Below are positions 1-64,000 of a stretch of DNA of 64,000 nucleotides, piece by piece; within the stretch, counting starts at the first letter, position 1; the number at the start of each line of letters is the position of its first letter. The notes beneath the pieces were generated by a model. The model made no database searches. It saw only the letters and a list, made by a program, of their open reading frames with translations, and had not been told where the DNA came from. The stretch is from Candidatus Magasanikbacteria bacterium RIFOXYC2_FULL_42_28 (lineage in GTDB: Bacteria > Patescibacteriota > Patescibacteriia > Magasanikbacterales > GWA2-37-8): assembly GCA_001784435.1 (NCBI GenBank), contig MFQZ01000010.1, positions 105,960 to 169,959 on the forward strand, written 5' to 3'. Made by a program: the position numbers and the translations under genes.

Positions 1-578
1 CGCATAGCGCTGGTGAAATAGCGGTAACGGTGGCGCGCGGGTCGGAGATGATTACCAAAAATATTCGTCCTACCATATATCAAGATACCGGCAAAGCGGG
101 GTTTGGCGTGGCTGTGGCCGAAATTGGCACGGTAAAATACAATGTGTTCCAGGCGTTGTATCATGGATTTATAGATACCTTTGTTTATTTGAAAGCGATT
201 GTTGTGGCGTTTTATAATTTAATCGCGGGAATTTTTGCCGGCACGGGCGTGGGCGAAAGTGTTTCTGGTCCGGTCGGGATTGCGGTGATGAGTGGTAAGG
301 CCGCGCGCATGGGCTGGTCGTATTTAATTCAATTCACCGCTTTGCTGTCTTTGAACTTGGCGATATTTAATGTTTTGCCATTTCCAGCGTTAGACGGTGG
401 ACGATTATTATTTTTGGTAATTGGAAAATTAAAAGGCAGTCCGGTTAATCCCAAATGGGAGCAGTTGTCGCATAGTATTGGTTATGGATTATTATTGTTA
501 TTATTTGTGGTCGTTACCGCGCGGGATTTGAGTGGATTAGGGGCGAAGGTGGTGGGTTTGGTGGAGAGGATTTTTTAA
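1..578 (+). CDS. rseP: RseP-like site-2 protease (M50 family), C-terminal part; gene begins upstream of window
   Basis: ORF frame is open to window start; C-terminal motif LNLAIFNVLPFPALDGGRLLF and hydrophobic tail typical of RseP/YaeL. Confidence 0.7.
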   Translation, partial: HSAGEIAVTVARGSEMITKNIRPTIYQDTGKAGFGVAVAEIGTVKYNVFQALYHGFIDTFVYLKAIVVAFYNLIAGIFAGTGVGESVSGPVGIAVMSGKAARMGWSYLIQFTALLSLNLAIFNVLPFPALDGGRLLFLVIGKLKGSPVNPKWEQLSHSIGYGLLLLLFVVVTARDLSGLGAKVVGLVERIF

Positions 579-600
579 GATTTATTTGGTCAATAATATT

Positions 601-915
601 ATGGAGGTAAAATTTTTTGATCAAACACTAGAAAATTTTGTAGATGATTTAGAAAAATCAACCATTGCTAAAGTAGTGCGAGCTATCGAACTGCTGGAAC
701 ACTTTGGATATAAGTTGGGGATGCCGCATAGCAAGAAAATTAGTGTACGTTTATTTGAATTGAGAATCCGAGGCAAACAAGAGGTTAGAATATTTTATAT
801 TTATAAAGATAATGAAATTGTGTTATTGCACGGTTTTGTTAAGAAATCAGATAGAATACCAGAAAAAGAATTAAAATTAGTAAATCAGAAGTTGATGATG
901 GTTGACAAGTTATAA
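601..915 (+). CDS. higB: HigB/Gp49-like RelE/ParE-superfamily toxin
   Basis: Pattern LEHFGYKLGMPHSKKIS..LFELRI..EVRIFYIY..IVLLHGFVKKS matches phage Gp49/HigB-like toxins; ATG at 601 preferred over TTG 586. Confidence 0.7.
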   Translation: MEVKFFDQTLENFVDDLEKSTIAKVVRAIELLEHFGYKLGMPHSKKISVRLFELRIRGKQEVRIFYIYKDNEIVLLHGFVKKSDRIPEKELKLVNQKLMMVDKL

Positions 916-956
916 CATATATGTTATAATGACTATGTAGTAATTTACTTATACTT

Positions 957-1235
957 ATGAAATCATTTAGTCAAATAAAAAATCGTTTATTAAAAAACAA
1001 AGAAATCCGCAAGGCCTACGAAGATTTGGGGCCTGAATTTGAATTGGCGCGCATGTTGATTGAGAGTAGGGCAAAGAAAGGATTAACTCAAACCGCCTTG
1101 GCCAAAAAAGTCGGCACTAAACAATCGGCGATTGCTCGTTTAGAATCAGGCCAATACAATCCCACAGTATTTTTTTTAGGAAAAGTGGCAAAAGCGTTGG
1201 ACACAAATTTATCAATTTCTTTCAGAAGCCGGTAA
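957..1235 (+). CDS. higA: XRE-family HTH antitoxin (HigA-like)
   Basis: HTH motif GLTQTALAKKVGTKQSAIARLESG; directly downstream of HigB-like toxin. Confidence 0.65.
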   Translation: MKSFSQIKNRLLKNKEIRKAYEDLGPEFELARMLIESRAKKGLTQTALAKKVGTKQSAIARLESGQYNPTVFFLGKVAKALDTNLSISFRSR

Positions 1236-1247
1236 TTTCATAAAATT

Positions 1248-2279
1248 ATGTTAGCAGACCTAAAAAAATTAAAAGATGAAGCGCTGACCGCAATAAACGC
1301 GGCCGCGGATGTTTTGAATTTGGAAGAATTGGAAAATAGATTTTTGGGGCGGAAGTCCGGTGAAATTACTAATTTAATGAAAGGGTTGAAAGAATTGGCG
1401 GTAGATGCTAAACGTGAGGCCGGGGCGGTTGCCAATGAGGTCAAAACAGCGGTAGCGGAGGCGTTGGCCACTAAACGCAATGAACTGGCGGGTGTGAGTC
1501 AGTCCGAGGCATTGTCGGCTGAAAAATTGGATATTACCCAATCGTATTTACCACCGGTGGAGCAGGGGCATTATCACCCGAGCACCCTCGTGCAAACTGA
1601 TTTGGAAGATTTGTTTTTGTCCATGGGTTTTGTGGTGTTGGATGGGCCAGAATTGGAAAGTGATTATTATAATTTTACCGCCGTGAATGTTCCACCTGAG
1701 CATCCGGCGCGTGATATGCAAGATACTTTTTATATAAAAAATCATTCGGGCTGGGTGATGCGCACCCACACCTCGCCGGTACAAGTGCGGGCGATGCAAA
1801 AATATGGCGCGCCCCTACGCGGGATTGTGCCGGGAAAATGTTTTCGCAACGAAGCGACCGACGCGCGTCATGAGCACACGTTGTATCAATTGGAGGGAAT
1901 TGTCGTGGACAAAAATATTAATTTTTCACATTTGAAGGGTGTATTGGAAGCGATGGCACGGCATTTGTATGGTGCTAACACGCAGGTCCGTTTGCGACCA
2001 AAATTTTATCCGTTTGTGGAGCCGGGCGTTAATGGCGAAGTTACCTGTTTTTTGTGCGCGGGCCAAGGTTGCCGAGTGTGTAAAAAATCAGGATGGCTCG
2101 AAATTTTAGGCGCCGGTATGATTCACCCGAATGTTTTGCGCGAGGGTGGCATTGACCCCAAAATTTATAGCGGTTTTGCTTTTGGTTGCGGTTTGGATCG
2201 TTTGACAATGTTAAAATATGGCATTGATGAAATTAGGGTTTTAAAAGCCGGGGATTTAAGATTTGTTAATCAATTTTAG
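1248..2279 (+). CDS. pheS: phenylalanine--tRNA ligase alpha subunit
   Basis: FRNEATDARHEHTLYQLEGIVVD and class II aaRS motifs; followed by pheT. Confidence 0.95.
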   Translation: MLADLKKLKDEALTAINAAADVLNLEELENRFLGRKSGEITNLMKGLKELAVDAKREAGAVANEVKTAVAEALATKRNELAGVSQSEALSAEKLDITQSYLPPVEQGHYHPSTLVQTDLEDLFLSMGFVVLDGPELESDYYNFTAVNVPPEHPARDMQDTFYIKNHSGWVMRTHTSPVQVRAMQKYGAPLRGIVPGKCFRNEATDARHEHTLYQLEGIVVDKNINFSHLKGVLEAMARHLYGANTQVRLRPKFYPFVEPGVNGEVTCFLCAGQGCRVCKKSGWLEILGAGMIHPNVLREGGIDPKIYSGFAFGCGLDRLTMLKYGIDEIRVLKAGDLRFVNQF

Positions 2280-2285
2280 CTAATT

Positions 2286-2356
2286 ATTGTCATTGCGAAC
2301 GAAGTGAAGCAATCTAACGTTGGGATTGCCGCGTCGCTACGGCTCCTCGCAATGAC
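2286..2356. repeat. family B palindromic repeat (ttgtcattgcgaRcgaagYgaagcaatc ... tcgcaatgacaa)
   Basis: Inverted-repeat element; related copies at 14922-15009, 22973-23002, 31028-31056. Confidence 0.7.
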
Positions 2357-2369
2357 AAATAAAAAAACT

Positions 2370-4826
2370 ATGTTAATTTCCTATAATTGGCTCAAAGAGC
2401 ATTGTGATTTACCGGCCGGGTTAACTCCGGCGGAATTAGGCGATAAATTTAAATTGGCAGTGGTTGAAGTTGAAAAAATTGTGAGCGAAGGTGAGAATTT
2501 GGAAAATATTGTCGTGGGCAAAGTGGTGTCGGCTGAGAAACACCCCAATGCTGATAAATTAAAAGTTTGTAAAGTTGATGCCGGTGGTGAATTGGTTCAG
2601 GTAGTGTGTGGTGGATCCAATGTTGCCGAAGGAATGCTCGTGGCGTTTGCGCCGATCGGTGCGAAAGTGCGCTGGCATGGGGAAGGGGATTTGGTGGAAT
2701 TAACCGAAGCGACTATTCGGGGCGAAAAATCATATGGCATGATTTGCGCTTCTACTGAAATTGGTTTGGGCGAAAAATTCCCGCTGAAAGACGAAAAAGA
2801 AATTTTAGATTTGACTTTTTTGAAATTAAAAGTGGGAACGCATTTGAAAACTGCTCTGAAATTAAACGACGCAGTTTTAGAAATTGACAACAAGTCGCTT
2901 TCGCACCGTCCGGATTTATGGGGGCACTTGGGTTTGGCGCGCGAGGCGGCCGCTTTGTTTAGTCGTCAATTGAAAGAATTGAAATTAGGGAAAATTAAGC
3001 CGGGCAAAAGTGTTTCTCTGTCGGTAAAAGTGGAAGATACTAAATTGTGTCCGCGTTATTTGGCGGTTGCGCTCGCCGGTATAAAAGTAGCGCCGTCGCC
3101 TGATTGGCTGCAGAGCCGATTGTTGACGGTGGGAATTAACCCCATCAATAATATCGTGGATATTACCAATTATGTCATGTTGGATTTGGGGCAACCGATG
3201 CACGCCTTTGACGCTTCGCGTATTGCTGTCATCCCAACGAAAGTCGGGATCTCTGTCCGTCTTGCAAAATCCGGTGAAACCATCGTCGCTTTAGACAAAA
3301 AAGAATACAAATTAACTGAAAATGATTTGGTAATCGCCACTGCCGAGCGTCCGATTGCTATTGCCGGCGTGATGGGCGCTTTGAATAGCGGAGTAACCGA
3401 CGCGACGGAAACTATTATTTTTGAATCAGCTAATTTTAATCCGGTGAGTGTGCGTAAGACCTCCACGCGTTTAAATTTGCGTTCGGACAGCGCGCAACGG
3501 TTTGAAAAATCCTTGGATCCTAATTTGTGCGAAATCGCGTTGCAAAAAGCCGTGGCCATGACTTTGGAAATTTGTCCGGGCGCGTCGGTAGCGAGCAAGG
3601 TTATTGATGAAAAACATTTTTCTCTATTCACCGGACCGCTCTTAATGCCGAAAAATATTTTTGAAAAAAAATTAGGCGTGGTTATTCCGCCCAAAAGAAT
3701 TAAAGAAATTTTAGAAAAATTGGGGTTTGTCGTTACTGAAAAAAAAGACGAATTGTCAGTCAAAATTCCCACTTGGCGCGCGACCAAAGATATTGCCATT
3801 GCCGAAGATATTGTGGAAGAAGTGGGGCGGATTTACGGTTTTAGCAATATTCCCGGCACGTTACCAACATTCCCGATTACTCCGGCTAGTTTAACACCGG
3901 TGCAAAAATTACAGCGCACGGTAAAAGATGTTTTGGTGCGCGAGTTGGGTTATTCGGAAATGTATAATTATTCGTTCGTGAGTGCGGAGCAAATTGTTCG
4001 TTCCGGAGATAACGTGGCAAACTATTTAGAGCTGGACAATCCGATTTCCAAAGAGAAACCATTTTTGCGGAGAAATCTGCTTTTAAATTTAATGGAAAAT
4101 CTTGAAAGAAATATCAATTCGGCTGAAGTAATAAAATTATTTGAAATTGGCAAAATATTTCAACCTGAAGAAGCCGGGCCACGCGCAGACAGCAACGGTG
4201 ATGAATTATTGCCCCGTCAAGATACCTGGTTGGGCGCAGTTAACGTAGAAAAAAAGAATGACACTCCTTTTTGGGAAGCGCGACGAGTCGCCGAGATTAT
4301 CACTCGCGAGCTTGGTGTTACAGTCAAATTTGTGCCAGGAGAAACTCTTTCGATGGCGCCTTATCAACATCCGGGGCGGACTGCTTGGATTTATGCCGGC
4401 GATAGTTTAGTCGGACGAGTGTGGGAGCTGCATCCGAAAGTTGCCGCTAATTTTAATTTTCCTTACCGGGTGGGTGTGTGTGGTTTTAACCTAAATATTT
4501 TGGCCGATAAACAGAGGGAGGCCCGCATTTTTAAACCGTTGTCACTGTATCCAGAAGTAAAACGCGATGTTGCTTTTGTCGTGTATACAAAAATTGTTCA
4601 TGTGGAAGTTGAGAAAGCGCTTGCTGGAATTGATCCGCTTGTGAAAGGCGTAGAATTGTTTGATGTATATACTGGCAAGAATTTGGGCGCAGGCAAAAAA
4701 AGTATGGCCTATCGTTTAACACTTTTAAATTCCGAGCGGACTTTGGAGTCCAAAGAAGTGGATGTGGTGATGGATAAGGCGACAAAAATGTTAGTTGAAA
4801 ATTTTGGGGCGGAGATGCGGGGGTAA
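2370..4826 (+). CDS. pheT: phenylalanine--tRNA ligase beta subunit
   Basis: Starts MLISYNWLKEHCDL; B3/B4, tRNA-binding and FDX-ACB-like regions; upstream ORF extension to 2304 is encoded by a repeat and rejected. Confidence 0.9.
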   Translation: MLISYNWLKEHCDLPAGLTPAELGDKFKLAVVEVEKIVSEGENLENIVVGKVVSAEKHPNADKLKVCKVDAGGELVQVVCGGSNVAEGMLVAFAPIGAKVRWHGEGDLVELTEATIRGEKSYGMICASTEIGLGEKFPLKDEKEILDLTFLKLKVGTHLKTALKLNDAVLEIDNKSLSHRPDLWGHLGLAREAAALFSRQLKELKLGKIKPGKSVSLSVKVEDTKLCPRYLAVALAGIKVAPSPDWLQSRLLTVGINPINNIVDITNYVMLDLGQPMHAFDASRIAVIPTKVGISVRLAKSGETIVALDKKEYKLTENDLVIATAERPIAIAGVMGALNSGVTDATETIIFESANFNPVSVRKTSTRLNLRSDSAQRFEKSLDPNLCEIALQKAVAMTLEICPGASVASKVIDEKHFSLFTGPLLMPKNIFEKKLGVVIPPKRIKEILEKLGFVVTEKKDELSVKIPTWRATKDIAIAEDIVEEVGRIYGFSNIPGTLPTFPITPASLTPVQKLQRTVKDVLVRELGYSEMYNYSFVSAEQIVRSGDNVANYLELDNPISKEKPFLRRNLLLNLMENLERNINSAEVIKLFEIGKIFQPEEAGPRADSNGDELLPRQDTWLGAVNVEKKNDTPFWEARRVAEIITRELGVTVKFVPGETLSMAPYQHPGRTAWIYAGDSLVGRVWELHPKVAANFNFPYRVGVCGFNLNILADKQREARIFKPLSLYPEVKRDVAFVVYTKIVHVEVEKALAGIDPLVKGVELFDVYTGKNLGAGKKSMAYRLTLLNSERTLESKEVDVVMDKATKMLVENFGAEMRG
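3227..3261. repeat. family A repeat (tgtcatcccaacgaaagtcgggatctctgtccgtc) in frame inside pheT
   Basis: Matches intergenic copies at 27772, 30744, 15337; encodes VIPTKVGISVRL within the PheT B3/B4 region. Confidence 0.7.
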
Positions 4827-4830
4827 TTGT

Positions 4831-4868
4831 TTGTCATTCCGACCGAGTGTAGCGAGCGGAGGAATCCC
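4831..4868. repeat. family A-like repeat (ttgtcattccgaccgagtgtagcgagcggaggaatccc)
   Basis: Sequence similarity to the other tgtcatYccga...ggaatc copies. Confidence 0.6.
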
Positions 4869-4889
4869 TTAGTATTTAATAATTTGTGT

Positions 4890-5585
4890 ATGGTCAAGCC
4901 GTTGGGTTTTAATGTTACAAAAGAAGTATTAAATTTGGGCGTAAAAGTTATTACAGCTCGAATTATCGGAGTAAATAATTCTGAAATTAATCAAGATTTT
5001 GAAATTTATAAGAATGAAGAATTAGAGAATATAAAGAAGAAATTAACTGGTAAAAATTACAAAGATGATCCGATATTACAAGGTTTTCGGGATCTTCATA
5101 CTAAAGTTGGCAGAAGCAACCGTGATTATGTCGCCTCGCCAGAGGGATTACGACGTTTATTTTTGGAGCGATCGCGATTTCCACACATTAATACTGTTGT
5201 TGATATATATAATTTAGTTTCATTAAAAAGTGGGTTAGCATTAGGGGCGCATGATGTTGATAAAATACAAGGCAATGTAAAACTTTGCCTTACCAAAGGG
5301 GATGAAATTTTTATTCCACTCGGCGCGGACAATCAAGTTGCTGTTTTTCCGGGTGAGTATTGTTATGTTGACGATGGCAACAATGTTATTTGTCGGCTCG
5401 AGGTTCTCCAAGTGGAACCAACAAAAATTACGACCAGCGCCCAAGATATATTTATCATTGTTGAGGGTAATGCTAATACGTCGTTTGAATATGTAGCGGA
5501 AATGGCCAAAGAGGTGTGTACTCTGATAAAACGCTACTGTGGTGGCGATGTTTCTTTTTTTCCACAGGCCGCTATTGACACGTGA
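4890..5585 (+). CDS. stand-alone B3/B4 tRNA-binding domain protein
   Basis: VVDIYNLVSLKSGLALGAHDVDKIQG resembles the PheT B3/B4 motif (NNIVDITNYVMLDLGQPMHAFD in the pheT here); start moved to ATG 4890 downstream of the repeat. Confidence 0.55.
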   Translation: MVKPLGFNVTKEVLNLGVKVITARIIGVNNSEINQDFEIYKNEELENIKKKLTGKNYKDDPILQGFRDLHTKVGRSNRDYVASPEGLRRLFLERSRFPHINTVVDIYNLVSLKSGLALGAHDVDKIQGNVKLCLTKGDEIFIPLGADNQVAVFPGEYCYVDDGNNVICRLEVLQVEPTKITTSAQDIFIIVEGNANTSFEYVAEMAKEVCTLIKRYCGGDVSFFPQAAIDT

Positions 5586-5625
5586 TGTAATCAGTGATAT
5601 TCTATCAGTAGTTCATTATCATAAA

Positions 5626-5785
5626 CTATTTATCAAGAAGAGACGAGGGAATTGGCCCGTTGACTCTCTACCAACCTAACTTCGGTTAAGGTGGTAATTC
5701 CAAACCCATTAGGGGAAAGATATGTCTTCCGGCACTGCCGGAAGAAAATTAGATTTCTTATCCTTGGGTAAGATTTTTTTTATTG
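5626..5785 (+). promoter_or_regulatory. SAM-I (S-box) riboswitch aptamer plus hairpin/T8 terminator
   Basis: TTATCAAGAAGAGACGAGGGAATTGGCCCG...CAACC...GGTGGTAATTCC...GAAAGATA matches the SAM-I consensus (UUAUCAAGAGNGG.GGAGGGA.UGGCCC...GCAACC...GGUGCUAAUUCC); followed by hairpins and TTTTTTTT at 5774-5781. Confidence 0.65.
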
Positions 5786-5883
5786 TTCTTTAAAATGGTT
5801 GTTGACAGCCACTCGCGCCTTACCCATGGTGGGTTGGGCGCGATCGCTGTTGGCAACTTACACTTTAAGAGGAGAGTTTGAAC

Positions 5884-6681
5884 ATGGGGTTTCCGATTTG
5901 TATCGTGAGCGACTGTGGCGGTCAGGCCATGGAGCGTATGGTTTTGCGCTTCGCAACTCTTTTTCCCGGTGCTACGATTGCGAGGATTTTGTCATCCTCC
6001 GCGGTCGAGGCCTCCGGCAACATCGTTGATGCGGTAGATGCGATGTCTGGTGGTCCTGGAATCGTGGTGTGCAATTCGGCACCTCGCAAGGATCATCGCG
6101 GGACCAACGGTAGCGCGATCGTTTTTGGCAAGATCGCCCAGGTTGGTATCGTCGTGACCGCCGGGACGCTTGGCCTGGTCAAGAAGATGTTTCCGGGTCT
6201 CTCTGTCGCGGAGGTTGATGCCGATAGTTTCATGGTGAACACCTACCCTGAGGTCGGTCGCGGCACTTTCAACTTTCGTGGTTTGGAGGTGATTCCACGC
6301 CTGGCGCACCAGATCGTTGCTGGTCGTGATCTGAGCCACTTGAGCGTGGAGCACAACCACTTCCCGGCGGTGGAAGATGGTGTCTGGCTGATTGACCAGA
6401 TCGCGGGTGTGCCCACCAACTTGAAGCTCACTGTGCGGAGGAGCGATCTGCTCGGTTTTCAAGTCGGCGCGGTGGCGTCTGTCTCAATCGCTGGCCAGAC
6501 GTACCAGATCGGATGCTATAATCGGCTGACGCAGATCCCCGCCGGCGAGCTCGGCATCTATGAAGGTAGCTCTGGCTTTGGCCACGAGCGGTTCCTCGAG
6601 ATTGCCGTCATGGGTGGTTCTGCCGCCCAACAGCTCCACGTCAACGATTCCGGCACGTCCGTGTCGATCTCCATCCTCTGA
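5884..6681 (+). CDS. SAM hydroxide adenosyltransferase family protein (DUF62; fluorinase/chlorinase-like SAM hydrolase)
   Basis: C-terminal signature GIYEGSSGF..FLEIAVMGGSAAQQLHVNDSGTSV matches the DUF62 ..GS.G.LEIAVN.GSAAE.L.V..GD.V motif; N-terminal ICIVSDCGG resembles I.L.TDFG; RBS AAGAGGAGAG before ATG 5884; gene is about 58% GC against a 40% background. Confidence 0.7.
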   Translation: MGFPICIVSDCGGQAMERMVLRFATLFPGATIARILSSSAVEASGNIVDAVDAMSGGPGIVVCNSAPRKDHRGTNGSAIVFGKIAQVGIVVTAGTLGLVKKMFPGLSVAEVDADSFMVNTYPEVGRGTFNFRGLEVIPRLAHQIVAGRDLSHLSVEHNHFPAVEDGVWLIDQIAGVPTNLKLTVRRSDLLGFQVGAVASVSIAGQTYQIGCYNRLTQIPAGELGIYEGSSGFGHERFLEIAVMGGSAAQQLHVNDSGTSVSISIL

Positions 6682-6848
6682 AGTTCTGCCTCGTCGGTCG
6701 GCGAATAGACCGGCAAAGTGCGCCACACACTTTCTAAAGTGGCATCTCAACTTGTGCACAAACGAGGCGAAAAATCGATCATAACTTGATTGATTTTTTG
6801 TTTAAAAATAAATATCCCCAGCTTGACGTTCGCCACCACTTGATTTTT

Positions 6849-6858
6849 GTGGTATAAT
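6849..6858 (+). promoter_or_regulatory. possible extended -10 promoter (TGgTATAAT)
   Basis: tgtggtataat about 100 nt upstream of ORF 6959; followed by 5'UTR hairpin atgctgaa..ttcagcat and RBS AAAGGAGGA. Confidence 0.3.
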
Positions 6859-6958
6859 ACTCACATGTCATGCTGAACTTGTTTCAGCATCTCTCGGTAT
6901 CACAAGGGATCCTGAAATAAATTTAGGATGACAACTAATTTTTAAAGGAGGAAAAAAT

Positions 6959-7345
6959 ATGTTAGAAACATCCAAAGACATTTTGTATCTCGTGATTTCT
7001 TTTTGCGTTTTGTGGACAACCGTATTTTTGTGCTGGGTATTTTATTATGTCATGCGTCTACTGCGCAACACCAACCAAATCGTAGAAGAATTTCGTGTGC
7101 GTCTGCAGGCGTTAACCGAAGCGATAAATTATATCCGCGGTAAAGTAGAGCACATGTCCGGACTAATGACTTTAATTACCGACGGCGCGGCAGGACTGGC
7201 CAAAAAATTTGTGGCGCGCAAAGCCGGGGAGTGGGGTCAAGCGGGCGCGGATAAATTTGACGAAGCAGCCAAAGACGCGGTTAGTAAAGCGGTGGCGGCG
7301 ACAGCCAAGGGGATGCGCGGGGCGGTGAAGAAGATGAAAAGGTAA
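6959..7345 (+). CDS. small membrane protein (N-terminal TM helix, Ala/Lys-rich amphipathic C-terminus), function unknown
   Basis: Strong RBS AAAGGAGGAAAAAATATG; hydrophobic segment ILYLVISFCVLWTTVFLCWVFYYV. Confidence 0.5.
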   Translation: MLETSKDILYLVISFCVLWTTVFLCWVFYYVMRLLRNTNQIVEEFRVRLQALTEAINYIRGKVEHMSGLMTLITDGAAGLAKKFVARKAGEWGQAGADKFDEAAKDAVSKAVAATAKGMRGAVKKMKR

Positions 7346-7346
7346 T

Positions 7347-7451
7347 TTCAAAATTCCAATATCCAATTTCCAATCAAATCCAAATGTCCAACCGTTTTGA
7401 TATTTTAATTTTGACATTGATTTGACATTGGAAATTGGATATTTGATATTT
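7347..7451. repeat. family D AT-rich palindromic element (ccaatatccaatttccaatcaaatccaaa ... tttgacattggaaattggatattt)
   Basis: Imperfect inverted repeat; related copies at 39326-39440, 53787-53852, 55826-55925. Confidence 0.7.
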
Positions 7452-7456
7452 ATATA

Positions 7457-7480
7457 AGCCCAAATAAGGGCTTTTTTGTT
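7457..7480 (+). terminator. rho-independent terminator (agcccaaataagggc + T-run)
   Basis: GC hairpin followed by TTTTTTGTTTT. Confidence 0.55.
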
Positions 7481-7530
7481 TTAAAAATTTATTTGCCAAG
7501 TCAGGTAATTTAGGTTAAAATAGAGCCGTT

Positions 7531-8814
7531 ATGTTAATCGCCGATCTCCACATCCACTCTCGCTATTCCCGCGCCTGCTCGCCGGAATTGAATTTGGCTA
7601 ATATTGCTAAATGGTGCCAAATTAAGGGGATAAATTTGGTGTCTACCGGGGATTTTACCCACCCGGCTTGGATTGAAGAAATTAAGCGGGATTTGGAGGA
7701 AGTTGGGAATGGGTTTTTAAAGTTGAAACTCCCACCCCCTCCTACCTCCCCCTCGGGCAGGGGGAGGAACGATGACGTTCGATTTATCCTCGGCACCGAA
7801 GTATCTTGTATTTATTCCCAAGGTGGCAAAACCCGCCGCGTGCATTTACTTTTATTTTTTCCAAAAATTTCGGACGTGGAAAAATTTAATTCGGCACTCA
7901 CGAAAGAAGGTTGTAATATCCGCGCGGACGGTCGGCCAATTTTAGGACTTACAGCCAAAGAGGTTTTGCAAATAATGAAAGATATCAATCCAAAATCCGT
8001 GCTGATTCCGGCGCACGCTTGGACGCCGTGGTTCGCGGTGTTTGGTTCCAAATCCGGCTATGACAGTTTGGAAGAATGTTTTGAAGAGCTAACGCCGGAA
8101 ATTTTTGCGATTGAAACTGGCTTGTCCAGCGACCCGCCAATGAATTGGCGTCTGTCGGCTTTGGACAAAATTACTTTAATTTCCAATTCGGACGCACACA
8201 GTTTGCCAAATTTGGGGCGCGAGGCCAATATGTTTAATTTGGATATTGCCAAAACAAATTACGATGAATTTTTTGGAGCGATTAAAAACAAAGACAGCGA
8301 ACTATTTTTAAAAACGATTGAATTTTATCCGGAAGAGGGGATGTACCATGTGGATGGCCACCGCGCTTGCGATTTTAGTTGTACGCCAACGCAAACTAAA
8401 AAATTGGGCGGATTATGTCCCAAATGTAAAAAATCTTTGACCGTCGGTGTATTATCGCAAGTGGAAAAATTGGCCGATCGGCCGGAAGGGTATCGTCCGC
8501 CGGACGCGATTCCGTATGTGAGTTTGGTGGAATTAGATAAAATTATCGCACAAGCATTGGGGGTGAAAAGCCGTAAAAGCGTTAAGGTGCAGGCCGAATA
8601 TGAAAAATTAATAAAATACCACAACGAGTTTGAAATTTTATTGGATTTGTCGTATGATGAGCTCGCAAAAATTACCACGCCAATTATCGTAGAAGGAATA
8701 AAACGCGTGCGCGAAGGCAAACTAAAAATCACGCCCGGGTTTGACGGCGAGTATGGTCGGGTGGAAATTTTTACTGATGACGAGAGAAAGGAATTCCAGG
8801 GTAAATTATTTTAA
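7531..8814 (+). CDS. PHP-domain protein with Cys4 zinc ribbon, EndoQ-like
   Basis: N-terminal PHP motif MLIADLHIHSRYSRA, HAWTP, Cys cluster C..C...CPKC, C-terminal GFDGEYG; architecture resembles endonuclease Q; family C repeat inserted in frame (PPPPTSPSGRGRNDD). Confidence 0.5.
   Translation: MLIADLHIHSRYSRACSPELNLANIAKWCQIKGINLVSTGDFTHPAWIEEIKRDLEEVGNGFLKLKLPPPPTSPSGRGRNDDVRFILGTEVSCIYSQGGKTRRVHLLLFFPKISDVEKFNSALTKEGCNIRADGRPILGLTAKEVLQIMKDINPKSVLIPAHAWTPWFAVFGSKSGYDSLEECFEELTPEIFAIETGLSSDPPMNWRLSALDKITLISNSDAHSLPNLGREANMFNLDIAKTNYDEFFGAIKNKDSELFLKTIEFYPEEGMYHVDGHRACDFSCTPTQTKKLGGLCPKCKKSLTVGVLSQVEKLADRPEGYRPPDAIPYVSLVELDKIIAQALGVKSRKSVKVQAEYEKLIKYHNEFEILLDLSYDELAKITTPIIVEGIKRVREGKLKITPGFDGEYGRVEIFTDDERKEFQGKLF
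7730..7770. repeat. family C GC-rich palindromic repeat (reverse orientation) inside PHP gene
   Basis: cccaccccctcctacctccccctcgggcagggggagg is the reverse complement of the copies at 31131, 44666, 59581. Confidence 0.7.
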
Positions 8815-8817
8815 ATT

Positions 8818-11800
8818 ATGTCCGATTTTGTTCACTTACACGTCCACAGCCACTACTCGCTTTTAGACGCCGTGTCTAAAATTGATGAGTTAGTCAAGAC
8901 CGCCAAAAAGCGTGGTTTTTCGGCTTTGGCTTTGACTGATCATGGGAATTTGTATGGGGCGATTGAATTTTATGAGGCGTGTAAAAAGGAAGACATTAAG
9001 CCGATTATTGGCGTGGAGGCGTATATCGCGCCCGTAAATCGATTTGAACAGGACCCATCTAATCGGTATCACCATTTGGTATTGTTAGCAGTTAACGAAA
9101 CCGGTTATCGAAATTTAATTAAATTGGTATCGCTGGCGCATTTGGAAGGATTTTATTATAAGCCCCGAATGGATAAAGAATTATTGCGGGCGCATCACGA
9201 AGGACTAATTGCGTTGTCGGCTTGTCAGAGTGGGGAAGTGTTAAAAAATTTTAAAAATGGCAATTTTGAAGGCGCGAAAGCGTCGGCTTTGGAATATTCG
9301 GAAATTTTTGGACCGGATAATTTTTATTTGGAATTGGGTGATTTGCCGGCGTTGTCCGGGCAAACAGAATTAAACAATCAGGTGATAGAATTATCAAAAG
9401 CCACTGGGCTACCACTCGTGGTTACACGCGATTGTCATTATTTAAATCCTGATGATGCCGAAGCGCGGGAAATTTTAACTTGTATTCGCGATGGCCGTAC
9501 GATTGACGAGCCGGATAGGCAAAGTTTGGCCGAGGTTGATTTGTCTCTGGCCACGGCCAAAGATATTGCTTCGCGTTTTAAACACATTCCCGAAGCGCTT
9601 GCCAATACCGTCAAAATTGCCGAACGCGTGAATTTAGAATTAGTTTTGAACAAATGGAATTTTGCGGATTTTCCAATTCCGAGTGGGAAAACCGCGGATG
9701 AATATTTGCGTGAACAGGTTTATGAAAAATTGCCTTTGAAAATTGCCATGACTGACGAGGTGAAAACTCGTATTGAGTATGAATTAGGTGTTATTTTTGG
9801 AAAAGGGTATTCCCCATATTTTTTAATTGTCGCCGACTATGTGCAATACGCGCGCGACCACGATATTATTGAAACCACTCGTGGCTCGGCCGCTGGATCC
9901 ATTGTCGCCTATGCCGTTGGAATTACGACTGTTAATCCGTTATATTTTAAATTGCCGTTTGAACGTTTCTTAAATCCATTTCGCCCGAGTGCGCCGGATG
10001 TGGACGCGGATTTTGCCGACGATAAGCGTGATGAAATGATTGCCTATGTTACCAAAAAATATGGCGCGGATAAAGTGGCGCAGATTATTACTTTTGGAAC
10101 AATGGCGGCGCGTGGGAGTGTGCGTGATGTCGGGCGCGCGCTTGGCTACTCTTATGGATTTTGCGATCAAGTTTCTAAATTAATTCCCTTTGGCGCGCAA
10201 GGTTTCCAGATGACAATTACGAAAGCATTGGATTTGGAACCGGATTTAAAAAAGAAATATAACGAAGATCCGAAGGTGCGGCGTTTGATTGACCTGGCGC
10301 GAAAAATTGAGGGTTGCGCCCGTCATACTTCTATTCACGCGGCCGGCGTGGTGATTTCGCCAACACCGTTAACGGATTTTACGCCCGTGCAACACGAAAC
10401 CGGTGGGGGGCGGGTTACTACCCAATACGAAATGCACGCGGTGGAAGCGGCTGGATTACTTAAAATGGATTTTTTGGGCATTCGCAATCTATCAATTTTG
10501 GGACACGCGGTGGAAATTATTAAAAAAACTACCGGTCAGAAAATTGATATTTTTAATATCCCTTGGGATGATAAAAAAACTTACGAAATGCTCGCGGCTG
10601 GGGACACGATGGGCGTGTTTCAATTATCATCTTCCGGCATGACGCGTTATTTAAAAGAATTAAAACCGGAAACGATTTTTGATATTATGGCGATGGTGGC
10701 GTTGTTTCGCCCGGGTCCGATGGAATCAATTCCGGAATATATTCGCCGAAAAAATAATCCCGAGGTGATTGAGTATTTACATCCGAAAATGGCGGATTAT
10801 TTAGATCAATCGCTTGGGCTAATCGTTTATCAGGACGATGTCCTCATGACTGCTATTAATTTGGCGGGATATAATTGGGAAGAGGCGGATAAATTTCGCA
10901 AAGCCATGGGTAAAAAAATTCCCGCGGAAATGGCCAAACAGGAAGAAAAATTTAGAAAAGGGTGCAAAGAATTTAGCCAAATATCCAAAGAAAATATTGA
11001 TATTTTATGGGAGCGGATTAAACCTTTCGCGGCTTACGGGTTCGGCAAAGCGCACGCGTCCAGTTATGGTGTCGTGGCCTATCAAACCGCTTATCTCAAA
11101 GCTAATTTCCCGCACCAATATATGACCGCGGTGTTAATCGCCGAGTCCGGTGATATGGACAAAGTGCCGGAAATTATTCATGAATGCGAACGGATGGGCG
11201 TGAAAGTTAAACCGCCGGATATTAATGAAAGTTTTAAAAATTTCGCGCTTGTGGGTTGGGAAAAAAATGACGGTTCGGCGCATATTCGTTTTGGTTTGTC
11301 AGCGATTAAAAATTTGGGCGAACACATTGCCGAAGAAATTTATCGGGAGCGTAAAGAACGCGGGGCTTACAAAGATTTGAAAGATTTATTGACGCGGGTG
11401 ACTGATAAGGACTTAAATAAAAAATCTTTGGAAAGTTTGGCCAAGTGCGGGGCATTGGATAGTTTTGGAATTGAACGCGGGAAATTAATCGCCAATACCG
11501 AAAATATGTTGGCGTTTTCGCGCGCGTCCAATGAGCAATTGGCTTCAACGCAGAATTCGTTATTCGCCGGCGCGGGGATTGATTTTGCTTTAAAATTGAA
11601 ATTAGAGGAGGCACCACCGGTTGGTTTAGACGAGAAGATAGGTTGGGAAAAAGAATTATTGGGTTTGTATGTTACCGCTCACCCCTACGCGCCCTGGCAG
11701 AAAAAAATGGCAAAAATTTCGATTTTAATTCGGGATTTGGGGCAGGCGAAGCGATCCGATTGGGTTACCGTGGGTGGAATTGTCTCGGCCACGAAAAAGA

Positions 11801-12288
11801 AAATTACGCGCAGTGGCGCGGCGATGATGTTCGTTACGATTGAAGACACGAGTTCCAGTTTGGAATTGTTGGTTTTTCCGCGCACTTACGAAACGACGAA
11901 AGATATTTGGCAAGAAGGAAAAATTGTGTGCGTGATGGGGAAAACTTCGGAGAGTGAAGATGATGATAAATTGTTTGTAGAGCGGGCGTATGAATTGACC
12001 GAGGAAACCGCGCCGGCGATTATCGCGCAATTGGGTTTTGGTCAAGTTTCCACGCAGACATTTACTCGCCCCGAGCCAAAAGAAAAAGTGCGCGTGACGG
12101 GGGATATGATAGAAATATTAGTTCCGGAAAAAATGCCGCCGGCCTTAGCACAAAATTTAAAAGAAATTTTAACAAAATATCCGGGGGATAAGGTTGTTTA
12201 TTTATTGGCCGGGGAGAAAAAAATAAAGACCTCTTTTAGGGTGGCAATTGACGGGGGAGTGTTTAAAGAATTAGAGAGTCTTGTTTAA
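8818..12288 (+). CDS. dnaE: DNA polymerase III alpha subunit
   Basis: N-terminal PHP HLHVHSHYSLLDAV; 1156 aa with polymerase core, HhH and OB regions. Confidence 0.95.
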   Translation: MSDFVHLHVHSHYSLLDAVSKIDELVKTAKKRGFSALALTDHGNLYGAIEFYEACKKEDIKPIIGVEAYIAPVNRFEQDPSNRYHHLVLLAVNETGYRNLIKLVSLAHLEGFYYKPRMDKELLRAHHEGLIALSACQSGEVLKNFKNGNFEGAKASALEYSEIFGPDNFYLELGDLPALSGQTELNNQVIELSKATGLPLVVTRDCHYLNPDDAEAREILTCIRDGRTIDEPDRQSLAEVDLSLATAKDIASRFKHIPEALANTVKIAERVNLELVLNKWNFADFPIPSGKTADEYLREQVYEKLPLKIAMTDEVKTRIEYELGVIFGKGYSPYFLIVADYVQYARDHDIIETTRGSAAGSIVAYAVGITTVNPLYFKLPFERFLNPFRPSAPDVDADFADDKRDEMIAYVTKKYGADKVAQIITFGTMAARGSVRDVGRALGYSYGFCDQVSKLIPFGAQGFQMTITKALDLEPDLKKKYNEDPKVRRLIDLARKIEGCARHTSIHAAGVVISPTPLTDFTPVQHETGGGRVTTQYEMHAVEAAGLLKMDFLGIRNLSILGHAVEIIKKTTGQKIDIFNIPWDDKKTYEMLAAGDTMGVFQLSSSGMTRYLKELKPETIFDIMAMVALFRPGPMESIPEYIRRKNNPEVIEYLHPKMADYLDQSLGLIVYQDDVLMTAINLAGYNWEEADKFRKAMGKKIPAEMAKQEEKFRKGCKEFSQISKENIDILWERIKPFAAYGFGKAHASSYGVVAYQTAYLKANFPHQYMTAVLIAESGDMDKVPEIIHECERMGVKVKPPDINESFKNFALVGWEKNDGSAHIRFGLSAIKNLGEHIAEEIYRERKERGAYKDLKDLLTRVTDKDLNKKSLESLAKCGALDSFGIERGKLIANTENMLAFSRASNEQLASTQNSLFAGAGIDFALKLKLEEAPPVGLDEKIGWEKELLGLYVTAHPYAPWQKKMAKISILIRDLGQAKRSDWVTVGGIVSATKKKITRSGAAMMFVTIEDTSSSLELLVFPRTYETTKDIWQEGKIVCVMGKTSESEDDDKLFVERAYELTEETAPAIIAQLGFGQVSTQTFTRPEPKEKVRVTGDMIEILVPEKMPPALAQNLKEILTKYPGDKVVYLLAGEKKIKTSFRVAIDGGVFKELESLV

Positions 12289-12350
12289 TAAGAGGTTTTT
12301 TGTTATAATAAATACAGGGTAGTTAACTAGTTTATTTTTATTATAATTAT

Positions 12351-14600
12351 ATGTCAAAACTAACACCAGGTGAACGTATTGGACAGGAATCAAAAGTTGA
12401 TGTAAACGGGTTAAGCGAACTGGATCAATTAATTGCGGATGCGGAAATGGCGGCGCGGGAAGCGCAGCAGTTGGCCGTGACCGAAGAAATGGCAACAACG
12501 CGAACAAAAAAACAATCTTCCGCTGAATCCGCGACGCGCGTCGAAGAATTACAACAATGGTATGCCGGATTAAGGGCGGACGATGCTTTTGTCGCGGATT
12601 ACGCGTACGAACAGGTTTTTGTAGCCGCTGAAGCTGAAACCGGCATTGCGACGTCGGAAAAAATCCACGGAATAATAGCCGCGTTAAAGAAAGCCGGGGA
12701 TGCGTTAAAAAACATTGGAGCGGTTGAACCCAAAACCGACGCGCTATTGAACAAAATGGACGCATTGCAGAAATTGCATGATAAACTTTTTGAGCAGATA
12801 CAGGCCGCGGCGGTGGACGTTTTGGACGCGGTAAAGCAGAAGTATAAGGGCGAGGAAACAGATTTTGAAAAGCGCTACCAGACACTAATCAACAGTCCAT
12901 TGGTGCGGGGCGTTGAGTTTGATCCCAACAGTCCGGAGGCGCGTGAACGAGCGTTAAAACAAGAGATTGTAGAAGTATTATTGCGGCCAGTGGCGGAAAA
13001 TCGTTTAAAGGCAATTGAGAAGATGATTGTGGACGCGCAGGCGAGGATTGAACAAATAGAAGATAAAGTGTATACAAAAATGGATCGGTTGCGTTCTCCT
13101 GGTGGCTATGAAAACCAGCAAAGTAAAAAAGCAGAGGCGTTAAGTATTGCTCGTGATTTAGGATTGGTTAGTAAAGATGATTCTCGTAATTATGGAAACG
13201 ATAATTTTACAGTGGCTGATTTAAATAGGTTAGCGTCTGATAAAATCAAGTCGCTCAGTGAATCAATCCGCATGCTTGAGTTAATTCTCGCCAGAGAGCG
13301 ATTGGCATTTGAAGTAAATCGCATGGTGGTTGAAGACGCTATTGACGATGAGCACATTGATGATGAGCACGATGAGGATGTTTTACGCGAGGCAATGGTG
13401 GAGCTACGTACTTTTTTAACTATATTACGCAATAACAGTAACCCGAATAGAGATTTTAGTAGAGATGTGCCTCCTCCCCAGAGTGGGTTGGCCGTCAAAG
13501 TTTTGGCGCAGTACCAGCAATTTGCTGTTTCGACGTCTGACGGATCTATCGGCCAAAATTCTATTTATGAAATTCACGCTCTTGACCCGGGGGCGCAACT
13601 TCTTGGCCAGACGGGAATTAGCCGGGAATATCCTAGGGAGACCAGGGAGGAAGGGTATTTGCGCTACCAATTGCGAAAGCTTAATTTGCAGCCGCGATTA
13701 TCCGGAGTTGATATCGAAAATTCGTTGTTGCGTAATTTTGATATTCAGAGTCAGAGTTTGACCCCAGGGTCATTACGTGGTGATTATAACCAAATAGCTA
13801 GACAACATAAAGATAATAAAGAAAAGCGTCCAGAAGTTGCCAAATTTTTGGCAGAATTTCCAACCGCAGAATCTTTTTTAAAACATATGTTCGCTGGGCA
13901 GGGCAAACTATTTAATTTGCGTCGCGCTTATAATAAAGTTGACGCGGGTTTGAGCAACAAAAAAAATGTGGCGGCCGTACCAGAGGGGTTAATTGAAGTG
14001 GGGTGGACTGAATCAACATTAGGGGCATTAGTGGAGCCGGGACAAAACGCGCGTGGGGTGGATGGTAAATACGCGCGCCTTTTGGAACATTTATCAGAAC
14101 CGCAGCTTGAGGCCGAACGCGCGTTTGATATTCGTGGCGAACGGGGTGAATTTAAGGTATATACCATAGAACAAGCGGTAGATCTTTTGCGCCGGGCTCG
14201 TCGGGATGTAAGGGCACTCGTGGGCGACTCCGATCGTGAGACCAAAAATGTGAAAGCGGATAAAAATAAAGATGAAATCAAAATTGCCGGTTTGTCAGCA
14301 GAGGTGGACGCTTTGAAAAAGAAGTTGGAGAGTGCGCTTGAAGGTGCTAAGCAAGCTGGGAAATCTGTTACGATTGCCAACAAAGAACGAGATCAAGCTA
14401 AAGAAGCGGCTGATCGTCATCAACGTAATGTTGGCACACTTCAGCAAGCCAACAAGCAACTAGAGGACCAACTAGAGGACAGTGTGCAAAGCGTATTGGC
14501 TGGTCTGAAGAGCGCGTTAGAGGCAAAATCTGGATTTTTAGGGGGTGAAAAAGATTTGAGGGCTGCGGTTGAAAGGTTGATGCGACAGCTTGAGAAATAA
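12351..14600 (+). CDS. hypothetical protein, 749 aa, coiled-coil rich
   Basis: Long ORF with no recognisable catalytic motif; heptad-like Glu/Lys/Ala/Leu-rich stretches. Confidence 0.4.
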   Translation: MSKLTPGERIGQESKVDVNGLSELDQLIADAEMAAREAQQLAVTEEMATTRTKKQSSAESATRVEELQQWYAGLRADDAFVADYAYEQVFVAAEAETGIATSEKIHGIIAALKKAGDALKNIGAVEPKTDALLNKMDALQKLHDKLFEQIQAAAVDVLDAVKQKYKGEETDFEKRYQTLINSPLVRGVEFDPNSPEARERALKQEIVEVLLRPVAENRLKAIEKMIVDAQARIEQIEDKVYTKMDRLRSPGGYENQQSKKAEALSIARDLGLVSKDDSRNYGNDNFTVADLNRLASDKIKSLSESIRMLELILARERLAFEVNRMVVEDAIDDEHIDDEHDEDVLREAMVELRTFLTILRNNSNPNRDFSRDVPPPQSGLAVKVLAQYQQFAVSTSDGSIGQNSIYEIHALDPGAQLLGQTGISREYPRETREEGYLRYQLRKLNLQPRLSGVDIENSLLRNFDIQSQSLTPGSLRGDYNQIARQHKDNKEKRPEVAKFLAEFPTAESFLKHMFAGQGKLFNLRRAYNKVDAGLSNKKNVAAVPEGLIEVGWTESTLGALVEPGQNARGVDGKYARLLEHLSEPQLEAERAFDIRGERGEFKVYTIEQAVDLLRRARRDVRALVGDSDRETKNVKADKNKDEIKIAGLSAEVDALKKKLESALEGAKQAGKSVTIANKERDQAKEAADRHQRNVGTLQQANKQLEDQLEDSVQSVLAGLKSALEAKSGFLGGEKDLRAAVERLMRQLEK

Positions 14601-14605
14601 TTTTG

Positions 14606-15733
14606 TTATTCTATTTCCCAATTCGGATCAGCATTAAGAATTCGCCAATCGGTGAATTCTTTTTTTTGCGCTTGGTAATATCCAGCGACGGCGATCATGG
14701 CGGCGTTGTCCATGCAATATTTTAAATTTGGAATAAGTAGTTCATGGCCAATAGATTGCGATTCGTGAGCGAGCGTTTCGCGCAACTTTTCATTGGCCGC
14801 CACGCCACCACCCAAAATTATAGTTTTAGGATTATAAAGTTTGGCGGCTTTTAAAGTTTTGCCTACCAAGACATCAACAATTGCTTGTTCAAAAGACGCG
14901 CAGAAGTCGTTGACACTCGGTTTGTCATTGCGAGGAGTGAAACTACGAAGCAATCCCATGACTGTTGGCCAGAGATTGCCGCGCTCCCTACGGTCGCTCG
15001 CAATGACAGTGCCGGCGAGTTTATTATCGCGCAACCAATACAGAGCCGCTGTTTTTAATCCGGAAAAACTAAACTCCAAATTATCATCTTTTAGCATCGG
15101 CCGTGGAAAATCAATCGCGTCCGTTCGTCCGGTCTTCGCCAACTCCGAAATTTTTGGTCCACCCGGGTATTCTAACTCTAAAAGTTTTGCCACTTTATCA
15201 AAACATTCACCGGCGGCATCATCACGCGTCGCGCCGATTTTTTTGTATTCATTTGCCGAGTTCATTAAAATTAATTCCGTATGCCCACCACTCACAATCA
15301 GTGCGAGCGCCGGATATTCAATTGTCGTCACCGTATTGTCATCCCGATGAAAATCGGGATCTCTGTCCGTCTGTATTTCCACCGAGTGGCTGTGCCCCCA
15401 AATATGATTAACCGCAACAATAGGCACATTCCAAACCATACTCAAAGTCCGCGCCGCCTCTACGCCAACAATTAAACCGGTAATTAGTCCCGGTCCAGCC
15501 GTAACAGCAATCACATCCGGCCGTGGTTGGTTTTTTAAAACCTCTTCAATCAAAGGCACAATCTTCTCCGCGTGCGCTCTACCAGCCAATTCCGGCACCA
15601 CCCCACCATATTTTTTATGCAAATCAATTTGCGATACTGCCGATTCACGAACAACAAAACAGCCCTCGGGAGAACAATCCACAAGGGCCACCGCGGTATC
15701 GTCGCAAGATGATTCAATGCCGAGAATCAACAT
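14606..15733 (-). CDS. tsaD: tRNA N6-adenosine threonylcarbamoyltransferase
   Basis: MLILGIESSCDDTAVALV and the Kae1/YgjD fold; carries two in-frame repeat insertions. Confidence 0.9.
   Translation of the reverse strand: MLILGIESSCDDTAVALVDCSPEGCFVVRESAVSQIDLHKKYGGVVPELAGRAHAEKIVPLIEEVLKNQPRPDVIAVTAGPGLITGLIVGVEAARTLSMVWNVPIVAVNHIWGHSHSVEIQTDRDPDFHRDDNTVTTIEYPALALIVSGGHTELILMNSANEYKKIGATRDDAAGECFDKVAKLLELEYPGGPKISELAKTGRTDAIDFPRPMLKDDNLEFSFSGLKTAALYWLRDNKLAGTVIASDRRERGNLWPTVMGLLRSFTPRNDKPSVNDFCASFEQAIVDVLVGKTLKAAKLYNPKTIILGGGVAANEKLRETLAHESQSIGHELLIPNLKYCMDNAAMIAVAGYYQAQKKEFTDWRILNADPNWEIE
14922..15009. repeat. family B palindromic repeat in frame inside tsaD
   Basis: ttgtcattgcgag...ctcgcaatgaca; encodes about 29 aa (..DRRERGNLWPTVMGLLRSFTPRNDK) on the - strand. 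Confidence 0.7.
15337..15372. repeat. family A repeat in frame inside tsaD
   Basis: ttgtcatcccgatgaaaatcgggatctctgtccgtctg; encodes TDRDPDFHRDDNT on the - strand. Confidence 0.75.
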
Positions 15734-15737
15734 AGTG

Positions 15738-15809
15738 TCAGAGGAGAGAGTCGAACTCTCGACCTAAGGGTTATGAATCCTTCGCTCTTACCAACTGAGC
15801 TACTCTGAC
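15738..15809 (-). tRNA. tRNA with CAU anticodon (Met, or Ile2 if lysidinylated)
   Basis: Reverse complement folds: acceptor GTCAGAG/CTCTGAC, D stem GCTC/GAGC, anticodon loop TTCATAA, T arm GAGAG-TTCGACT-CTCTC; CCA not encoded. Confidence 0.8.
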
Positions 15810-15852
15810 GTTGGCCTGTATTATAGCGGAAATTAAGGAAAAGTCAATCTTT

Positions 15853-17061
15853 TCATTCAACATCCGGCTGAATTTCTATTTTACCGGTAATATCGCTTAA
15901 AAAATGAATTTCCAGACCGTGCTTTGTTTTAACTAATTTAAAATCATCATTAAAATTTTCTGGCACAATTTGTTTGCCGGTAAAGTGCGAAGTTTCAAAA
16001 TGGGGGAGTTGGCCACGGAATTCTTTTTTCTGGCGTAATTCACGCATAATTTTTTGTCCGGTGGCGACGCTTGTGCGTAAATGCGCAGTGCCTGGCACGG
16101 GCATGGCGTGCGATAAATAATGGAGACGAACATTTTCTTGGCGAAGCGCACGGAATAAATCTGTCAAAATTTCGGTATTGTCGTTTATGTTTTTTAATAA
16201 AACCGTTTGATTATACACGCCAATGCCAGCACGGCGCAATGAGCGAATAGCGTTAAGCGCTTCCGGTGATAATTCATTGAGATGATTAAAATGCACCCCG
16301 ATTTCGATACTAACACCTCGTTCGCGTCCTTTAATATTCCAACTGTCTGCTTGAATTTTTGCTAAAGTATTAACAAACTTTTTATCTATTCTAAACGGAT
16401 TATGTAAAAGCGCGCGGGTGTTTAAACGAATGGTAGAAACATGCGGAATTTTGATAATCTCCCCGAGGTAGTGAAATAATAATTGGTCGGGGATAATCAT
16501 CGGGTCGCCGCCGCTAATTAAAATTTGGCGAACGGATTTTTGCGCGGAAATTGTTTCCAGCGCTTTTTTAAATTGGATCGGGCCAATGGCAGTGCGGACG
16601 GAATTGCGCAAAGTGCGTTCTTTTTCAAAACAAAAACGGCAAAAGGCATTACAGGTGCTCGCCAAGCGCAATAAAATAATGTCCGGATATTTTTGCTGGA
16701 TAAAACGATTGGCGCCGTCGGCAAAATCCTTGGGTTGTTCCCATACTTTACTTAGCGCGTAGCGGTCGGGTTTAAATTCAGCTTCACTGGGAATATGTTG
16801 CAAGCGAATCGGGTCGGTTGGGTTTTTCCAATCAATTAGCGAAACTAAAAAAGGCGTTAAGCGCACCGCGTCTAACCCGGGTTCGGCCAGTTTAGCAAAC
16901 AAAGCCATTAGTTTTTTAGATTCGGATTTTGGCAAATTAGCCACCGCGCCCAGTTGTTCGGCCGTATTGATATTATTGGCCAATTGCCAACGCCAGTCGT
17001 GCCACTTGGCGATAGTGACACCTTGTTTTATATAGTATTTTGGAATTGTTGATTTTACCAT
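15853..17061 (-). CDS. KamA-family radical SAM enzyme (lysine 2,3-aminomutase-like)
   Basis: Radical SAM motif CNAFCRFCFEK; 402 aa, length and motifs of the KamA/EpmB family. Confidence 0.8.
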   Translation of the reverse strand: MVKSTIPKYYIKQGVTIAKWHDWRWQLANNINTAEQLGAVANLPKSESKKLMALFAKLAEPGLDAVRLTPFLVSLIDWKNPTDPIRLQHIPSEAEFKPDRYALSKVWEQPKDFADGANRFIQQKYPDIILLRLASTCNAFCRFCFEKERTLRNSVRTAIGPIQFKKALETISAQKSVRQILISGGDPMIIPDQLLFHYLGEIIKIPHVSTIRLNTRALLHNPFRIDKKFVNTLAKIQADSWNIKGRERGVSIEIGVHFNHLNELSPEALNAIRSLRRAGIGVYNQTVLLKNINDNTEILTDLFRALRQENVRLHYLSHAMPVPGTAHLRTSVATGQKIMRELRQKKEFRGQLPHFETSHFTGKQIVPENFNDDFKLVKTKHGLEIHFLSDITGKIEIQPDVE

Positions 17062-17106
17062 ATTATATAAAAACTTCGCTGTTTAAACGAAGTTCTAATT
17101 TTTTTG

Positions 17107-17178
17107 TGATCCCATCGGGAATCGAACCCGAATTTTCGCCTTGAAAGGGCAACGTCCTAACCGTTAGACGATGGGACC
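17107..17178 (-). tRNA. tRNA-Glu (UUC)
   Basis: Reverse complement GGTCCCATCGTCTAACGGTTAGGACGTTGCCCTTTCAAGGCGAAAATTCGGGTTCGATTCCCGATGGGATCA folds as a cloverleaf, anticodon loop CTTTCAA. Confidence 0.9.
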
Positions 17179-17226
17179 ATGTTTGGCCGATATTATACAG
17201 TATTTTTTCAAAATGTCAACTTTCGG

Positions 17227-18318
17227 TTAATTTCCTTGTAGCAGTTTTAAGCGGTTTTTTATTCCGGGTAAAGATTTTAAATAGGCGAGTAGGCGCAATA
17301 GTCCTCCCAATCGACCGTTTAATCTGAATGGTCCGGCCATGCCGGCGGCTGTACCGGCTCCGGTCATCATCAAAAATCCCTGCATTTTAAATTTGTTTGG
17401 TGATAGCGTATGTTGCACAGCGTGGGCAAGTATATTTTTAGCCACTAAATTACCTTCATACTCCGCCGCTTGGGCGGTTTTTAAATTGGGAGAGTTACTG
17501 ACATCACCGGCGGCAAAAATATTTTCGTCAATGGTTTGTAAAAATTCATTAACTTTAATTTGTCCGCGTTCATCCAAAAATTCCGGCGCGCAAAATTTGA
17601 CATTGGCGCGGCCACCCGCCGTCAAGATATTTAATTCACTATTGTGCAGATTGGTTCCGCAGACCACACCTTCGGGGCAGAGGCGGGTAATAGTTTGATT
17701 CGGTATAAAATTAATATTGTGAGTTTTAAAAATTTTTACTAAAAGCGTGGCGAGCCAGGCCGGGTTATTGTTAATCGGCAGGGGTAGGTTATGGAATAAA
17801 TTAATTTGCCATTTCTCCGTTCGCGCTTTTAGATAAGTGGCGAGCGCCAAAGCCGTTTCCACGCCGGTCGCGCCCGCGCCAATGATATTGACCGCGATTG
17901 TTCCGCCGACTTTAATTTTGGTTTTTAAATAATCACTAATTTTTACCACATCGGCCACGGATTTAAATAAAATACTGTTTTGCTCGTTTCCTTCAATTGC
18001 CATTTTTCCGTCCATGCCGGTAGCGATTAAAAGATAGTCATATTCGGCGGTGGATTTTTCGCCACGAACTATTTTGGTCGTGGCATCAACGCCAACAACT
18101 TTTTCCGTGAGTAATTGGAAATTTTTATAACCCAAAAGTGGCGCAAACGAAAATTCCGCGAGCATTGGTTTATCTTTAATTAGCGCGTCTGGCAAAAGCG
18201 GTGAAAATTCAAAAACCGCCCGCGGGTTAAACATGGTAACGCTAAAATTATTTTTTAGGAGTTTTAAACCGGCGGTGATACCGGCAAAGCCGCCGCCGGT
18301 GATTATTACTTTTTTCAT
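17227..18318 (-). CDS. FAD/NAD(P)-binding oxidoreductase, type II NADH dehydrogenase-like
   Basis: Two dinucleotide-binding motifs GGGFAG and GAGATGVE. Confidence 0.65.
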   Translation of the reverse strand: MKKVIITGGGFAGITAGLKLLKNNFSVTMFNPRAVFEFSPLLPDALIKDKPMLAEFSFAPLLGYKNFQLLTEKVVGVDATTKIVRGEKSTAEYDYLLIATGMDGKMAIEGNEQNSILFKSVADVVKISDYLKTKIKVGGTIAVNIIGAGATGVETALALATYLKARTEKWQINLFHNLPLPINNNPAWLATLLVKIFKTHNINFIPNQTITRLCPEGVVCGTNLHNSELNILTAGGRANVKFCAPEFLDERGQIKVNEFLQTIDENIFAAGDVSNSPNLKTAQAAEYEGNLVAKNILAHAVQHTLSPNKFKMQGFLMMTGAGTAAGMAGPFRLNGRLGGLLRLLAYLKSLPGIKNRLKLLQGN

Positions 18319-18401
18319 ATGTTATATTTTACCTTGTTATCGGGGAAAAGGCAATTTTGTGTATTTCGTCTTGCTATTTTGCTATTTTTTTGATATAATG
18401 A

Positions 18402-18812
18402 TTGTATATGGAAAATAGTCAAAAAGACAAATTAGTTAAATATTGGGCAGACGGCTCAAAAAATTCTTTACGATTGGCCAGTGATGTTTTTGATAGTCGC
18501 CACTTTGACCACGCTTTGTTTTGCGGGCATTTGGCTTTGGAAAAATTATTTAAAGCCAAAGTAGTAAAAATTCTTAATAATCACGCTCCTCATTCTCACG
18601 ATTTATTATATTTGGCCGGTTTGTCTAAAATTGATTTAGACATAGAGCAGCAACAATTTCTGGCGCAGGTTAACAAATTCAACATTGAAGGTCGTTATCC
18701 GGAAGAAAAATCCGAATTTTATCATTTAGCCACAAAAAAATATGCCGGTGAGTGGTTAGAAAAAATCAAAAAATTTTATTTATGGTTATCAAAACAGAGC
18801 GGAAAAAACTAA
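18402..18812 (+). CDS. HEPN domain protein (HepT-like toxin component)
   Basis: HEPN-like helices and a His-rich motif HAPHSHDL; paired with a downstream nucleotidyltransferase. Confidence 0.6.
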   Translation: MYMENSQKDKLVKYWADGSKNSLRLASDVFDSRHFDHALFCGHLALEKLFKAKVVKILNNHAPHSHDLLYLAGLSKIDLDIEQQQFLAQVNKFNIEGRYPEEKSEFYHLATKKYAGEWLEKIKKFYLWLSKQSGKN

Positions 18813-19126
18813 GTTCGGCGCGCGTGCGAGTATTGGCGCGCAAATTGAAAAAGAATTTATTGCAAGAGGGTATGCCGGTGCGTGAATTATTTTTGTTTGG
18901 TTCATACGCGACCGGCCGGCCTCACCTTGACAGTGATATTGATGTCGCGGTAATTGTGCCATCGGGAATGACAGTGCGTGAACAAAAAAAAGCGCAACAA
19001 ATTACTTGGTTGACGAAGCAAACTAATGTTAAGTTTGAACCACATATTTTTAGCGAACGCGATTTTAACAATCGCTGGCTGTCTTTGCCGGCAGAAATCA
19101 AAAAACACGGTGTTAAAATTAGGTAG
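18782..19126 (+). CDS. minimal nucleotidyltransferase (MntA-like antitoxin component)
   Basis: LFGSYATGRPHLDSDIDVAV Pol-beta NTase motif; start taken at internal ATG 18782 overlapping the HEPN gene end. Confidence 0.65.
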   Translation: MVIKTERKKLSSARVRVLARKLKKNLLQEGMPVRELFLFGSYATGRPHLDSDIDVAVIVPSGMTVREQKKAQQITWLTKQTNVKFEPHIFSERDFNNRWLSLPAEIKKHGVKIR

Positions 19127-19155
19127 TATAATATCGGAAGGTGAAATAATTAAAA

Positions 19156-19189
19156 ATACCGTTTGCCAGCTGGCGAACGGTATTTTTTT
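19156..19189. terminator. bidirectional hairpin terminator between convergent MNT and hup
   Basis: ataccgtttgccagctggcgaacggtat followed by a T-run (an A-run on the opposite strand). Confidence 0.55.
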
Positions 19190-19203
19190 GTAGTAGGTTT
19201 TTT

Positions 19204-19482
19204 TTACGCTTTCAAAGCGTCTTTTAACGCTTTCCCCGCCTTGAACTTCGGCACCGTCACCGCCGGAATCTGAATTTTTTCCGTTGGTTTTTGCGGGTTA
19301 ACACCCACTCGTCCGGCTCGTTTGCGCGCGGAAAAGGCGCCAAAACCGGTCAATACTACTTCTTGGCCAGATTTTAATGCTTCCGTCACCAATTCGGTAA
19401 AAGTATTTAACATGTTTTCGGTTTCCCGTTTGGACATGTTTAATTTCTCGGCTAATTTTTGTGATAGTTCGGCTTTATTCAT
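19204..19482 (-). CDS. hup: HU family DNA-binding protein
   Basis: MNKAELSQKLAEKLNMSKRETENMLNTFTELVTEAL...GFGAFSARKRAGRVGVNPQK. Confidence 0.85.
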   Translation of the reverse strand: MNKAELSQKLAEKLNMSKRETENMLNTFTELVTEALKSGQEVVLTGFGAFSARKRAGRVGVNPQKPTEKIQIPAVTVPKFKAGKALKDALKA

Positions 19483-19544
19483 AGTTTTAGATATGTTAAG
19501 AGTAATGATTACGATAATATTATAGCACCCGTGGTTTATTTTGG

Positions 19545-19735
19545 CTATAAATAGGTAAAATAGTTATCCACAGGGCTTCGCCTTCGGCTACGCCCTGTAA
19601 ACTACACTCTATTTATTTTAGTGATTTAGTTTACCCGGCATAGCGTAGCGAAGTCGGGCCCTGTAAACTAATCATTTTTTACCACAACGTAGCACGCAAG
19701 CCCTACTTGTAGGGCGTAGCCTTAGCGAAGCCCTA
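19545..19735. repeat. cluster of GC-rich hairpins (cagggc..gccctg, gccctacttgtagggc) with gcgtagcgaagcc motifs and one TTATCCACA
   Basis: Direct and inverted repeats visible; motif shared with 42490-42535. Confidence 0.5.
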
Positions 19736-21271
19736 TCTCGCATATTCAATCACCCTTGTCTCTCTGATCATCGTAATTCTAATTTCACCCGGGTACTGCA
19801 ATTCCTCTTCAATTTTGCGAGCGATATCTTTGGCTAATTGGACGGTGCCGTAATCATCCACTTCATTTGGGCGGATAAACACGCGTACCTCGCGACCGGC
19901 TTGAATAGCATAGACCTTTTCCACGCCCGGGAACGAGGCGGCGGTTTTTTCCAAGTCCTCTAAACGAGCGACAAACAATTCAAAAGTATCACGTCTGGCA
20001 CCCACGCGCGCGCCGGAAATGGCGTCAGCCGCTTTGGCAATGCAGGCATAAATACTCGTCGGGTGGTCAATGTGATGGTCGCGGGCGGCTTCGCAGGTGT
20101 CATCGTCCATGTTGAATTTTTTCAAAATGGTGTAGCCGATGGCCGGATGCGCGCCTTGGGTTTCTTGATCAACGGCTTTGCCAATATCGTGGAAAAATCC
20201 GGCGCGTTTGGCTTTGGCTGGGTCTACGCCCCCGATTTCACTAGCAATAACCGCGGCCAACTGTCCCACCTCCATCGAGTGGTTCATAATATTTTGGCCG
20301 TAAGAAGTGCGGTATTTTAACCGGCCGACAATGCCAACTAATTTCGGATCAATACCGGTGATGCCCATTTTTAATAAGGCCTCTTCGCCGGCTTTACGAA
20401 TATCAATGGATAATTCTTGTTTGGCTTTTTCCACAAACTCTTCAATGCGCGCTGGTTGGATGCGACCGTCCGCCATTAATTTGGTTAAGGCGATGCGAGC
20501 GACTTCACGGCGGATAGGGGAGAAGCACGAAATCATAATTGAGTCTGGAGTGTCGTCAATAATCAACTCACAGCCGGTCAATTTTTCAATGGTTTTAATG
20601 TTGCGTCCTTCTTTGCCAATGATACGTCCTTTCATATCATCGGACGGCAGTGGCACCATGGAGGCGGTCGTTTCGGCCGAGTGCGAAGAAGCATTGCGTT
20701 GAATCGCGTCCAAAATTATATCACGCGCTTTGGCTTCGTAAACTTCGGAATTTTCTTTGTCTAATTTAACAATGCGGTTCATTAAATCGCCTTTGCTTTC
20801 TTCTTCCACCATTTCCAGCAAGCGCAATTTCGCTTCGTCTTTGGTTAAAGAAGCCACGGCCTGCAGTTTTTCCATCTGTTGCATTTTCAAAGTTTCAATT
20901 TCCAGCTTGATTGCTTTCACGCGCTCTACTTTTTCCATTAATTTGGTTTGATCGCCTTGGAGCTCCAATAACTTTTGGTCAAAAGTGGTTTCGCGTTTTT
21001 CCAAGCGCAATTGCGCGGCCGCTAATTCGTTTTTGGCTTGGCGTTCTTCGTGCTTGGCTTCGTCGATCATTTTTTGCGCTTTTTCTTTGCCTTCCAGGAC
21101 TAATTCCTGTTGTTTGGTTTTGGCCTCGGCCATGATTTTTTCCGCCTTGGCCTCCAAAGAATTGGCTTGGTTTTTGGCTAAACTTTTTCGCAAAAAATAG
21201 CCGGCGGTAACGCCGATGCCGATGGCCACAATGGCCGTGCCGAGTAGGGTAAAGAGAGTTTCTGTTTCCAT
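19733..21271 (-). CDS. rny: ribonuclease Y
   Basis: N-terminal TM, coiled coil, KH domain and HD domain (HDIGK). Confidence 0.9.
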   Translation of the reverse strand: METETLFTLLGTAIVAIGIGVTAGYFLRKSLAKNQANSLEAKAEKIMAEAKTKQQELVLEGKEKAQKMIDEAKHEERQAKNELAAAQLRLEKRETTFDQKLLELQGDQTKLMEKVERVKAIKLEIETLKMQQMEKLQAVASLTKDEAKLRLLEMVEEESKGDLMNRIVKLDKENSEVYEAKARDIILDAIQRNASSHSAETTASMVPLPSDDMKGRIIGKEGRNIKTIEKLTGCELIIDDTPDSIMISCFSPIRREVARIALTKLMADGRIQPARIEEFVEKAKQELSIDIRKAGEEALLKMGITGIDPKLVGIVGRLKYRTSYGQNIMNHSMEVGQLAAVIASEIGGVDPAKAKRAGFFHDIGKAVDQETQGAHPAIGYTILKKFNMDDDTCEAARDHHIDHPTSIYACIAKAADAISGARVGARRDTFELFVARLEDLEKTAASFPGVEKVYAIQAGREVRVFIRPNEVDDYGTVQLAKDIARKIEEELQYPGEIRITMIRETRVIEYAR

Positions 21272-21275
21272 ATAA

Positions 21276-21303
21276 AATAAAAATCCTCAATTTTGAGGAT
21301 GTA
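21276..21303 (-). terminator. possible terminator hairpin downstream of truB
   Basis: atcctcaaaattgaggat followed by TTTTATTTT on the - strand. Confidence 0.35.
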
Positions 21304-21562
21304 AAATCGTGGGCAGCGCGTATTTTTACGCCCGTCCGGTTGACTGGGTTGATTTAAAAGTTGAAATACAAAAACCGCCCTAGTTTTTCTTTTTAGGTGT
21401 CAAAATTGACAAATTGTTAAGAAGAAACAGACAGTTTTTACGCATATTTAAGGGAAATAGGAGCGTATTCAATCAACTTTCAAAATAAAGTCAAACCGAT
21501 TAAATCCTCAAAATGTTTTAAAAATTACTATACATATAGTATAACACCAATGAGGTATTTTG

Positions 21563-22405
21563 TCAATCGGCCAATATATTGGGGTTTTTGGTTGCTTCGG
21601 CTGGTGAGCGAGCATCGGTCAAACCGTATTCCCCAATTTGGGTCCTTGTCAAGGCCTGGCAGTAGGCCCCGGTGCCGAGTTTTTTGCCAATGTCTTCGGC
21701 GAGGGTGCGGATGTAAGTGCCGGCCGAGCAGGTGACTTCTATTGTTAAATTTGGCCAGACGTAGTCCAGAAGTTTGATGTCATAAATTTCAATTGCCGAT
21801 GGTTTGCGTTCCACGGTTTTGCCCACGCGAGCAAGTTCGTATAATTTTTTGCCAGCGATTTTTTTGGCGCTGTACATCGGGGGAACTTGCTTATTTTTGC
21901 CAATGAAAGATTTAATAATTTTTTGTGTTAGTTCTAGTGTCGGTGGAATTGGTGAGAGAATATTGAATATTGGATATTGAATATTAGTGTCCGGTCGTCC
22001 AATTGTCATTCCGACAGAGGCTCGCGCCGACGAGGAATCTCCATCCCGTCCAATTTTCTTTAATATCCAATATTTAATATTTAATATCCAAGACTTTTTT
22101 TGAAAGGGAATGATTGTCCCAGTGCAGTCGCCCGTATCCGAAACAGCGCCAAGCCGTATCGTCGCCACATAAGTTTTTCGTAAATTTTTAAATTCATCCA
22201 ACCGCTTAGTCGCCTCGCGCCCCACGCCCACAATTAACAAACCAGTCGCAAACGGATCCAAAGTGCCAGCATGCCCCACCCGAATATTTTTTGGCGCGCC
22301 GTTATTAATCAAATTTTTACGAATAAACCCAACCACATCAAAACTAGTCCAGTTGATTGGTTTATTGATAAGGAGGAAATTTGTGGGTAATTGTGTTTTG
22401 GTCAT
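21563..22405 (-). CDS. truB: tRNA pseudouridine(55) synthase
   Basis: GHAGTLDPFATGLLIVGVG catalytic motif; about 45 aa in-frame insert from a composite repeat. Confidence 0.9.
   Translation of the reverse strand: MTKTQLPTNFLLINKPINWTSFDVVGFIRKNLINNGAPKNIRVGHAGTLDPFATGLLIVGVGREATKRLDEFKNLRKTYVATIRLGAVSDTGDCTGTIIPFQKKSWILNIKYWILKKIGRDGDSSSARASVGMTIGRPDTNIQYPIFNILSPIPPTLELTQKIIKSFIGKNKQVPPMYSAKKIAGKKLYELARVGKTVERKPSAIEIYDIKLLDYVWPNLTIEVTCSAGTYIRTLAEDIGKKLGTGAYCQALTRTQIGEYGLTDARSPAEATKNPNILAD
21959..22092. repeat. composite MITE-like element inside truB: AT-rich inverted arms (attgaatattggatattgaatatt / aatatccaatatttaatattt) flanking a family A core
   Basis: Core tgtcattccgacagaggctcgcgccgacgaggaatctccatcccgtc; translated in frame as SWILNIKYWILKKIGRDGDSSSARASVGMTIGRPDTNIQYPIFNILSPI. 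Confidence 0.75.
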
Positions 22406-22501
22406 GGCGATATATTAGCAGGTTAGAGACGGTGGGGCAAGGTGCTTGATTTTTCTACATATTTATGGTATTATAATGGTATAGAAATGAATACTATTTT
22501 T

Positions 22502-22735
22502 ATGTCAAAATCTTTACACTACAATTTATTTTTTCGCCCAGAACCGGAAGGCGGTTTTACAGTCGTAGTGCCGGCTTTGCCGGGTTGTGTTAGTTACGGG
22601 CGCGATTTAAACGAAGCCCAAGCAATGGCTACTGACGCTATTGGCGCGTATTTAAAAAGTGTGCGCAAACATCGCGGTGATGTTGTCAGTGATAAAAATA
22701 GTTTTATCTCTTCGGTAGATGTCGCTTATGCCTAA
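22502..22735 (+). CDS. hicB: HicB-family antitoxin
   Basis: YNLFFRPEPEGGFTVVVPALPGCVSYGRDLNEAQAMATDAIGAYL (UPF0150/HicB fold). Confidence 0.65.
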   Translation: MSKSLHYNLFFRPEPEGGFTVVVPALPGCVSYGRDLNEAQAMATDAIGAYLKSVRKHRGDVVSDKNSFISSVDVAYA

Positions 22736-22931
22736 AACGCCGCGGTTAACTTCCAAACAAGTAATAAAAATTTTGGAAAATAACGATTTTGTTTTAGATC
22801 ATGTTTTCGGAAGCCACTATGTTTTTTATCGTGCTTCTGATAAAAGGCGAGCGGTGGTACCGTATCATACCAAAAATTTACCGATTGGGACTTTAAAAAG
22901 TATTTTGCGTTCGGCGGAGATTGAGATTTAG
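22728..22931 (+). CDS. hicA: HicA-family toxin
   Basis: MPKTPRLTSKQVIKILENNDFVLDHVFGSHYVF...VVPYHTKNLPIGTLKSILRSAEI matches the HicA consensus. Confidence 0.7.
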   Translation: MPKTPRLTSKQVIKILENNDFVLDHVFGSHYVFYRASDKRRAVVPYHTKNLPIGTLKSILRSAEIEI

Positions 22932-22972
22932 TAATTTTGTCATCTCCGTGAAAACGCGGATCCAGTCGCAGA

Positions 22973-23002
22973 TTGTCATTGCGAGCAAAGCGAAGCAATC
23001 TG
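22973..23002. repeat. family B repeat (ttgtcattgcgagcaaagcgaagcaatctg), preceded by an A-like degenerate copy at 22936-22971
   Basis: Sequence identity to the other B copies. Confidence 0.65.
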
Positions 23003-23080
23003 TACAACAGGCGTAACGTCTGTTTTTTGTTTGCATATTTAGCTCTGCCTCGTAAAGCCATAGCAAAAATGGTGACAGCC

Positions 23081-23124
23081 TGTGGATAACTTATTTGCCA
23101 AAAGCGGTTGGGGGGGGGGTATAC
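23081..23124 (+). promoter_or_regulatory. conserved promoter module copy 1: TGTGGATAA - TTGCCA(-35) - 18 nt spacer ending in G10 - TATACT(-10)
   Basis: Near-identical modules at 44804, 46537, 47787; G-run at 23109-23118. Confidence 0.45.
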
Positions 23125-23163
23125 TTATATGGAGAAAAATTTTATTTTTAATTTTTTAAAAAT

Positions 23164-23658
23164 ATGCGATCAGAAATTTCTTCTGAAGTGAGAGGCAAAA
23201 ACACGGATGTGGCGGTAGATAAATTACGAGAATATTTAGCTACTCATTATAGTTATACAAATGAAGATGGGGCTGATTCTGTAATTAACGAAAGAGATGC
23301 CGCCTCTGTTGTGGCGCTGTTTCCAGAGCTCTCAGTGGCTGTTGTCAGTGAAGAAATTAGGAAAAATAATCAATGGAACGAAGAAACTCGAGACAACAAA
23401 GTACAAAATAGAGAAATCTTTTTGAAAACATTAGACGGAGAAATTAAAACTTATGAAGATGCCGTACGAATGTTTCCGTCATTGCATGCGGAAGAAATTT
23501 TAGATTCTTTTGCTTGTGGACAATCTGGGATTCTAGAAAGAAAAATAAAAGATGGTAGTATCATGACAACGGAGCAGTGTGAGAAGGAATTTCAATGGCT
23601 GTTAATAAATTCACCAGTTAGATATGGGCAGGCGTTGTTATACTTATCACAAAAATAA
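23164..23658 (+). CDS. hypothetical protein (cargo gene behind promoter module 1)
   Basis: ORF with ATG about 40 nt downstream of the module; acidic, no TM or signal peptide. Confidence 0.45.
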   Translation: MRSEISSEVRGKNTDVAVDKLREYLATHYSYTNEDGADSVINERDAASVVALFPELSVAVVSEEIRKNNQWNEETRDNKVQNREIFLKTLDGEIKTYEDAVRMFPSLHAEEILDSFACGQSGILERKIKDGSIMTTEQCEKEFQWLLINSPVRYGQALLYLSQK

Positions 23659-23747
23659 TAAGTGAATTAAAGTAGGTAATTAATCGGAGTGTTTACTTGT
23701 CTTTGGTAGTTGTAGGTAAATATTTAAAATTTTAATTTTAATTTAAT

Positions 23748-24335
23748 ATGTCGCCTGACAAAAACAGTTCAGTAGATCATTCTGTTATTTTTGAAAAAGC
23801 AAAAAATGTAGCAAATTTACATTTAGAAAGTCCAAGAGGAATAATGGATAACGACAAACGACAACTTGAGACAGCAATTGGTATTGGGTCGCCTGAAGGT
23901 TTGTTCAAACTAACACCTGAAGCAACCATGGTAATGATTGAAAATTCTGCCGAAGAACTAGCTAAAGGTTTTAGCAGTGCGAAGTTTTTAGAATTGGCGC
24001 GTTTTTTGATTGGAAAACCATCCAGCAATGTAGATGGGAGTTGGAGCAACCAACCGTTATTGGACGCGTTAGATAAAGTTGAAAAAGGTGATTTAGCCGG
24101 TATCCAAGAGTTGGAGGGATTGTACGAAAAGTCAAAACATAGAGATGAAGATGAATACACTGGAGATTCACGGATAAATTCACAAGTATTGATCGTCGCA
24201 AAGACTGTGGCTGGACAAATAGGTGCAGCTCAAGCATTGCGTGAAATTGCAAGAGCGTCCTCGTATGGGAGCATGGGTCAAAATATAGGAACAGCAGCAA
24301 ATAGAAAAATTTTAGAGATGGCACTTAGGGCGTAA
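23748..24335 (+). CDS. hypothetical protein
   Basis: 195 aa ORF, no recognisable motif. Confidence 0.4.
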   Translation: MSPDKNSSVDHSVIFEKAKNVANLHLESPRGIMDNDKRQLETAIGIGSPEGLFKLTPEATMVMIENSAEELAKGFSSAKFLELARFLIGKPSSNVDGSWSNQPLLDALDKVEKGDLAGIQELEGLYEKSKHRDEDEYTGDSRINSQVLIVAKTVAGQIGAAQALREIARASSYGSMGQNIGTAANRKILEMALRA

Positions 24336-24390
24336 GAATAAGCCACTGCAAGTTCAGCGTATTTATTGTATTGATAACTTTAGCACACTT

Positions 24391-24442
24391 ACAAAAAACC
24401 GGCCTCTAAAAAGCCGGTTTAATTTTGGGATTGGGCCGGCGA
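24391..24442. repeat. 52-bp direct repeat copy 1 (acaaaaaaccggcctctaaaaagccggtttaattttgggattgggccggcg), contains a terminator-like hairpin
   Basis: Near-identical copy at 25322-25374. Confidence 0.75.
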
Positions 24443-24450
24443 CAGAAGTG

Positions 24451-24696
24451 TCAGCCGGCCTTGGGGGTGGGATGGGCGAGCGTGGTGTTACGAAGCGGAT
24501 GCTTCGCGCGCCATGAGCGGGTGGGAGCGGTGCGGTAGCTTCTCCCGCAATCCTGGCACTTATCGGCCTGGATTACGGTGCCGTAACCAGAGTATAGTAC
24601 CTCCATGTAGGTTTTTTGTTCGCACCAGTGGCAGAACTTACAACCGGTCTCCATCTCACACCTCCTTACCTCAAATTCTCTCATCATCATCATCAT
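24451..24696 (-). CDS. Cys-rich zinc-ribbon protein (GC-rich ORF), function unknown
   Basis: CKFCHWC...CQDCG cysteine pairs; begins with five Met codons, so start is uncertain; locally about 58% GC. Confidence 0.35.
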   Translation of the reverse strand: MMMMMREFEVRRCEMETGCKFCHWCEQKTYMEVLYSGYGTVIQADKCQDCGRSYRTAPTRSWRAKHPLRNTTLAHPTPKAG

Positions 24697-24852
24697 TTGT
24701 CAAATACATGTATTTTCTTAAACAGTAAAAATGTGTTATAATTACTAGCGTTGAGCCAAAAGAAAGCATGCTTTCTTTTGCGAGACGCGAAGTAATTTCA
24801 AGCTCCGCTTATAGTAATATTGAACTAAATTAGCGCAATTTAAAAAAACAAT

Positions 24853-25473
24853 ATGAACGAACCAATTGGAGATACTACCGAAACAACAAAAATCGCTCTT
24901 TTTAAGGGTAGGCAGATTAGAAAAATATTTTATCAGAATGAGTGGTGGTTTTCGGTTGTTGATGTTATTGAAGCGTTAACGGAAACCGAAAGACCGCGAA
25001 AGTATTGGAGTGATTTAAAGAAAAAGTTGATAGCAGAAGGATATTCCGAGTTGTCCGAAAATATCGGACAACTGAAATTGCCGTCAGCGGATGGAAAATT
25101 TTACGAAACTGATTGCGCTAATGCCGAGAGTATTTTTCGTCTGATCCAATCAATTCCCTCACCCAAAGCCGAGCCGTTTAAGCGCTGGCTCGCGAAAGTT
25201 GGTTATGAGCGGGTGCAGGAAATTGAAAATCCAGAATTGGCGGTCAAACGGACTCGCACGCTTTACAAGTTAAAAAGGTATGGTGAAGATTGGATAGAAA
25301 AAATTTTGTTAAATTACATTTACAAAAAACCGGCCTCTAAAAAGCCGGTTTTAATTTTGGGATTGGGCCGGCGGACAGGGGTGCCAATTGACTTATCATT
25401 AAAAATCAGATATAATGGAACCACTAATCTAATATCGCTAATCTTCACGAATAATATTTGTGTTGATTCGTGA
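24853..25473 (+). CDS. Bro-N domain protein (phage antirepressor-like)
   Basis: KIALFKGRQIRKIFYQNEWWFSVVDVIEAL resembles the Bro-N/KilA-N motif; 3' end runs into the second direct-repeat copy. Confidence 0.45.
   Translation: MNEPIGDTTETTKIALFKGRQIRKIFYQNEWWFSVVDVIEALTETERPRKYWSDLKKKLIAEGYSELSENIGQLKLPSADGKFYETDCANAESIFRLIQSIPSPKAEPFKRWLAKVGYERVQEIENPELAVKRTRTLYKLKRYGEDWIEKILLNYIYKKPASKKPVLILGLGRRTGVPIDLSLKIRYNGTTNLISLIFTNNICVDS
25322..25374. repeat. 52-bp direct repeat copy 2
   Basis: tacaaaaaaccggcctctaaaaagccggttttaattttgggattgggccggcg. Confidence 0.75.
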
Positions 25474-25489
25474 TTAAAATTCGTGGTTC

Positions 25490-27505
25490 ATGAATGTATC
25501 CGAACTCGCTCGAAAATTACGCGTCCACCCTAAAAAGCTCTTGGAAATATTGCCGGAGTTTGGTTTTGATATTGGGGCGCGGGCGGTGAAAGTTGATGAT
25601 CGCGTGGCCGAACAGATTACGAAAGCGTGGCGCCGGATTAAATTTGTATTGGAGCAACGCGAGACCCAAGAGCGCGAAAAACAAAAACAATTGGAAAAAG
25701 AACAACGTCAACAAAGTGGGGCGGAAATTGCGGTGCCGTCTTTAATTACGGTGCGCGAATTTGCTGATTTACTCCAAATGCCAATTAATAAATTGATGTT
25801 GGAATTAATGAAGAACGGAATTTTGGCAGCGCAAAATGAAAAAATTGACCGCGTCAGCGCGACGATTATTGCCGAAGAACTTGGGTTCAATGTGCGCGCG
25901 GAAGAAAAATCCACCAACAATGTTGCCGATGATAGTGTCCATACTTCTGATTTAGAAATGGCTTTAAAAGAAGGTGGCACGCCACGCCCACCAGTAGTTG
26001 TCGTAATGGGTCACGTTGACCACGGTAAAACAAAATTATTAGATGCGATTCGTAATACTGATGTGGTCGCTGGCGAAGCCGGTGGTATTACCCAACACAT
26101 TGGCGCGTATCAAGTGATTTGGACTAATCCCAAAACCAAAGAATTAACACCCTTAACTTTTATTGATACTCCGGGCCACGAAGCGTTTACCGTAATGCGT
26201 TCGCGTGGTGCGAAAGTTGCTGACATTGCGATTCTGGTCGTCGCGGCTGATGATGGCGTGAAACCGCAAACCATTGAAGCGATAAATATTATCAAAGCGG
26301 CGAAATTGCCGGTCGTGGTCGCGATTAATAAAATTGACCGCGAGGGTGCGGATTTAAAAAGAACGCGTAATGATTTGTCTCTGCACGGATTAGTTGCCGA
26401 TGATTGGGGCGGCGAAACACCGGTCGTGGAAATTTCGGCCAAGCACAATACTAATATTGATAAGCTATTAGACACGGTGATGCTCGTCGCCGATATGAAC
26501 GCGACGGCTATTTGCGCCGAGCCGAATCGCGCGGCCGCCGGAACGGTAATTGACGCGCGCGTGGACAAAGGTCAGGGGCCGGTCGCGACTGTGCTGGTGC
26601 AAACCGGAACTTTGAAAGTGAATGATCCGCTCGTTATCAACGGCGAAATTTACGGCAAAGTGCGCGCGATGAAAAATTATCGCGGGGAAAATATTTTGAC
26701 AGCGACACCATCCACCCCGATTAGAATTTTAGGTTTTAAAGTGGCTCCCCAGATGGGAGATGTGTTGGATGTGGGCAAATCCGCCGGTGCCAGTGAAGTG
26801 GATTTACGCGCCAAACGCACAGCGCAATCGGGCGCGGAACAACGCACGCCGGTTGTAGTTGATGAAGATGACGAAAATAAACATCAGTGGTATAATGTAG
26901 TGGTGAAAGCCGATGTGCTCGGGTCTTTGGAGGCCTTTATTGCGTCTTTGGAAAAATTAAAAAATGATGAGGTGGGTGTGAAAGTTGTGGGCAAGGGTTT
27001 GGGCAATATCACGGCTGATGATGTGGAATTGGCCAAGACAACCGGCGCGACAATTTATGGTTTTAATGTAAACGCGTCTACGCTGGCTCTCCAAATGATG
27101 GATGTGGCCGGTGTGAAATTTGAAAAAGATAAAATTATTTATAATTTGTTAAATTTAATTAAGAAGCAATTAGAAACAATGTTGAATCCAGAATTAGTAA
27201 CGACGGAACTGGGGAATTTTAAAGTGGTGCAAATTTTCCGCACGGAAAAGAATTTGATGATTGTGGGCGGGCGGGTGGAAATGGGTAAATTAGTACGTGA
27301 TTGTTTCGCGCGCGTTAAACGTGCCGGGGAGATTGTTGGCAAAGGAAAATTAATAAAATTACAATCCGCCAAACAGGATATGAGTGAATTGCCGGCTGGT
27401 AACGAAGGCGGTGTGCAATTTGAAGGCAAGTTGGAATTGGAAGTGGGCGATATTTTGGAAGGATATATTGAGACAAAGAAAGAAAAGAAATTAGTGTTGA
27501 GTTAA
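25490..27505 (+). CDS. infB: translation initiation factor IF-2
   Basis: GTPase motifs [21 protein letters not shown]; IF-2 C-terminal domains. Confidence 0.95.
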
Positions 27506-27512
27506 TCAGGTC

Positions 27513-27597
27513 ACGCGCTATACAACTTTTTTTCAAAAGGCGTAAGCTTGGCCGAGCGGCCTAGAGTGTACTTTTGAAAAACAGTTGTATGGCGCGC
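27513..27597. repeat. long imperfect palindrome (about 26 bp arms: gcgctatacaactttttttcaaaag / cttttgaaaaacagttgtatggcgc) with inner hairpin ggccgagcggcc
   Basis: Inverted repeat seen directly; could be a terminator or small structured RNA after infB. Confidence 0.45.
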
Positions 27598-27771
27598 CCC
27601 GCTAACTAATTAATATTCAAATAAATATTTTAATTATTAATATAATTCTATGAATTCAGCACTACGTTCGCGTGTTGCGCATAGTCGCAAAAATACCAAG
27701 AAGGGCAAATCCCTCAAATTAAAGAAGTCGCGCAAATATTGCAAAATATAATCAGTATTAATTTTGTAATT

Positions 27772-27825
27772 TTGTCATCCCGAGTGAGGACTCCCGACTT
27801 AGTCGGGACGAGGGATCTCTGTCCA
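27772..27825. repeat. family A repeat (ttgtcatcccgagtgaggactcccgacttagtcgggacgagggatctctgtcc)
   Basis: Intergenic copy upstream of trxA. Confidence 0.75.
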
Positions 27826-27842
27826 GTTCATCATCACTGGTA

Positions 27843-27887
27843 ATCTTCAATCTTAAATCTTCAATCTTAAATCTTCAATCTTAAATC
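27843..27887. repeat. tandem repeat, 14-bp unit aatcttcaatctta x3, in the trxA 5' UTR
   Basis: Direct tandem copies ending 4 nt before the trxA ATG. Confidence 0.8.
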
Positions 27888-27891
27888 ACAT

Positions 27892-28215
27892 ATGGAACAC
27901 ACATTCACTGACGCTAATTTCGATGCTGAAGTAATTAAATCCGACGTACCAGTGTTAGTCGATTTTTGGGCGCCTTGGTGTGGCCCTTGCCAAATGATGG
28001 GGCCAATCGTGGAAGAGTTGGCCAAAGAAAGCGTTGGCAAAAAATTTAAAATTGGGAAATTAAATGTGGACGATAACCAAAACACGGCCGGGCAATACAA
28101 TGTGATGAGCATTCCGACCTTTTTGGTGTTTAAAGGCGGGCAGGCCGTTGATCAAGTTACCGGCGGTGTGCAAAAAGAAAAATTACAGGAATTGGTGGAT
28201 AAATATAGCAAGTAA
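27892..28215 (+). CDS. trxA: thioredoxin
   Basis: WAPWCGPC active site, 107 aa. Confidence 0.9.
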   Translation: MEHTFTDANFDAEVIKSDVPVLVDFWAPWCGPCQMMGPIVEELAKESVGKKFKIGKLNVDDNQNTAGQYNVMSIPTFLVFKGGQAVDQVTGGVQKEKLQELVDKYSK

Positions 28216-28284
28216 AATTTTGGATTGACATAACCCGTGCTTAGTTCTACAATACTAGCACGGGTTTTTTAATATAAAAAATAT

Positions 28285-29277
28285 ATGAACAAAGTAATAA
28301 AAACAATTCTCTGGCTCGCACTCGCTTTTTTATTAGTCGCCGTCGGTGTGGCCGTGATGTCTTTCTCACGTGGCAGTTTGATGTCGGCGACGACCGGTAA
28401 TTTTGGTTATGATGATAGCGGTGATTATCGGGGAGAAGCGGTCGCGGATATGTCTTACGCGCAAACCACTGGCCTAAGTTCTGCCGAAGCCGGTGGTACT
28501 GTTCAATCGTTTGTAAAAAGTTTATCAGTTAGTAAATCATCAGTGCCAAGTTCGCAAGCGCCAACAGCCGCTGATGCCACGGTCGAGCGCATGGTAGTCA
28601 AAACCGGCGCGTTGTCGGTAGTGGTAAAAGATGTGGCCGAGGCCATTAAAACAATTTCGCAGTACGCGGTGAAACAAAAAGGGTATATTGTTGCCAGCAA
28701 TGTTTACAAGCGTGGACTCGCGCCTTATGGCACTTTGACTATAAAAATTCCGGCGGTAAATTTTGATAGCGGATTAAACGAAATCAAAGCGCTTGGCGAA
28801 GTGGTAAGTAATAGCGTTAATGGCCAAGATGTTACCGAAGAATACGTTGATTTAGACGCGCAACTTAAAAATTTACAAGCCACGGAAAAACAATTTTTGA
28901 CAATTTTAAATAAGGCGGTAAAAATAGAAGATATTTTGGCAGTGCAAAGAGAGTTGACCCAAGTGCGCGGGCAAATTGAACAACTCCAAGGCCGAATGAA
29001 ATATCTAAAATCAAGTGCGGATATGTCCACAATTACGGTTGACCTAGCAACCGATCCGTCCGTGTTGCCGTCGGTAGATAATTCCAAGACCTGGAAACCG
29101 TGGGCAATAGTAAAAGAGGCGACCCGATCCCTGCTCGCCGCCGGTAAATCTTTGGTAAATTTCTTGATTTGGTTGGTAGTGTTTGTGCCGGTGTGGGCGG
29201 TGATTGCTTTGGTGGTGTGGGTCGTCGCGAAAGTTGTTAATAAAATAAAAAATCGGGGGAAGTTTAAGTTGGAGTAA
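28285..29277 (+). CDS. membrane-anchored coiled-coil protein (DUF4349-like), N- and C-terminal TM helices
   Basis: TM at the N terminus (ILWLALAFLLVAVGVAVM) and C terminus (FLIWLVVFVPVWAVIALVVWVVA); coiled-coil centre. Confidence 0.45.
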   Translation: MNKVIKTILWLALAFLLVAVGVAVMSFSRGSLMSATTGNFGYDDSGDYRGEAVADMSYAQTTGLSSAEAGGTVQSFVKSLSVSKSSVPSSQAPTAADATVERMVVKTGALSVVVKDVAEAIKTISQYAVKQKGYIVASNVYKRGLAPYGTLTIKIPAVNFDSGLNEIKALGEVVSNSVNGQDVTEEYVDLDAQLKNLQATEKQFLTILNKAVKIEDILAVQRELTQVRGQIEQLQGRMKYLKSSADMSTITVDLATDPSVLPSVDNSKTWKPWAIVKEATRSLLAAGKSLVNFLIWLVVFVPVWAVIALVVWVVAKVVNKIKNRGKFKLE

Positions 29278-29427
29278 ATCGCAAAATTAATCAAATAAGC
29301 CCTTTCGCCATAAACGACGGGGCTTTTGTTTTATTTGTTTGACGCCATTTTTTAGTGGGTATATAATACTGGACACGTTGTAATGAAAACTGAAGAATAA
29401 AGATTGAAGATTCGCGAATTTAATCCA

Positions 29428-29455
29428 TTAATCTTTAATCTTTAATCTTTAATTT
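29428..29455. repeat. tandem heptamer repeat (taatctt x3-4) in the gdhA 5' UTR
   Basis: ttaatctttaatctttaatctttaatttt. Confidence 0.7.
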
Positions 29456-29463
29456 TCACCCCT

Positions 29464-30735
29464 ATGTCCCAATCCGCCTTCGATAACGCCATGTCCCAAT
29501 TAGACAAGGCCGCCAAAGTCATGAATTTGGATAAAAATATTCATGAAATTTTAAAATCGCCGGATCGAGTTTTGATTGTTTCGGTGCCGGTTAAAATGGA
29601 TAATGGTGAAGTGAAAGTTTTCACTGGTTATCGCTCGCAATACAACAATGCCATGGGGCCCTACAAAGGTGGTATTCGCTATCATCCGAATGTTTCGTTG
29701 GACGAAGTCAAGGCCTTGTCATTTTGGATGATGATTAAATGCGCGACCGTGAATATTCCGATGGGCGGAGGCAAAGGCGGGATTATTGTTTATCCGAAAG
29801 ATTTATCACATGGGGAATTGGAAAGAATGTCGCGCGGGTATATTCAAAAAATTTATCGGGAAATCGGTTCGGATAAAGATGTGCCGGCGCCGGATATGTA
29901 CACCACTCCGCAAATTATGGGATGGATGCGGGATGAGTTTGAAAAATTAATTGGACGCAAAGATCCGGGTGTAATTACCGGCAAAGCGATTGCTGACGGT
30001 GGCAGTGAAGGGCGTGAGACCGCGACCGCGCAAGGTGGGGTATATGTCGTGCGTGAGCTTGCAAAAAAAATGGGATTAAAACCAAATCTCACCACTGTGG
30101 CCGTTCAAGGCATGGGCAATGTGGGCGGATTTATGGCGAAAATTTTAGCGGCCGATGGTTACAGAATTGTGGCAATTTCTGATTCCAAAGGCGGAGTATA
30201 TAATGAGGCCGGGTTAGATATGGCCAAGGTAGAAGAAATTAAAAAAGCCGGTGGTATGCTCGGGTGCTATTGTTTAGGCAATGTTTGTAAATTAGAAGAA
30301 ATGCCCAAAGATGGCCCGTGCCGGCATGTTTCTAACGAGCAGTTATTGGAATTGCCGGTTGATATTTTGGTGCCGTCGGCTTTAGAAAACCAGATTACCG
30401 AAACCAACGCGAATAATATCAAAGCAAAATATATTATTGAAATGGCGAACGGTCCGACCACGCCGGAGGCGGATGAAATTTTGAAAAGCCGAGGAGTGAT
30501 AGTCGTGCCGGATGTTTTGGCTAATGCCGGTGGTGTTACCGTCAGTTGTTTTGAATGGGAACAAAATGTGAAAGGCGAAAAATGGACCGAGGCGCAAGTA
30601 TTTGCAAAATTAGAACCGATGATGGTGCAGTCATTTAACGAAGTGTGGGAAACAAAAGAAAAATATAATGTGCCAATGCGCACGGCGGCGTTTGTAAAGG
30701 CGATCAAGCGGGTGGCGGCAAAAATGAAGATCTAA
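29464..30735 (+). CDS. gdhA: Glu/Leu/Phe/Val-family glutamate dehydrogenase
   Basis: KGGIRYHP motif; Rossmann motif GMGNVGG. Confidence 0.9.
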   Translation: MSQSAFDNAMSQLDKAAKVMNLDKNIHEILKSPDRVLIVSVPVKMDNGEVKVFTGYRSQYNNAMGPYKGGIRYHPNVSLDEVKALSFWMMIKCATVNIPMGGGKGGIIVYPKDLSHGELERMSRGYIQKIYREIGSDKDVPAPDMYTTPQIMGWMRDEFEKLIGRKDPGVITGKAIADGGSEGRETATAQGGVYVVRELAKKMGLKPNLTTVAVQGMGNVGGFMAKILAADGYRIVAISDSKGGVYNEAGLDMAKVEEIKKAGGMLGCYCLGNVCKLEEMPKDGPCRHVSNEQLLELPVDILVPSALENQITETNANNIKAKYIIEMANGPTTPEADEILKSRGVIVVPDVLANAGGVTVSCFEWEQNVKGEKWTEAQVFAKLEPMMVQSFNEVWETKEKYNVPMRTAAFVKAIKRVAAKMKI

Positions 30736-30743
30736 TTTTTTTG

Positions 30744-30775
30744 TGTCATCCCGATGAAAATCGGGATCTCTGTCT
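30744..30775. repeat. family A repeat (tgtcatcccgatgaaaatcgggatctctgtcta) abutting the mutM start
   Basis: Identical core to the copy in tsaD. Confidence 0.8.
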
Positions 30776-31690
30776 ATGCCCGAACTTCCCGAAGTAGAAA
30801 CAGTTCGCCGTGATTTGGAAAAAGTTTTGGTTGGTAAAAAAATCACGGCAGTAGAAATTTTAGATAAAAAAATTGTCGGCGGTAAACCGGCAGTTTTTGT
30901 GTCGGCTGTAAATGGTAAGAAAATTGTTGGGGTGGAGCGAAGAGGGAAATTATTGGCGTTTAAATTAAGTAGCGGTGAATATTTGTTAGCGCATCTGAAA
31001 ATGACCGGGCAGTTGATTTGTGTTTCATTGTCATTGCGAGCGAAGCGCGGCAATCTCATCGCCGGCGGTCACCAAGTTGGTAAAAACGATTTAACTGTGC
31101 CAAACAAATTCACGCGCGTCATTTTTGCATTTTCCCCTCCTGCCCGAGGAGGGGCGAGGGGTGGTGGGAGCGTTGGTGGCACACTATATTTCAACGACCT
31201 CCGTCGTTTCGGTTATTTAAAAGTTGTATCGGCGGAAGAAAAAGAAACCATATTTAAAAATAATTTTGGTATTGAACCATTGACACCCGATTTTAAATTA
31301 TCAGCTTTTACAAAAATATTTCGAAACCGTAAAACCAATTTAAAAGCGATTTTGATGAATCAAAAATTAATTTCTGGCTTGGGGAATATTTACGTGGACG
31401 AGGCCTGTTTTAACGCTGGACTTTTACCGTGGCGATCGGCTAAGTCACTAAAACCGCCAGAAATTAAAAAATTATTTTCTTGTATTCAAAAAGTAATCGC
31501 CGTGGCCATTAAAAATCGCGGCACCACTTTTAAAGATTTTCGCGATGGCGCGGGTGGGCGCGGGGCGCATTATAATTTTCTTAATGTGTATGGGCGCAAA
31601 GGTGAAAAATGCCGGAAGTGTAAAAATTTTATAAAAAAGACCAAACACGCCGGGCGGGGGACGCATTTTTGTCCGAAATGTCAGCGGTAA
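30776..31690 (+). CDS. mutM: formamidopyrimidine-DNA glycosylase
   Basis: MPELPEVETVRR N terminus, H2TH region and C-terminal zinc finger CRKCKN..C..C; two in-frame repeat insertions. Confidence 0.85.
   Translation: MPELPEVETVRRDLEKVLVGKKITAVEILDKKIVGGKPAVFVSAVNGKKIVGVERRGKLLAFKLSSGEYLLAHLKMTGQLICVSLSLRAKRGNLIAGGHQVGKNDLTVPNKFTRVIFAFSPPARGGARGGGSVGGTLYFNDLRRFGYLKVVSAEEKETIFKNNFGIEPLTPDFKLSAFTKIFRNRKTNLKAILMNQKLISGLGNIYVDEACFNAGLLPWRSAKSLKPPEIKKLFSCIQKVIAVAIKNRGTTFKDFRDGAGGRGAHYNFLNVYGRKGEKCRKCKNFIKKTKHAGRGTHFCPKCQR
31028..31056. repeat. family B repeat in frame inside mutM
   Basis: ttgtcattgcgagcgaagcgcggcaatctc encodes CVSLSLRAKRGNLIAG. Confidence 0.75.
31131..31172. repeat. family C repeat in frame inside mutM
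   Basis: ttttcccctcctgcccgaggaggggcgaggggtggtgggagcg encodes FSPPARGGARGGGSVG. Confidence 0.75.
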
Positions 31691-31752
31691 TTTGCCTTTT
31701 TCCCTATATTTTAGTACAATACGATTACCGTTTAATGGTAATTTTTTGTTAT

Positions 31753-34700
31753 ATGTCAAAATACGATCATAAAAAAATAGAAGCAAAATGGAAGAAAAAT
31801 TGGGAAAAGTCCGGGATATATAAAACCGGCGACCCATCCTTCGCTAAGGATTCGGCGGGCAAGCCCAAGTATTATGTCTTGGACATGTTTCCGTATCCAT
31901 CAGGCGCGGGTTTGCATGTCGGCCACCCCAAGGGTTTTATCGCCACCGACATTGTCGCGCGTTTAAAAATGATGCAAGGGTACAATGTTTTGCACCCGAT
32001 GGGTTGGGACGCGTTTGGGCTACCGGCGGAAAATTATGCTTTGAAAAATAAAGTTCATCCGGCGGACGCGACTGCCGAAAATATTAAAGTTTTTAAAAAA
32101 CAATTAGGCCTTTTGGGTTTTACTTATGATTGGAGCAGGGAAGTGAATACGACTGATCCAGAATATTATAAATGGACCCAGTGGATATTTTTACAATTAT
32201 TTAAAAAGGGTCTGGCGTTTGAATCTTACGAACCGATTAATTGGTGCCCGTCGTGCAAAACCGGTTTGGCTAATGAAGATTTGGAAGATGGGAAATGTGA
32301 GCGCTGTGGGAGCGTGGTAGAACAAAAACCTTTGCGCCAATGGGTATTGAAAATTACCGATTATGCCGAGCGTTTGCTCAATGATATTGAATTATTAAAA
32401 GAATGGCCCGAGCCGATTAAAGAAATGCAGAGAAATTGGATTGGACGCAAGGAGGGTATAAATATCGTATATCAAATTGAGGGGTCGGATAAAAAAGTTA
32501 TTTGTTTCACCACTCGTCCTGACACAAATTTCGGTGCTACTTTTGTTGTGGTTGGCCCGGAACATTCTTTGATTTCATCAATAACAACATCGGAGTATAA
32601 AGAAGATGTAGAAAAATATGTATCCGCCGCTAAAAATAAAACAGAATTAGATAGAATTGCGGAAGGTAGAGAGAAAAGTGGTGTGTTTACCGGTTCGTAT
32701 TGCATAAATAATTTGACTGATTATAAAATGCCGATTTGGGTGGCTGATTATGTGTTAGGCAATGTAGGAACTGGCATGGTAGTAGGTGTGCCGGGACATG
32801 ATAAACGCGATTTTGAATTTGCCAATAAATTTGGTATTGAAATAAAAAGAGTGGTGGTGGCCGGTGATGGTGATACGTCGCCTATTACTAAAATAGAACA
32901 GGTGCAGGAACATGAAGGGGAAATGATAAATTCTGGATTTTTGGATGGTTTAGATATTCACGATGCTACACGTAAGATAATGGATCGTTTAGAAGAAAAA
33001 GGATGGGGTAAGCGAGTGATTAATTATAAATTACGCGATTGGGTTTTTTCGCGCCAACGTTATTGGGGGGAGCCGATACCGCTCGTGCATTGTGAAGTGT
33101 GCAAAAATAAAAAATATAATTACATTATTTTACACGGATATACCGGTACGGCCGATCAAAATGGACCGGGTAGAGGCGATTCTAATAATTGGCGCCCGTG
33201 GGTAAAAGTTAAATTAGAAGAACGTGGCAATAAAGTTTTTTGTCCTAATCTTCCAAACACTAATGAACCAAATATAGATGAACAAGTGCAATATGTTATA
33301 GACAATGTTAATTTTGAGATAGACGAAAACACGGTTATAGTTGGGCATAGTTTGGGTGGAGTAGTGATATATAAACTGTTGGAAAAATTAAATAAGAAAG
33401 TTGGCAAAGTATTGTTAGTTGATCCGGTAGTAAGTCCCGAGTTTCCGGACAAAGAAAGACTAAATGTAAAAAAGAGTTGTGACTGGAAATTTAATTTTGA
33501 GAAGATAAAAAAATTAAGTGATGATTTTGTTGTTTTGGGTGCGTCTGATTTTGCGACTATCTTTGAAAAAGATTTAAGATTTGTGGCCGATAAACTGGAA
33601 GCAAATTTAGTTTTAGCTAAACCAGCGGAAGGGCATTTTACAGCTGAAGAAGAGCCGGTCGTATTAAATTTATTAAATAATACTGGCTGGTACCCAGTCC
33701 CAGAAAAAGACCTGCCACTTGAATTGCCAAAAGTAAAAAATTATGAACCGACTGGAACCGGGGAATCGCCACTCGCGGGAATTGATAAGTGGGTGAATAC
33801 ATTATGTCCTCATTGTGGCGGGCCGGCGAAACGTGAAACCAATACCATGCCACAGTGGGCGGGGAGTTGTTGGTATTATTTGCGCTATGAAGATCCGCAT
33901 AACAGTAAAGCACTCGTGGATAAAGATAAAGAAAAATATTGGTCGCCGGTGGATTTTTATGTTGGTGGCGCCGAACACGCCACGCGCCATTTAATTTACG
34001 CGCGGTTTTGGCATAAGTTTTTATTTGATATTGGGGCGGTTAGCAATATTGAGCCGTTTACCAAATTACAAAGTGTGGGTTTGATTCTGGCCGAAGACGG
34101 GCGCAAGATGAGTAAGCGTTGGAATAATGTAATTAATCCCGATGATGTTGTGGCTGAATTTGGCGCGGACGCGATGCGTTTGTATGAAATGTTTATGGGG
34201 CCATTTGATCAGGCTTGCGCTTGGAGTACGAAAGGTGTGATTGGGTGTCGGCGGTTTTTGGAAAAGGTTTGGGTGCTGGGCGAGAAGATTAAAGATGAAA
34301 GATTGAAGATTAATGGTGATAATAATAAAAATATTGAGATATTATTAAACCAAACAATCAAAAAAGTTACCGAAGACATTCCAGCGATGCGATTTAACAC
34401 GGCCATCGCGCAACTGATGATTTTTGCGAATGAGGCTTCACAATCTTCTATCTTAAATCTTCAATCTTTCGCTTCATTCCTCCAACTTCTCGCTCCATTT
34501 GCTCCGCATATGACAGAAGAGCTGTGGGCAAATTTAGGCAACAAAGAAAGTATTTTTAAATCCGCGTGGCCGAAATTTGACCCCACCAAAATTCAACATT
34601 CCGAAATTACCGTCGTCGTTCAAGTAAACGGTAAGCTGCGCGATGAAATAATTGTGCCAGTTGATATTGCCGAAGCCGATGCCAAAGCGCGGGCGCTTTC

Positions 34701-34788
34701 AACAGAAAAAATTAAAAAATGGTTAGATGGCAAAGAGCCGAAGAAAGTGATTTATGTGAAAGGGAAGCTCGTGAGTATAGTGGTGTAG
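31753..34788 (+). CDS. leuS: leucine--tRNA ligase with an embedded alpha/beta serine-hydrolase domain
   Basis: HIGH region (HVGHPKG), CP1 editing motifs TTRPDT and GTGMVVGVPGHDKRDFEFA, KMSKR; start at ATG 31753 (MSKYDHKKIEAKW); about 190 aa longer than a typical bacterial LeuS. Confidence 0.9.
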   Translation: MSKYDHKKIEAKWKKNWEKSGIYKTGDPSFAKDSAGKPKYYVLDMFPYPSGAGLHVGHPKGFIATDIVARLKMMQGYNVLHPMGWDAFGLPAENYALKNKVHPADATAENIKVFKKQLGLLGFTYDWSREVNTTDPEYYKWTQWIFLQLFKKGLAFESYEPINWCPSCKTGLANEDLEDGKCERCGSVVEQKPLRQWVLKITDYAERLLNDIELLKEWPEPIKEMQRNWIGRKEGINIVYQIEGSDKKVICFTTRPDTNFGATFVVVGPEHSLISSITTSEYKEDVEKYVSAAKNKTELDRIAEGREKSGVFTGSYCINNLTDYKMPIWVADYVLGNVGTGMVVGVPGHDKRDFEFANKFGIEIKRVVVAGDGDTSPITKIEQVQEHEGEMINSGFLDGLDIHDATRKIMDRLEEKGWGKRVINYKLRDWVFSRQRYWGEPIPLVHCEVCKNKKYNYIILHGYTGTADQNGPGRGDSNNWRPWVKVKLEERGNKVFCPNLPNTNEPNIDEQVQYVIDNVNFEIDENTVIVGHSLGGVVIYKLLEKLNKKVGKVLLVDPVVSPEFPDKERLNVKKSCDWKFNFEKIKKLSDDFVVLGASDFATIFEKDLRFVADKLEANLVLAKPAEGHFTAEEEPVVLNLLNNTGWYPVPEKDLPLELPKVKNYEPTGTGESPLAGIDKWVNTLCPHCGGPAKRETNTMPQWAGSCWYYLRYEDPHNSKALVDKDKEKYWSPVDFYVGGAEHATRHLIYARFWHKFLFDIGAVSNIEPFTKLQSVGLILAEDGRKMSKRWNNVINPDDVVAEFGADAMRLYEMFMGPFDQACAWSTKGVIGCRRFLEKVWVLGEKIKDERLKINGDNNKNIEILLNQTIKKVTEDIPAMRFNTAIAQLMIFANEASQSSILNLQSFASFLQLLAPFAPHMTEELWANLGNKESIFKSAWPKFDPTKIQHSEITVVVQVNGKLRDEIIVPVDIAEADAKARALSTEKIKKWLDGKEPKKVIYVKGKLVSIVV
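33105..33690 (+). other. YdeN/RBBP9-like alpha/beta serine hydrolase domain inserted within LeuS
   Basis: IILHGYTG...NWRPWVK...VIVGHSLGG (nucleophile elbow)...LGASDF...AEGHF (Ser-Asp-His candidates); sits between PIPLVHCEVC and the C-terminal CPHCGG...WYYLRY region. Confidence 0.6.
34441..34475. repeat. short tandem-repeat-like insert (caatcttctatcttaaatcttcaatcttt) in frame in the leuS 3' region
   Basis: Same aatcttcaatctta motif as the trxA upstream tandem repeat; encodes SQSSILNLQSF. Confidence 0.6.
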
Positions 34789-34790
34789 GT

Positions 34791-36272
34791 ATGAACTTAA
34801 AGGAGGGGGCCGAAAAAATTTATAATTCCAAAAGCCGCAGTTTTTTAATTTACTGCGGCTTTTTTATCTTAGGGGCGGCGATATTTTCTTTGGGCGAAAC
34901 GCGCGGGGATAAATTAAATTATTTATTGGTCGGAATTTTACTCGCGTTTTTTTTATTATCATTTTTATTTAAAAATCATCTCGGACGATTTGGCGCGATC
35001 ATTTTACTTTTATTTTGTTTGGGCGCGATGCGGGCGGTCGCGGTTTTGCCAAGCGGTAGCGCGGATGAAGTCGCGAGTATTATTGGTAAGCAAATTACTT
35101 TGGAAGGCCATGTCGCCAAAGTGGAAAAACCCGGCCAATATATTTTTGCGCCGGATAATTATCATGGGAAAATTCTGGTAAATTATGGTCCGTATCCGAT
35201 TTACCATTACGGCGATAAGTGGCGATTGAATTGCGAGTTGGAAGCGCCGGCGCCGTATGAAGATTTTCGGTATGATAAATATTTATTAAATAAAGGCGTG
35301 TATGTTATTTGTAAGTTCCCCAATGTAATTTTAACATCCGGATTTTCCGGCAACCGGTTAAAACAAGCAATTTTTAATTTTAAAAATATTGTCGGCGCGC
35401 GCGTCAATTTATTATGGCCCGAGCCGGAGTCGGGTTTAATGGCCGGATTATTGTATGGCGAAAAAAGTGCTCTGCCAGCCGAGTTATTAAATAATTTTAA
35501 TCGCACCGGACTAACGCATATTATTGCTGTGTCCGGTTATAATACTTCGGTAATTGTAGTCGCAGTTTTGGCCGGATTAATTTTTGTCGGATTTTGGCGC
35601 AAGCAGGCGTTGTGGTTATCGGCGTTAATTATTTTTGCGTTTGTAATTTTTACCGGCGCGACGGCGTCGGTCGTGCGCGCGGCACTTCTCGCGTGCATTG
35701 GTATCACCGCCCAACTATTAGGCCGGCCGGCTCGTTCGCTTAATGGTTTGGTATTCGCGGCTGCGCTAATGATTTTATTTCATCCGTTAATTATTTGGTA
35801 TGACGCCGGTTTTCAATTATCGTTTCTCGCTGTAATTGGCGTGATGTATTTGGGCCCAAAGTTGGCTGTGATTTTTAAATTTGAAAATGAGGAAAATATG
35901 TTGTGCACAACTATGGGTGCGATAATTTTGACTTTGCCTTTGCTCGCTTATCAATTCGGCCGCGTATCACTGGTAGCACCCCTGTCCAATTTTTTGATTT
36001 TATGGATTATCCCGTTTTTGATGCTATCCGGTTTTATTGCCGCGTTAATCGGTTTAATTTTTTTACCAGCCGGACAGGCATTGGCGTTTATTGCGTATTT
36101 AGGGTTAAAATATGTTATAATAACAGTGAATTGGTTAGGCGGATTAGCGTTTGCTTCGCGGGAAATTTCCTTGTCAATTTATTTAATGGTTTTGGCTTAT
36201 ATTTTAATTTTTTGGTTTTTAATATTCTATGGCAAAAAAAATAAAAATTCTACCATCAGACACGGGCTATGA
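34791..36272 (+). CDS. comEC: ComEC/Rec2-family membrane protein (DUF4131 + competence domains, no MBL domain)
   Basis: Polytopic membrane protein with the LTHIIAVSGYNTSV competence motif; start ATG 34791 right after the leuS stop. Confidence 0.7.
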   Translation: MNLKEGAEKIYNSKSRSFLIYCGFFILGAAIFSLGETRGDKLNYLLVGILLAFFLLSFLFKNHLGRFGAIILLLFCLGAMRAVAVLPSGSADEVASIIGKQITLEGHVAKVEKPGQYIFAPDNYHGKILVNYGPYPIYHYGDKWRLNCELEAPAPYEDFRYDKYLLNKGVYVICKFPNVILTSGFSGNRLKQAIFNFKNIVGARVNLLWPEPESGLMAGLLYGEKSALPAELLNNFNRTGLTHIIAVSGYNTSVIVVAVLAGLIFVGFWRKQALWLSALIIFAFVIFTGATASVVRAALLACIGITAQLLGRPARSLNGLVFAAALMILFHPLIIWYDAGFQLSFLAVIGVMYLGPKLAVIFKFENEENMLCTTMGAIILTLPLLAYQFGRVSLVAPLSNFLILWIIPFLMLSGFIAALIGLIFLPAGQALAFIAYLGLKYVIITVNWLGGLAFASREISLSIYLMVLAYILIFWFLIFYGKKNKNSTIRHGL

Positions 36273-36837
36273 TTTAGCCGCGCCGCGTTATGATGACAAA
36301 GAAGATTATTTGAATAGTTTTGAGCAGGGAAAAGTTTTGACATATTTGCAGGATGTTGCCGGGAAAAAGGTTCTGGATGTTGGTGCTGGCACCGGAAGAT
36401 TGTCGGTGGAATTAAGCCGACGCGGAGCGCTCGTGACGGCACTAGATGTATCTTCGGAAATGCTAAAAGTTTTGGCCAAGAAAAATAAATATATTGAATT
36501 AGCAATCGGAGACGCGGAGTATTTACCTTTTGGTAATGAAGTTTTTGATTATGTGATCGCGACTTTTTTGATTGTGCACTTGCGCGATCCAAAACAATTT
36601 TTTGATGAAGCGTATCGGGTATTAAAAGATGGCGGGCGATTAATTGTTACCAATATCAATCAAGCCGAAGCGCCGGAAGTAGAAACAGACGCGGGGCCAA
36701 TTAAAATTGAATCGTTTTATCATCGACCGGAAGCGGTCATGAAAAAATTGGAAGAATTGGCGTATACGATTGAAAAAGAAGATATGGTGTTTGAGGGGGA
36801 TGTGTGGGTGAATCAGATTTTGGTGGCTAAAAAATAA
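36229..36837 (+). CDS. class I SAM-dependent methyltransferase
   Basis: VLDVGAGTGRLS motif I; DAEYLPFGNEVFDYV. Confidence 0.7.
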   Translation: MAKKIKILPSDTGYDLAAPRYDDKEDYLNSFEQGKVLTYLQDVAGKKVLDVGAGTGRLSVELSRRGALVTALDVSSEMLKVLAKKNKYIELAIGDAEYLPFGNEVFDYVIATFLIVHLRDPKQFFDEAYRVLKDGGRLIVTNINQAEAPEVETDAGPIKIESFYHRPEAVMKKLEELAYTIEKEDMVFEGDVWVNQILVAKK

Positions 36838-36843
36838 AATTAT

Positions 36844-37010
36844 GAAAAATAATTACTTCTTCACACGGCGCTTCATCCTTTGAAAATTATCTCGTTTTTT
36901 CTTAAAAATCCACGCGTTTTTTCGCTATTTGCTCAAAAACACGGGATTTTTCTCAAAAAAACTCGTAATTTTCTAAAGTTCTCCGCGGTGTGTTCAGAAG
37001 TAATTATTTT
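36844..37010. repeat. MITE-like element with about 27 bp terminal inverted repeats (aaaataattacttcttcacacggcg / cgcggtgtgttcagaagtaattatttt) and three internal GTTTTTTC..AAAAAC units
   Basis: Inverted repeats seen directly; sits between the methyltransferase and the MBL gene. Confidence 0.45.
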
Positions 37011-37023
37011 ATCTCGGTAATTT

Positions 37024-37872
37024 ATGTTTTCTAAATTTAAAATCATTTTAATTATTTTAGCGATTATCGTTGCCACATTTTTTATTTACGATGACTGGCA
37101 AAAATATCACGACAAAAATTTCCAAGTGATTTTTTTAAACATCGGCCAAGGCGACAGCGCTTTAATTAAATTTCGCAACGGTGAAAAAATGTTGGTAGAT
37201 TGCGGGCCGAATAATACCGTTTTGGCGCGACTCTCCACGTACCTATCTTTTTTTGACCGCACGATTGATTATTTGGTGGTAACCCATCCGGACTTAGATC
37301 ATTATGGTGGTTGTGTGGATGTGTTGCGCCGATATAAAGTAAAAAATATTATTGAAAACGGCGACACGAAGAATGATTCGTATTTTAGAGAGTGGCAAAA
37401 CCTGGCTGACGTGGAAGGCGCCAAGCGTTTTATTCAGACCGAACGTCATGCCACTGAAATTGGTGGCACAAAAATTGATTGGTTGGCGCCTGACCAGGGT
37501 GTGATAGTGGATAATCCCGATAGTAATAATCGCTCTATTGTTTTTAAATTAACTGATGATAAAAAAAGTTTTTTGTTAACCGGTGACGCAGAAATGCCAC
37601 TGGAAAATGCTTTACTGAAAAAATATTGCGCCACGTTGAGCGCCTGTCCTGCGCTTCAATCTGAATACCTAAAAGTCGGCCACCACGGTTCAGATTCATC
37701 TTCTGGCGCCGAGTGGCTATCGACCATCGCGCCTAAAGTCGGGATTGTTTCCGTGGGTAAGAATAAATTCGGGCATCCGTCGTTACGGGTAATGAGGAAT
37801 TTACAGCGGGTGGGAGCAGGGATATTGCGAACGGATGAGATTGGTGATATTACAGTGAATACAGCCATTTGA
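37024..37872 (+). CDS. metallo-beta-lactamase-fold protein (ComEC C-terminal-domain-like), N-terminal TM
   Basis: VVTHPDLDHYGG motif; LKVGHHGS; resembles the ComEC Lactamase_B domain. Confidence 0.65.
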   Translation: MFSKFKIILIILAIIVATFFIYDDWQKYHDKNFQVIFLNIGQGDSALIKFRNGEKMLVDCGPNNTVLARLSTYLSFFDRTIDYLVVTHPDLDHYGGCVDVLRRYKVKNIIENGDTKNDSYFREWQNLADVEGAKRFIQTERHATEIGGTKIDWLAPDQGVIVDNPDSNNRSIVFKLTDDKKSFLLTGDAEMPLENALLKKYCATLSACPALQSEYLKVGHHGSDSSSGAEWLSTIAPKVGIVSVGKNKFGHPSLRVMRNLQRVGAGILRTDEIGDITVNTAI

Positions 37873-37959
37873 CAATACTTTAAATTTGTGCTATACTATT
37901 GACAGAACTATAAAACGCTTCATTGATGAGGCGTTTTTAATTTAAACACCAAATCCTAA

Positions 37960-38075
37960 ACCATAAATCCTAAACAAACCCAAATATTTAAAGTTCAAAT
38001 TAAAAAAACGCGATTTGAAAATTTGGATTTTGAAATTGTTTAGAATTTAGTATTTAGAGTTTAGAATTTAATTTA
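37960..38075. repeat. AT-rich palindromic element related to family D (aaatcctaaa ... tttagaattt) upstream of nusA
   Basis: Inverted arms ccaaatcctaaaccataaatcctaaa / tttagaatttagtatttagagtttagaattt. Confidence 0.5.
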
Positions 38076-38083
38076 TTTATATT

Positions 38084-39310
38084 ATGTCCTCGGAAATCAC
38101 CAAAGCAATTCAGGCCCTATGCGACGAAAAAAACTTATCGTATGAGGCAGTTTTAGAAACGGTAGAAACCGCGCTCGCGGCCGCTTATCGCAAAGATTTT
38201 GGTAACAAACAACAGAATATTAAAGTAAAATTTGATCCTGAAACCGGTGCGATTAAAGCGTGGGATGTTAAGTCCGTCGTGGCCGATGTGGCCGAAGATG
38301 TTTTGGAAAAAGCGCAAGAAGAAGCGGCCGCTCGCCGGGAAAAAGCGCGCGAAGAAGATCGCGAAATCACCCCGGAAGAATTAGAAGATTTGCCACGCTT
38401 CAATCCCAAATTAGAATTGATGTTAACCGCCGCCAAAGAAGTTGATAAAAAAGCCAAAGTGGGTGATATTTTAGAAATTAAATTAGAGGTGGGGGGCGAG
38501 TTTGGGCGCATGGCCGCGCAAACTGCCAAGCAGGTGATTATTCAAAAAATTCGCGAAGCCGAACGCGGTCTCGTGTTCGAGGATTTTAAAAAGCAAGAAA
38601 ATACGATTATCAGTGGCACAGTTCAGCGAGTTGAGGCGCGCAAGATTTTAATTGACCTCGGTAAAATTACCGGTATTTTACCAAACGAAGAACAAATTCG
38701 TCGCGAGCATTATCGCCCGGGGGTGCGCATGAAATTTTTTGTTTTGAAAGTTGAAATGTCCGTGCGTGGTCCGGAAATTATTTTGTCGCGCGCGAGTTCT
38801 AAAATGGTGGAGGAAATTTTCCGCCAAGAAATTCCGGAAATTGAAAGCGGTTCGGTGGAAATTAAAGGCGTGGCGCGCGATGCCGGCTGGCGCTCTAAGG
38901 TGGCTGTGGCTACAAGTGATCAGACCATCGACCCAATTGGTTCTTGTATTGGCCAGCGCGGGAGCCGGATTAATACTATTATAGAAGAATTAGGCGGTGA
39001 AAAAATTGATATTATCGCTTGGAGTGAAAATCCAGCTGAATATATTGTGAAAGCATTAGCGCCAGCCAAAACTGCGGAAGTGGAATTGGATGAGGCGAGT
39101 AAAGTTGCCAAGGCGCATGTTCCAACCGAACAATTTTCAATGGCGATTGGTAAGAGCGGACAAAATGTTCGTTTGGCTTCGCAATTGACCGGTTGGAGAA
39201 TTGATGTGATGGAAAAAGGCGGGGAACAGGTTGTTTCCAGTGAGGACGCGCCGGTTGAGGATGTTGAAGAAGTTGTGGTAGAGGAAGATAATAAAGAGGA
39301 GACAAAATAA
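38084..39310 (+). CDS. nusA: transcription termination/antitermination factor NusA
   Basis: S1 and KH domains; acidic C-terminus. Confidence 0.9.
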   Translation: MSSEITKAIQALCDEKNLSYEAVLETVETALAAAYRKDFGNKQQNIKVKFDPETGAIKAWDVKSVVADVAEDVLEKAQEEAAARREKAREEDREITPEELEDLPRFNPKLELMLTAAKEVDKKAKVGDILEIKLEVGGEFGRMAAQTAKQVIIQKIREAERGLVFEDFKKQENTIISGTVQRVEARKILIDLGKITGILPNEEQIRREHYRPGVRMKFFVLKVEMSVRGPEIILSRASSKMVEEIFRQEIPEIESGSVEIKGVARDAGWRSKVAVATSDQTIDPIGSCIGQRGSRINTIIEELGGEKIDIIAWSENPAEYIVKALAPAKTAEVELDEASKVAKAHVPTEQFSMAIGKSGQNVRLASQLTGWRIDVMEKGGEQVVSSEDAPVEDVEEVVVEEDNKEETK

Positions 39311-39325
39311 AATATTTATTAATAA

Positions 39326-39440
39326 TTTCAAAATCCAAATTTCCAATTTCCAAATTAATGTCTAAGCTAAAATAACAAATTTGACATTTAGATTTTGGAT
39401 TTTGTTTGACATTGGATATTGGATATTTGACATTTAAATT
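39326..39440. repeat. family D AT-rich palindromic element
   Basis: caaaatccaaatttccaatttccaaa ... tttgacattggatattggatatttgacattt; produces spurious MEIWIL ORFs. Confidence 0.7.
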
Positions 39441-39441
39441 T

Positions 39442-40254
39442 ATGGGCGCCATCTTCAACACATTCTTATATCAGCCACTGCTTAACATTTTCGTCGCTCT
39501 CTATAACCTGATTCCCGGCCACGATGTTGGTATTGTAATTATCGTGATTACGATACTTTTGCGTATCGCTCTTTATCCTTTGACCAATAAATCCTTGAAG
39601 GCGCAAAAAGATTTACAAGAATTGCAACCGAAATTGGAAGAAATAAAAACAAAATATAAAGATGATAAGCAGGGTCAGGCGCAAGCGACGATGGAGTTGT
39701 ACAAAAATAATAAAGTAAACCCGTTCGCGTCTTGTTTGCCTTTAATTGTGCAGTTGGTAATCTTGATTGCGTTATATCAAGTTCTGCGCAACATGTTGGA
39801 TCCGGCCTATGATATCGCCTCGCATTTATATTCATTTGTAAAAAATCCCGGTGTGATTAACCAGATATCATTTGGATTTTTGAATTTAGCTGAAAAGAGC
39901 ATCGTGCTGGCGGTTTTGGCCGGCGCGGCGCAGTTTTGGCAGGCTAAATCAATGAGTACCAAACGTCCGCCAGTCGCGTCCGGTGTTGGTGGTAAGGACG
40001 AAGGAATGATGGTGATAATGAATAAGCAGATGTTATATATGATGCCGGTGATGACTGTTTTTATCGGTATTTCGCTTCCGGCCGGATTGACCTTGTATTG
40101 GTTTTGGAGTACATTATTAATGGCACTGCAACAGGTGTGGTTGTTTTCCGCCAAAGGCGCTGCGTCTGCCTCTGGCATGGGACCCACCTCTGGCGGGAAA
40201 GACGGTCCTTCTACTGGCGACACAAAGGTGATAGAAGGCAAAATAGCAAAATAA
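39442..40254 (+). CDS. yidC: membrane protein insertase YidC/Oxa1 family (short form)
   Basis: Conserved YidC TM region; start ATG 39442 immediately after the element. Confidence 0.85.
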   Translation: MGAIFNTFLYQPLLNIFVALYNLIPGHDVGIVIIVITILLRIALYPLTNKSLKAQKDLQELQPKLEEIKTKYKDDKQGQAQATMELYKNNKVNPFASCLPLIVQLVILIALYQVLRNMLDPAYDIASHLYSFVKNPGVINQISFGFLNLAEKSIVLAVLAGAAQFWQAKSMSTKRPPVASGVGGKDEGMMVIMNKQMLYMMPVMTVFIGISLPAGLTLYWFWSTLLMALQQVWLFSAKGAASASGMGPTSGGKDGPSTGDTKVIEGKIAK

Positions 40255-40257
40255 ATT

Positions 40258-40512
40258 ATGAAAATTACTTTTTCCCAATTAAAAAAATTATCGGTGCAAA
40301 CTCAAAGCGGAGTTTACTTGGGAAAAGTGGTTGATGTGGTTTTATCGGTTGAAGAAAATTTAATTTTACAATACAAAGTGCGTTCGTATAAAATTGTCGG
40401 CCATACTTTTTTAATTAACAATTCGCAAGTGCGAGAAATTACGGCGGAAAAAATTGTGGTGGATGACGCGAGTTTGCCAGATGCGACCGCGGTTTTTAGT
40501 ACTTCTGTTTAA
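40258..40512 (+). CDS. small PRC-barrel-like protein
   Basis: 84 aa; weak similarity to the YlmC/YmxH PRC barrel. Confidence 0.3.
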   Translation: MKITFSQLKKLSVQTQSGVYLGKVVDVVLSVEENLILQYKVRSYKIVGHTFLINNSQVREITAEKIVVDDASLPDATAVFSTSV

Positions 40513-40521
40513 TATATTAAT

Positions 40522-41346
40522 ATGGGCACTGTTTCCAGTTTAGAGCAATATCGACAAAAAATTGAGAGCGAGGGCGCTAACAGTCAGCCACCTAAAAAAG
40601 AATTAGGAAAAGTTTGGCGCAATGTCTTAGGTGACGCGCGTTTTAATTATGTTGATCGACAATATGGTGCCAAACGGTTCACGGCCGGTGATGTTGATAA
40701 AATTTTTCATTTAATCAACGCGGAAGTTGGTGAAAAAGAAGATGAGGTCTCTGATGAGGTGGTGAATGATATCAAGGCAGACAAAACCGCTGTGGCGCTT
40801 GCCAAGGGCCAAGATTGTACCTCGTCTATCGCTTCCGAAGTTAAAGGTCTGCGTGAACTGTGGCAATTTTTTGTAAGAATGGCCAATGCCAGCTCCATTA
40901 CCGGTGGAGAATATTCTGCCGCCAAAATGTTTATGGTGGACGACGCGAGCGTCGGACGTTTGAAACAAATGAACCAGATTGATTTTAAAGGTCAACCGTT
41001 AAATTCTTCGGCGATAAATGTTGATACTGCCAATGCCGGCGCGCAATATTATTTTGTGCTTGATAATGATGAAGGGAAAAATGTTAAAGAAATTTTTGAG
41101 AAGCACGGTCATAATATTTCCGAAAATAAAAATGGTCCCGGTTTTCAGGCGGAAATGGGGCGGGTACGATTTGCCTTTTTGTATGTGGAAATGGACAAGG
41201 ACTTGGAAGAAGATGTTGCCAATGAAAAAGGAGAAAAATCTGTGATGGTGGGCGGTGAAAAGAAAAAAATAGAAACAGCGAAAAAAGACGGCGCCGCCAA
41301 TGACAATGAAGAAATTTCCGAAGAAAAAGTTGCCAGAGCCGCATGA
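40522..41346 (+). CDS. hypothetical protein
   Basis: 274 aa ORF, acidic C terminus, no motif recognised. Confidence 0.4.
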   Translation: MGTVSSLEQYRQKIESEGANSQPPKKELGKVWRNVLGDARFNYVDRQYGAKRFTAGDVDKIFHLINAEVGEKEDEVSDEVVNDIKADKTAVALAKGQDCTSSIASEVKGLRELWQFFVRMANASSITGGEYSAAKMFMVDDASVGRLKQMNQIDFKGQPLNSSAINVDTANAGAQYYFVLDNDEGKNVKEIFEKHGHNISENKNGPGFQAEMGRVRFAFLYVEMDKDLEEDVANEKGEKSVMVGGEKKKIETAKKDGAANDNEEISEEKVARAA

Positions 41347-42344
41347 ACAAATTATTGCAACAAGCTATCATCCGGACCTTAACTTATTTTGATATTGTAA
41401 AAAAATCCCTAACGCGCGCGGAGTTATTTAGTTTTTTGTGGCAACCACCGTTTGTTGGTCGTGAAGAATTTAATAAATATTTAGAAGAGAACACTGTTGT
41501 CATCCTGAGCGAAGCGAAGGATCCCTTAAGGTCAAATGTAAGGGATTCTTCGGCTACGCCTCAGAATGACAAAAAAAGTTGGCAAGCGAAAGATGGTTTG
41601 TATTTTTTACCTGGCCATGATGAATTCGTTGAAAAACGCGCCGCTGGTCGGGAGCATAGCGATCGATTATTAAAAATCGCTGTGCGCGCGGTTAAAAAAA
41701 TTCGTTCTATTCCGTTTGTCCGCGCGATTTTTGTTTGCAATTCGGTCGGGTCGGGGACGGCGAGCGACAACTCGGATGTGGATTTATTTATCATCACCGC
41801 GCCCAAGAGAGTATGGCTTGTTAGATTTTTTACTAATATCACGATGTTATTATTTGGCTTGCGCCGGCACGGTGATAAAGTTGCCGGTAAAGTTTGTTTA
41901 TCATTTCTAGTAGATGAAAAAAAATTAAATATGGCGCCGTGGCGCGTTTGTGATGACGATATTTATCTGGCGTATTGGCTGTTCCAATTAATTCCGTTGT
42001 ATGATCCGAATAATTTATATGATAAGTTGATAGCGGCCAATGGTTGGGTAAAAAAGTATTTGCCTAATGTTAAAAAAAATTCTACAGATACTTTCGCTTT
42101 GACAGATTCAGTCTGGGGATTAAAATGGAAAAACCTTTGGGAAAAATTTTGGACCGGCGCGTATGGTGATTTAATTGAAAATCAAGCGCGGGGAACGCAG
42201 CAGGCCAAAATGAAATTTAGTTCGCACGGTAAAGTTCGCCCGCATGACAAAAGCGTAATTGTGGGGGAGGGAGTGATTAAATTACACGAAGGTGATACGC
42301 GGGAAGAATTACACCGACAGTGGCTTGACGCCATTTCCGAATAG
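41343..42344 (+). CDS. hypothetical protein with nucleotidyltransferase-like GS..DvDlfI motif; carries an in-frame family A palindrome
   Basis: GSGTASDNSDVDLFIIT; repeat encodes VVILSEAKDPLRSNVRDSSATPQNDKK. Confidence 0.4.
   Translation: MNKLLQQAIIRTLTYFDIVKKSLTRAELFSFLWQPPFVGREEFNKYLEENTVVILSEAKDPLRSNVRDSSATPQNDKKSWQAKDGLYFLPGHDEFVEKRAAGREHSDRLLKIAVRAVKKIRSIPFVRAIFVCNSVGSGTASDNSDVDLFIITAPKRVWLVRFFTNITMLLFGLRRHGDKVAGKVCLSFLVDEKKLNMAPWRVCDDDIYLAYWLFQLIPLYDPNNLYDKLIAANGWVKKYLPNVKKNSTDTFALTDSVWGLKWKNLWEKFWTGAYGDLIENQARGTQQAKMKFSSHGKVRPHDKSVIVGEGVIKLHEGDTREELHRQWLDAISE
41497..41572. repeat. family A palindromic composite (ttgtcatcctgagcgaagcgaaggatccc ... gggattcttcggctacgcctcagaatgacaa)
   Basis: Perfect-ish inverted repeat inside the CDS at 41343-42344. 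Confidence 0.7.
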
Positions 42345-42587
42345 GAGTAAGATTACAGTCCAAGCCGGTAGTAACGGCAGACGCTTTGGCTCGCCAGCGC
42401 TTACGTCTACACCTTGACAGGCATAGATATAAGCACATCTGGACGACCACAAGGGTCTGCCATTGTTGCCGGCTTTTTTATTTAATTTTAGCCAAAGTTT
42501 ACAGGGTGTAGCGTAGCGAAGCCTGTGGATAAGTATTATAAAAATATCCTTGACATGTCGGTTTTTTGTGTTAAAATGATACTGTAA

Positions 42588-42614
42588 TTATCACTCGTTG
42601 GGTCGGAGTGATAA
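42588..42614 (+). promoter_or_regulatory. CIRCE-like HrcA operator (TTATCACTC-N9-GAGTGATAA)
   Basis: Matches the CIRCE consensus TTAGCACTC-N9-GAGTGCTAA with one substitution per arm, 28 nt upstream of groES; TTGACA -35 box at 42550. Confidence 0.7.
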
Positions 42615-42642
42615 AAAATTATTTATTAATTTATATATTATT

Positions 42643-44612
<1,970 letters not shown>

Positions 44613-44665
44613 AAAATGTAAAATGTAAATATCAAAAATCAAAATTAGCGAGTTTTCCGTTCGTT

Positions 44666-44708
44666 GTCTCCCCCTGCCCGAGGGGGAGAATAAGAGGGGG
44701 TGGGAGCG
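44666..44708. repeat. family C repeat downstream of groEL
   Basis: ccccctgcccgagggggagaataagagggggtgggagcgg. Confidence 0.7.
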
Positions 44709-44730
44709 GATTCTTTATTCGCACAACCAC

Positions 44731-44764
44731 AAAAATAATCGACCGCTCGGTCGGTTATTTTTTT
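44731..44764 (+). terminator. conserved terminator module T (aaaaataatcgaccgctcggtcggttatttttt), copy 1
   Basis: Perfect hairpin plus T-run; identical copies at 46498 and 47715; degenerate copy at 50138. Confidence 0.7.
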
Positions 44765-44803
44765 GTTTGCCTTGCAAGGCCATAGCCCGCAGGGCGACGG
44801 CTT

Positions 44804-44849
44804 GTGGATAACTTTATTTGCCAAATACGGTCGGGGGGGGGGGTATACT
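44804..44849 (+). promoter_or_regulatory. conserved promoter module copy 2: TGTGGATAA - TTGCCA - 20 nt spacer ending in G11 - TATACT
   Basis: G-run at 44833-44843. Confidence 0.45.
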
Positions 44850-44884
44850 TAATTACGAGAGAATTTATTATTAATTATAAAATT

Positions 44885-45814
44885 ATGCCAGAAATAAAAG
44901 CGGGTTACATTCCGCAGGAGTCACGTGGGTCGTCTGAATTAGAACAACAGGCAATTGTGGACAGCGCGACAGATTTGATATTAAAAACATTGAATAGGCA
45001 CCTTGATAAAGATCATGCGCCAAAAATACCTGATCAAGAGAAAATAAAGAAAGCATTAATTTTGTTAATGGCGGGAAAAAATGTACATAATGAAATAACG
45101 ATTCCAACAACTACAGAAAGCAGAGGACGTTTTGATGGCGCGAACTCTGCCAAATGGTATCCAAATGTATTGGTGGCTCTACATGAAGCAGTAGGTGACA
45201 AACCAAGACGATTGACAATTCAATTCAATCATCAGTCCGACGCAGAAGAGTCGGAGGAAGTCTGTGCTAGACATATTAGTGGTGCCCGGCCGATGGATAA
45301 GCCAATAATACAATCAATAGTTATTCCACCATCATATTCCAAAGAGGAAAAGACAATAATGACTAGTCGACGCAAGTCAGCTGTTAGTTTAGAAGATAGT
45401 GGTGCTGTGCCCGTCCAAGATGTCGGAGCGGATAAGCGGCGCTTAGAAGTAACTCGTTCGCAAGTTGAAAAGGCGCGTGGGGAGATGTTTAAAGATATTG
45501 GTACAAGCGAAGATGGTTCAAGGGGTTATTTTTCAGAGTATATTGGACCTGATCGTGATAGTATGAGTAAAGGCAAAATATTGTCTAAGCGAGACAGACA
45601 ATATGTCGCCAAATTGTCAGAAATTAGCGGAAAATTACTAGAGTTAGATAAAGTAATTGATAGCAAGTCGAGTGCTAGCGCGGTGAAGAAGGCGGAAGCT
45701 AAACATTTGAAATTAAGGCAAGAGGCCCGGATTATTATCGATAATTATGATCAAGAAGATCGCCATGCCTTCGAAAATGGTATGGCTGGGGTTCGGCCCA
45801 CAGTCGAATATTAA
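44885..45814 (+). CDS. hypothetical protein (cargo gene behind module 2)
   Basis: ATG 44885 (MPEIKAGY) about 35 nt after the -10 box; hydrophilic, no motif. Confidence 0.45.
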   Translation: MPEIKAGYIPQESRGSSELEQQAIVDSATDLILKTLNRHLDKDHAPKIPDQEKIKKALILLMAGKNVHNEITIPTTTESRGRFDGANSAKWYPNVLVALHEAVGDKPRRLTIQFNHQSDAEESEEVCARHISGARPMDKPIIQSIVIPPSYSKEEKTIMTSRRKSAVSLEDSGAVPVQDVGADKRRLEVTRSQVEKARGEMFKDIGTSEDGSRGYFSEYIGPDRDSMSKGKILSKRDRQYVAKLSEISGKLLELDKVIDSKSSASAVKKAEAKHLKLRQEARIIIDNYDQEDRHAFENGMAGVRPTVEY

Positions 45815-46006
45815 AACAGTATAATTGATTTATAAAAACGGATTTAAATATCCGTTTTTTAGTTAAAAAATGTATGAGTTGTATTAGCTATTTCGTGATT
45901 AGGGATTTTAATCTTTTGATTTTATTGGGTTCTTGACAAAAAGTAAGAAATATGATACAATAAGAATGTAGTAAAGTAATACTTTCTTACTCATCAATTT
46001 TATTTT

Positions 46007-46243
46007 ATGGAAACTACTGTTCAAAAAACCACCACCAAAGGCCAAATCACTTTGCCCAAACACTGGCGCGATCAGTTTAAAACCAATCATTTCGCCATGA
46101 TGCCGCAGGATGATTTTTTGATTATTCGGCCGTTGTCGTTGGATGACGAGGATAATTATATTAGTGTGTTTGACGCCAAACGCGACAATCGGGGCAAAGG
46201 TATGCCAGCTAAAAAGTTATTGAAAATTTTAAAGTCCGTTTAA
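46007..46243 (+). CDS. AbrB/MazE/SpoVT-type antitoxin
   Basis: TTKGQITLPKHWRDQF looped-hinge motif; precedes a RelE toxin with 1-nt spacing. Confidence 0.6.
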   Translation: METTVQKTTTKGQITLPKHWRDQFKTNHFAMMPQDDFLIIRPLSLDDEDNYISVFDAKRDNRGKGMPAKKLLKILKSV

Positions 46244-46244
46244 A

Positions 46245-46487
46245 ATGGACAAGATTAAAAAATTATTTAAGAAATTATCCGCAACCGACCGAATTGCTTT
46301 GGCAGCAGCGTTGGAATTATTAGTCGCGAATAACTTGGAGGGGTTGGATATAAAAAAGTTGGCCGGTGGTAATTTATGGCGTTTGCGCGTTGGTAATTTT
46401 CGGATTATTTTTAAACGCCATAACGCTGAAAATATTGTTTACGAAATTCGTCGGCGTGATGAGAATACTTATAAAGGATTAGTTTGA
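46245..46487 (+). CDS. relE: RelE/ParE-family toxin
   Basis: GNLWRLRVGNFRIIFKRHNAENIVYEIRRRDENTY matches the ..YRLRVGDYRIIY.....I.IL.IGHR consensus. Confidence 0.65.
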   Translation: MDKIKKLFKKLSATDRIALAAALELLVANNLEGLDIKKLAGGNLWRLRVGNFRIIFKRHNAENIVYEIRRRDENTYKGLV

Positions 46488-46497
46488 TTGTGATAAT

Positions 46498-46531
46498 CAA
46501 AAATAATCGACCGCTCGGTCGGTTATTTTTT
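46498..46531 (+). terminator. terminator module T, copy 2
   Basis: aaaaataatcgaccgctcggtcggttattttttt. Confidence 0.7.
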
Positions 46532-46536
46532 TATCT

Positions 46537-46580
46537 GTGCATAACTTATTTGACAAATATCGTCGGGGGGGGGGTATGCT
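46537..46580 (+). promoter_or_regulatory. conserved promoter module copy 3: TGTGCATAA - TTGACA - 19 nt spacer ending in G10 - TATGCT
   Basis: G-run at 46565-46574. Confidence 0.45.
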
Positions 46581-46628
46581 ATAAGCAAATTATGAATTGT
46601 TAAAAATTTGTTAAATATAAAAAATAAT

Positions 46629-47243
46629 ATGGAAAAATTCAATCCATCAAATCCGAAGTATAAAAAAGTTGCAGATTTACCACGTGCGCGGAGGGAAAAA
46701 TTTGTTGATGTTGAAACCGGAGGATTTGTGCGAAAAAGCGCAGATGAAATTTTTTTTGAAGCCGAAAAAGAAGCAGTTCGTAATGAGGATGTAGTAGTTC
46801 ATGAGTATGGGCGTCGTCTCCCCAGAGAGAATAATCCACAAGACATTTTACAAGAGCAAGCCGTTGATTTGGAAAACTACAGGAAAGCAATATTAACCAA
46901 TCCCAAAAAGTATTTTTGGCTTAGCGACGACAAAAGGGAGCAATTTTTTAGGGGGGATGATTTTTTGGATGATAAAGAAGTTATGATGCAAGTTCTGAAG
47001 CATGTTAGAGACGCTGGTATTATTAGAAAGTTATCACCTCGATTGCAACAAGACAGGGAGGTCATTTTGGCGGCACTTCGTGGCCCTCTTAGCAATGGAG
47101 ATAATTTTTATAGTTATAGTGGAGGGATTCATCATGAATTTAAAGCGGCTCAATTAGTTCCACAAGATATGTTGGATGATCCTGAAATTAAAAAAGCCAT
47201 TGATGAATATGATACACCTGATGACCTGCCCGGATCAGCATAG
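46629..47243 (+). CDS. hypothetical protein (cargo gene behind module 3)
   Basis: ATG 46629 (MEKFNPSNPKYKK); hydrophilic. Confidence 0.45.
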   Translation: MEKFNPSNPKYKKVADLPRARREKFVDVETGGFVRKSADEIFFEAEKEAVRNEDVVVHEYGRRLPRENNPQDILQEQAVDLENYRKAILTNPKKYFWLSDDKREQFFRGDDFLDDKEVMMQVLKHVRDAGIIRKLSPRLQQDREVILAALRGPLSNGDNFYSYSGGIHHEFKAAQLVPQDMLDDPEIKKAIDEYDTPDDLPGSA

Positions 47244-47309
47244 ATTATAAAATTAAACACCGACAGGTAGCTGGTTTTTTATAATCTGTAAAAGCACTAC
47301 GGTAGACTG

Positions 47310-47459
47310 ATGATGATACCGCAGGATGATTTTTTGATTATCAGGCCGTTGTCTTTGGACGATGAAGATAATCATATTAGCGTTTTTGATGCCAAGCGCG
47401 ATAATCGCGGTCAAGGCATTCCGGCTAAAAAATTATTGAAAATTTTAAAGTCCGTTTAA
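47310..47459 (+). pseudogene. 5'-truncated duplicate of the AbrB-type antitoxin (lacks the DNA-binding N terminus)
   Basis: MMIPQDDFLIIRPLSLDDEDNHISVFDAKRDNRGQGIPAKKLLKILKSV aligns with the C-terminal 49 aa of 46007-46243. Confidence 0.6.
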
Positions 47460-47460
47460 A

Positions 47461-47703
47461 ATGGATAAGATTAAAAAGTTATTTAAAAAATTATCCACAA
47501 CCGACCGCGTTGCTTTGGCAGAAGCGTTGGAATTATTGGCCGTGAATAATTTGGAAGGGTTGGACATAAAAAAGTTGGCCGGTGGTAATTTATGGCGTTT
47601 GCGCGTTGGTAATTTTCGGATTATTTTTAAACGCCATAACGCTGAAAATATTGTTTACGAAATTCGTCGGCGTGATGAGAATACTTATAAAGGATTAGTT
47701 TGA
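47461..47703 (+). CDS. relE: RelE/ParE-family toxin, second copy
   Basis: 75 of 80 aa identical to 46245-46487 (about 94%). Confidence 0.65.
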   Translation: MDKIKKLFKKLSTTDRVALAEALELLAVNNLEGLDIKKLAGGNLWRLRVGNFRIIFKRHNAENIVYEIRRRDENTYKGLV

Positions 47704-47714
47704 TTGTGATAATC

Positions 47715-47748
47715 AAAAATAATCGACCGCTCGGTCGGTTATTTTTTT
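47715..47748 (+). terminator. terminator module T, copy 3
   Basis: aaaaataatcgaccgctcggtcggttattttttt. Confidence 0.7.
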
Positions 47749-47786
47749 GTCTGCTTGCAGTGAATCGGCCGTAGGCCTGGTTCACT

Positions 47787-47830
47787 GTGCATAACTTATT
47801 TGCCAAACACGGTCGGGGGGGGGGTATACT
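47787..47830 (+). promoter_or_regulatory. conserved promoter module copy 4: TGTGCATAA - TTGCCA - 19 nt spacer ending in G10 - TATACT
   Basis: G-run at 47815-47824. Confidence 0.45.
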
Positions 47831-47862
47831 TTAAGTACAGTTTTATTTTTAATTTTAATAAT

Positions 47863-48396
47863 ATGGCTGAGTTTAAACGTTTTACTCCAGAGGAAATGAA
47901 GATAGCGAACTCGCGTGCGGAATCAGTTGATCATTTAATAAATGGGAAAGAAGTTAGGCGCGGTGGGCATGGTGGTTCCTGGCCAGGCGAAAAAGTTGGG
48001 GGTGGGGCAGAATACGTCCGGGATGATGGTGTTGAAAAACCTCGTCTGCATGTTACCGAAGACCAATTAGAGTCCGCGCGCTTTAATATGGCTGTTGCTA
48101 AGGTAGAAAAAGATTATGTGTTTCCCGATGATAATGCCAGGGCGATGTTTATGAAAGAAAGTGGCGGCGAGAAATTAAACCAAAGAGAAATAGATTATTT
48201 AGTCAAACTTAAAGAATTAGGTGACGAGTATAACAGACTAAAAGTTTTGCGTAAAAATAAGGAGATGAGTACCCCAGCATATTCTGACAAAACATTTGAA
48301 TTAAATAAACAGTGGATGGCGCTTCGTGATAATTTTGATGAGGATGAACATCCTACTCCTGACAAAGGGCGCGATCATGGCGCCCAAGCTCGGTAA
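47863..48396 (+). CDS. hypothetical protein (cargo gene behind module 4)
   Basis: ATG 47863 (MAEFKRFTPEEMK); the TTG at 47800 lies inside the promoter and is rejected. Confidence 0.45.
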   Translation: MAEFKRFTPEEMKIANSRAESVDHLINGKEVRRGGHGGSWPGEKVGGGAEYVRDDGVEKPRLHVTEDQLESARFNMAVAKVEKDYVFPDDNARAMFMKESGGEKLNQREIDYLVKLKELGDEYNRLKVLRKNKEMSTPAYSDKTFELNKQWMALRDNFDEDEHPTPDKGRDHGAQAR

Positions 48397-48451
48397 TGTT
48401 TGCCGACAAGAAGTTTAAAATAAAGTTTCAATAATTATTAAGAAGAATCCC

Positions 48452-48496
48452 GTTAACTCGGGATTCTTTGATTTTATTTCGTTTATATAGTACAAT
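48452..48496 (+). promoter_or_regulatory. class-2 module: hairpin gaatcccgttaactcgggattc + TTGATT - 17 nt - TACAAT
   Basis: Similar modules at 50138-50196 and 52058-52109 with a conserved ctttgattttatt..tatagtaYaat. Confidence 0.45.
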
Positions 48497-48585
48497 TACT
48501 TTCGCGTAAGTATTGACAAATAAATAATTTGGTGTTATAATTCTAATACAAATATGCGTAAATTTGTATTAAATTCTATACAAAT

Positions 48586-49776
48586 ATGTTAAAAAGAGTA
48601 CTTTTTTATGATATTTTAGGGCAAATTGACCATAAAAATGCTTTGGTAGTTACCGGTATGCGCCAAGTGGGCAAAACCACCCTAATGAAGCAAATTTTTG
48701 AGGAAATTGGCCAAGATAAGTCAAAATTATGGTTTGATTTTGAAAATCCGCTGGATATGAAGGTTTTTGAGGATATTGATTACAATGTCATCTATACTCG
48801 TCTGGCGCAAATGGCTGGTAATACTAAAAATCGGTTGTATATTTTTATTGATGAAATTCAGAATTTCCCGGAAATCACCAAAATCATAAAATATTTAATT
48901 GATCATTATGGCGTGAAGTTTTTAGTAACCGGATCGTCTAATTTTTATTTGAAAAATTTATTTCCAGAAAGTTTGAGTGGACGAAAATTTTTGCATGATT
49001 TGTCACCGTTAAGTTTTAAAGAATTTTTATATTTTCACGATCAAATTTCTTTGGACGATGCCAAACGAAATGATTTGGTATCAATGCTTCATTCGCACGC
49101 GCTCATAGAAATTAAAAAATTTGAACCATATTATGATAACTATTTGCGTTATGGTGGTTTTCCCGAAGTGGCGATGGAGGTGGACAATGAATTAAAAAAA
49201 GAAATTCTTAAAAATATTTTTAAGTCATTTTTTGAAAAGGATTTAAAAATTCTCTCCGACCACAAAGATATTCGCGAATTACGTGATTTGCTTTTACTTT
49301 TAGTGCCACGAGTTGGCTCGATGTTGGATATTTCCAAAGTTGCAAGTGAGTTGGGGGTAGAACGCGCAAAAATTTATAGTTATTTGGAATTTTTACAAGG
49401 CACTTTTATGATTCGTCTTTTGCCGAAATTTTCGAAAAGTATCGATCGTGCTGTTGCTGGTGGGAAAAAAGTATATTTTTCTGATAATGGATTACTGGGC
49501 GCGATCGGCTCCGTGAATGACGCGCAATTATTGGAAAACGCTGTTGTTAATCAATTGGCAAATTATGGCGATTTAAGTTTTTATAATAAACGTAACACCG
49601 CGGAGATTGATGTGATTTATAATAAAAAAATTGCTATAGAAATCAAAGCATCCGGATCAGAGTCTGATCGGCGAAAATTAACCGAATTGTCGGGTAGTTT
49701 GGGGATTAAACAGAATTATATTATTTCTAAAAATTTTGTTGAGAAAGATGGTTTTGTTTCGCCGGCGCAGTTGTAG
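48586..49776 (+). CDS. AAA+ ATPase of the COG1373 type (AAA_14 + DUF4143-like)
   Basis: P-loop [12 protein letters not shown]; Walker [10 protein letters not shown]; 3' end fused to the groEL-tail duplicate. Confidence 0.6.
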
Positions 49777-50030
49777 CCGAAGAAGTCAAACGTCGTGAAG
49801 GCAATGTCGGCTATAACGCCGCGACTGGTGAATACGAGGACTTGGTCAAAGCCGGTATTATTGACCCGACAAAAGTAACACGTACAGCCTTGCAAAATGC
49901 CGCGTCAATTGCCGGAATGTTGCTCACTACCGAAGTCGTTATCACCGATATTCCAAAAAAAGATGAACTGGCGATGCCGGGTGGTGGTATGTCGGGAGGA
50001 ATGGGTGGTATGGGTGGAATGTATTAAATG
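49777..50030 (+). pseudogene. duplicated 3' fragment of groEL (about 85% nucleotide identity to 44350-44612)
   Basis: Encodes ..[83 protein letters not shown]; differences mostly synonymous. Confidence 0.8.
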
Positions 50031-50079
50031 GTGGTATGCTTGCCCGCCTCTGGCGGGGGGGATGTATTAAAACACCATC

Positions 50080-50124
50080 TGTCATTCCGAGCGAGGCCAA
50101 AGGCCGACGAGGAATCTCTGTCTA
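50080..50124. repeat. family A repeat (tgtcattccgagcgaggccaaaggccgacgaggaatctctgtcta)
   Basis: Follows the groEL-tail duplicate, like the repeats after the real groEL. Confidence 0.7.
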
Positions 50125-50137
50125 CACACACAACCAT

Positions 50138-50196
50138 AAAAATAATCGACCGCTCTGGTTCGTTCTTTTGATTTTATTTAGATGGTATAGTATAAT
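50138..50196 (+). promoter_or_regulatory. degenerate terminator T copy + class-2 promoter (TTGATT - 17 nt - TATAAT)
   Basis: aaaaataatcgaccgctctggttcgttcttttgattttatttagatggtatagtataat. Confidence 0.45.
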
Positions 50197-50234
50197 TATA
50201 ATATTAAATATGATATAGTTATAATATAAATTTT

Positions 50235-50906
50235 ATGTCTAAATCTATTAATTTTAATACTGGAGCATTGGTTAATGCTGATTTGAATTTGGAGCAGTTT
50301 GAAGAAAGTTTGCAGCGTATTTTAATTGAATCACTCGTTAAGGTTGGCATACTTAAATTAGGAGAAGAAGACCATTATTACGATATATCGCAGATATATT
50401 TTTATAGAGAAAGCGTGGAGCTGAACAAAAGGATGAATGTAAAAGCAGAAAAAAATATTCGGGGCTCTGAAGAAAGCGACGCATATGAAACCCCAACTTC
50501 GCTTGACCCTGCAAAAATTCCAGGGTACTTCCTATACATTGAAGAGCATGGTTCGGAGGTGGTCGATCCGAATGATGAGGTTATATTGGTTGTTATTACA
50601 AAATTTAATGAAATTGTCGATCGGATTAATAAGAATATCACTGAGACGGGTAGACAAGATAGTCTTGAAATGCAAAATGATTTACAAGCTTATTACGACT
50701 TGATTGCTGGTTTAAGAAAACATGGGGAAATTAATATGTCTAAAATTAAAAGCGAAATTGATTCTGTCATTAATCTGGCGTTAGAACAGAGTCTTGAAAA
50801 TGCCAGGTCTGAAATGTCTGAAAGGAAGCATTCAAGTGAAGATGTTCGTGAGGATGAAACAAGTTGGGGGTTTGATTTACCGTCTGGAAAGAAACGTTTA
50901 AATTAA
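50235..50906 (+). CDS. hypothetical protein
   Basis: 223 aa acidic ORF downstream of a class-2 promoter. Confidence 0.4.
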   Translation: MSKSINFNTGALVNADLNLEQFEESLQRILIESLVKVGILKLGEEDHYYDISQIYFYRESVELNKRMNVKAEKNIRGSEESDAYETPTSLDPAKIPGYFLYIEEHGSEVVDPNDEVILVVITKFNEIVDRINKNITETGRQDSLEMQNDLQAYYDLIAGLRKHGEINMSKIKSEIDSVINLALEQSLENARSEMSERKHSSEDVREDETSWGFDLPSGKKRLN

Positions 50907-50976
50907 CCGCTTATCTGTTGTGTTAATTGTTACACAAGTACGAAAGAGTAATTTTTTTAATTTATAAAAAAACGGT

Positions 50977-51618
50977 ATGTATTTAAAAAAAATGTTCGGA
51001 CTCGATAGAGGAACCCAGCCACAAATCAAGATCGGAATCAATCACGAAGAGGTCGACTTGGATCAGTTGGCAAGGCTAGATAGTATTGCTAATTTTGCAT
51101 TTGACCCTTCAGAAACGGATAGTACATTGTTGGTGGAGAAGAGGGATCAAATTGCTCAATATGCCGACGACGCAAGATTATTAATAAAATTTGAATCCGG
51201 TGGTTTGGCGGTTTTAAGCGCTGGTGAAATTCGTCGTGAATTGGAAGAAGATTTTGTTTCTACTAGTCGTTTGCATGATAATTTTTTTGTGGTCGATGAT
51301 GTAAACCCAGATCAAAAAAAAGCAATCTTGGAAGAGCGGCGAAACAAGGAGCTATTGAGATATGATAATTTGCCAGAAAAATTTGCCGCCGAGCACGGGA
51401 TTGGTGTGTTGGCAAATGAAGATGTTGTAGTATATTTAGAAAATATCAAATATTTGGCTCCGCCAGTTCAAAAGACAGTTGCTCAATATCATCAGATGTT
51501 TGATTTGAAATCTCGACGAGAGCGATATGGTCAGAGCGGTGAAGATTCCTTGTTTGCGCTGTTGGAAGAATGGAACTACGCCGGTGGTATCGTTTTTATC
51601 GGTAGGTCCTCGTTGTGA
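50977..51618 (+). CDS. hypothetical protein
   Basis: 213 aa ORF. Confidence 0.4.
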   Translation: MYLKKMFGLDRGTQPQIKIGINHEEVDLDQLARLDSIANFAFDPSETDSTLLVEKRDQIAQYADDARLLIKFESGGLAVLSAGEIRRELEEDFVSTSRLHDNFFVVDDVNPDQKKAILEERRNKELLRYDNLPEKFAAEHGIGVLANEDVVVYLENIKYLAPPVQKTVAQYHQMFDLKSRRERYGQSGEDSLFALLEEWNYAGGIVFIGRSSL

Positions 51619-51901
51619 TGACCAAGATAAAGTTGCTAAAGAATTATCAGAAAAATATTACGCGGATCGAAGCAAGCGTCGTTCTTTAGCGGTTGAAAAA
51701 GCACTCGCTACTATCAATGCTTTGTCTGATTTTTGGGATCAGGTTGAAAATGGACTAGATGAAACGGTGCTAGTTGTTTTTCCTGGTGCTAAACCAGTGA
51801 ATGTCAGTAAAAATGAAATCAGGAATTTTGTTAACACACAAACAATCCGACAGTTAGGAGTGCCGACAGTTAATGGTAAGCCGATACCTGAACTGGAGTG
51901 A
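51527..51901 (+). CDS. hypothetical protein; overlaps the previous ORF by about 90 nt in another frame (possible frameshifted continuation)
   Basis: No in-frame ATG after the overlap; could be one gene interrupted by a frameshift. Confidence 0.3.
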   Translation: MVRAVKIPCLRCWKNGTTPVVSFLSVGPRCDDQDKVAKELSEKYYADRSKRRSLAVEKALATINALSDFWDQVENGLDETVLVVFPGAKPVNVSKNEIRNFVNTQTIRQLGVPTVNGKPIPELE

Positions 51902-52057
51902 TAATTTGGTCGGAGCAAATTTATAAGAAGTATATAAATAATAAATGATGGTTGGCAAGCCATAATGCTAGTGATGGTAAGAAAATAATTTTAGTTGTAC
52001 ACGTATTTAAATCATAATATAAATACGTATATAAAATATATTAGAAATTTAAAAAAG

Positions 52058-52109
52058 GAACGGGCTAAATGGTTCGTTCTTTGATTTTATTCTATTTATA
52101 TAGTATAAT
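52058..52109 (+). promoter_or_regulatory. class-2 module: hairpin gaacgggctaaatggttcgttc + TTGATT - 17 nt - TATAAT
   Basis: ATG of the downstream gene at 52119. Confidence 0.45.
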
Positions 52110-52118
52110 AAACCTATT

Positions 52119-52610
52119 ATGATCAACTACTTAGTCGGTTTATTTTCGTCTTGGCCGCCGGAATTGGCTACATTTTTTTTAGCAATGTTGCCGGTGGGGG
52201 AGTTGCGCTTGGCAATTCCAGTTGCTATTTTTGGTCTGCATTTATCAAAATGGAGCGCTTATTTTTGGTCGGTTTTGGGTAATTTGGTGCCAGCGCTATT
52301 AATTTTATATTTTGCAAAATATTTTCATAATTGGGTTGATAAAAAATCCGGTTTTTTTGGTAAGCGTTGGATAAACGCTTTGGACCGCGCTCATAAAAAA
52401 TTTGAAGGTGATTATTTAAAATACCGATTAGTCGGGTTGTTGATTTTTATTGGCGTACCTCTGCCACTTACTGGTGCTTGGACTGGATGCCTGGCTGCAT
52501 TTGTATTTGGTATTCCGTTTAAAAAAGCTTGGCCGTTTGTGGTGGGCGGAGTGTTGTTATCGGGGGTATTGACTTTGCTTTTAACAGTCGGGGCGGATAA
52601 GATATTTTAG
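52119..52610 (+). CDS. small polytopic membrane protein (putative small multidrug export family-like)
   Basis: LPVGELRLAIPVAIFGL resembles the P.GELR.AIP motif of the Sm_multidrug_ex family; 4 predicted TM helices. Confidence 0.45.
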   Translation: MINYLVGLFSSWPPELATFFLAMLPVGELRLAIPVAIFGLHLSKWSAYFWSVLGNLVPALLILYFAKYFHNWVDKKSGFFGKRWINALDRAHKKFEGDYLKYRLVGLLIFIGVPLPLTGAWTGCLAAFVFGIPFKKAWPFVVGGVLLSGVLTLLLTVGADKIF

Positions 52611-52620
52611 TATTATTATT

Positions 52621-52700
52621 TTGTCATGCCGATGAAAATCGTCATCTCTGTCCGTTGGTTATTGATTAAGATAGAGATCCCGACTTTCGTCGGGATGATA
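52621..52700. repeat. family A composite (two inverted copies: ttgtcatgccgatgaaaatcgtcatctctgtcc ... gatcccgactttcgtcgggatga)
   Basis: Upstream of prfB. Confidence 0.7.
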
Positions 52701-52710
52701 GTAAAAAAAT

Positions 52711-53784
52711 ATGATAGAACAATTAACAAATCTCCAACAAAAAATTACCGAAGCAATGGCGCTTTTGAAATTGCCGGATTTAAAAAATAAAATGGCGCAG
52801 TTAGCCGAGCAAATGAACGCGCCGAATTTTTGGTCTAACCAGAAGAACGCGACAATGGTTTCGCAAGATTATCAGGATATAAAAAACGAAGCAGAAAAAT
52901 GGGAAGATTTGTTAAAGCGGGCGAATGACCTGATGGAATTAGCCGAGTCGGGTGATGAATCGCTGGCTAATGAAATTGACGCACAAACCACCGAATTACA
53001 AAAAGAATTTGAAAAATATGAATTGTCTTTGTTGTTAAACGGTCCATATGACACGAGTAATGCTATTGTCGCGATTCATTCTGGTAGTGGTGGCACTGAA
53101 GCGCAAGATTGGGCGGAAATGTTGTTTCGGATGTATAGTCGTTTTTGTGAAAATAAAAAATGGAAAACAGAAATTTTGGATGAAGCGCGCGGAGCCGAGG
53201 CTGGTTATAAATCCATTATGTTTCGGGTATCTGGTCGGTATGCGTTTGGTAATTTAAAATCCGAACACGGCGTGCATCGTTTGGTGCGCATCTCGCCCTT
53301 TGATGCGGAAAAAATGCGTCATACCTCGTTCGCGCTTGTGGAAGTTTTACCGGAATTGCCGGATAATGTGGAAGTTGAAATTGATCCAAAAGATTTGCGT
53401 ATTGATACATTTATGAGCGGAGGCAAAGGCGGGCAGTCGGTGAATACCACTTATAGCGCGGTGCGCATTGTGCATCTGCCGACCAATATCACGGTGTCGT
53501 GCCAAAATGAACGCAGTCAACAACAAAACAAAGAAACCGCCATGAAAGTTTTGCGGTCAAAATTATATTTATTGGAAATGGAACGCTTGGCCAAAGAAAA
53601 ACAGGACTTGCGCGGGGAATATAAGAGTGCCGAATGGGGCAATCAAATTCGTTCGTATGTTTTGCATCCGTATCATATGGTAAAGGATTTGCGTAGTAAT
53701 TATGAAACTAGTGATGACGTCGGCGTGTTGGAAGGTGATTTGGATGGGTTGGTGGAGGCGTATTTGAAGTGGTTGAAGAAGTAA
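52711..53784 (+). CDS. prfB: peptide chain release factor 2 (no programmed +1 frameshift)
   Basis: SPF tripeptide (RISPFDAEK) and GGQ motif; single continuous ORF. Confidence 0.9.
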   Translation: MIEQLTNLQQKITEAMALLKLPDLKNKMAQLAEQMNAPNFWSNQKNATMVSQDYQDIKNEAEKWEDLLKRANDLMELAESGDESLANEIDAQTTELQKEFEKYELSLLLNGPYDTSNAIVAIHSGSGGTEAQDWAEMLFRMYSRFCENKKWKTEILDEARGAEAGYKSIMFRVSGRYAFGNLKSEHGVHRLVRISPFDAEKMRHTSFALVEVLPELPDNVEVEIDPKDLRIDTFMSGGKGGQSVNTTYSAVRIVHLPTNITVSCQNERSQQQNKETAMKVLRSKLYLLEMERLAKEKQDLRGEYKSAEWGNQIRSYVLHPYHMVKDLRSNYETSDDVGVLEGDLDGLVEAYLKWLKK

Positions 53785-53786
53785 TG

Positions 53787-53852
53787 CCAAAATCCAAATT
53801 TCCAATTTCCAATCAAATCCAAAATCCTAATATCAAATTTGAAATTAAAAAA
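53787..53852. repeat. family D element (left half: ccaaaatccaaatttccaatttccaatcaaatccaaaatcc)
   Basis: Shares 30+ nt with the copies at 7347 and 39326. Confidence 0.65.
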
Positions 53853-53854
53853 AT

Positions 53855-54460
53855 ATGCAAATTTTTAAATTTGAAAATTTAGAAGAAATTATTGATTTGA
53901 TAAAAGCAGGTGGTGTAGTTATCTTCCCCACCGAAACATCCTATGGTTTAGGTTGTGTTGCCACGAACCAAAAATCGGTTGATAAAATTTTTGCAATTAA
54001 AGGGCGGGTGGGTGATAAGCCGTTACTTGTAGTTGTGCCAGATGTAGCGATGGCGAAAAAATATTTGGAGTGGAATGCGACGTTAGATAATTTAGCAAAA
54101 AAATATTGGCCTGGGGCGCTAACAATAGTAGGTAAGTGTCGGAAAAAAATATTTGGAAAAAATTTAGTGAGTGGGGCGGTCGGTAAAGATAACACCGTGG
54201 CGGTTCGTGTTACGGCTCATCCCTTTTTAAAATTAATTACCGAAAAATTAGGCGTGCCACTCGTGGCGACTTCGGCGAATTTAGCCGACGCGGGGGAAAT
54301 TTACGATTCGGCCGAGGCGATTAAAATTTTTGCCAATTTAGAAAATGCGCCGGACGCGATTGTGGACGCGGGCGTGTTGCCAAAAAATTTGCCGTCGACA
54401 ATTGTGAGTGTAGTAGATGATAATATAAAAGTATTGAGACAGGGGAGCGTGCGGTTGTAA
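53855..54460 (+). CDS. tsaC: threonylcarbamoyl-AMP synthase (YrdC/Sua5 family)
   Basis: IFPTETSYGLGCVATN...KGR..KPLLVVV motif. Confidence 0.85.
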   Translation: MQIFKFENLEEIIDLIKAGGVVIFPTETSYGLGCVATNQKSVDKIFAIKGRVGDKPLLVVVPDVAMAKKYLEWNATLDNLAKKYWPGALTIVGKCRKKIFGKNLVSGAVGKDNTVAVRVTAHPFLKLITEKLGVPLVATSANLADAGEIYDSAEAIKIFANLENAPDAIVDAGVLPKNLPSTIVSVVDDNIKVLRQGSVRL

Positions 54461-54580
54461 TTTTCAATGATCAATTTTCAATCAATTATCAATGCTCAAT
54501 TTTCAATTAGTGTTTGGAAATTATGGAATTGAAAATTCACTGAAAATTGAAAATTGGTAATTGAAAATTATTAATATTGT
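54461..54580. repeat. AT-rich palindromic element (caattttcaat / attgaaaattg units)
   Basis: Multiple inverted copies of ttttcaat and attgaaaa. Confidence 0.5.
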
Positions 54581-55810
54581 GTGTTAAATCAACATAAAGC
54601 ATATTATTGGCTTATCGTTCTTACGGCCTATGCCGCCGGTGCGTTTTTGATCCTAAATGCTTGGGAAGGGGTAAATTTGAGTTGGGAGGCCTCTACGCCG
54701 AATTATCCCATTCATAATTTGCATTTATCCTACGGCAATAGTAAGCCACCGGCACGTGTTGTAAAGGGGCTGTATTTAACCGCCTATTCCGCTGGCAATC
54801 CAGCTAAAATTGACGAAATAATCAACTTGATTGATAAGACAGAATTAAACGCGGTCGTGATTGATATTAAAGATTATAGCGGTTTAATTTTTTATCCATC
54901 GCAAGTGCCGCTCGTGGTAAAAATTAACGCCTCGGAAAATCGTTTGCGTGATATTGTCGCGACTATAAAAAAATTACATGATCACAATATATATGTAATC
55001 GCTCGGCAAACGGTTTTTCAAGATCCTTTTTTGGCCGAAGCACGGCCGGAGTGGGCGATTAAATCAAAAAGTGGGGGATCCGTCTCTGCTACGGCTACGC
55101 CGGACAAGTTATGGCGCGACAACAAAGGTTTAACTTGGGTTGACCCCACCCGTAAGGAAGTTTGGAATTATAATTTGGCCATCGCGCGCGAGGCGGCAGA
55201 ATTAGGCTTTGATGAAATAAATTTTGATTACGTGCGCTTTCCGTCGGACGGGCCGATGAGTCAAGTGGTGTATAGTGATACTCGGAAATTATACGAAATA
55301 ATGGGAGAATTTTATAAATTTATCGGGGCGGGAATGAAAGGTGCACCGGTTTGGATTTCGCTTGATATGTTTGGATTTGTAATGGAAAAATCCGGTGAGG
55401 ACGATATGCGTATTGGCCAACGCGTGGTGGACGCGGTTAATTTTACTGATTATATTTCGCCGATGATGTATCCGTCGCATTATCCGTCCGGCCACTTAAA
55501 TTTAAAAAATCCGGCGGCGTTCCCTGGCGCGGTGATTGATAATGGGATGAAAATGGGTGAACATTTTTTTACAACGTCCACACGCGCGCAAGTCCGGCCA
55601 TGGCTCCAAGCCTTTAATATGGGGGCGATTTATGATGCGGAAAAAATTCGCGCGCAAATTGATATGGTGGAGAAATATCCGAACGCGGGGTGGTTGTTGT
55701 GGAATGCGTCGAATAGATATTCAGATGCGGGACTCACCGTTTGTCATCCCGATGCGCCCGAGCGAAGCGACAAGTACTCTTGGGGTGAAAATCGGGGTCT
55801 CTGTCCGTAA
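54581..55810 (+). CDS. TIM-barrel putative glycoside hydrolase-like protein (DUF4015/GHL-type), N-terminal TM
   Basis: GFDEINFDYVRFP motif typical of GHL10/DUF4015 proteins; C terminus encoded by a family A repeat. Confidence 0.45.
   Translation: MLNQHKAYYWLIVLTAYAAGAFLILNAWEGVNLSWEASTPNYPIHNLHLSYGNSKPPARVVKGLYLTAYSAGNPAKIDEIINLIDKTELNAVVIDIKDYSGLIFYPSQVPLVVKINASENRLRDIVATIKKLHDHNIYVIARQTVFQDPFLAEARPEWAIKSKSGGSVSATATPDKLWRDNKGLTWVDPTRKEVWNYNLAIAREAAELGFDEINFDYVRFPSDGPMSQVVYSDTRKLYEIMGEFYKFIGAGMKGAPVWISLDMFGFVMEKSGEDDMRIGQRVVDAVNFTDYISPMMYPSHYPSGHLNLKNPAAFPGAVIDNGMKMGEHFFTTSTRAQVRPWLQAFNMGAIYDAEKIRAQIDMVEKYPNAGWLLWNASNRYSDAGLTVCHPDAPERSDKYSWGENRGLCP
55741..55808. repeat. family A repeat forming the 3' end of the preceding CDS
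   Basis: ttgtcatcccgatgcgcccgagcgaagcgacaagtactcttggggtgaaaatcggggtctctgtccgt. Confidence 0.7.
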
Positions 55811-55825
55811 TAAAGTATTATTAAT

Positions 55826-55925
55826 GTCAAATTTCCAATTTCCCATGTCAAATCAAATCCAAAATCCAAATTACGAAATTGACATTTTGGCTTTGACATT
55901 GATTGGAAATTGGAAATTTGGATTT
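55826..55925. repeat. family D AT-rich palindromic element
   Basis: caaatttccaatttcccatgtcaaatcaaatccaaaatccaaa ... tttgacattgattggaaattggaaatttggattttg. Confidence 0.7.
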
Positions 55926-55939
55926 TGAAATTATCACCT

Positions 55940-56896
55940 ATGCACTTCTTTACCCCCAAAGCCATTCAAAACCTTTGCCAACAATATGGCCTAAAACCAT
56001 CGCGCGATTATGGTCAGAATTATTTGTTGTCGTTAGAGCCGATTGAGGCGATGCTTAAAGCGGCCGAGATTAAAAAGACCGATACCATCGTGGAAATTGG
56101 CCCTGGTTTTGGCGCGCTTACATGTGGCTTGGCTGATGAGGCCGGTAAAGTGATTGCGTTTGAAATTGAGAAAAAAATTGAAAAATATTGGCAGGAAAAA
56201 ACCAAAGAATATCCGAACGTGGAAATTGTGTGGGGGAATGTATTGAGAATGTTTTGTCATTTCGAGCGAGGCCTCAAGGCCGACGAGAAATCTCCATCCG
56301 ATGCGATTGACGATAATGGAGATCCCCCACATTCGTTCGGGATGACAGTGGGCGAGCCGTATAAAGTCGTCGCTAACATTCCTTATCAGATTACTTCCCC
56401 CTTAATTAAATTATTTTTAGAAGATATAAAAAACAAACCTGAGTTGATGGTTCTTATGGTGCAAAAAGAAGTGGCCGAGCGCATTTGCGCCAAGCCCGGT
56501 GATATGTCGGTGCTTGCGATTGCAGTACAATATTTTGCGACGCCGGAAATAATTATTCATGTCCCTCGTCATTTTTTTTATCCCATTCCGGAAGTTGATT
56601 CGGCGGTGATTAAAATTACTCTCAAAAAATTTGATAAAAATCAAGAAGAAAATACTAAACAATTTTTTAAATTAGTCAAAACCGGATTTTCCAGTCGTCG
56701 TAAAATTCTTGTCAAAAATTTATTACCACTGGTCGGGGGTGGGTCGGGGCTTAAAAAATTACAAGAAATTTGGGAGAAATTGGGTTACTCACGCACCATT
56801 CGAGCGCAGGAATTAAGCGTTACTGACTGGATAAAATTGGCGCAAGAGTTGGCGCAGAGTTATCCACATACAAAAAAAGATGAAGATGTGGTATAA
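55940..56896 (+). CDS. rsmA: 16S rRNA (adenine1518/1519-N6)-dimethyltransferase
   Basis: GQNYLL, VEIGPGFGALT and NIPYQITSP motifs; about 26 aa in-frame repeat insert; start ATG 55940. Confidence 0.9.
   Translation: MHFFTPKAIQNLCQQYGLKPSRDYGQNYLLSLEPIEAMLKAAEIKKTDTIVEIGPGFGALTCGLADEAGKVIAFEIEKKIEKYWQEKTKEYPNVEIVWGNVLRMFCHFERGLKADEKSPSDAIDDNGDPPHSFGMTVGEPYKVVANIPYQITSPLIKLFLEDIKNKPELMVLMVQKEVAERICAKPGDMSVLAIAVQYFATPEIIIHVPRHFFYPIPEVDSAVIKITLKKFDKNQEENTKQFFKLVKTGFSSRRKILVKNLLPLVGGGSGLKKLQEIWEKLGYSRTIRAQELSVTDWIKLAQELAQSYPHTKKDEDVV
56254..56330. repeat. family A repeat in frame inside rsmA
   Basis: ttgtcatttcgagcgaggcctcaaggccgacgagaaatctccatccg... encodes FCHFERGLKADEKSPSDAIDDNGDPP. Confidence 0.7.
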
Positions 56897-56920
56897 TAAA
56901 GAAGTAAATTAATCCTATCT

Positions 56921-57601
56921 ATGGCCGAAAATAACGAAGAACCGGCCGTAAAAAATAATTTGTCTAAAGAGCAAAAAATTGGTTTTATTTTAATGCTCTT
57001 TTTTGCTATTTTCGCGATTGGTTTAGGCGTCCTCCAAATTCGCAATACTTTCCACGCGCCGTTTGCGTTAAATAGTCAGATTCCGAATGCAGTTAAAGAC
57101 GAAGTTAATACCGTTGAGGCCTTGCGCTATCGCGACACTGACCGCGACGGCTTGAATGATTTTGATGAAATTTATGTTTATACCACCAGTGCGTATATTG
57201 TCGATACTGATTCTGATGGTTTGGCTGACAAAGAAGAGGTTGACGGTGGCACCAATCCGCTTTGCGCCGAAGGGGCTGATTGCGCGACGCTCGCGAGCGC
57301 TGGAGCAGAAGAGCCATTATCCGGCACCAGCACTTTTGTCGGTTTGCCCGGAGCAAATGATTTAACTGATTTTGGCCCTATCCCGGTTGACTTGGAAGTG
57401 GCCTTAAAAGATCCGGCGCAAGTCCGTGTTTTGTTGGCGCAGGCCGGGGTGCAAAAAGAATTAATAGAAAAGATTTCAGATGCTGATTTAATGAAAATGG
57501 TAGCGGAAGTTTTAGCAGCTGATTTATCTACCAACCAGGACACCGGCAGTTCTATCGATGCTTTAAATCGTTTGTTGTCTACTACTACCACTAAACAATA
57601 A
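56921..57601 (+). CDS. membrane protein with thrombospondin type-3-like Ca-binding repeats
   Basis: TM GFILMLFFAIFAIGLGVL; DTDRDGLNDFDE and DTDSDGLADKEE repeats; stop TAA sits 2 nt before the next ATG. Confidence 0.55.
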   Translation: MAENNEEPAVKNNLSKEQKIGFILMLFFAIFAIGLGVLQIRNTFHAPFALNSQIPNAVKDEVNTVEALRYRDTDRDGLNDFDEIYVYTTSAYIVDTDSDGLADKEEVDGGTNPLCAEGADCATLASAGAEEPLSGTSTFVGLPGANDLTDFGPIPVDLEVALKDPAQVRVLLAQAGVQKELIEKISDADLMKMVAEVLAADLSTNQDTGSSIDALNRLLSTTTTKQ

Positions 57602-57603
57602 TT

Positions 57604-60600
57604 ATGCGTCAACCGCCTAAAAAATTAGGTCTTTCGGCACTGTTAGCGATGTTTGTCGCGACCACGATGTTTGGTTCGCTTTTTACTTTAACTCCGGCGC
57701 GCGCGCAATGGACGATTGTTGGCGACTTACCGCGTATGGCGACTGAAATCGGTGAAAAAATCAAAGAAGGATTGGGTGTCGCGGTTTTAAATGGCGCGTT
57801 GCGAGCGGTTTCATACGCGGCGCGTAAAATCGCTTATGACGCGGCCGTATGGGTGGCATCGGGTGGCAAAGGTCAACAGCCGTTGGCTTTTAGCAAAGGG
57901 TTTGGCGCTTATATGAAAGATGTGGGCTCGGCGTCGTTTGGCGAAGCCGTGTCTTCAATCGAAGATCAATTTGGCGTAAGCATCTGTCAGATACCGGACG
58001 TAAAATTGGATTTGGCTTTACGGATTGGCATTCGCGGGTTAAACACGGTTGAACCTAAACGGCAAGGAGATTGCGATTTTCAAACATTTACGAAAAACTG
58101 GAGTTCGGAAAATTTAAAAAGTAAATATGGCTCTGTTGAGGGCTTAACTAAACAATTTAACGCGTCGCTTAAAACCGAGAATACGGATTTTGGTGTTTAT
58201 TTGGACTCGGTGGCTAAAATTGATGAATATACTAAAAAAAGCCGTGAGGCCTTGCTTTTGGATCGTCAAGAAGGCCAGGGAACAAAAAATTTAACCGATT
58301 ATGTTTCCGGTAATATTTTGACACCAGCGCAACAAGTTAAGAAATTTATTGATGATAACAGTGTGGGCGAACAGCAAAAAGCCGATCAAGCCACCATATA
58401 CTCGGCGATTGGGAGCGGTTTTGTCCAGGTGATTCCTTCTACCATCTCAATGTTTTTAAACACTTTGGCCGGCACGATGCTGAAGAATTTTATGACTAAT
58501 GGCACGTTGCCGTTTGGTTTGGGTTGCGTTGGCGAGAATAATAAAGATTGTTTGGGTGGTAACCCGGCGGAATTTGCCGGTAGTGGCGCGCGCGGTGGTC
58601 GGCAAGCGGCGCAAGCCGTGTTTAGCGAGTTGCTTGTTCCAACGATTAATCCAAACATTAGTTTTGATATTGTCGCCGAATTAAGCAGTTGTCCGGACAC
58701 GCCGTCGGCGTTTAATTGCCGAATGGATGGGGATTTAGTCGCCGCGCTTCAAAGTGCCTTTATTGTCGGTGGAGAACCGATGACCATAAGGGAGGCGTTA
58801 GATAAAGGTTATTTGCATAAAGATTGGCGCTTGTTGCCACCAAGTCGTCCGGAAAATCAAATTGATCGGGCTTATGAAACCGCCTATACTTATGCCAATA
58901 TTAAGGCCTTGCGTTTGGCGCGAATTTTGCCACTTGGTTTTGAAATTGCGGCTTTGGAAAGCGACCCTGATAATCCCTGGAAATTAGGTGAAGTGGTGGG
59001 CATGGAAGAGGGTGATGGCACCGGTTGGGAAGATTGCACTGATGTTGATAATAACGGCACCCCCGAATATGACGCCGCCAAAAAATTCTGCCACTTAATT
59101 GATCCTAATTGGATTTTGAAAGCGCCTAAAAGTCGGTGCAATGCTTTTGTATTTGGCAATCAACCGTTATCCGGTGGTGTGCCTAATCGCCTACAAGAAT
59201 GTGTTGATTTGAGCAGTGTGGTGGCTTACAATTCCGACAAAACGCCTTTGTCTTATGCCTATTGCGCGCGCGAAAAAAATGTTTGGAAATCAAACGCCGA
59301 CACTTGCGATAGTCAATACGCCACCTGCTTGGCTTACACCGCGCCCGATGGGCAACAGGTTGGGTATTTACAACGTACTTTAAATACCGGCAATTGCGAT
59401 GCCAGCAATGTCGGCTGCAGTGCTTATAGTTTAACGCAAAATTCCTCTGGAATTTGGCAACAGCCGGCGTTTGATGCAACTTTGGCGAATTTTAATCGGG
59501 GCATTCATTTTAATAATAAATTATCGTCAGCTTGTAGCGCCAATTCAGCCGGTTGTTCAGCATTCACATTGGCCGGCAATTTCCCCCCTTCTGCCCGAGG
59601 AGGGGGCGAGGGGGTGGTGGGAGCATTGTATTTACGTAAAGCCCCGGATTATTTAGGATGTTATGACGCCGAACCGGCCGTCGCGGGTGTAAAATGGCCG
59701 ACCACCACCGCTGAATTATCAATTATTGCTGTTAACAAAAAACCGCAATGCGCCGATTATTCCCAAGCGTGCATTCCGAGTGAAGTTGGTTGTAATATGT
59801 TTACGGCTGTAAAAAGCGGTTGGCAGATACCGGGCAAATTTACACCAGCGACGATTAAAAGTGACGGCACCGGCATTGAAAAATGGAACGACCAGTGTGA
59901 TGCCAAATGCGATGGTTATGATGGCTATGTCCGTTTGGCTGATAATTATTCCAGCAGTTCACCTGTGGATTATATCATTCCGTCCACCAACGCGACTTGC
60001 GCCCGAGAGGAAGTCGGTTGTACCGGTTTCACCAATATGAGCGCGGTATATGAGGGTGGGGAACAGGTGGAATATTTCTCGCTGTTGCGTTCGTGTATCA
60101 AGCCGGACGCGACTAAGCAAAAGAATTTTTATACTTATGAGGGCTCAACTTTGGGCGGGTATCAATTAAAGGTCTATACTTTGGAAAAAGATGAGGAGGG
60201 CGGGCCGAAATATTTTTATAAAGATGATGCCGAGCGCCTTACTTTTAACCAGCTTTGCAGTGAAGAAAAATACAAAGATAATACCGCCGCGACCGATTGT
60301 CGACAATTTAACGATGACCAAGGTGCTGTTTACTACCGTTTATTAGGTAAAACAATTGTCGTTTCGGACAAATGCACGCCTTATCGGTTAAATTCCACGG
60401 AAATGGAAATATCAACGCCAGGGAGTGAAAAATGTTTCCAAAACGGTGAATACAAAGATGGCTTTTGCTATTACAATGGCTTACCGGGTGGAGTGATCGC
60501 GTCCGAAGGCCAAAGTAATTCTTGTAGCGCCACGGCAGAGTCCTGCCACGCCTATAAAGGCAACGCCGGCAACAATATTGAAAATGTAGCCAGTTTAGAT

Positions 60601-63600
60601 TTTGAAAATTCGGATACGCCTTTAAGCGGTTGGAACTCTGGCGCGGTGTTATCAGTTGAAAGTACCAAAGTGGGCGGGCATTCGGTTGGTTATGTCGGCA
60701 ACGGCGCTTTGGAGTGGAGCGCGCAAGCCGATGATTCTGATACGGTTGGCTTGGTTACCAGCACCAGTTACTCTTTAAGTTTTTGGGCCAAAGGCCGAGT
60801 GGGTGGCGATGGTAATTTAAATGTTATTTTGGCCGGTGTGTCACTCGGCACAATCCAACTAAGCGATGTTTGGCGATTGTATGAATTTGGCGCCAAACAG
60901 ATTGTTAGCGGTGCTAACGCTAAATTGATTATCAACAATTCTGCGTCGGTCGCTAAAACAATTTATTTGGATAATTTACATTTAACCAAAGTAGTGGATT
61001 CGTTGTATTTAGTGCAAAAGAAATTAACCGTTGACCCGTTGTGCGACAGTAATTTAACCGATAATTTACCCGGCGAAGCGCTGGGGTGCAAGGGCTATAC
61101 CGTGCCGGATGTTTCCGCTACTTTTTATCTTACCAATTTCAGTTATTTATGCCGTGAAAACGCGATTGGGTGCACGGCTTTGATTGATACGCAGAATACT
61201 TTGGATACGGATAAGCCCAAGGCGTATAATGTCCAGTTGTTCGGTGGTAGTGGTGATTTAGTGCGGGTGGTAATAGAAGAGAAAGAATTTTCTTGTCAAA
61301 TTTTGGTGGGGGAAGACAAATGTCATGTAGATATTGACGGATTTGAAAAACTATTAACTGGCGGTATTAGCGGGGCGTTTGTTGACAGTATTGAGGAAGC
61401 AAAAATTGAATATAAAAATAATGTTGGGACGTGGATAGAATATTATCCCCAAAAAGAACCTGAATTTACCACTTCCACCGCCTTTATTCCCGCCGACACC
61501 GCCACTTCCACTCCAATCTATTTAGTCGCCAATAAAGAAGCCACCTGTAATCAAGTTGATCTCGGTTGTACTTACGCCGGCCTTCAAAAACAAACTCCCA
61601 CCGGTATTCAATTTACCACTGTTACTATTAAAAATGACCCAGCGCAATACGACGCGCAAGGCGGTGGTACTCTGTGTCAAGCCGAAGCGGTGGGGTGCAA
61701 CGCCTATACTTCCGGTGCCGGTAGCACCTATTATTTCAAAGATCCGATTGCTACCGGTCAAAAAGTTTGCGCTTACAAAGCGCGCGCGACCGCCCTTGGA
61801 TCGGACGCGTCCGGTTGGTTTTGGAAAGATGTGGGACGATGTGGTGGTGCTGATACTGGCGCTTACTGTTCGTCCAATTCTGATTGCGCGGTTGGAGTTG
61901 GTTGTGATAAAACACAAGATTGGGCTTGTTACCCGGATTATCGGTTAAGCGGTAATGATTTTGGCCTTTGGTCTTATGGCGATCGGACAAAATATCAAAA
62001 TTTCGTGGGGGAATGTCCTACGGCTCAAAGTGGTTGTACTGAATTTATTGATCGCAACGCCTCGGATCCGGCAACTGATTTGGCCTACACTTCGTATTTT
62101 TGGATAAAAAATAGCAAAATTGACTATGATACTTGCGCTGGTAAAGTAAGTTTAAGAGAGGGATGTGTTTTGTTTGACGAGACCGATGTTCCGCGCAAAC
62201 AGTGGAATATGGTGGCCAGTTACGAAGCCAGCGAAAACAACGACTCGCGTTTGACCGCGCCGGTTGATGTTAGCGGTCGCAATGATGCTAACCAAATTAT
62301 CAAAGTAACGCGCGACCGCGAGTGTGGTGAATGGTTGCAGTGTAAACGTTCGCATTCGGTTTTGGATACCAGCCAAAGTCCGGTCGGTAATAATATTTTC
62401 AAAGAAGTGTGCGAGGCGGTAGGTCGATGTGACGAAGGGCCAGCGGATAGTGGCGGAGACAGTATCACCAATTGCGGGCGTTTTGTGTCCGCGCCGTCAA
62501 AAGTTTTGACAGTAGAGGATTATCGTCGGCGCGATATTAATTGGGGTGGCATGGATTATTCTGGGTATTCTCTTTTGAATATGTATCAACCGGACGCGTT
62601 GGAACAATTTAATATCAGCGCTACCACTCGACCGGATTGGCGTTTAGTAAAACGAGTCCAATGTACGGCCGGTTTCGGCACCGAACAAGTGTGTCTTCCG
62701 CCCGCGCAAAACAATTCGTATGGCTGTAAAGTCAAGTATGGTGCGTCGGCAATTTCAACTGATGATGTGAGGTGTGCCAACAATGCTGTTTGTCGTAATC
62801 AAGTTTGTGTTCAAACTCATCGGGGCGATGATGATTTTGATGGTCCAACCGTTCCCGCTGAATCCAATTATACCGAAAATAAATTAGAGCCCGCTTGTCG
62901 CGCTTATCCGGAGGTTGATGCGCCGTTTCCGACCACACCGCAAATTAGTGGATCTGATCTGACTAACGCCTCCTCATTTTATCAGGCGGCGAATAAATGT
63001 AACGAAGCGATATCCGGCACGCGCAGTTTCACCTTGGATTGGGCCTGCGAGTGTGATTACACTAAAGTAACTTATGGTGAAACTCAAGGACTAAAACGCT
63101 ATTTTAATTATTTGGAACCAAACAGTCGCGCGACCGAACCGGGTGTGCCGGTTGGCATTTGCCAAAATGGTAATGTGGGTATTAGTTGTAGCACCGATGC
63201 CGAATGTCAAGTTGGTGGCGCTGTTGGTGGTTTTTGCGCTCTGAAACAAAAAGAATCCAAACTGCTTGGTTGGCGCGGTTATTGTTTGGAGCCGGATTAT
63301 TCGCGCTTGGCTTTTGCCGACCCGAATAAATATGCCTGTTTGTCGTGGTTGCCGGTGGGTTCATTGTCTGGTTTTGCCGATATTGACAACCAACATTTGG
63401 AAGCGGGGTATTTGCCAAGTGAGCAATTGCGTAGTTTGGGCTATACGCCACAAGGTGATGATTTGTTTGGGCAGTTTTATTGTCAGCAGTCAACCCGATT
63501 TGATAATTTGCTAGTTAATCGCGATGGTTCTAACGCTATCAAGGTAGATACCGCTAATGTTGATGATTGCTATAGTGATGATGTGAGTGTGGCCACACCG

Positions 63601-64000
63601 CATTCGCTGTTAAATAATTTTTCTGTTAGTACTAATATTATGCCAGATTTGAGTGCGCGCTGTTTCAATATAGCCAATACACAAGAAACAAATTTAAAAC
63701 AATCAGACATAGAGTATATTAAATTTACTGTGGCGGAAAACACTGATGAAAGTCCAAAACAGAACACTAATTTATTTATTTACCCCAATGTTTATAAGAA
63801 TGACAATAAACCGTATATTGTCGGGCATTTGCCACTTAAAGGAGATAGTAGTAAAAGTGGTATTTATGTGGCTGGTAATTTTATGGGCAAAAAGAATTTG
63901 CCGGCGTTCTTTTATAGTTCACAGAAAGATGATAAGGACGGCGACGGGACGTATGGCTACATTAATGACGAAGGGGTTTTGAGTGTAAAATACAAAGAAG
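57604..64000 (+). CDS. giant Cys-rich secreted protein (>2130 aa), 3' end beyond window
   Basis: No + strand stop in this frame to the window end; spot translations at 57604, 60001, 62401 and 63967 are all open; signal peptide MRQPPKKLGLSALLAMFVATTMFGSLFTLTPARA; many Cys pairs. Confidence 0.7.
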   Translation, partial: MRQPPKKLGLSALLAMFVATTMFGSLFTLTPARAQWTIVGDLPRMATEIGEKIKEGLGVAVLNGALRAVSYAARKIAYDAAVWVASGGKGQQPLAFSKGFGAYMKDVGSASFGEAVSSIEDQFGVSICQIPDVKLDLALRIGIRGLNTVEPKRQGDCDFQTFTKNWSSENLKSKYGSVEGLTKQFNASLKTENTDFGVYLDSVAKIDEYTKKSREALLLDRQEGQGTKNLTDYVSGNILTPAQQVKKFIDDNSVGEQQKADQATIYSAIGSGFVQVIPSTISMFLNTLAGTMLKNFMTNGTLPFGLGCVGENNKDCLGGNPAEFAGSGARGGRQAAQAVFSELLVPTINPNISFDIVAELSSCPDTPSAFNCRMDGDLVAALQSAFIVGGEPMTIREALDKGYLHKDWRLLPPSRPENQIDRAYETAYTYANIKALRLARILPLGFEIAALESDPDNPWKLGEVVGMEEGDGTGWEDCTDVDNNGTPEYDAAKKFCHLIDPNWILKAPKSRCNAFVFGNQPLSGGVPNRLQECVDLSSVVAYNSDKTPLSYAYCAREKNVWKSNADTCDSQYATCLAYTAPDGQQVGYLQRTLNTGNCDASNVGCSAYSLTQNSSGIWQQPAFDATLANFNRGIHFNNKLSSACSANSAGCSAFTLAGNFPPSARGGGEGVVGALYLRKAPDYLGCYDAEPAVAGVKWPTTTAELSIIAVNKKPQCADYSQACIPSEVGCNMFTAVKSGWQIPGKFTPATIKSDGTGIEKWNDQCDAKCDGYDGYVRLADNYSSSSPVDYIIPSTNATCAREEVGCTGFTNMSAVYEGGEQVEYFSLLRSCIKPDATKQKNFYTYEGSTLGGYQLKVYTLEKDEEGGPKYFYKDDAERLTFNQLCSEEKYKDNTAATDCRQFNDDQGAVYYRLLGKTIVVSDKCTPYRLNSTEMEISTPGSEKCFQNGEYKDGFCYYNGLPGGVIASEGQSNSCSATAESCHAYKGNAGNNIENVASLDFENSDTPLSGWNSGAVLSVESTKVGGHSVGYVGNGALEWSAQADDSDTVGLVTSTSYSLSFWAKGRVGGDGNLNVILAGVSLGTIQLSDVWRLYEFGAKQIVSGANAKLIINNSASVAKTIYLDNLHLTKVVDSLYLVQKKLTVDPLCDSNLTDNLPGEALGCKGYTVPDVSATFYLTNFSYLCRENAIGCTALIDTQNTLDTDKPKAYNVQLFGGSGDLVRVVIEEKEFSCQILVGEDKCHVDIDGFEKLLTGGISGAFVDSIEEAKIEYKNNVGTWIEYYPQKEPEFTTSTAFIPADTATSTPIYLVANKEATCNQVDLGCTYAGLQKQTPTGIQFTTVTIKNDPAQYDAQGGGTLCQAEAVGCNAYTSGAGSTYYFKDPIATGQKVCAYKARATALGSDASGWFWKDVGRCGGADTGAYCSSNSDCAVGVGCDKTQDWACYPDYRLSGNDFGLWSYGDRTKYQNFVGECPTAQSGCTEFIDRNASDPATDLAYTSYFWIKNSKIDYDTCAGKVSLREGCVLFDETDVPRKQWNMVASYEASENNDSRLTAPVDVSGRNDANQIIKVTRDRECGEWLQCKRSHSVLDTSQSPVGNNIFKEVCEAVGRCDEGPADSGGDSITNCGRFVSAPSKVLTVEDYRRRDINWGGMDYSGYSLLNMYQPDALEQFNISATTRPDWRLVKRVQCTAGFGTEQVCLPPAQNNSYGCKVKYGASAISTDDVRCANNAVCRNQVCVQTHRGDDDFDGPTVPAESNYTENKLEPACRAYPEVDAPFPTTPQISGSDLTNASSFYQAANKCNEAISGTRSFTLDWACECDYTKVTYGETQGLKRYFNYLEPNSRATEPGVPVGICQNGNVGISCSTDAECQVGGAVGGFCALKQKESKLLGWRGYCLEPDYSRLAFADPNKYACLSWLPVGSLSGFADIDNQHLEAGYLPSEQLRSLGYTPQGDDLFGQFYCQQSTRFDNLLVNRDGSNAIKVDTANVDDCYSDDVSVATPHSLLNNFSVSTNIMPDLSARCFNIANTQETNLKQSDIEYIKFTVAENTDESPKQNTNLFIYPNVYKNDNKPYIVGHLPLKGDSSKSGIYVAGNFMGKKNLPAFFYSSQKDDKDGDGTYGYINDEGVLSVKYKE
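59581..59623. repeat. family C repeat in frame inside the giant protein
   Basis: ttccccccttctgcccgaggagggggcgagggggtggtgggagc encodes FPPSARGGGEGVVGA. Confidence 0.7.

Follow-up and report, generated by a model that had tools for sequence, protein, structure and literature searches.

Palindromic repeats that are translated as part of essential genes are a textbook curiosity known from Rickettsia. In REP/REPIN-RAYT systems, GTAG-tagged hairpin repeats, often arranged as inverted pairs, flank a single-copy gene for a Y1 transposase. MITEs are recognized by terminal inverted repeats that match a parent IS and by a target-site duplication around the whole unit. REPs tagged with CGTC or TGTC include dRS3 of Neisseria and RPE-4 and RPE-6 of Rickettsia (PMC3733652, Di Nocera et al. 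2013); the described CGTC REPs have stems of 8-9 bp, loops of 4-5 nt and an unpaired CCA tail, and four proteobacteria are recorded as having REPs or RPE-1 within truB, one of them being R. conorii with RPE-1 (PMC3733652). Ssn nucleases (cd10448) cut single-stranded DNA beside a hairpin, occur in a published NTS-ssnA-NTS arrangement, and are associated with the SRM pattern HGTCWYN(0-2)YYVSBRHN(0-5)WNVSBRGN(0-2)RNCYNB (PMC11893778). That report does not mention copies inside coding sequence or CPR bacteria, and our literature search, which was incomplete in coverage and is weak evidence of novelty, found no CPR-specific descriptions of such repeats.

Here we describe two nested hairpin repeats inside truB of a Candidatus Magasanikbacteria genome, in a 64-kb stretch of DNA (64,000 nt) that we refer to as the window. 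The truB gene, encoding tRNA pseudouridine-55 synthase (21563-22405, minus strand), is an intact ORF of 280 aa without a PUA domain, and the RNase Y gene lies immediately downstream. Its product matches Pfam TruB_N (6e-45, split into two stretches) and TruB_C_2, matches PDB TruB chains at 7e-37, and carries the catalytic-motif Asp D50 (GTLDP), which is invariant across the TruB homologue alignment. Relative to insert-free TruBs, the gene contains 138 additional nucleotides (21956-22093, minus strand; codons S105-L150), or about 46 extra residues. In the alignment with Thermotoga maritima TruB, the query stretch from residue 100 to residue 159 is matched to residues 88-98, which corresponds to about 49 extra residues. 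The loop from SDTGDxTG to PPMYSA, which measures 29-35 aa in 66 of the 115 close homologues, is 78 aa long. An initial annotation of this DNA had placed an insertion relative to orthologues at 21959-22092, within a few bases of the boundaries that we find. It had also held that the insert is read through in frame, at the place of a linker that follows the catalytic core, and both the intact ORF and the TruB alignments agree; the landmarks EERPV and TFSAEQL, which we take to flank this position in E. coli TruB, are consistent with the structure-alignment coordinates.

The ORF crosses the insert uninterrupted to give SWILNIKYWILKKIGRDGDSSSARASVGMTIGRPDTNIQYPIFNIL. The frame in use is the only one open across the insert, as is the case for 3% of shuffled sequences, and the insert is probably translated; the peptides IGRDGDSSSAR and ASVGMTIGRPDTNIQYPIFNILSPIPPTLELTQK, predicted from the ORF, would span it. 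The AlphaFold model of the product has a mean pLDDT of 86 and superposes on 1r3e with an rmsd of 1.9 A. Within this model the insert falls to a pLDDT of 41-68, with residues 124-145 below 50 and the flanks at or above 85, and residues 106-119 are predicted to be helical. The TruB fold is kept and the insert is modelled at low confidence. Based on this model, the 46 extra residues project from the fold, first as a weakly predicted helix and then as a stretch of low confidence that is probably disordered.

The insert consists of an outer hairpin and an inner element nested within it. The outer hairpin is formed by two inverted arrays, each of four tandem 7-nt units. Arm 1 (21958-21985; unit GAATATT; TRF period 7, 4.0 copies) is read on the truB strand as NIQYPIFNI, and arm 2 (22059-22091; unit TTTAATA followed by TCCAA; TRF 4.1 copies) as WILNIKYWILK. 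As inverted repeats (21959-21986 and 22061-22091) the arms are 85% complementary over 27 nt, and they pair with each other in RNA and DNA folds alike to make an AT-rich hairpin of 20-25 bp. The hairpin folds more strongly than shuffled sequences (z = -2.25 for RNA and -3.07 for DNA). The inner element (22004-22046, plus strand, antisense to truB) has a TGTC tag, an AT-initiated interrupted hairpin (GTCATTCCGACAGAGGCTCGCGCCGACGAGGAATCTC) and a CATCC tail, and encodes DGDSSSARASVGMT. It is the GC-rich core between the arms, 37-42 nt long, and a family scan places it in a repeat family of the window, family A, with near-identical copies at 50081 and 56256. Thus the AT-rich inverted arms and the family A core described in the initial annotation are both borne out. 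No Rfam match was found at the insert, either with gathering thresholds over the whole window or with E up to 10 over 21800-22250, and intein-like residues are absent from the peptide junctions of the insert.

A perfect 9-nt direct repeat, CGTCCAATT, brackets the core alone and not the arms. One copy (21996-22004) adjoins the 5' end of the inner element and the other (22047-22055) adjoins its 3' end; for any one chosen spacing, exact 9-mer repeats have a frequency of about 2.8e-5 per window position. Deleting the inner element together with one repeat copy removes 51 nt, or 17 codons, and preserves the frame, and the resulting core-less junction would read GAAAATTGGACGACCGGACAC. However, flank duplication is not a property of the family: in 62 copies we find no excess over re-paired flanks, so that the 9-nt repeat is unexplained by any mechanism known for such repeats. 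Around the 138-nt unit as a whole, the flanks GGTGAGAG and GACTTTTT share no target-site duplication. We also searched metagenome contigs with a 26-mer across the 3' junction of the core with the arm and obtained zero matches for either the occupied or the empty allele. Since the occupied allele was missed too, the organism being absent from this collection, the scan is uninformative on the empty site.

Family A is abundant in the window, with at least 11 copies in 64 kb, including the inverted pairs 52611/52670 and 56256/56319, and about half of the located copies fall within conserved genes. The closest intergenic sister of the inner element (50081-50118, plus strand; GTCATTCCGAGCGAGGCCAAAGGCCGACGAGGAATCTC) lies downstream of the end of a groEL-like gene; its orthologue on the syntenic contig L100 is 1.8 kb from a flanked GIY-YIG gene. 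A sister copy with the same CATCC tail (56256-56294, plus strand) lies within ksgA/rsmA, and a shorter hairpin (56319-56346) is inverted relative to it; in the ksgA product, Pfam RrnaAD spans 285 residues against 258 profile positions. In-frame family A hairpins are found in pheT, tsaD (twice), fpg and ksgA (twice), and another forms the tail of a DUF4015 protein. Beyond the window, a 37-nt sequence, GTCATTCCGAGCGAGGCTCGCGCCGACGAGGAATCTC, that differs from the inner element by 2 nt occurs in seven groundwater contigs (93-95% identity; blastn). The same 37-mer is in frame within leuS of the syntenic relative L084, whose truB loop contains a head-to-head pair of family A hairpins, and leuS of the sister genome (L139:1893-1929) holds a hairpin that shares the loop and the CATCCCG tail of the inner element. 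In the leuS of the window, a candidate second composite of arms and core (34285-34323 and 34442-34468) was rejected, as the intervening sequence is ordinary conserved LeuRS.

In related genomes, family A is linked to a gene for a GIY-YIG protein of about 99 aa with a single domain. In the sister genome contig L139, this gene (2501-2800) sits between hairpins at 2458-2485 (plus strand) and 2811-2837 (minus strand), which are inverted family A copies located 16 nt upstream and 11 nt downstream of it. In L100, hairpins at 2186-2213 (plus strand) and 2537-2564 (minus strand) bracket the gene at 2228-2527, and in L096 a family A hairpin adjoins it. The bracketed genes correspond to the published NTS-ssnA-NTS arrangement (PMC11893778). 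The L139 assignment is a precomputed Pfam annotation (PF01541) and those of the L100 and L096 proteins come from a direct Pfam run. The protein also has a sub-threshold NCBIfam match to a group I intron endonuclease model and a weak PDB match to UPF0213. A motif search and tblastn found no GIY-YIG gene in the 64-kb window; the junction of leuS and comEC, which holds the gene in the sister genome, is empty in the window.

The outer hairpin has relatives of its own. Two intergenic AT-rich hairpins of 7-nt units are present in the window: one (7343-7455) starts at the stop codon that ends the preceding gene and shares TTGGATATT with the truB arms, and a second (39316-39439) is related to them as well. 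The window contains 11 occurrences of TTGGATATT, among them those at 7358, 7435, 39412 and 39419, where 1.5 would be expected. A 20-mer taken from the truB arm also finds a match at 39408-39427 that differs at 3 positions, with 0.06 such matches expected in total. At the equivalent truB position, arms that lack the core are found in seven other TruBs. In a distant Magasanikbacteria TruB clade (L003 and L135-L138), the arm-2 peptide and DNA are at the same codon and in the same frame, with the core absent, and in the contigs of this clade no further TTGGATATT hairpins were found near truB within the 3-7 kb examined.

More generally, the loop is a recurrent host of hairpin repeats. Enlarged loops, with many unrelated hairpin repeats, are present in 49 of the 115 nearest TruBs, and the repeat-bearing TruBs are scattered across the neighbor-joining tree. 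Tolerance of insertions is probably the main reason why this loop is used as a host site time and again. In TruB of the sister genome (P0002), a segment aligns to the arm-encoded peptides; its hairpin potential is lost (MFE -2.8 kcal/mol) and it has no counterpart of the core. The initial annotation had set a mobile insert against the case of close relatives that carry the same residues without the palindromic structure, and the sister genome provides such a relative for the arms and none for the core. In the one proteobacterial entry that we compared, from S. maltophilia, the REP in truB is at residues 10-16, outside this loop.

Based on these data, we propose that two nested hairpin repeats occupy a permissive surface loop of TruB as translated passenger sequence, a reading that we regard as likely. 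From the comparison among TruBs, an AT-rich hairpin of 7-nt arrays, of the same kind as the hairpins at gene ends in this genome, would have occupied the loop between the end of the strand at residue 100 and the helix near residue 157. From the anatomy of the insert, the 42-nt TGTC-tagged hairpin would then have entered the apical loop of the first, antisense to truB, leaving the 9-nt direct repeat. Both events would have added whole, stop-free codons, so that the gene survived. The insert would be neutral for TruB function, and the host enzyme is most likely working as usual. More speculatively, the inner family may spread or persist via an Ssn-like GIY-YIG nuclease that acts on single-stranded DNA; nuclease-driven spread is proposed because the GIY-YIG gene is flanked by inverted copies in related genomes.

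The proposal of two nested repeats differs from the initial annotation, which saw the insert as one composite MITE that arrived in a single insertion event, with the arms as terminal inverted repeats and the core as cargo. The arms do bracket the core, and the entire unit forms one long hairpin. However, the two parts occur separately, the arms without the core in seven TruBs and the core without the arms in the window (50081, 56256 and 27774) and in 86 metagenome stretches, and the sister genome has arm-like sequence in the absence of the core. A search of the 64-kb window that allowed up to 3 mismatches in the core gave no second copy of the composite, nor did the metagenome scan with the arm-core junction. 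The arms are not flanked by a duplication, and they are tandem 7-nt arrays rather than MITE ends. One transposition of a composite element is therefore improbable. An error of assembly or binning, namely a repeat-induced mis-join inside truB, might be suspected given that AT-rich, repeat-rich hairpins are prone to assembler errors, but its probability is close to nil: two MEGAHIT contigs assembled from other samples, whose gene neighbourhoods partly differ, carry truB DNA that is 100% identical to that of the window, the same TruB protein is encoded by a Logan contig, and the frame is kept. Hence, the assembly of this locus is reproducible. It is also very improbable that the insert is not translated as written. 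Hairpin elements that are bypassed in translation have precedents in T4 gene 60 and yeast mitochondria, and here identical 9-nt repeats with GGA codons, read as ATT-GGA-CG and 51 nt apart, surround a structured core. Yet there is no stop codon or frameshift that requires skipping. Splicing fares no better, given that no Rfam intron is found at E = 10, that a self-splicing intron would need more than 138 nt and that intein motifs are missing, and a decaying pseudogene is at odds with the full conservation of the remainder of truB and with the recovery of the same protein from several samples.

The evolution of the outer hairpin bears on whether the insert, or the outer hairpin by itself, has been co-opted, either as a sense-strand mRNA hairpin that affects truB translation or decay or as a protein element, for example an amphipathic helix with a role in RNA binding or chaperoning. 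Arm identity to the distant clade is 77-83%, compared to 58-61% for the remainder of the gene. Where the amino acid is identical, the codon is identical too in 67-93% of cases within the arms versus 34-42% in the rest of the gene, and Fisher tests of this excess give p values between 0.057 and 1.5e-5. All six genes compared retain a conserved hairpin of 25 bp in which 96% of cells are paired, one-sided changes yield G-U or U-G pairs on the sense strand, and AlphaFold predicts the helix at residues 106-119. Conservation at synonymous sites that is so far above that of truB is unexplained, and should not be expected of a purely neutral passenger. Nonetheless, covariation in the outer hairpin is no better than in shuffles (437 of 500 score at least as high; six sequences), the hairpin is lost in the sister genome, other lineages have unrelated repeats or nothing in the loop, and the pLDDT of the insert is low. 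In addition, the arm subtypes do not follow the gene tree: L003 and L135 are 87% identical gene-wide, while the L003 arms instead group with those of L137 at 91%, which fits exchange or re-insertion better than a stable function. We thus regard co-option as unlikely. We likewise consider it unlikely that the outer hairpin is selected or repeatedly re-installed at one exact truB codon in distant Magasanikbacteria, as a sense-strand mRNA hairpin or as a protein-binding DNA site. If so, the TruB loop would truly be a hot spot at which hairpin repeats integrate, and CPR bacteria, tiny as their genomes are, would be extensively reshaping their core enzymes by means of translated hairpin DNA that is connected with nucleases of the Ssn type.

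Our reading of two nested passenger repeats extends the behaviour known from Rickettsia to a CPR bacterium, in which one TruB loop has been colonised repeatedly across the lineage. The GIY-YIG gene of the sister genome ties the intragenic copies to the Ssn nuclease and hairpin system and suggests a testable route of origin. For annotation, such repeats account for numerous strange peptides of low complexity (VIPSEA..EESL, CHSE.., ..RND) and for CPR proteins of outlying length.

How does this locus compare with the systems described above? Like the bacterial MITEs Correia, ERIC and RUP, the insert is small, non-autonomous, hairpin-capable and intragenic; unlike MITEs, the 138-nt unit has neither terminal inverted repeats of a parent IS nor a flanking duplication that we could find. 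Family A shares with REP/REPIN-RAYT systems an orientation tag, inverted pairs and a linked enzyme gene that is flanked by repeats, but the tag is TGTC and the linked gene encodes a GIY-YIG protein. The likeness to NTS/SRM (Chenal et al. 2025) consists of a GTCAT head, a hairpin and an ATCTC-type tail in 20-50 nt, and of inverted copies that bracket the GIY-YIG genes of L139 and L100, although the window itself is free of the nuclease gene. The truB core also misses the strict SRM pattern, failing at the B position and in loop length, and the only match to this pattern in the window is at 22938.

As in the RPEs, palindromic repeats are translated in frame within housekeeping genes, the host fold is compatible with them, and truB is a recorded host (PMC3733652; PMC10969869). 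The stop-free, in-frame insertion typical of RPEs is found in truB and also in pheT, tsaD, fpg and ksgA. Here, however, the host belongs to the Patescibacteria/CPR rather than the Alphaproteobacteria, and in place of an RPE-1 of about 150 bp there is an element of 42 nt nested in a second, unrelated hairpin; the link of family A to RPEs comes solely from the placement of RPE-4 and RPE-6 among the CGTC REPs (PMC3733652). Relative to those REPs, the truB copy departs in having a 5-bp outer stem, an internal loop and a distal GGC/GCC stem within 37 nt, while the short copies of the window, with a 7-bp stem and a 6-nt loop, are close to CGTC REPs without being identical. The unpaired tail of family A is CTC followed by TGTC or CATCC, where the CGTC REP consensus is CCA. 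On the side of likeness, the TGTC head at 22004-22007 is unpaired and a T precedes GTCAT in 11 of the 11 listed copies, the stems start with A-T and T-A pairs (AT TCC...GGA AT in the truB core and AT CCCGA...TCGGG AT in the short copies), and there are many copies per genome, including head-to-head dimers and intragenic copies. By these features family A matches the CGTC-type REPs, which have also been described as NTS/SRM-like repeats. The truB insert is an intragenic REP/RPE-like insertion, a phenomenon already known in Rickettsia and other bacteria and represented here by a new example from a groundwater CPR bacterium.

A single long ORF, truB (21563-22405, minus strand, 280 aa), spans this region of the window. 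Pfam TruB_N matches the ORF at 6e-45 in two separate stretches, and its closest PDB relatives are bacterial TruBs. Residues 88 and 98 of T. maritima TruB pair with window residues 100 and 159, leaving about 49 residues extra. Among the 115 nearest TruB homologues with both anchor motifs, the spacing from SDTGDxTG to PPMYSA is 29-35 residues in 66 and is longest, at 78, in window TruB. After subtraction of the conserved flanks, the extra segment is S105-L150, or 138 nt (21956-22093). These data uphold the insertion relative to orthologues reported in the initial annotation, and also the kind of event proposed there, repeat DNA inserted in a TruB loop and predicted to be translated, given that the ORF stays open through two AT-rich outer arms and an inner core. 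Mis-assembly is excluded because the truB DNA is 100% identical in two contigs from other samples, produced by a different assembler and differing in some of their upstream genes. The protein itself is 100% identical to P0001, from a Candidatus Magasanikbacteria MAG. As a separate observation, the PUA domain that is C-terminal in the E. coli and T. maritima enzymes is absent from all CPR TruBs that we collected (P0001-P0120; 216-310 aa).

The insert had been described as one MITE-like element; we find instead two hairpin repeats, from different families and nested one in the other, and the outer arms occur without the core in seven other TruBs. The outer arms (21958-21985, four 7-nt units of GAATATT; 22059-22087, four of TTTAATA) are mutually inverted 7-nt-unit arrays, with about 20 bp paired in RNA and DNA folds of the insert (z-scores -2.25 and -3.07, respectively). 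The core lies on the plus strand at 22004-22046 and reads T GTCAT TCCGACAGAGGCTCGCGCCGACGAGGA ATCTC CATCC. The core is immediately flanked on either side by the direct repeat CGTCCAATT, a perfect 9-nt match (21996-22004 and 22047-22055). For any single spacing, exact 9-mer repeats arise in the window at about 2.8e-5 per position, and chance is an unlikely source of this one even allowing for boundary choice. Core plus one repeat amounts to 51 nt, or 17 codons, and excision would leave SWILNIKYWILKKIGRPDTNIQYPIFNIL, a simple hairpin whose loop is 22 nt long. Only the used reading frame of the insert is open, as is also the case in 3% of shuffles.

The seven arm-only TruBs, all from Magasanikbacteria (P0016, P0019, P0029, P0035, P0056, P0057 and P0107) and about 57% identical to window TruB, carry ILDIKYWIL(N/K)(L/I)FS.NIQY... 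at the insert position, and in five of them the DNA holds the matching hairpin in the same frame. The consensus outer stem spans 25 bp; 96% of its cells pair, versus 35-42% after sliding of the partner columns. In a neighbor-joining tree (no bootstrap), the arm-only clade is far from the window clade (P0001-P0004), and many insert-free lineages separate the two. TruB of the sister genome (P0002; 65% identical to window TruB by BLASTP, 68% over the TruB alignment) has a segment, FLKKI...NLHSLIFNLFS, that lines up codon for codon with the window's arm-encoded peptides and has lost its hairpin potential (MFE -2.8 kcal/mol); nothing stands at the core position. Its 7-nt units are AATCTTC and resemble the sister genome's own intergenic hairpin (L001:1414-1483).

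Conservation of the outer hairpin is at odds with a purely neutral passenger. Between the window and the 7-nt-unit truB clade (contigs L003 and L135-L138), the arms are 77-83% identical (third codon positions 70-87%) versus 58-61% (33-40%) for the rest of truB, and where the amino acid is identical, so is the codon in 67-93% of arm cases versus 34-42% elsewhere in the gene (Fisher p 0.057 to 1.5e-5, for comparisons that are not independent). In addition, L003 is nearest to L135 over the gene (87%) and groups with L137 and L138 by its arms (90-91%), and unit changes are concerted, being identical across all repeat units (ATATCCA versus ATATTCA, AATATTC versus AATCTTC). Together, the excess conservation, incongruent arms and concerted units point to exchange with other copies, re-insertion or nucleotide-level selection, three explanations that a covariation test with six sequences cannot separate.

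The assignment of the core to family A, the window's TGTC-tagged hairpins, is borne out by a scan for GTCAT + stem + ATCTC, which locates 11 window copies. Those most like the truB core are 50081-50118, 56256-56294 (sharing the CATCC tail) and 27774-27819; shorter relatives have the form GTCATCCCGATGAAAATCGGGATCTCTGTC. A search of metagenomes for the core subfamily gave 86 stretches, with groundwater and gut among their sources, and seven groundwater contigs contain GTCATTCCGAGCGAGGCTCGCGCCGACGAGGAATCTC, equal in length to the truB core and 2 nt different. The sister-genome leuS contains GTCATCCCGAGCGAGGCTCGCGCCGACGAGGGATCTCcatcccg.

In-frame family-A copies are a habit of the window genome. 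Beyond truB, they lie in pheT (3228-3253), tsaD (14972-15007 and 15338-15363; domain of 322 residues versus 262 profile positions), fpg/mutM (31030-31057; 147 versus 116) and ksgA (56256-56294 and 56319-56346; 285 versus 258), and another (55743-55801), which has a further insert in its own loop, makes up the C-terminal tail of a DUF4015 glycosyl hydrolase. The TruB loop is a hot spot. At the insert site it is enlarged in 49 of the 115 homologues, with peptides (VIPSEVEESL, VIPAQAGIQ, CHCE..YEAI, ..RFSRND) that are typical of tagged repeats in either orientation, or with other hairpins, and loop DNA folds at -13 to -46 kcal/mol in seven enlarged examples versus about 0 to -3 in insert-free ones. 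In two syntenic relatives (L084 and L109), this loop holds a head-to-head family-A hairpin pair in sense orientation, and leuS has the core-subfamily 37-mer in frame. Magasanikbacteria TruBs also show a second insertion hot spot after IRK, near residue 30 (alignment columns 80-130), carrying CHPEFISGSL-type peptides typical of translated hairpin repeats; window TruB has no insert there (about 22300-22320).

An AlphaFold model of window TruB built with the TruB alignment has a mean pLDDT of 86, with both insert flanks at least 85, a helix at 106-119 near 67 and residues 124-145 below 50. The TruB fold is kept (1r3e; rmsd 1.9 A, TM 0.71). From this model we read the insert as a probably poorly ordered surface excursion.

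Other features of the window deserve mention. AT-rich 7-nt-unit hairpins of 70-120 nt begin at or a few bases from stop codons of co-directional genes (7343-7455, 29384-29458, 39316-39439, 53782-53878, 54458-54576 and 55819-55937); some right halves contain TTGACA-like hexamers, and the hairpins may be terminators, promoters or both. In LeuRS (31756-34788, plus strand), the editing domain is followed by an inserted Ser_hydrolase/alpha-beta-hydrolase domain that bears a GHSLGG motif (about residues 457-631), and the sister-genome LeuRS has NUDIX plus Ser_hydrolase. The repeated motif TTATTTGCCAAA..GG, continued by ten consecutive G (23091-23119, 44814-44842, 46546-46574, 47796-47824), and several duplicated 200-300 nt modules (44340-50177) with a conserved terminator-like hairpin (CAAAAATAATCGACCGCTCGGTCGGTTATTTTTTT) surround multiple groEL-end-like segments. 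A single ORF of at least 2135 codons with a signal-peptide-like start runs off the window end (57595-63999, plus strand).

The phenomenon matches intragenic REPs/RPEs, a known class. CGTC-tagged REPs, whose tag is often TGTC, have a stem opening with A-T and T-A pairs and a short tail; they include Neisseria dRS3 and R. conorii RPE-4 and RPE-6, and intragenic cases are listed in, among others, truB of three proteobacteria (Di Nocera et al. 2013, PMC3733652). That paper also recalls that R. conorii truB carries RPE-1. Our literature search found no published description of intragenic tagged hairpins in CPR bacteria. The Neisseria version is the 28-nt NTS, CGTCATTCCCGCG..GCGGGAATCYRG; in various phyla, small GIY-YIG genes (ssnA) have NTS-like "SRM" hairpins on their flanks, and the Ssn proteins cleave single-stranded DNA beside the hairpin (Chenal et al. 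2025, PMC11893778). Family A has the head and A-T stem start of described tagged hairpins together with a tail, but the truB core has a longer, interrupted stem and fails the strict SRM pattern. By architecture, the core appears to belong with CGTC/TGTC-tagged REPs and Ssn-associated hairpins. The window's sole strict SRM match (22938) sits with a GTCATTGCGAGC..GCAATCT copy (22972-23001) in a cluster of different tagged hairpins (22930-23060), just upstream of a hicAB-like pair beside truB.

No GIY-YIG gene was found in the 64-kb window, including its leuS-comEC junction (34719-34788). The sister genome (RIFOXYD2_FULL_41_14) encodes a 99-aa GIY-YIG protein at this junction (L139:2501-2800), and inverted family-A hairpins sit 16 nt upstream (plus strand) and 11 nt downstream (minus strand) of the gene; the gene's place beside comEC, the DNA-uptake channel, recalls the Ssn role in Neisseria natural transformation. 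Contig L100, which shares synteny and about 74% identity with window 44-56 kb, has a GIY-YIG gene bracketed in the same way, and its orthologous groEL end bears a sister of the 50081 element. In another relative (L096), a core-subfamily hairpin lies 16 nt after a GIY-YIG gene. The GIY-YIG proteins of these relatives are 50-56% identical to each other and have homologues in many Patescibacteria. Judged from gene order and repeats, the predicted GIY-YIG genes and their inverted hairpins reproduce the published NTS-ssnA-NTS architecture.

What the first reader, a model, noticed from the sequence alone, without database searches (positions are those of the whole stretch)
23081..47830. Four copies of a conserved promoter module with a poly-G tract in the -35/-10 spacer, driving unrelated genes
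The modules at 23081-23124, 44804-44849, 46537-46580 and 47787-47830 share TGTG(G/C)ATAAC-TTATT-TGCCAAA / TTGACA (-35), a spacer that ends in G10, G11, G10 and G10 respectively, and a TATACT/TATGCT -10 box. The total spacers are 18, 20, 19 and 19 nt, straddling the optimal 17. Homopolymeric tracts in promoter spacers are the classic slipped-strand phase-variation switch, as in Neisseria porA and opc or Mycoplasma vlp. Here the four downstream ORFs (23164, 44885, 46629, 47863) are unrelated small hydrophilic proteins. That suggests a family of variably expressed cargo genes behind a shared switch.
Basis: partly seen in the sequence, partly recalled or inferred. Interest (0 to 1): 0.75.

Follow-up and report, generated by a model that had tools for sequence, protein, structure and literature searches.

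The report
Poly-G promoter cassette in CPR bacterium
An uncultivated groundwater bacterium (Candidatus Magasanikbacteria) carries four copies of a ~45-bp portable promoter whose spacer holds a pure run of 10-11 G's, placed in front of orphan accessory genes; it looks like the slipped-strand on/off switches known from pathogens, but switching has not been shown.

Summary
The four modules are real (23081-23125, 44803-44849, 46536-46580, 47786-47830, all + strand). Each reads TGTG[G/C]ATAAC, TT(T)A, TTG[C/A]CA, 9 nt, G10/G11/G10/G10, TAT[A/G]CT. True spacers are 19, 20, 19 and 19 nt, all longer than the 16-17 nt of this genome's ordinary sigma-70-type promoters. The window is chromosome of Candidatus Magasanikbacteria RIFOXYC2_FULL_42_28 (CPR), not a phage. 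Modules 2-4 lie in a lineage-specific island inserted after groEL, built from repeated terminator, module, orphan gene and toxin-antitoxin units. Module 1 follows a HicAB pair. The sister genome lacks the modules. The box, -35 and -10 elements are 91-93% conserved between copies, the rest of the spacer is 56% conserved, and the G tract is never interrupted. Tract lengths are identical in all 3-5 Rifle assemblies of each locus. A homologous module in Hainich aquifer metagenomes shows G9, G10 and G11 at one orthologous locus, but at only 3-4x coverage. Best reading: a portable promoter with a hypermutable spacer tract, like porA, opc and vlp, sitting in a low or off state. The promoter identity is well supported. 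Phase variation is plausible but unproven. Two cargo proteins (P2, P4) are distant homologues, so not all are unrelated.

The parts
23081..23125 (+). Module 1: box TGTGGATAAC, -35 TTGCCA (23095-23100), 19-nt spacer ending in G10 (23110-23119), -10 TATACT (23120-23125)
   Evidence: G10 in 3 of 3 other assemblies
44803..44849 (+). Module 2: box TGTGGATAAC, -35 TTGCCA (44818-44823), 20-nt spacer ending in G11 (44833-44843), -10 TATACT (44844-44849)
   Evidence: G11 in 3 of 3 other assemblies; one contig (L048) starts inside this tract
46536..46580 (+). Module 3: box TGTGCATAAC, -35 TTGACA (46550-46555), 19-nt spacer ending in G10 (46565-46574), -10 TATGCT (46575-46580)
   Evidence: G10 in 4 of 4 other assemblies
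47786..47830 (+). Module 4: box TGTGCATAAC, -35 TTGCCA (47800-47805), 19-nt spacer ending in G10 (47815-47824), -10 TATACT (47825-47830)
   Evidence: G10 in 5 of 5 other assemblies
44731..44762 (+). Conserved intrinsic terminator (AAAAATAATCGACC-gctc-GGTCGGTTATTTTT) after groEL, upstream of module 2
   Evidence: fold -16.2 kcal/mol, z = -7.4; also present after groEL in the sister genome
46499..46530 (+). Second copy of the terminator, between toxin gene 1 and module 3
47715..47746 (+). Third copy of the terminator, between toxin gene 2 and module 4
47757..47788 (+). Strong hairpin immediately 5' of the module 4 box; its 3' arm overlaps CTGT of the box
   Evidence: fold -20.1 kcal/mol, z = -4.3. 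The analogous hairpin before module 2 (44767-44797) is weaker (z = -1.5). Modules 1 and 3 have no convincing hairpin.
23164..23658 (+). Cargo 1 (P1): 164-aa soluble orphan protein
   Evidence: no Pfam, PHROG or PADLOC hit. In another strain it lies behind a helicase gene with no module (L005/L006).
44885..45814 (+). Cargo 2 (P2): 309-aa soluble orphan; its C-terminal half is homologous to P4
   Evidence: no relative among 1.84 billion representative proteins
46629..47243 (+). Cargo 3 (P3): 204 aa with one DUF4116 repeat
47863..48396 (+). Cargo 4 (P4): 177-aa soluble orphan, homologous to P2
   Evidence: no homologue other than itself
46007..46487 (+). MazE/AbrB-like antitoxin (46007-46243) and RelE/ParE-like toxin (46245-46487), with their own canonical promoter TTGACA-17-TACAAT at 45933
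   Evidence: the same pair follows groEL in the sister genome
47310..47703 (+). Duplicated TA unit: truncated antitoxin (49 aa) and intact toxin; 89% identical to the first copy
   Evidence: repeat D1
22442..22931 (+). HicB antitoxin and HicA toxin pair immediately upstream of module 1
48586..49776 (+). AAA_14/DUF4143 ATPase (PADLOC candidate PDC-S01) at the distal end of the island
   Evidence: it directly follows groEL in a relative with 87% GroEL identity
49764..50027 (+). Relic copy of the groEL 3' end (85% identical to 44340-44561), marking the far edge of the inserted island
   Evidence: repeat D3
42524..42577 (+). Native comparison promoter: TGTGGATAA box, 17 nt, then TTGACA-16-TAAAAT, upstream of groES-groEL, followed by a CIRCE-like inverted repeat
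19519..19572 (-). Native comparison promoter: hairpin, then TGTGGATAAC box, then TAGCCA-17-TATAAT, upstream of the HU gene

Best explanation
Each module is a compact, portable sigma-70-type promoter. It has an upstream TGTGNATAAC box, a -35 TTGNCA and a -10 TATNCT. The spacer contains an uninterrupted G9-G11 run that makes it 18-20 nt long, against the 16-17 nt this organism normally uses.

The module has been copied in front of mobile, orphan, soluble-protein genes. These genes sit in accessory islands rich in toxin-antitoxin pairs and defence candidates, in groundwater CPR bacteria.

A G run this long slips during replication, so tract length, and with it promoter strength, should drift in single-base steps. 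The dominant G10/G11 alleles would be weak or off. Rare contractions to about G7-G8 (16-17 nt) would turn a gene on. That would give stochastic, heritable and reversible expression, i.e. a contingency locus.

Shown here: the anatomy, the copy number, the conservation pattern, the lineage-specific and mobile distribution, and tract-length differences between copies and between assemblies of one orthologous locus.

Inferred: that it is the active promoter, that tract length controls expression, and that switching is frequent and adaptive.
For: (1) Four copies, far beyond chance, and the only G or C runs of 8 or more in 64 kb.

(2) Conservation matches a promoter. Mean pairwise identity is 0.91 for the box, 0.92 for the -35 block and 0.93 for the -10. 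It is 0.56 for the 7 variable spacer nucleotides and 0.33 for the 12 nt after the -10. The G tract is 100% pure in all five aligned copies. The chance of 9 invariant columns, if they evolved like the rest of the spacer, is about 1e-5.

(3) Each module lies after a terminator or hairpin and 28-50 nt before an ATG.

(4) The genome's ordinary gene-proximal promoters have 16-17-nt spacers, with a mode of 17 (9 sites). Examples are TTGACA-17-TATAAT at 48513 and TTGACA-17-TACAAT at 45933.

(5) The same box/-35/-10 architecture occurs with a 16-nt spacer and no G tract in two other MAGs, one Moraniibacteriota and one labelled Gammaproteobacteria. The box also precedes the native groES and HU promoters.

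(6) Length differences between copies are confined to the tract: G9, G10, G10, G10, G11.

(7) An orthologous Hainich locus with identical or 97%-identical cargo is assembled as G9 (2 contigs), G10 (2 contigs) and G11 (1 contig). In L041 versus L039, the extra G is the only difference in about 2.3 kb. No other homopolymer of 7 or more differs.

(8) Precedent: a G9-G11 tract between -35 and -10 of meningococcal porA gives 2.2-fold and 13-fold expression steps. It switches at about 5e-5 in wild type and about 1000-fold faster without mutS (PMC3639595).
Against: - All 15 observations from independent Rifle assemblies show the same locus-specific length: M1 G10 (3), M2 G11 (3), M3 G10 (4), M4 G10 (5). 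These include contigs of about 1x coverage.
- The Hainich length differences come from contigs of 3-4x coverage. One of them, L040, has three extra substitutions clustered just after the tract, which is typical of Illumina error after G runs.
- No allele with a 16-17-nt spacer has been seen, so an 'on' state is hypothetical.
- G at -14 and -13 is kept at any tract length and could give partial extended -10 activity independent of spacing.
- The cargo proteins are cytoplasmic orphans, not the surface or restriction-modification genes typical of contingency loci.
- The two Hainich cargo alleles show pN/pS of about 1, based on only 10 differences.
- There are no transcript data.
Confidence: 0.5

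Rival explanations
1. Fixed, deliberately weak or spacing-independent promoter. The module is a genuine promoter, but the G tract is a structural spacer element. It could be a rigid G:C block, or G at -14 acting as a partial extended -10. It sets a constant low expression level for potentially toxic accessory genes, and length changes are rare and have no regulatory role.
For: Locus-specific tract lengths are identical in every Rifle assembly. GGG immediately upstream of the -10 is kept whatever the tract length. All alleles fall in a narrow 18-20-nt range. In L038 the -35 is shifted by 1 nt without obvious consequence.
Against: A G9-G11 run is intrinsically slippage-prone in every system studied (PMC3639595). 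A fixed spacer function does not need an uninterrupted homopolymer, yet purity is kept while the neighbouring spacer bases diverge. Lengths do differ between copies and between Hainich assemblies.
Confidence: 0.25
2. Non-adaptive by-product. A G run in the spacer of a mobile promoter expanded by mutational bias, perhaps in a lineage with poor mismatch repair. It has largely silenced selfish, recently transferred orphan genes. Any variation is neutral noise.
For: All spacers are longer than optimal. The cargo genes are orphans with no relatives. pN/pS is about 1 between the Hainich alleles. Other G runs in this lineage also differ in length between strains: G7 at window 50055 against G9 in L028. 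Modules are absent from the sister genome.
Against: The box, -35 and -10 remain 91-93% conserved across copies whose flanks have diverged strongly, and across two aquifers on two continents. A dead promoter should decay and its tract should pick up interruptions.
Confidence: 0.15
3. The conserved block is primarily a recombination or mobility site, the 5' end of a gene cassette. Its resemblance to a promoter is secondary.
For: Homology between copies, and between the two Hainich alleles, begins sharply at CTGTG[G/C]ATAAC. Cargo and modules occur in different genomic contexts at 99-100% identity (L005/L006, L010/L011, L034).
Against: No integrase, transposase or other recombinase appears among the Pfam-scanned ORFs around either locus. 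There is no inverted copy of the box at the cassette 3' ends. The variant junctions map to the repeated terminator rather than to the module. The box also occurs upstream of fixed housekeeping promoters.
Confidence: 0.05

Closest known systems
Neisseria meningitidis porA promoter (poly-G between -35 and -10); likewise opc and fetA (poly-C)
   Same: An uninterrupted G9-G11 homopolymer inside the -35/-10 spacer of a sigma-70-type promoter. Single-base length changes would alter hexamer spacing (PMC3639595).
   Different: In porA, as I recall, the tract lengths give near-optimal or shorter spacing, and 11G is the high state. Here every allele gives 18-20 nt, longer than optimal, so the observed state would be low or off. 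The cargo is cytoplasmic orphan proteins rather than an outer-membrane antigen. The host is an environmental CPR bacterium. Switching and the expression effect are not demonstrated.
Mycoplasma hyorhinis vlp gene family (poly-A tract in the promoter spacer of each vlp gene; recalled from memory, Citti and Wise 1995)
   Same: Several genes in one cluster each carry their own copy of a highly conserved promoter region with a homopolymer in the spacer, which allows independent switching of each gene.
   Different: The vlp genes are paralogous surface lipoproteins sharing a signal peptide. Here the cargo genes are mostly unrelated, soluble, and separable from the module (P1 occurs without it). The tract is G, not A.
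Bordetella pertussis fim2/fim3 promoters (poly-C tract between the activator site/-35 region and the -10; from memory)
   Same: A homopolymer sets the distance between an upstream conserved protein-binding element and the -10. The conserved TGTGNATAAC box here could play the role of the activator site.
   Different: No activator is known here. The box matches the DnaA-box consensus, but binding is untested.
Putative mobile promoters / promoter propagation in prokaryotes (Matus-Garcia et al. 2012; from memory)
   Same: A short promoter-bearing sequence is found in several copies upstream of non-homologous genes within one genome and in related genomes.
   Different: As far as I recall, those elements were not described with a hypermutable tract in the spacer.

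Membership tests
Homopolymer-tract phase-variable promoter (porA/opc/vlp type) | [quoted passage not shown] | tested here: met
   G10, G11, G10 and G10 lie inside TTGNCA...TATNCT in the window. Hainich alleles carry G9-G11.
Homopolymer-tract phase-variable promoter (porA/opc/vlp type) | The flanking hexamers are the functional promoter of the downstream gene (mapped start site) | not testable with these tools
   Only sequence evidence is available: 5-6 of 6 and 4-5 of 6 hexamer matches, a conservation pattern like a promoter, and a position after a terminator and before an ATG.
Homopolymer-tract phase-variable promoter (porA/opc/vlp type) | Tract length differs between cells, isolates or samples at the same locus | tested here: inconclusive
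   Hainich orthologous locus: G9, G10 and G11 in five contigs at 3-4x coverage. Rifle loci: no difference in 15 of 15 assembly-level observations. No read-level data.
Homopolymer-tract phase-variable promoter (porA/opc/vlp type) | Tract length changes expression, reversibly and at high frequency | not testable with these tools
   Needs reporters, transcriptomics or culture. Spacers of 18-20 nt against the genomic norm of 16-17 only predict an effect.
vlp-type multigene family | Cargo genes are paralogous surface lipoproteins with a shared signal sequence | tested here: not met
   No hydrophobic segment (maximum Kyte-Doolittle 19-aa window 1.41 or less). Only P2 and P4 are related.
DnaA box | 9-mer matching TTATNCACA | tested here: met
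   All four modules match on the - strand. There are 8 sites in the window against 3.1 expected, and none of 100 shuffles reached 8.
DnaA box | Bound by DnaA, with a regulatory effect | not testable with these tools
   The box also precedes the groES and HU promoters and two promoters in other MAGs. It may be a general upstream element.
Integron gene-cassette array | Adjacent tyrosine-recombinase integrase (IntI) and attI | tested here: not met
   No integrase or recombinase domain in any Pfam-scanned ORF of the window.
Integron gene-cassette array | attC imperfect palindromes at the 3' end of each cassette | tested here: not met
   The repeated hairpin is a perfect 14-bp stem followed by a T run, i.e. 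an intrinsic terminator, and it is also present after groEL in the sister genome.
Known RNA families (Rfam 15) | Covariance-model match over the module or its leader | tested here: not met
   Nothing at gathering score. The sub-threshold hits are only the terminator hairpins.

The most novel reading that the evidence does not exclude
Candidate Phyla Radiation bacteria possess contingency loci. A roughly 45-60-bp mobile promoter cassette carries a hypermutable poly-G spacer, and it is spliced in front of horizontally exchanged orphan genes in islands rich in toxin-antitoxin pairs and defence candidates. Each gene would then be switched stochastically and independently within the population. The module family spans two aquifers on two continents. 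This would be the first promoter-tract phase variation described in CPR/Patescibacteria, and an example of a transferable switch rather than a gene-bound one.
Probability: 0.35. Interest if true: 0.7.

Novelty: new member of a known kind. Interest (0 to 1): 0.5.

Why it matters
Simple-sequence contingency loci are known almost entirely from host-adapted pathogens. The library searched here returned no paper linking phase-variable promoters with CPR/Patescibacteria. If the tract does switch these genes, it would show that ultra-small, regulator-poor, uncultivated bacteria use mutational switches for population-level bet-hedging. It would also show that the switch itself is a portable cassette that can be placed in front of newly acquired genes. 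It points to a set of orphan genes that are probably costly or conditionally useful, possibly in phage or host interaction. The question can be settled cheaply from existing Rifle and Hainich reads.

Tried and rejected
- **Phage origin:** no megablast match in 50,697 phage records and no module in IMG/VR. The gene content is a bacterial chromosome.
- **Sequencing or assembly artefact for the tract itself:** rejected. The tract has conserved unique flanks on both sides and is reproduced in 15 contigs from at least five read sets.
- **ECF-sigma reading** (AAC ... CGTC just before the tract): the would-be -10 is not conserved (CGGTT, CGGTC, TCGTC, CGGTC, CTGTC) and the spacing is irregular, so I dropped it.
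- **CRP- or dif-like palindrome in the box:** no dyad symmetry.
- **Integron attC interpretation of the hairpins:** rejected (see the membership test).
- **Upstream hairpin as a universal module part:** only modules 4 and (weakly) 2 have one; modules 1 and 3 and the Hainich copy do not.
- **Known RNA element:** none.
- **Function of the cargo:** no Pfam, PHROG or PADLOC hit except DUF4116 in P3. P4 and P2 have no homologues in 5.8 billion and 1.84 billion proteins. I did not attempt structure prediction because no alignment depth is available.
- **More copies:** none in 8.7 kb beyond the left edge of the window. The GTDB-representative and JGI scans found only one further true homologue, the Hainich locus.
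- **Strain variants L010/L011** (module 4 directly after a sister-type groEL flank): these come from contigs of about 1x coverage joined at a 26-nt shared repeat and may be chimeric, so I treat them as suggestive only.

Full report
**1. What is in the sequence**

Reading the four sites and parsing them by script confirms a shared + strand block. It reads (C/T)TGTG[G/C]ATAAC, TT(T)A, TTG[C/A]CA, nine bases (AANNNCGTY-like), a pure G run, then TAT[A/G]CT.

| Module | Coordinates | G tract |
|---|---|---|
| 1 | 23081-23125 | 23110-23119 (G10) |
| 2 | 44803-44849 | 44833-44843 (G11) |
| 3 | 46536-46580 | 46565-46574 (G10) |
| 4 | 47786-47830 | 47815-47824 (G10) |

G9+TAT occurs four times against 0.35 expected, and none of 100 shuffles reached four. 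These are the only G or C runs of 8 or more in the window.

The spacers between the hexamers are 19, 20, 19 and 19 nt.

**2. Genomic setting**

The window is not a phage (no match). It encodes PheRS, DnaE, TsaD, RNase Y, TruB, IF-2, GDH, Fpg, LeuRS, ComEC, NusA, YidC and GroES/EL, plus two tRNAs and a SAM riboswitch. Exact protein matches identify it as Candidatus Magasanikbacteria bacterium RIFOXYC2_FULL_42_28, a CPR bacterium from the Rifle aquifer.

Modules 2-4 lie in a 5.1-kb island between the groEL stop (44612) and a relic copy of the groEL 3' end (49764-50027, 85% identical). The layout of the island is:

- terminator, module 2, P2, MazE/RelE-type TA pair with its own canonical promoter
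- terminator, module 3, P3, duplicated TA pair with a truncated antitoxin
- terminator, module 4, P4
- an AAA_14/DUF4143 ATPase (PADLOC candidate PDC-S01)

The terminator is a 14-bp stem followed by a T run (z = -7.4). Module 1 follows a HicAB pair. It precedes P1, a second orphan gene, and a Bro-N protein (PDC-S13) just before infB.

**3. Evidence that it is a promoter**

- The genome contains textbook sigma-70-type promoters, such as TTGACA-17-TATAAT at 48513, TTGACA-17-TACAAT at 45933 and TTGATT-17-TATAAT at 50168.
- Among promoter-like sites just upstream of genes, the spacer mode is 17 nt, with 16 next.
- In an alignment of the four modules with a Hainich homologue, mean pairwise identity is 0.91 for the box, 0.92 for the -35 block and 0.93 for the -10. 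It falls to 0.56 for the seven variable spacer bases and 0.33 for the 12 nt after the -10. This is the pattern expected of a promoter.
- A scan of 185,579 species-representative genomes that did not require a G tract found the same box/-35/TATACT arrangement in a Moraniibacteriota MAG and one other MAG. Both have 16-nt spacers and no G run, and both lie upstream of short structured transcripts and tRNA genes.
- Inside the window, the TGTGGATAA box also precedes the groES promoter (TTGACA-16-TAAAAT, followed by a CIRCE-like repeat) and the HU promoter (TAGCCA-17-TATAAT).

The box is the reverse complement of the DnaA-box consensus, with 8 sites against 3.1 expected. Whether DnaA or another factor binds it cannot be tested here.

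So the architecture is native to CPR promoters. What is special about the modules is the G tract and the over-long spacer it creates.

**4. Is the tract variable?**

Between copies, the only length differences from -35 to -10 lie in the tract (G9, G10, G10, G10, G11). The tract is never interrupted, even though the neighbouring spacer bases have diverged. If those nine columns evolved like the rest of the spacer, the chance of all being invariant is about 1e-5.

At the Rifle loci, independent assemblies (JGI 3300002209, ERZ27254748/50/52, ERZ4902888, ERZ28563808, and Logan SRR2090171 and SRR3989339) always give the same length:

| Module | Tract | Assemblies agreeing |
|---|---|---|
| M1 | G10 | 3 of 3 |
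| M2 | G11 | 3 of 3 |
| M3 | G10 | 4 of 4 |
| M4 | G10 | 5 of 5 |

. All 30 comparisons of homopolymers of 8 or more agree.

A metagenome scan found one true homologue, in the Hainich aquifer in Germany. It reads TGTGCATAAC-TTTA-TTTGTCAAA-GCCTGTC-G9-TATACT. It drives a 209-aa orphan gene inserted between a Cas2/PaaX_M-like gene and secE-nusG-rplK.

Looking up that cargo protein in other assemblies gave five contigs of the same locus:

| Contig | Source | Tract |
|---|---|---|
| L042 | well H51, replicate 1 | G9 |
| L039 | MAG GCA_964366855.1 | G9 |
| L040 | well H51, replicate 2 | G10 |
| L041 | well H51, replicate 3 | G10 |
| L038 | well H32 (cargo 97% identical, different upstream gene) | G11 |

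L041 differs from L039 by the extra G alone over about 2.3 kb. No other homopolymer of 7 or more differs.

There are caveats. Coverage is only 3-4x. L040 carries three further substitutions right after the tract, which looks like post-homopolymer Illumina error. One Rifle contig (L048) begins inside the module 2 tract. That would fit read disagreement or coverage drop-out there, but it proves neither.

Overall, tract polymorphism is indicated but not established.

**5. Mobility**

- The sister genome RIFOXYD2_FULL_41_14 (GroEL 98% identical, about 87% at DNA level) has groEL, the same terminator, and then the TA promoter directly, with no module or cargo.
- A relative at 87% GroEL identity has groEL followed directly by the ATPase.
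- P1 occurs with an identical coding sequence behind a helicase gene and without the module, in contigs from two further assemblies, ERZ4902888 and ERZ28563808, which may derive from the same reads (L005/L006).
- L034 diverges from the window right at the third terminator. L010/L011 join a sister-type groEL flank to module 4 and P4 at 100% identity, but these are contigs of about 1x coverage and could be chimeric.
- Homology between the two Hainich alleles starts exactly at CTGTGCATAAC.

The module and its cargo are therefore recent, exchangeable accessory DNA. No recombinase was found nearby.

**6. Cargo**

P1-P4 and the Hainich protein are soluble and highly charged, with no hydrophobic segment. 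None has a PHROG or PADLOC hit, and Pfam gives only DUF4116 in P3. P4 and P2 have no relatives in 5.8 billion and 1.84 billion proteins respectively.

P2 and P4 are distant homologues of each other (31% identity over 128 aa, E = 5e-8), which corrects the claim that the cargo genes are unrelated. The Hainich alleles differ at 10 of 630 nt, with pN/pS about 1, which is too few changes to be informative.

**7. Interpretation**

The best-supported reading is a portable sigma-70-type promoter whose spacer contains a slippage-prone G tract, which holds it 1-3 nt beyond the organism's optimal spacing. By analogy with porA, single-base slippage should tune expression stepwise. In porA, 11G, 10G and 9G differ 2.2-fold and 13-fold in expression, and the switch rate is about 5e-5, rising about 1000-fold without mutS (PMC3639595). 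The prevailing G10/G11 alleles would then be low or off states.

My confidence that the block is a promoter is about 0.85. My confidence that tract slippage is a functional switch is about 0.5.

The rivals are a fixed weak or extended -10-like promoter (0.25), a neutral or decaying by-product of G-run expansion on selfish cassettes (0.15), and a recombination site (0.05).

**8. Novelty and score**

The mechanism class is classical (porA, opc, vlp, fim). The host phylum, the over-long spacing, the soluble orphan cargo and the apparent portability of the switch are new details. Library searches found no report linking phase-variable promoters to CPR/Patescibacteria. I classify it as a new member of a known kind, with interest 0.5. 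It is a clean, real feature, and the hypothesis is directly testable on existing reads, but the key functional claim is still unproven.

Noticed in passing
window 3216-3257, 15326-15367, 30733-30774, 52611-52652, 55786-55808 (repeat families D8/D9); 2286-2315, 22972-23001, 31027-31056 (D16); 22026-22064, 50103-50141, 56279-56317 (D14): There are several families of short REP-like hairpin repeats, e.g. TGTCATCCCGATGAAAATCGGGATCTCTGTC and ATTGTCATTGCGAGCGAAGCGAAGCAATCT. Some copies lie inside long ORFs of essential genes (pheT, tsaD, truB) rather than between genes, which suggests in-frame insertions into coding sequence.
   Followed up: no
window 7343-7455, 39323-39439, 53782-53878, 55822-55937; also 27842-27896: Long low-complexity intergenic blocks are built from CCAAAT/ATTTGG-type units. 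Family D2 is followed by its reverse-complement-like family D4, giving large AT-rich palindromes between genes. There is also a 14-nt tandem AATCTTCAATCTTA array.
   Followed up: no
window 48468-48496, 50168-50196, 52081-52109: A second repeated promoter family (D12) reads TTGATT-17-TA(C/T)AAT. Its -35 is fused to the T run of the preceding terminator. It lies upstream of the ATPase, an orphan gene and the Sm_multidrug_ex gene.
   Followed up: partly
window 5627-5726 (+): A SAM riboswitch (63 bits) lies upstream of a 267-aa ORF (5878-6681) that has no Pfam family on record in the contig annotation.
   Followed up: no
window 31669-34788 (+): The leucyl-tRNA synthetase carries an inserted alpha/beta-hydrolase (Ser_hydrolase) domain at residues ~486-660. 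The sister genome's LeuRS additionally has a NUDIX domain.
   Followed up: no
window 42588-42614 (+): A CIRCE-like perfect inverted repeat, TTATCACTC-N9-GAGTGATAA, lies just downstream of the groES promoter. This implies HrcA-type heat-shock control in this CPR genome.
   Followed up: no
window 49764-50027 and 50144-50177: A relic of the groEL 3' end and a degenerate copy of the groEL terminator mark the distal edge of the inserted island. The relic C-terminal tail (…[20 protein letters not shown]) differs from the tail of the live groEL gene.
   Followed up: partly
window 50055 (G7) versus L028 11671 (G9): A G run in the hairpin downstream of groEL differs in length between strains, so G-run length polymorphism in this lineage is not confined to the promoter modules.
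   Followed up: no
window ~57600-64000: No ORF of 131 aa or more is listed here. The likely reason is a giant gene that runs off the end of the window; the sister genome has a 2767-aa protein at the equivalent place after a TSP3_bac-domain gene.
   Followed up: no
L012 2144-2260; L013 (- strand) just downstream of 1204: The promoters in other MAGs that have the same box/-35/-10 but no G tract drive short hairpin-rich transcripts ending in terminators, upstream of tRNA genes. These may be unannotated small RNAs.
   Followed up: no

Follow-up and report, generated by a model that had tools for sequence, protein, structure and literature searches.

Dispersed hairpin repeats in and beside mutM

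The stretch of DNA analysed here (64 kb; the window) belongs to a Candidatus Magasanikbacteria genome, a member of the CPR, and carries mutM/fpg next to gdh. Three short repeats accompany this gene (Table 1): a family A copy (TGTCATCCCGATGAAAATCGGGATCTCTGTC), which takes up the whole gap between gdh and mutM and stops 1 nt short of the mutM ATG; a family B copy (ATTGTCATTGCGAGCGAAGCGCGGCAATCT); and a family C copy (CCCCTCCTGCCCGAGGAGGGGCGAGGGGTGGTGGGAGC), the last two both in the mutM frame and stop-free. The sequence-only reading had put a family A copy ahead of mutM and two in-frame repeats inside it, and all three are where it had put them. Family A consists of a TGTC tag, an 8-bp stem (ATCCCGAT/ATCGGGAT), a GAAA loop and a tail (CTCTGTCT), and its hairpin stands out from shuffles both as RNA (z = −3.3) and as DNA (z = −4.9). 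Family B also begins with TGTC; its hairpin is interrupted and holds GCGAAGC. Distinct from both, family C is a G-rich repeat that nearly always lies within open frames. For B and C, the hairpins fold no more strongly than shuffled sequence does, and hairpin stability was therefore dropped as support for these two families.

Table 1. Position of mutM and of the repeat copies found across the window
Feature	Position	Strand	Description and basis
mutM/fpg	30776..31690	+	304 aa, intact Fpg/MutM; Pfam, PDB, AF2, dN/dS
Family A copy	30744..30775	+	TGTC-tagged REP, gdh–mutM intergenic; repeat matches, hairpin z, orthologue junctions
Family B copy	31027..31056	+	in-frame in mutM, residues 85–94 LSLRAKRGNL; putative TGTC-tagged REP variant
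Family C copy	31133..31171	+	in-frame in mutM, residues 120–132 SPPARGGARGGGS; G-rich hairpin repeat, not TGTC-tagged
Inverted dimer, family B	2286..2359		between pheS and pheT; partner ~2320–2356; hairpin z = −3.9
Family A copy	3227..3257	+	in-frame in pheT, AVIPTKVGISV, within B3_4 domain
Diverged family C copy	7729..7761	-	read in reverse as LPPPPTSPSGR in ORF 7531–8814
Family A copy	15337..15367	+	inside minus-strand tsaD, read in reverse as DRDPDFHRDDN
Tandem pair, A-like then family B	22938..23001	+	A-like copy is the only strict SRM-pattern match
Long family A variant	27773..27823	+	intergenic; extra hairpin sequence in loop
Inverted REP dimer	41496..41573		in-frame in ORF 41343–42344, VILSEAKDPLRSNVRDSSATPQND
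Diverged family C copy	44673..44708	+	intergenic, downstream of groEL
Inverted dimer, family A	52622..52702		upstream of PCRF/RF-1-domain peptide chain release factor gene
Family A copy with nested element in loop	55742..55805	+	gives C-terminal tail and stop codon of DUF4015 glycosyl hydrolase gene
Family C copy	59585..59624	+	in-frame in giant ORF starting 57604, FPPSARGGGEGVVGA

Repeat copy numbers in the window are far above those in shuffles; family A gives five matches at three or fewer mismatches, against none in shuffled sequence. Further family B copies (at 2286 and 22972) are 87–90% identical to the family reference copy, and the family C copy of the giant ORF agrees with that of mutM in 37 columns of a 40-column alignment, with 1-nt gaps accounting for two of the differences. 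At least eight copies in the 64 kb are intragenic. Beyond mutM, in-frame copies occur in pheT and tsaD, where they are seen within recognisable genes, and in ORF 41343, ORF 7531, the giant ORF and the DUF4015 gene. The same repeat DNA is read in differing frames and orientations in different genes.

Outside the window, a 26-mer core of family B (one free position) is present at no fewer than 120 loci spread over about 13 phyla. Its flanks are conserved across loci (YY|GTCAT...AATC|YMK), and C or T precedes GTC in the copies from other phyla. The intragenic status of those copies is mostly uninformative, their hosts being GC-rich with open frames common. C-type copies elsewhere all lie inside open frames, in either orientation. 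Exact matches to family C were absent from viral contigs (0 found), and a phage origin for this family was dropped.

Insertion status in orthologues

All three repeats are missing from most of 120 CPR Fpg proteins, the inserts being lacking in about 90% of these orthologues. Orthologues P0003 and P0004 lack both the C insert and the intergenic family A copy; L003 and L004 likewise lack C and have just 3–4 nt from the gdh stop to the mutM ATG; and P0002/L001 carries a diverged version of the C insert. In L001, L003, L004, L125 and L127 the codon position of B is occupied by other TGTCAT-type REPs; L126 has nothing there. Since close orthologues lack each repeat, these are insertions and not native residues, the possibility by which the sequence-only reading had said its claim would fall. 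Native lineage-specific loops are ruled out in the same way, as orthologue sites are empty and further copies of this DNA lie elsewhere in the window.

Filled and empty sites also inform on the events themselves. The C insert brings a net gain of 12 codons. At site 2 the net gain is 6–7 codons, less than the element's 10, and comparison of the sister pair L125/L126 reveals a native loop, RGHHQL, that was replaced rather than interrupted; the event was therefore not a simple cut-and-paste insertion. For none of the three mutM sites could a target-site duplication be defined in filled/empty alignments. Across CPR Fpg orthologues, such elements have been gained repeatedly at the same three loops.

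We consider it likely that the mutM repeats are short dispersed hairpin elements of the REP type, two of which landed inside the gene and one in the gdh–mutM gap, and that they are tolerated selfish DNA. A rather unlikely variant of this account is that hairpin repeats are guided to the same small set of fpg codon positions and exchanged there, instead of landing at random and then being filtered. Site 2 has undergone at least three independent fillings, which used two reading frames and in one case involved a dimer that took the place of the native loop; orthologous fpg sites hold different REP families in sister genomes; and all single copies lie the same way on lagging-strand-template sequence. 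Were the directed reading true, this repeated filling, swapping of families and uniformity of strand would indicate site- and strand-specific copy-in of single-stranded DNA, or gene conversion, and a mechanism of that kind, possibly driven by an Ssn-like GIY-YIG enzyme, would be remodelling protein loops in CPR coding DNA.

Spread of the elements and candidate partner enzymes

The elements would have spread by a single-stranded-DNA route, and by analogy with Neisseria may use a small GIY-YIG (Ssn-like) nuclease. This partner nuclease family (Ssn) was described in 2025. All eight single TGTC copies have their tag on the G-rich (+) strand, including the copy in minus-strand tsaD, a hint of a single-strand mechanism that is confounded with the plus-strand gene excess. 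Searches of the 64-kb window with phmmer/jackhmmer detected no small GIY-YIG ORF, a weak test with approximate queries. A regex match at 41844–41924 was a false lead, being an ordinary ORF with a REP dimer in it. A GIY-YIG gene adjoins the B copy at only one of the approximately 120 loci, 45 nt away in a Woesebacteria genome. Pfam found no transposase in the ten ORFs scanned, which lie beside repeat copies or in repeat-rich parts; these are housekeeping genes only.

The gdh–mutM junction

By replacing a junction of 3–4 nt, the family A hairpin probably uncouples or damps mutM translation. An alternative is that the elements serve the host at the RNA or DNA level, with hairpins tuning mRNA stability, translation or recombination of gdh–mutM–leuS; here the A hairpin would stabilise the 3′ end of gdh mRNA as REPs do and slow the translation of mutM. 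The strong 8-bp, GAAA-looped hairpin does cover the would-be ribosome-binding site (−28 to −9), where relatives have a coupled junction instead, and most REPs are found downstream of ORFs and are believed to function as RNA elements. Yet the family A element has no U-tract, terminator prediction made no call at the repeats and an Rfam search with them returned nothing above noise (best rteR, E = 0.49, far below the gathering score), which rules out a known RNA family or terminator. With B and C folding no better than shuffles, and with a regulatory role accounting for the intergenic copy but not for the copies within coding loops, we judge this explanation improbable.

Predicted extra loops in a conserved glycosylase

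The protein has all three Fpg domains intact (Pfam Fapy_DNA_glyco 1–147, H2TH 165–253 and zf-FPG_IleRS 276–303) and matches MutM structures in the PDB at 8e-49. Alignment with structural Fpg homologues had been proposed as a check when the repeats were first noticed; the AF2 model (mean pLDDT 84.6) fits solved MutM (1r2y) at a target-normalised TM-score of 0.92. Residues for catalysis and DNA contact, and those of the zinc finger, occupy invariant columns of the orthologue alignment (P2, E3, K58, M76, R143, F145 and four zinc-finger cysteines among them), and the defining features of Fpg/MutM are all present: N-terminal domain, H2TH, zinc finger, P2, E3, K58, wedge residues and four cysteines.

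Three strands of the model flank the inserts (78–84, 113–119 and 135–141). The B peptide, LSLRAKRGNL, is placed at the end of strand 78–84; the C peptide (SPPARGGARGGGS) forms the turn between strands 113–119 and 135–141, 33 residues before H2TH (165). Given the Pfam boundaries, C lies inside the N-terminal domain, and its earlier placement around the start of H2TH was wrong. Only two segments of the model have pLDDT <50 (86–91 and 127–131), inside B and C respectively. In the prediction, coil of low confidence is found nowhere but in the inserts while the core superposes on MutM structures, a surface or loop position as in RPE-like coding palindromes. Both inserts sit at strand ends opposite M76, R143 and F145.

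This placement suggests how tolerated copies could persist. Each adds a net number of nucleotides divisible by three, without a stop in the frame used, and their predicted sites are far-end loops of two N-terminal-domain β-strands, away from the DNA-inserting M76, R143 and F145; copies with these properties would survive and become floppy extra loops of a still-functional glycosylase. The insert peptides are presumably retained in the protein, with glycosylase activity kept. Their length falls far below that of inteins or self-splicing introns, and since they are open in frame, nothing calls for their removal by splicing or translational bypass.

It is highly improbable, in our estimation, that the inserts are adaptive, their Arg/Gly-rich loops (RAKRG, ARGGARGGG) adding nucleic-acid contacts or a partner-binding site. 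Both peptides are indeed basic and glycine-rich, C has been in frame since the split from P0002 (dS ~0.5) and the same three loops are filled recurrently in CPR Fpg. The C peptide, however, is not conserved: it reads PPARGGARGGGSV here against PPARGGEAEGVGA in P0002, with ARGGGSV facing EAEGVGA and arginines giving way to glutamates. The same elements are translated into unrelated peptides where frame or orientation differs, and some copies lie between genes, which together with the divergence from P0002 argues against protein-level design. Low model confidence in both inserts, their position opposite the DNA-inserting residues and their absence from most orthologues weigh the same way.

That mutM is a decaying pseudogene, as the sequence-only reading had allowed for, or an assembly artefact, with the repeats marking its disruption, as two foreign inserts less than 150 bp apart in a metagenome-assembled genome might suggest, is scarcely credible and we rule it out: the 304-codon frame is unbroken across all three domains, the functional columns are invariant, dN/dS is 0.11–0.18 against three relatives, a diverged relative has the same C insert in frame, and the identical protein is recorded in several public sources (its cluster has 2 member sequences, from 2 contigs). 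On the evidence of its sequence, mutM is under purifying selection and is not a pseudogene.

Comparison with known elements

GTAG REPs and REPINs, which go with RAYT (TnpA-REP) transposases, resemble the present repeats in being short dispersed hairpins, often arranged as inverted doublets and thought to be mobile as single-stranded DNA, but the GTAG tag is missing from A, B and C. CGTC REPs have been reported without a dedicated RAYT.

Closer in layout are the Neisseria NTS/dRS3 repeats and Ssn-related motifs (SRM), which are cut by small GIY-YIG single-stranded-DNA nucleases (PMC11893778). NTS (CGTCATTCCCGCGMAVGCGGGAATCYRG) shares the order YGTCAT, hairpin, ATCYNG. The SRM search pattern, HGTCWYN(0-2)YYVSBRHN(0-5)WNVSBRGN(0-2)RNCYNB (PMC11893778), has its sole match in the window at 22938–22965 (0.04 in shuffles). 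At mutM, pheT and tsaD, the copies of A and B each miss it by two substitutions, and strict SRM membership of A and B was accordingly rejected. The window also differs from Neisseria in that an ssnA-like gene was not detected in it. NTS copies inside genes are rare in Neisseria, at 2% (PMC11893778).

By their sequence, families A and B appear to form one superfamily, the CGTC/TGTC-tagged REPs, to which Neisseria dRS3/NTS and Rickettsia RPE-4/RPE-6 also belong, a connection missed when the repeats were first noticed. These elements are defined by an unpaired terminal CGTC (variants TGTC, CCTC), a stem of 8–9 bp whose first pairs are A-T and T-A, and a loop of 4–5 nt, although some families have other loop lengths (Di Nocera, De Gregorio, Rocco 2013; PMC3733652). 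They are dispersed in many copies, frequently as head-to-head dimers (PMC3733652). Family A has the TGTC tag, the A-T/T-A stem start, a stem of the full 8 bp, a loop of 4 nt, a short tail and head-to-head dimers. Family B has the tag and the A-T/T-A start, but its stem is interrupted (5 bp plus an inner 3 bp, split by bulges) in place of a clean 8–9 bp, and its interrupted apical region (GAGCGAAGCGCG) does not fit the loop. Family C is untagged. Copies of the window are spread throughout it and include three inverted dimers (Table 1). Tagged REPs too are mainly intergenic, and the smaller number found within genes favours DNA-repair genes in particular; intragenic REPs, many in repair genes, were already on record (PMC3733652). 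The superfamily is pan-bacterial and its occurrence inside genes already known, points that were missed as well at the first reading; CPR/Patescibacteria lay outside that survey, and the intragenic share here looks high.

The in-frame repeats in mutM are real and of the same kind as the palindromic elements inside Rickettsia genes. RPEs (Ogata et al., summarised in PMC3733652) are short palindromic dispersed repeats found in-frame in conserved housekeeping and repair genes and translated as extra loops, the genes likely still functional, and RPE-4/RPE-6 and dRS3 have been equated with CGTC families (PMC3733652). The mutM case has the same character, with dispersed palindromic repeats that lie in frame within a conserved gene and that orthologues lack, and it shares with RPE-4/RPE-6 the in-frame palindromic inserts as extra loops and the CGTC-type tag. 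Selfish DNA in coding genes, first seen in Rickettsia, thus also occurs in small-genome CPR bacteria, where the core genes mutM, pheT and tsaD have been hit. For annotators and structure predictors, the low-complexity loops of 10–20 residues to be met in many CPR proteins would then be read as REP-derived, not as lineage-specific functional motifs, and the Fpg family, with its filled and empty sites, repeat hits and element turnover, offers a compact natural data set on the movement of CGTC/NTS-type hairpins. The present elements differ from the Rickettsia ones in their host, a free-living or episymbiotic CPR bacterium, in their length of only ~30–40 nt, in that several unrelated families, including the untagged C, have entered one gene, and in that the same loops have been hit in independent lineages.

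Repeats within and upstream of an intact mutM

The product of mutM has solved MutM structures as its top PDB sequence matches (8e-49); the public record of the identical protein reads hypothetical protein, Candidatus Magasanikbacteria bacterium RIFOXYC2_FULL_42, which makes the window part of a CPR genome. The three repeats that a sequence-only reading had placed at this gene, one of family A before the start codon and one each of families B and C in-frame inside it, were all found at those positions (Table). The observation is thereby confirmed, and its statistics are solid. At up to three mismatches, family A has five matches in the window (GC content 42%) against none in shuffles, and two longer window versions carry additional loop sequence.

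We aligned the 120 closest Fpg proteins (25 first, then all 120); most are 283–289 aa long and lack both the B and C stretches, so these residues are not native, which was one of two alternatives named in the sequence-only reading. The order gdh–mutM–leuS is kept in the closest relatives with DNA available. In the related loci L003 and L004 the gdh stop lies 3–4 nt from the mutM ATG; in the window the spacer is 40 nt and contains the family A copy. The C insert is also absent from L003 and L004 (window net gain, 12 codons), and is present at the same place in locus L001 (encoding orthologue P0002, 88% identical across aligned positions), diverged (PPARGGEAEGVGA) with the same length and frame. 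The gdh–mutM spacer of L001 is 390 nt long with fragmented small ORFs, versus the 40-nt A-copy spacer of the window, and resembles what is left of a small gene that had inserted there. The other alternative, that mutM is a pseudogene, is ruled out by dN/dS values (Nei–Gojobori, shared codons) of 0.16 against L001 (dS 0.52) and 0.12–0.13 against L003 and L004, and by P2, E3, K58, M76, R143, F145 and the four zinc-finger cysteines being among the invariant columns of the Fpg alignment.

An AlphaFold2 model made from the protein alignment (mean pLDDT 84.6, pTM 0.83) superimposes on MutM–DNA complexes (target-normalised TM-score, 0.92), and its sole segments with pLDDT <50, 86–91 and 127–131, lie inside B and C. 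The B insert comes after strand 78–84, which runs away from M76; the C insert is the turn between strands 113–119 and 135–141, the latter running toward R143. By sequence alignment M76, R143 and F145 equate to M77, R112 and F114 of Geobacillus MutM, the residues mutated in matching PDB entries. Both inserts probably hang from strand ends facing away from DNA, and the enzyme, lengthened by two flexible loops, is most likely still active. The sequence-only interpretation stands in substance but misplaces C near the start of the H2TH region, which begins at residue 165 (Pfam).

Features of mutM, of its repeats and related loci, and of the wider window (window positions unless stated)
Feature	Position	Strand	Remarks
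mutM/fpg ORF	30776–31690	+	304 aa, N-terminus MPELPEVE
Fapy_DNA_glyco domain of mutM	residues 1–147		Pfam
H2TH domain of mutM	residues 165–253		Pfam
zf-FPG_IleRS domain of mutM	residues 276–303		Pfam
Family A, TGTCATCCCGATGAAAATCGGGATCTCTGTC	30744–30774	+	gdh–mutM spacer; mutM ATG begins 30776
Family B, ATTGTCATTGCGAGCGAAGCGCGGCAATCT	31027–31056	+	residues 85–94, LSLRAKRGNL
Family C core	31134–31171	+	residues 120–132, SPPARGGARGGGS
Other family B copies	2286; 22972		inverted partner adjoins 2286 copy
Family C near copy	59585–59624		differences include two 1-nt gaps
Family C, diverged	44673	+	
Family C, diverged	7729	−	
Single TGTC copies	3227, 15337, 22938, 22972, 27773, 30744, 31027, 55742	tag on +	
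Inverted dimers	2286–2359, 41496–41573, 52622–52702		
pheT (B3_4 domain)			family A in-frame, AVIPTKVGISV
tsaD			family A read in reverse, DRDPDFHRDDN
ORF	41343–42344		inverted REP dimer in-frame, VILSEAKDPLRSNVRDSSATPQND
ORF	7531–8814		family C read in reverse, LPPPPTSPSGR
Giant ORF	from 57604		family C in-frame, FPPSARGGGEGVVGA
DUF4015 hydrolase			nested family A, C-terminal tail and stop codon
Fpg site 1	after residue ~35–39		VILSEAKDP type
Fpg site 2	after residue 82		window, B type; L001 and L004, CCCCGCGAAAGCGGGG type and further elements; L003, decayed A type; L125, inverted dimer; L127, element in another reading frame
Fpg site 3	after residue 120		
P0002 gene	L001 3001–4092		
gdh–mutM spacer of L001	L001 2610–3001		
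B copy and GIY-YIG gene	L021 1650–2018		
leuS	31753–34788	+	hydrolase insert, residues ~458–632
CTGTGCATAACTTATTTGCCAAAnnCGGTCGGGGGGGGGGTATAC motif	23080–23143, 44814–44842, 46535–46598, 47785–47848		~45 nt, G10 tract
CAAAAATAATCGACCGCTCGGTCGGTTATTTTTTTG hairpin	44730–44770, 46498–46538, 47714–47754, 50137–50177		
Segmental duplications	46097–46396/47313–47612; 44340–44561/49764–49985		85–89% identity
TTTCCAATTTCCAA-like AT-rich repeats	7343–7455, 39316–39442, 53782–53878, 55819–55937		

Families A and B resemble CGTC-tagged REPs

In the CGTC-tagged REP superfamily the tag is frequently altered to TGTC, stems of 8–9 bp open with A–T and T–A pairs, loops of 4–5 nt and a short tail complete the unit, and head-to-head dimers are frequent; Neisseria dRS3 and Rickettsia RPE-4/RPE-6 are assigned to it (Di Nocera et al., PMC3733652). 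Family A has the same anatomy, with a TGTC tag, a short tail and an 8-bp stem that opens A–T then T–A and is capped by a GAAA loop, and its hairpin is much more stable than shuffles (z = −3.3 as RNA, −4.9 as DNA); the window also holds inverted dimers. Family B begins with the same TGTCAT head as A and ends in the same ATCTC tail. The B stem is broken into 5+3 bp around GCGAAGC, and the B hairpin is no more stable than those of shuffles.

The 26-mer core of B (one free position) recurs at no fewer than 120 loci, in about 13 phyla by the record titles of the matches listed: Nitrospirota, Chloroflexota, alpha-, beta- and gamma-Proteobacteria, Bacillota, Planctomycetota, Patescibacteria, Dependentiae, Spirochaetota, Bacteroidota, Bdellovibrionota, Campylobacterota, Actinomycetota and Melainabacteria. 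Among these matches the flanks are conserved (pyrimidine–pyrimidine before GTCAT; C/T, A/C, G/T after AATC), so that B is a single sequence type within a pan-bacterial element, not particular to the window genome. Many genomes (L010, L021, L031, L033 and others) have a truncated 5′ half (GTCATTGCGAG...) 10–14 nt upstream of a full B copy, which may be a footprint of how the elements are copied or nested.

The TGTC tag is absent from family C, whose consensus in other metagenome contigs (GC 39–51%) is TCCCCTCCTGCCCGAGGAGGGG-nnn-GGGGGTGGTGGGAG. The 11 matches (about six distinct loci) without exception fall within long open frames, in either orientation, and read as LLPEEGVGGGGR, SHHPLTPPRAG or LPPPPTPSSGR; viral contigs gave no exact match. 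Untagged family C seems to live mostly inside genes.

Recurrent insertion at the same Fpg loops

REP-type peptides occur in 12 of the 120 CPR Fpg proteins, clustered at three sites. At site 2, the codon position of B in the window mutM, DNA alignments reveal TGTCAT-type elements in six loci, amounting to at least three independent events at this loop. Locus L126, a close relative of L125, is empty there; its Y-RGHHQL-I corresponds to Y-LSSPRKRGSAADSRSESGMT-I of L125, so the native loop has been replaced, not merely interrupted. No CCCCGCG-type element occurs in the window. The C copy of the window mutM resembles the window's 59585 copy and that of L001 another subtype, a pattern that either re-insertion at a fixed site or gene conversion there could leave. 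A similar case is recB of two Xanthomonas species, with different REPs at approximately the same site (Di Nocera et al., PMC3733652). Targeting is a less likely cause of these same-loop hits than filtering by selection for tolerant loops. P0002, the closest diverged orthologue, additionally has a compound site-2 insert (about 40 aa longer than insert-free orthologues) and a 24-aa insert, GITPTLRSGLTTGRARKSSLAHLV, between its zinc-finger cysteine pairs, and Pfam no longer reports its zinc-finger domain.

In-frame copies elsewhere and a candidate nuclease link

In-frame repeats are a habit of this genome, not an oddity of mutM. The same element DNA yields different peptides in different frames, which argues against a designed protein motif. 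Every single TGTC copy in the window (8/8) has its tag on the + strand, including the copy in minus-strand tsaD, and GC skew is positive throughout, the + strand being G-rich. Such a bias would fit a single-stranded, replication-linked mechanism, at n = 8 and with most genes also on the + strand.

In Neisseria, the hairpin repeat NTS (CGTCATTCCCGCGMAVGCGGGAATCYRG) is cut as ssDNA by SsnA, a 94-aa GIY-YIG nuclease, and Ssn genes are mostly flanked by NTS-type motifs (PMC11893778, 2025). The published degenerate pattern of the Ssn-related motif matches one window copy exactly (22938–22965; shuffles 0.04), and the A and B copies fall outside it by two substitutions each. No GIY-YIG ORF was detectable within the 64-kb window, a weak test. 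One of the roughly 120 listed B loci, Woesebacteria L021, has a Pfam-confirmed GIY-YIG gene beside B, a layout similar to the NTS–ssnA arrangement. That gene encodes 100 aa, with the B copy 45 nt downstream and a partial GTCATTGCGAG copy just before. Families A and B appear to look and work like CGTC/NTS-type hairpins; the Ssn system is a candidate link.

Other features of the window

Downstream of mutM, leuS carries an inserted alpha/beta-hydrolase (Ser_hydrolase/Abhydrolase) domain after its editing domain, and the L001 orthologue additionally lists a NUDIX domain. The conserved CTGTGCATAACTTATTTGCCAAAnnCGGTCGGGGGGGGGGTATAC motif stands four times upstream of ORFs and may serve as a common promoter or leader, or as a poly-G switch prone to slippage. 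Four terminator-like CAAAAATAATCGACCGCTCGGTCGGTTATTTTTTTG hairpins and the segmental duplications suggest a cluster of paralogous small-gene cassettes at 44–50 kb. The intergenic TTTCCAATTTCCAA-type repeats, a class distinct from A, B and C, mutually form long inverted repeats (up to 104 nt, 77% complementarity, 32-nt perfect core).

Discussion

Both mutM and the junction upstream of it have taken in short REP-type hairpin repeats, and the intragenic copies persist because the frame is kept, stop codons are absent and the distal N-terminal-domain loops are tolerant. The A hairpin now lies between gdh and mutM, which elsewhere almost abut. Since it takes up positions −32 to −1, translation of mutM is plausibly weakened or uncoupled by it; it may also protect the gdh message. 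Spread via an ssDNA route with a small GIY-YIG nuclease is the best current lead. The mutM case is a CPR instance of a kind already described, whether named RPE-like coding palindromes or CGTC REPs inside genes. What it adds is recurrence at the same loops, turnover of elements at a single site, and family C, which lacks the tag.
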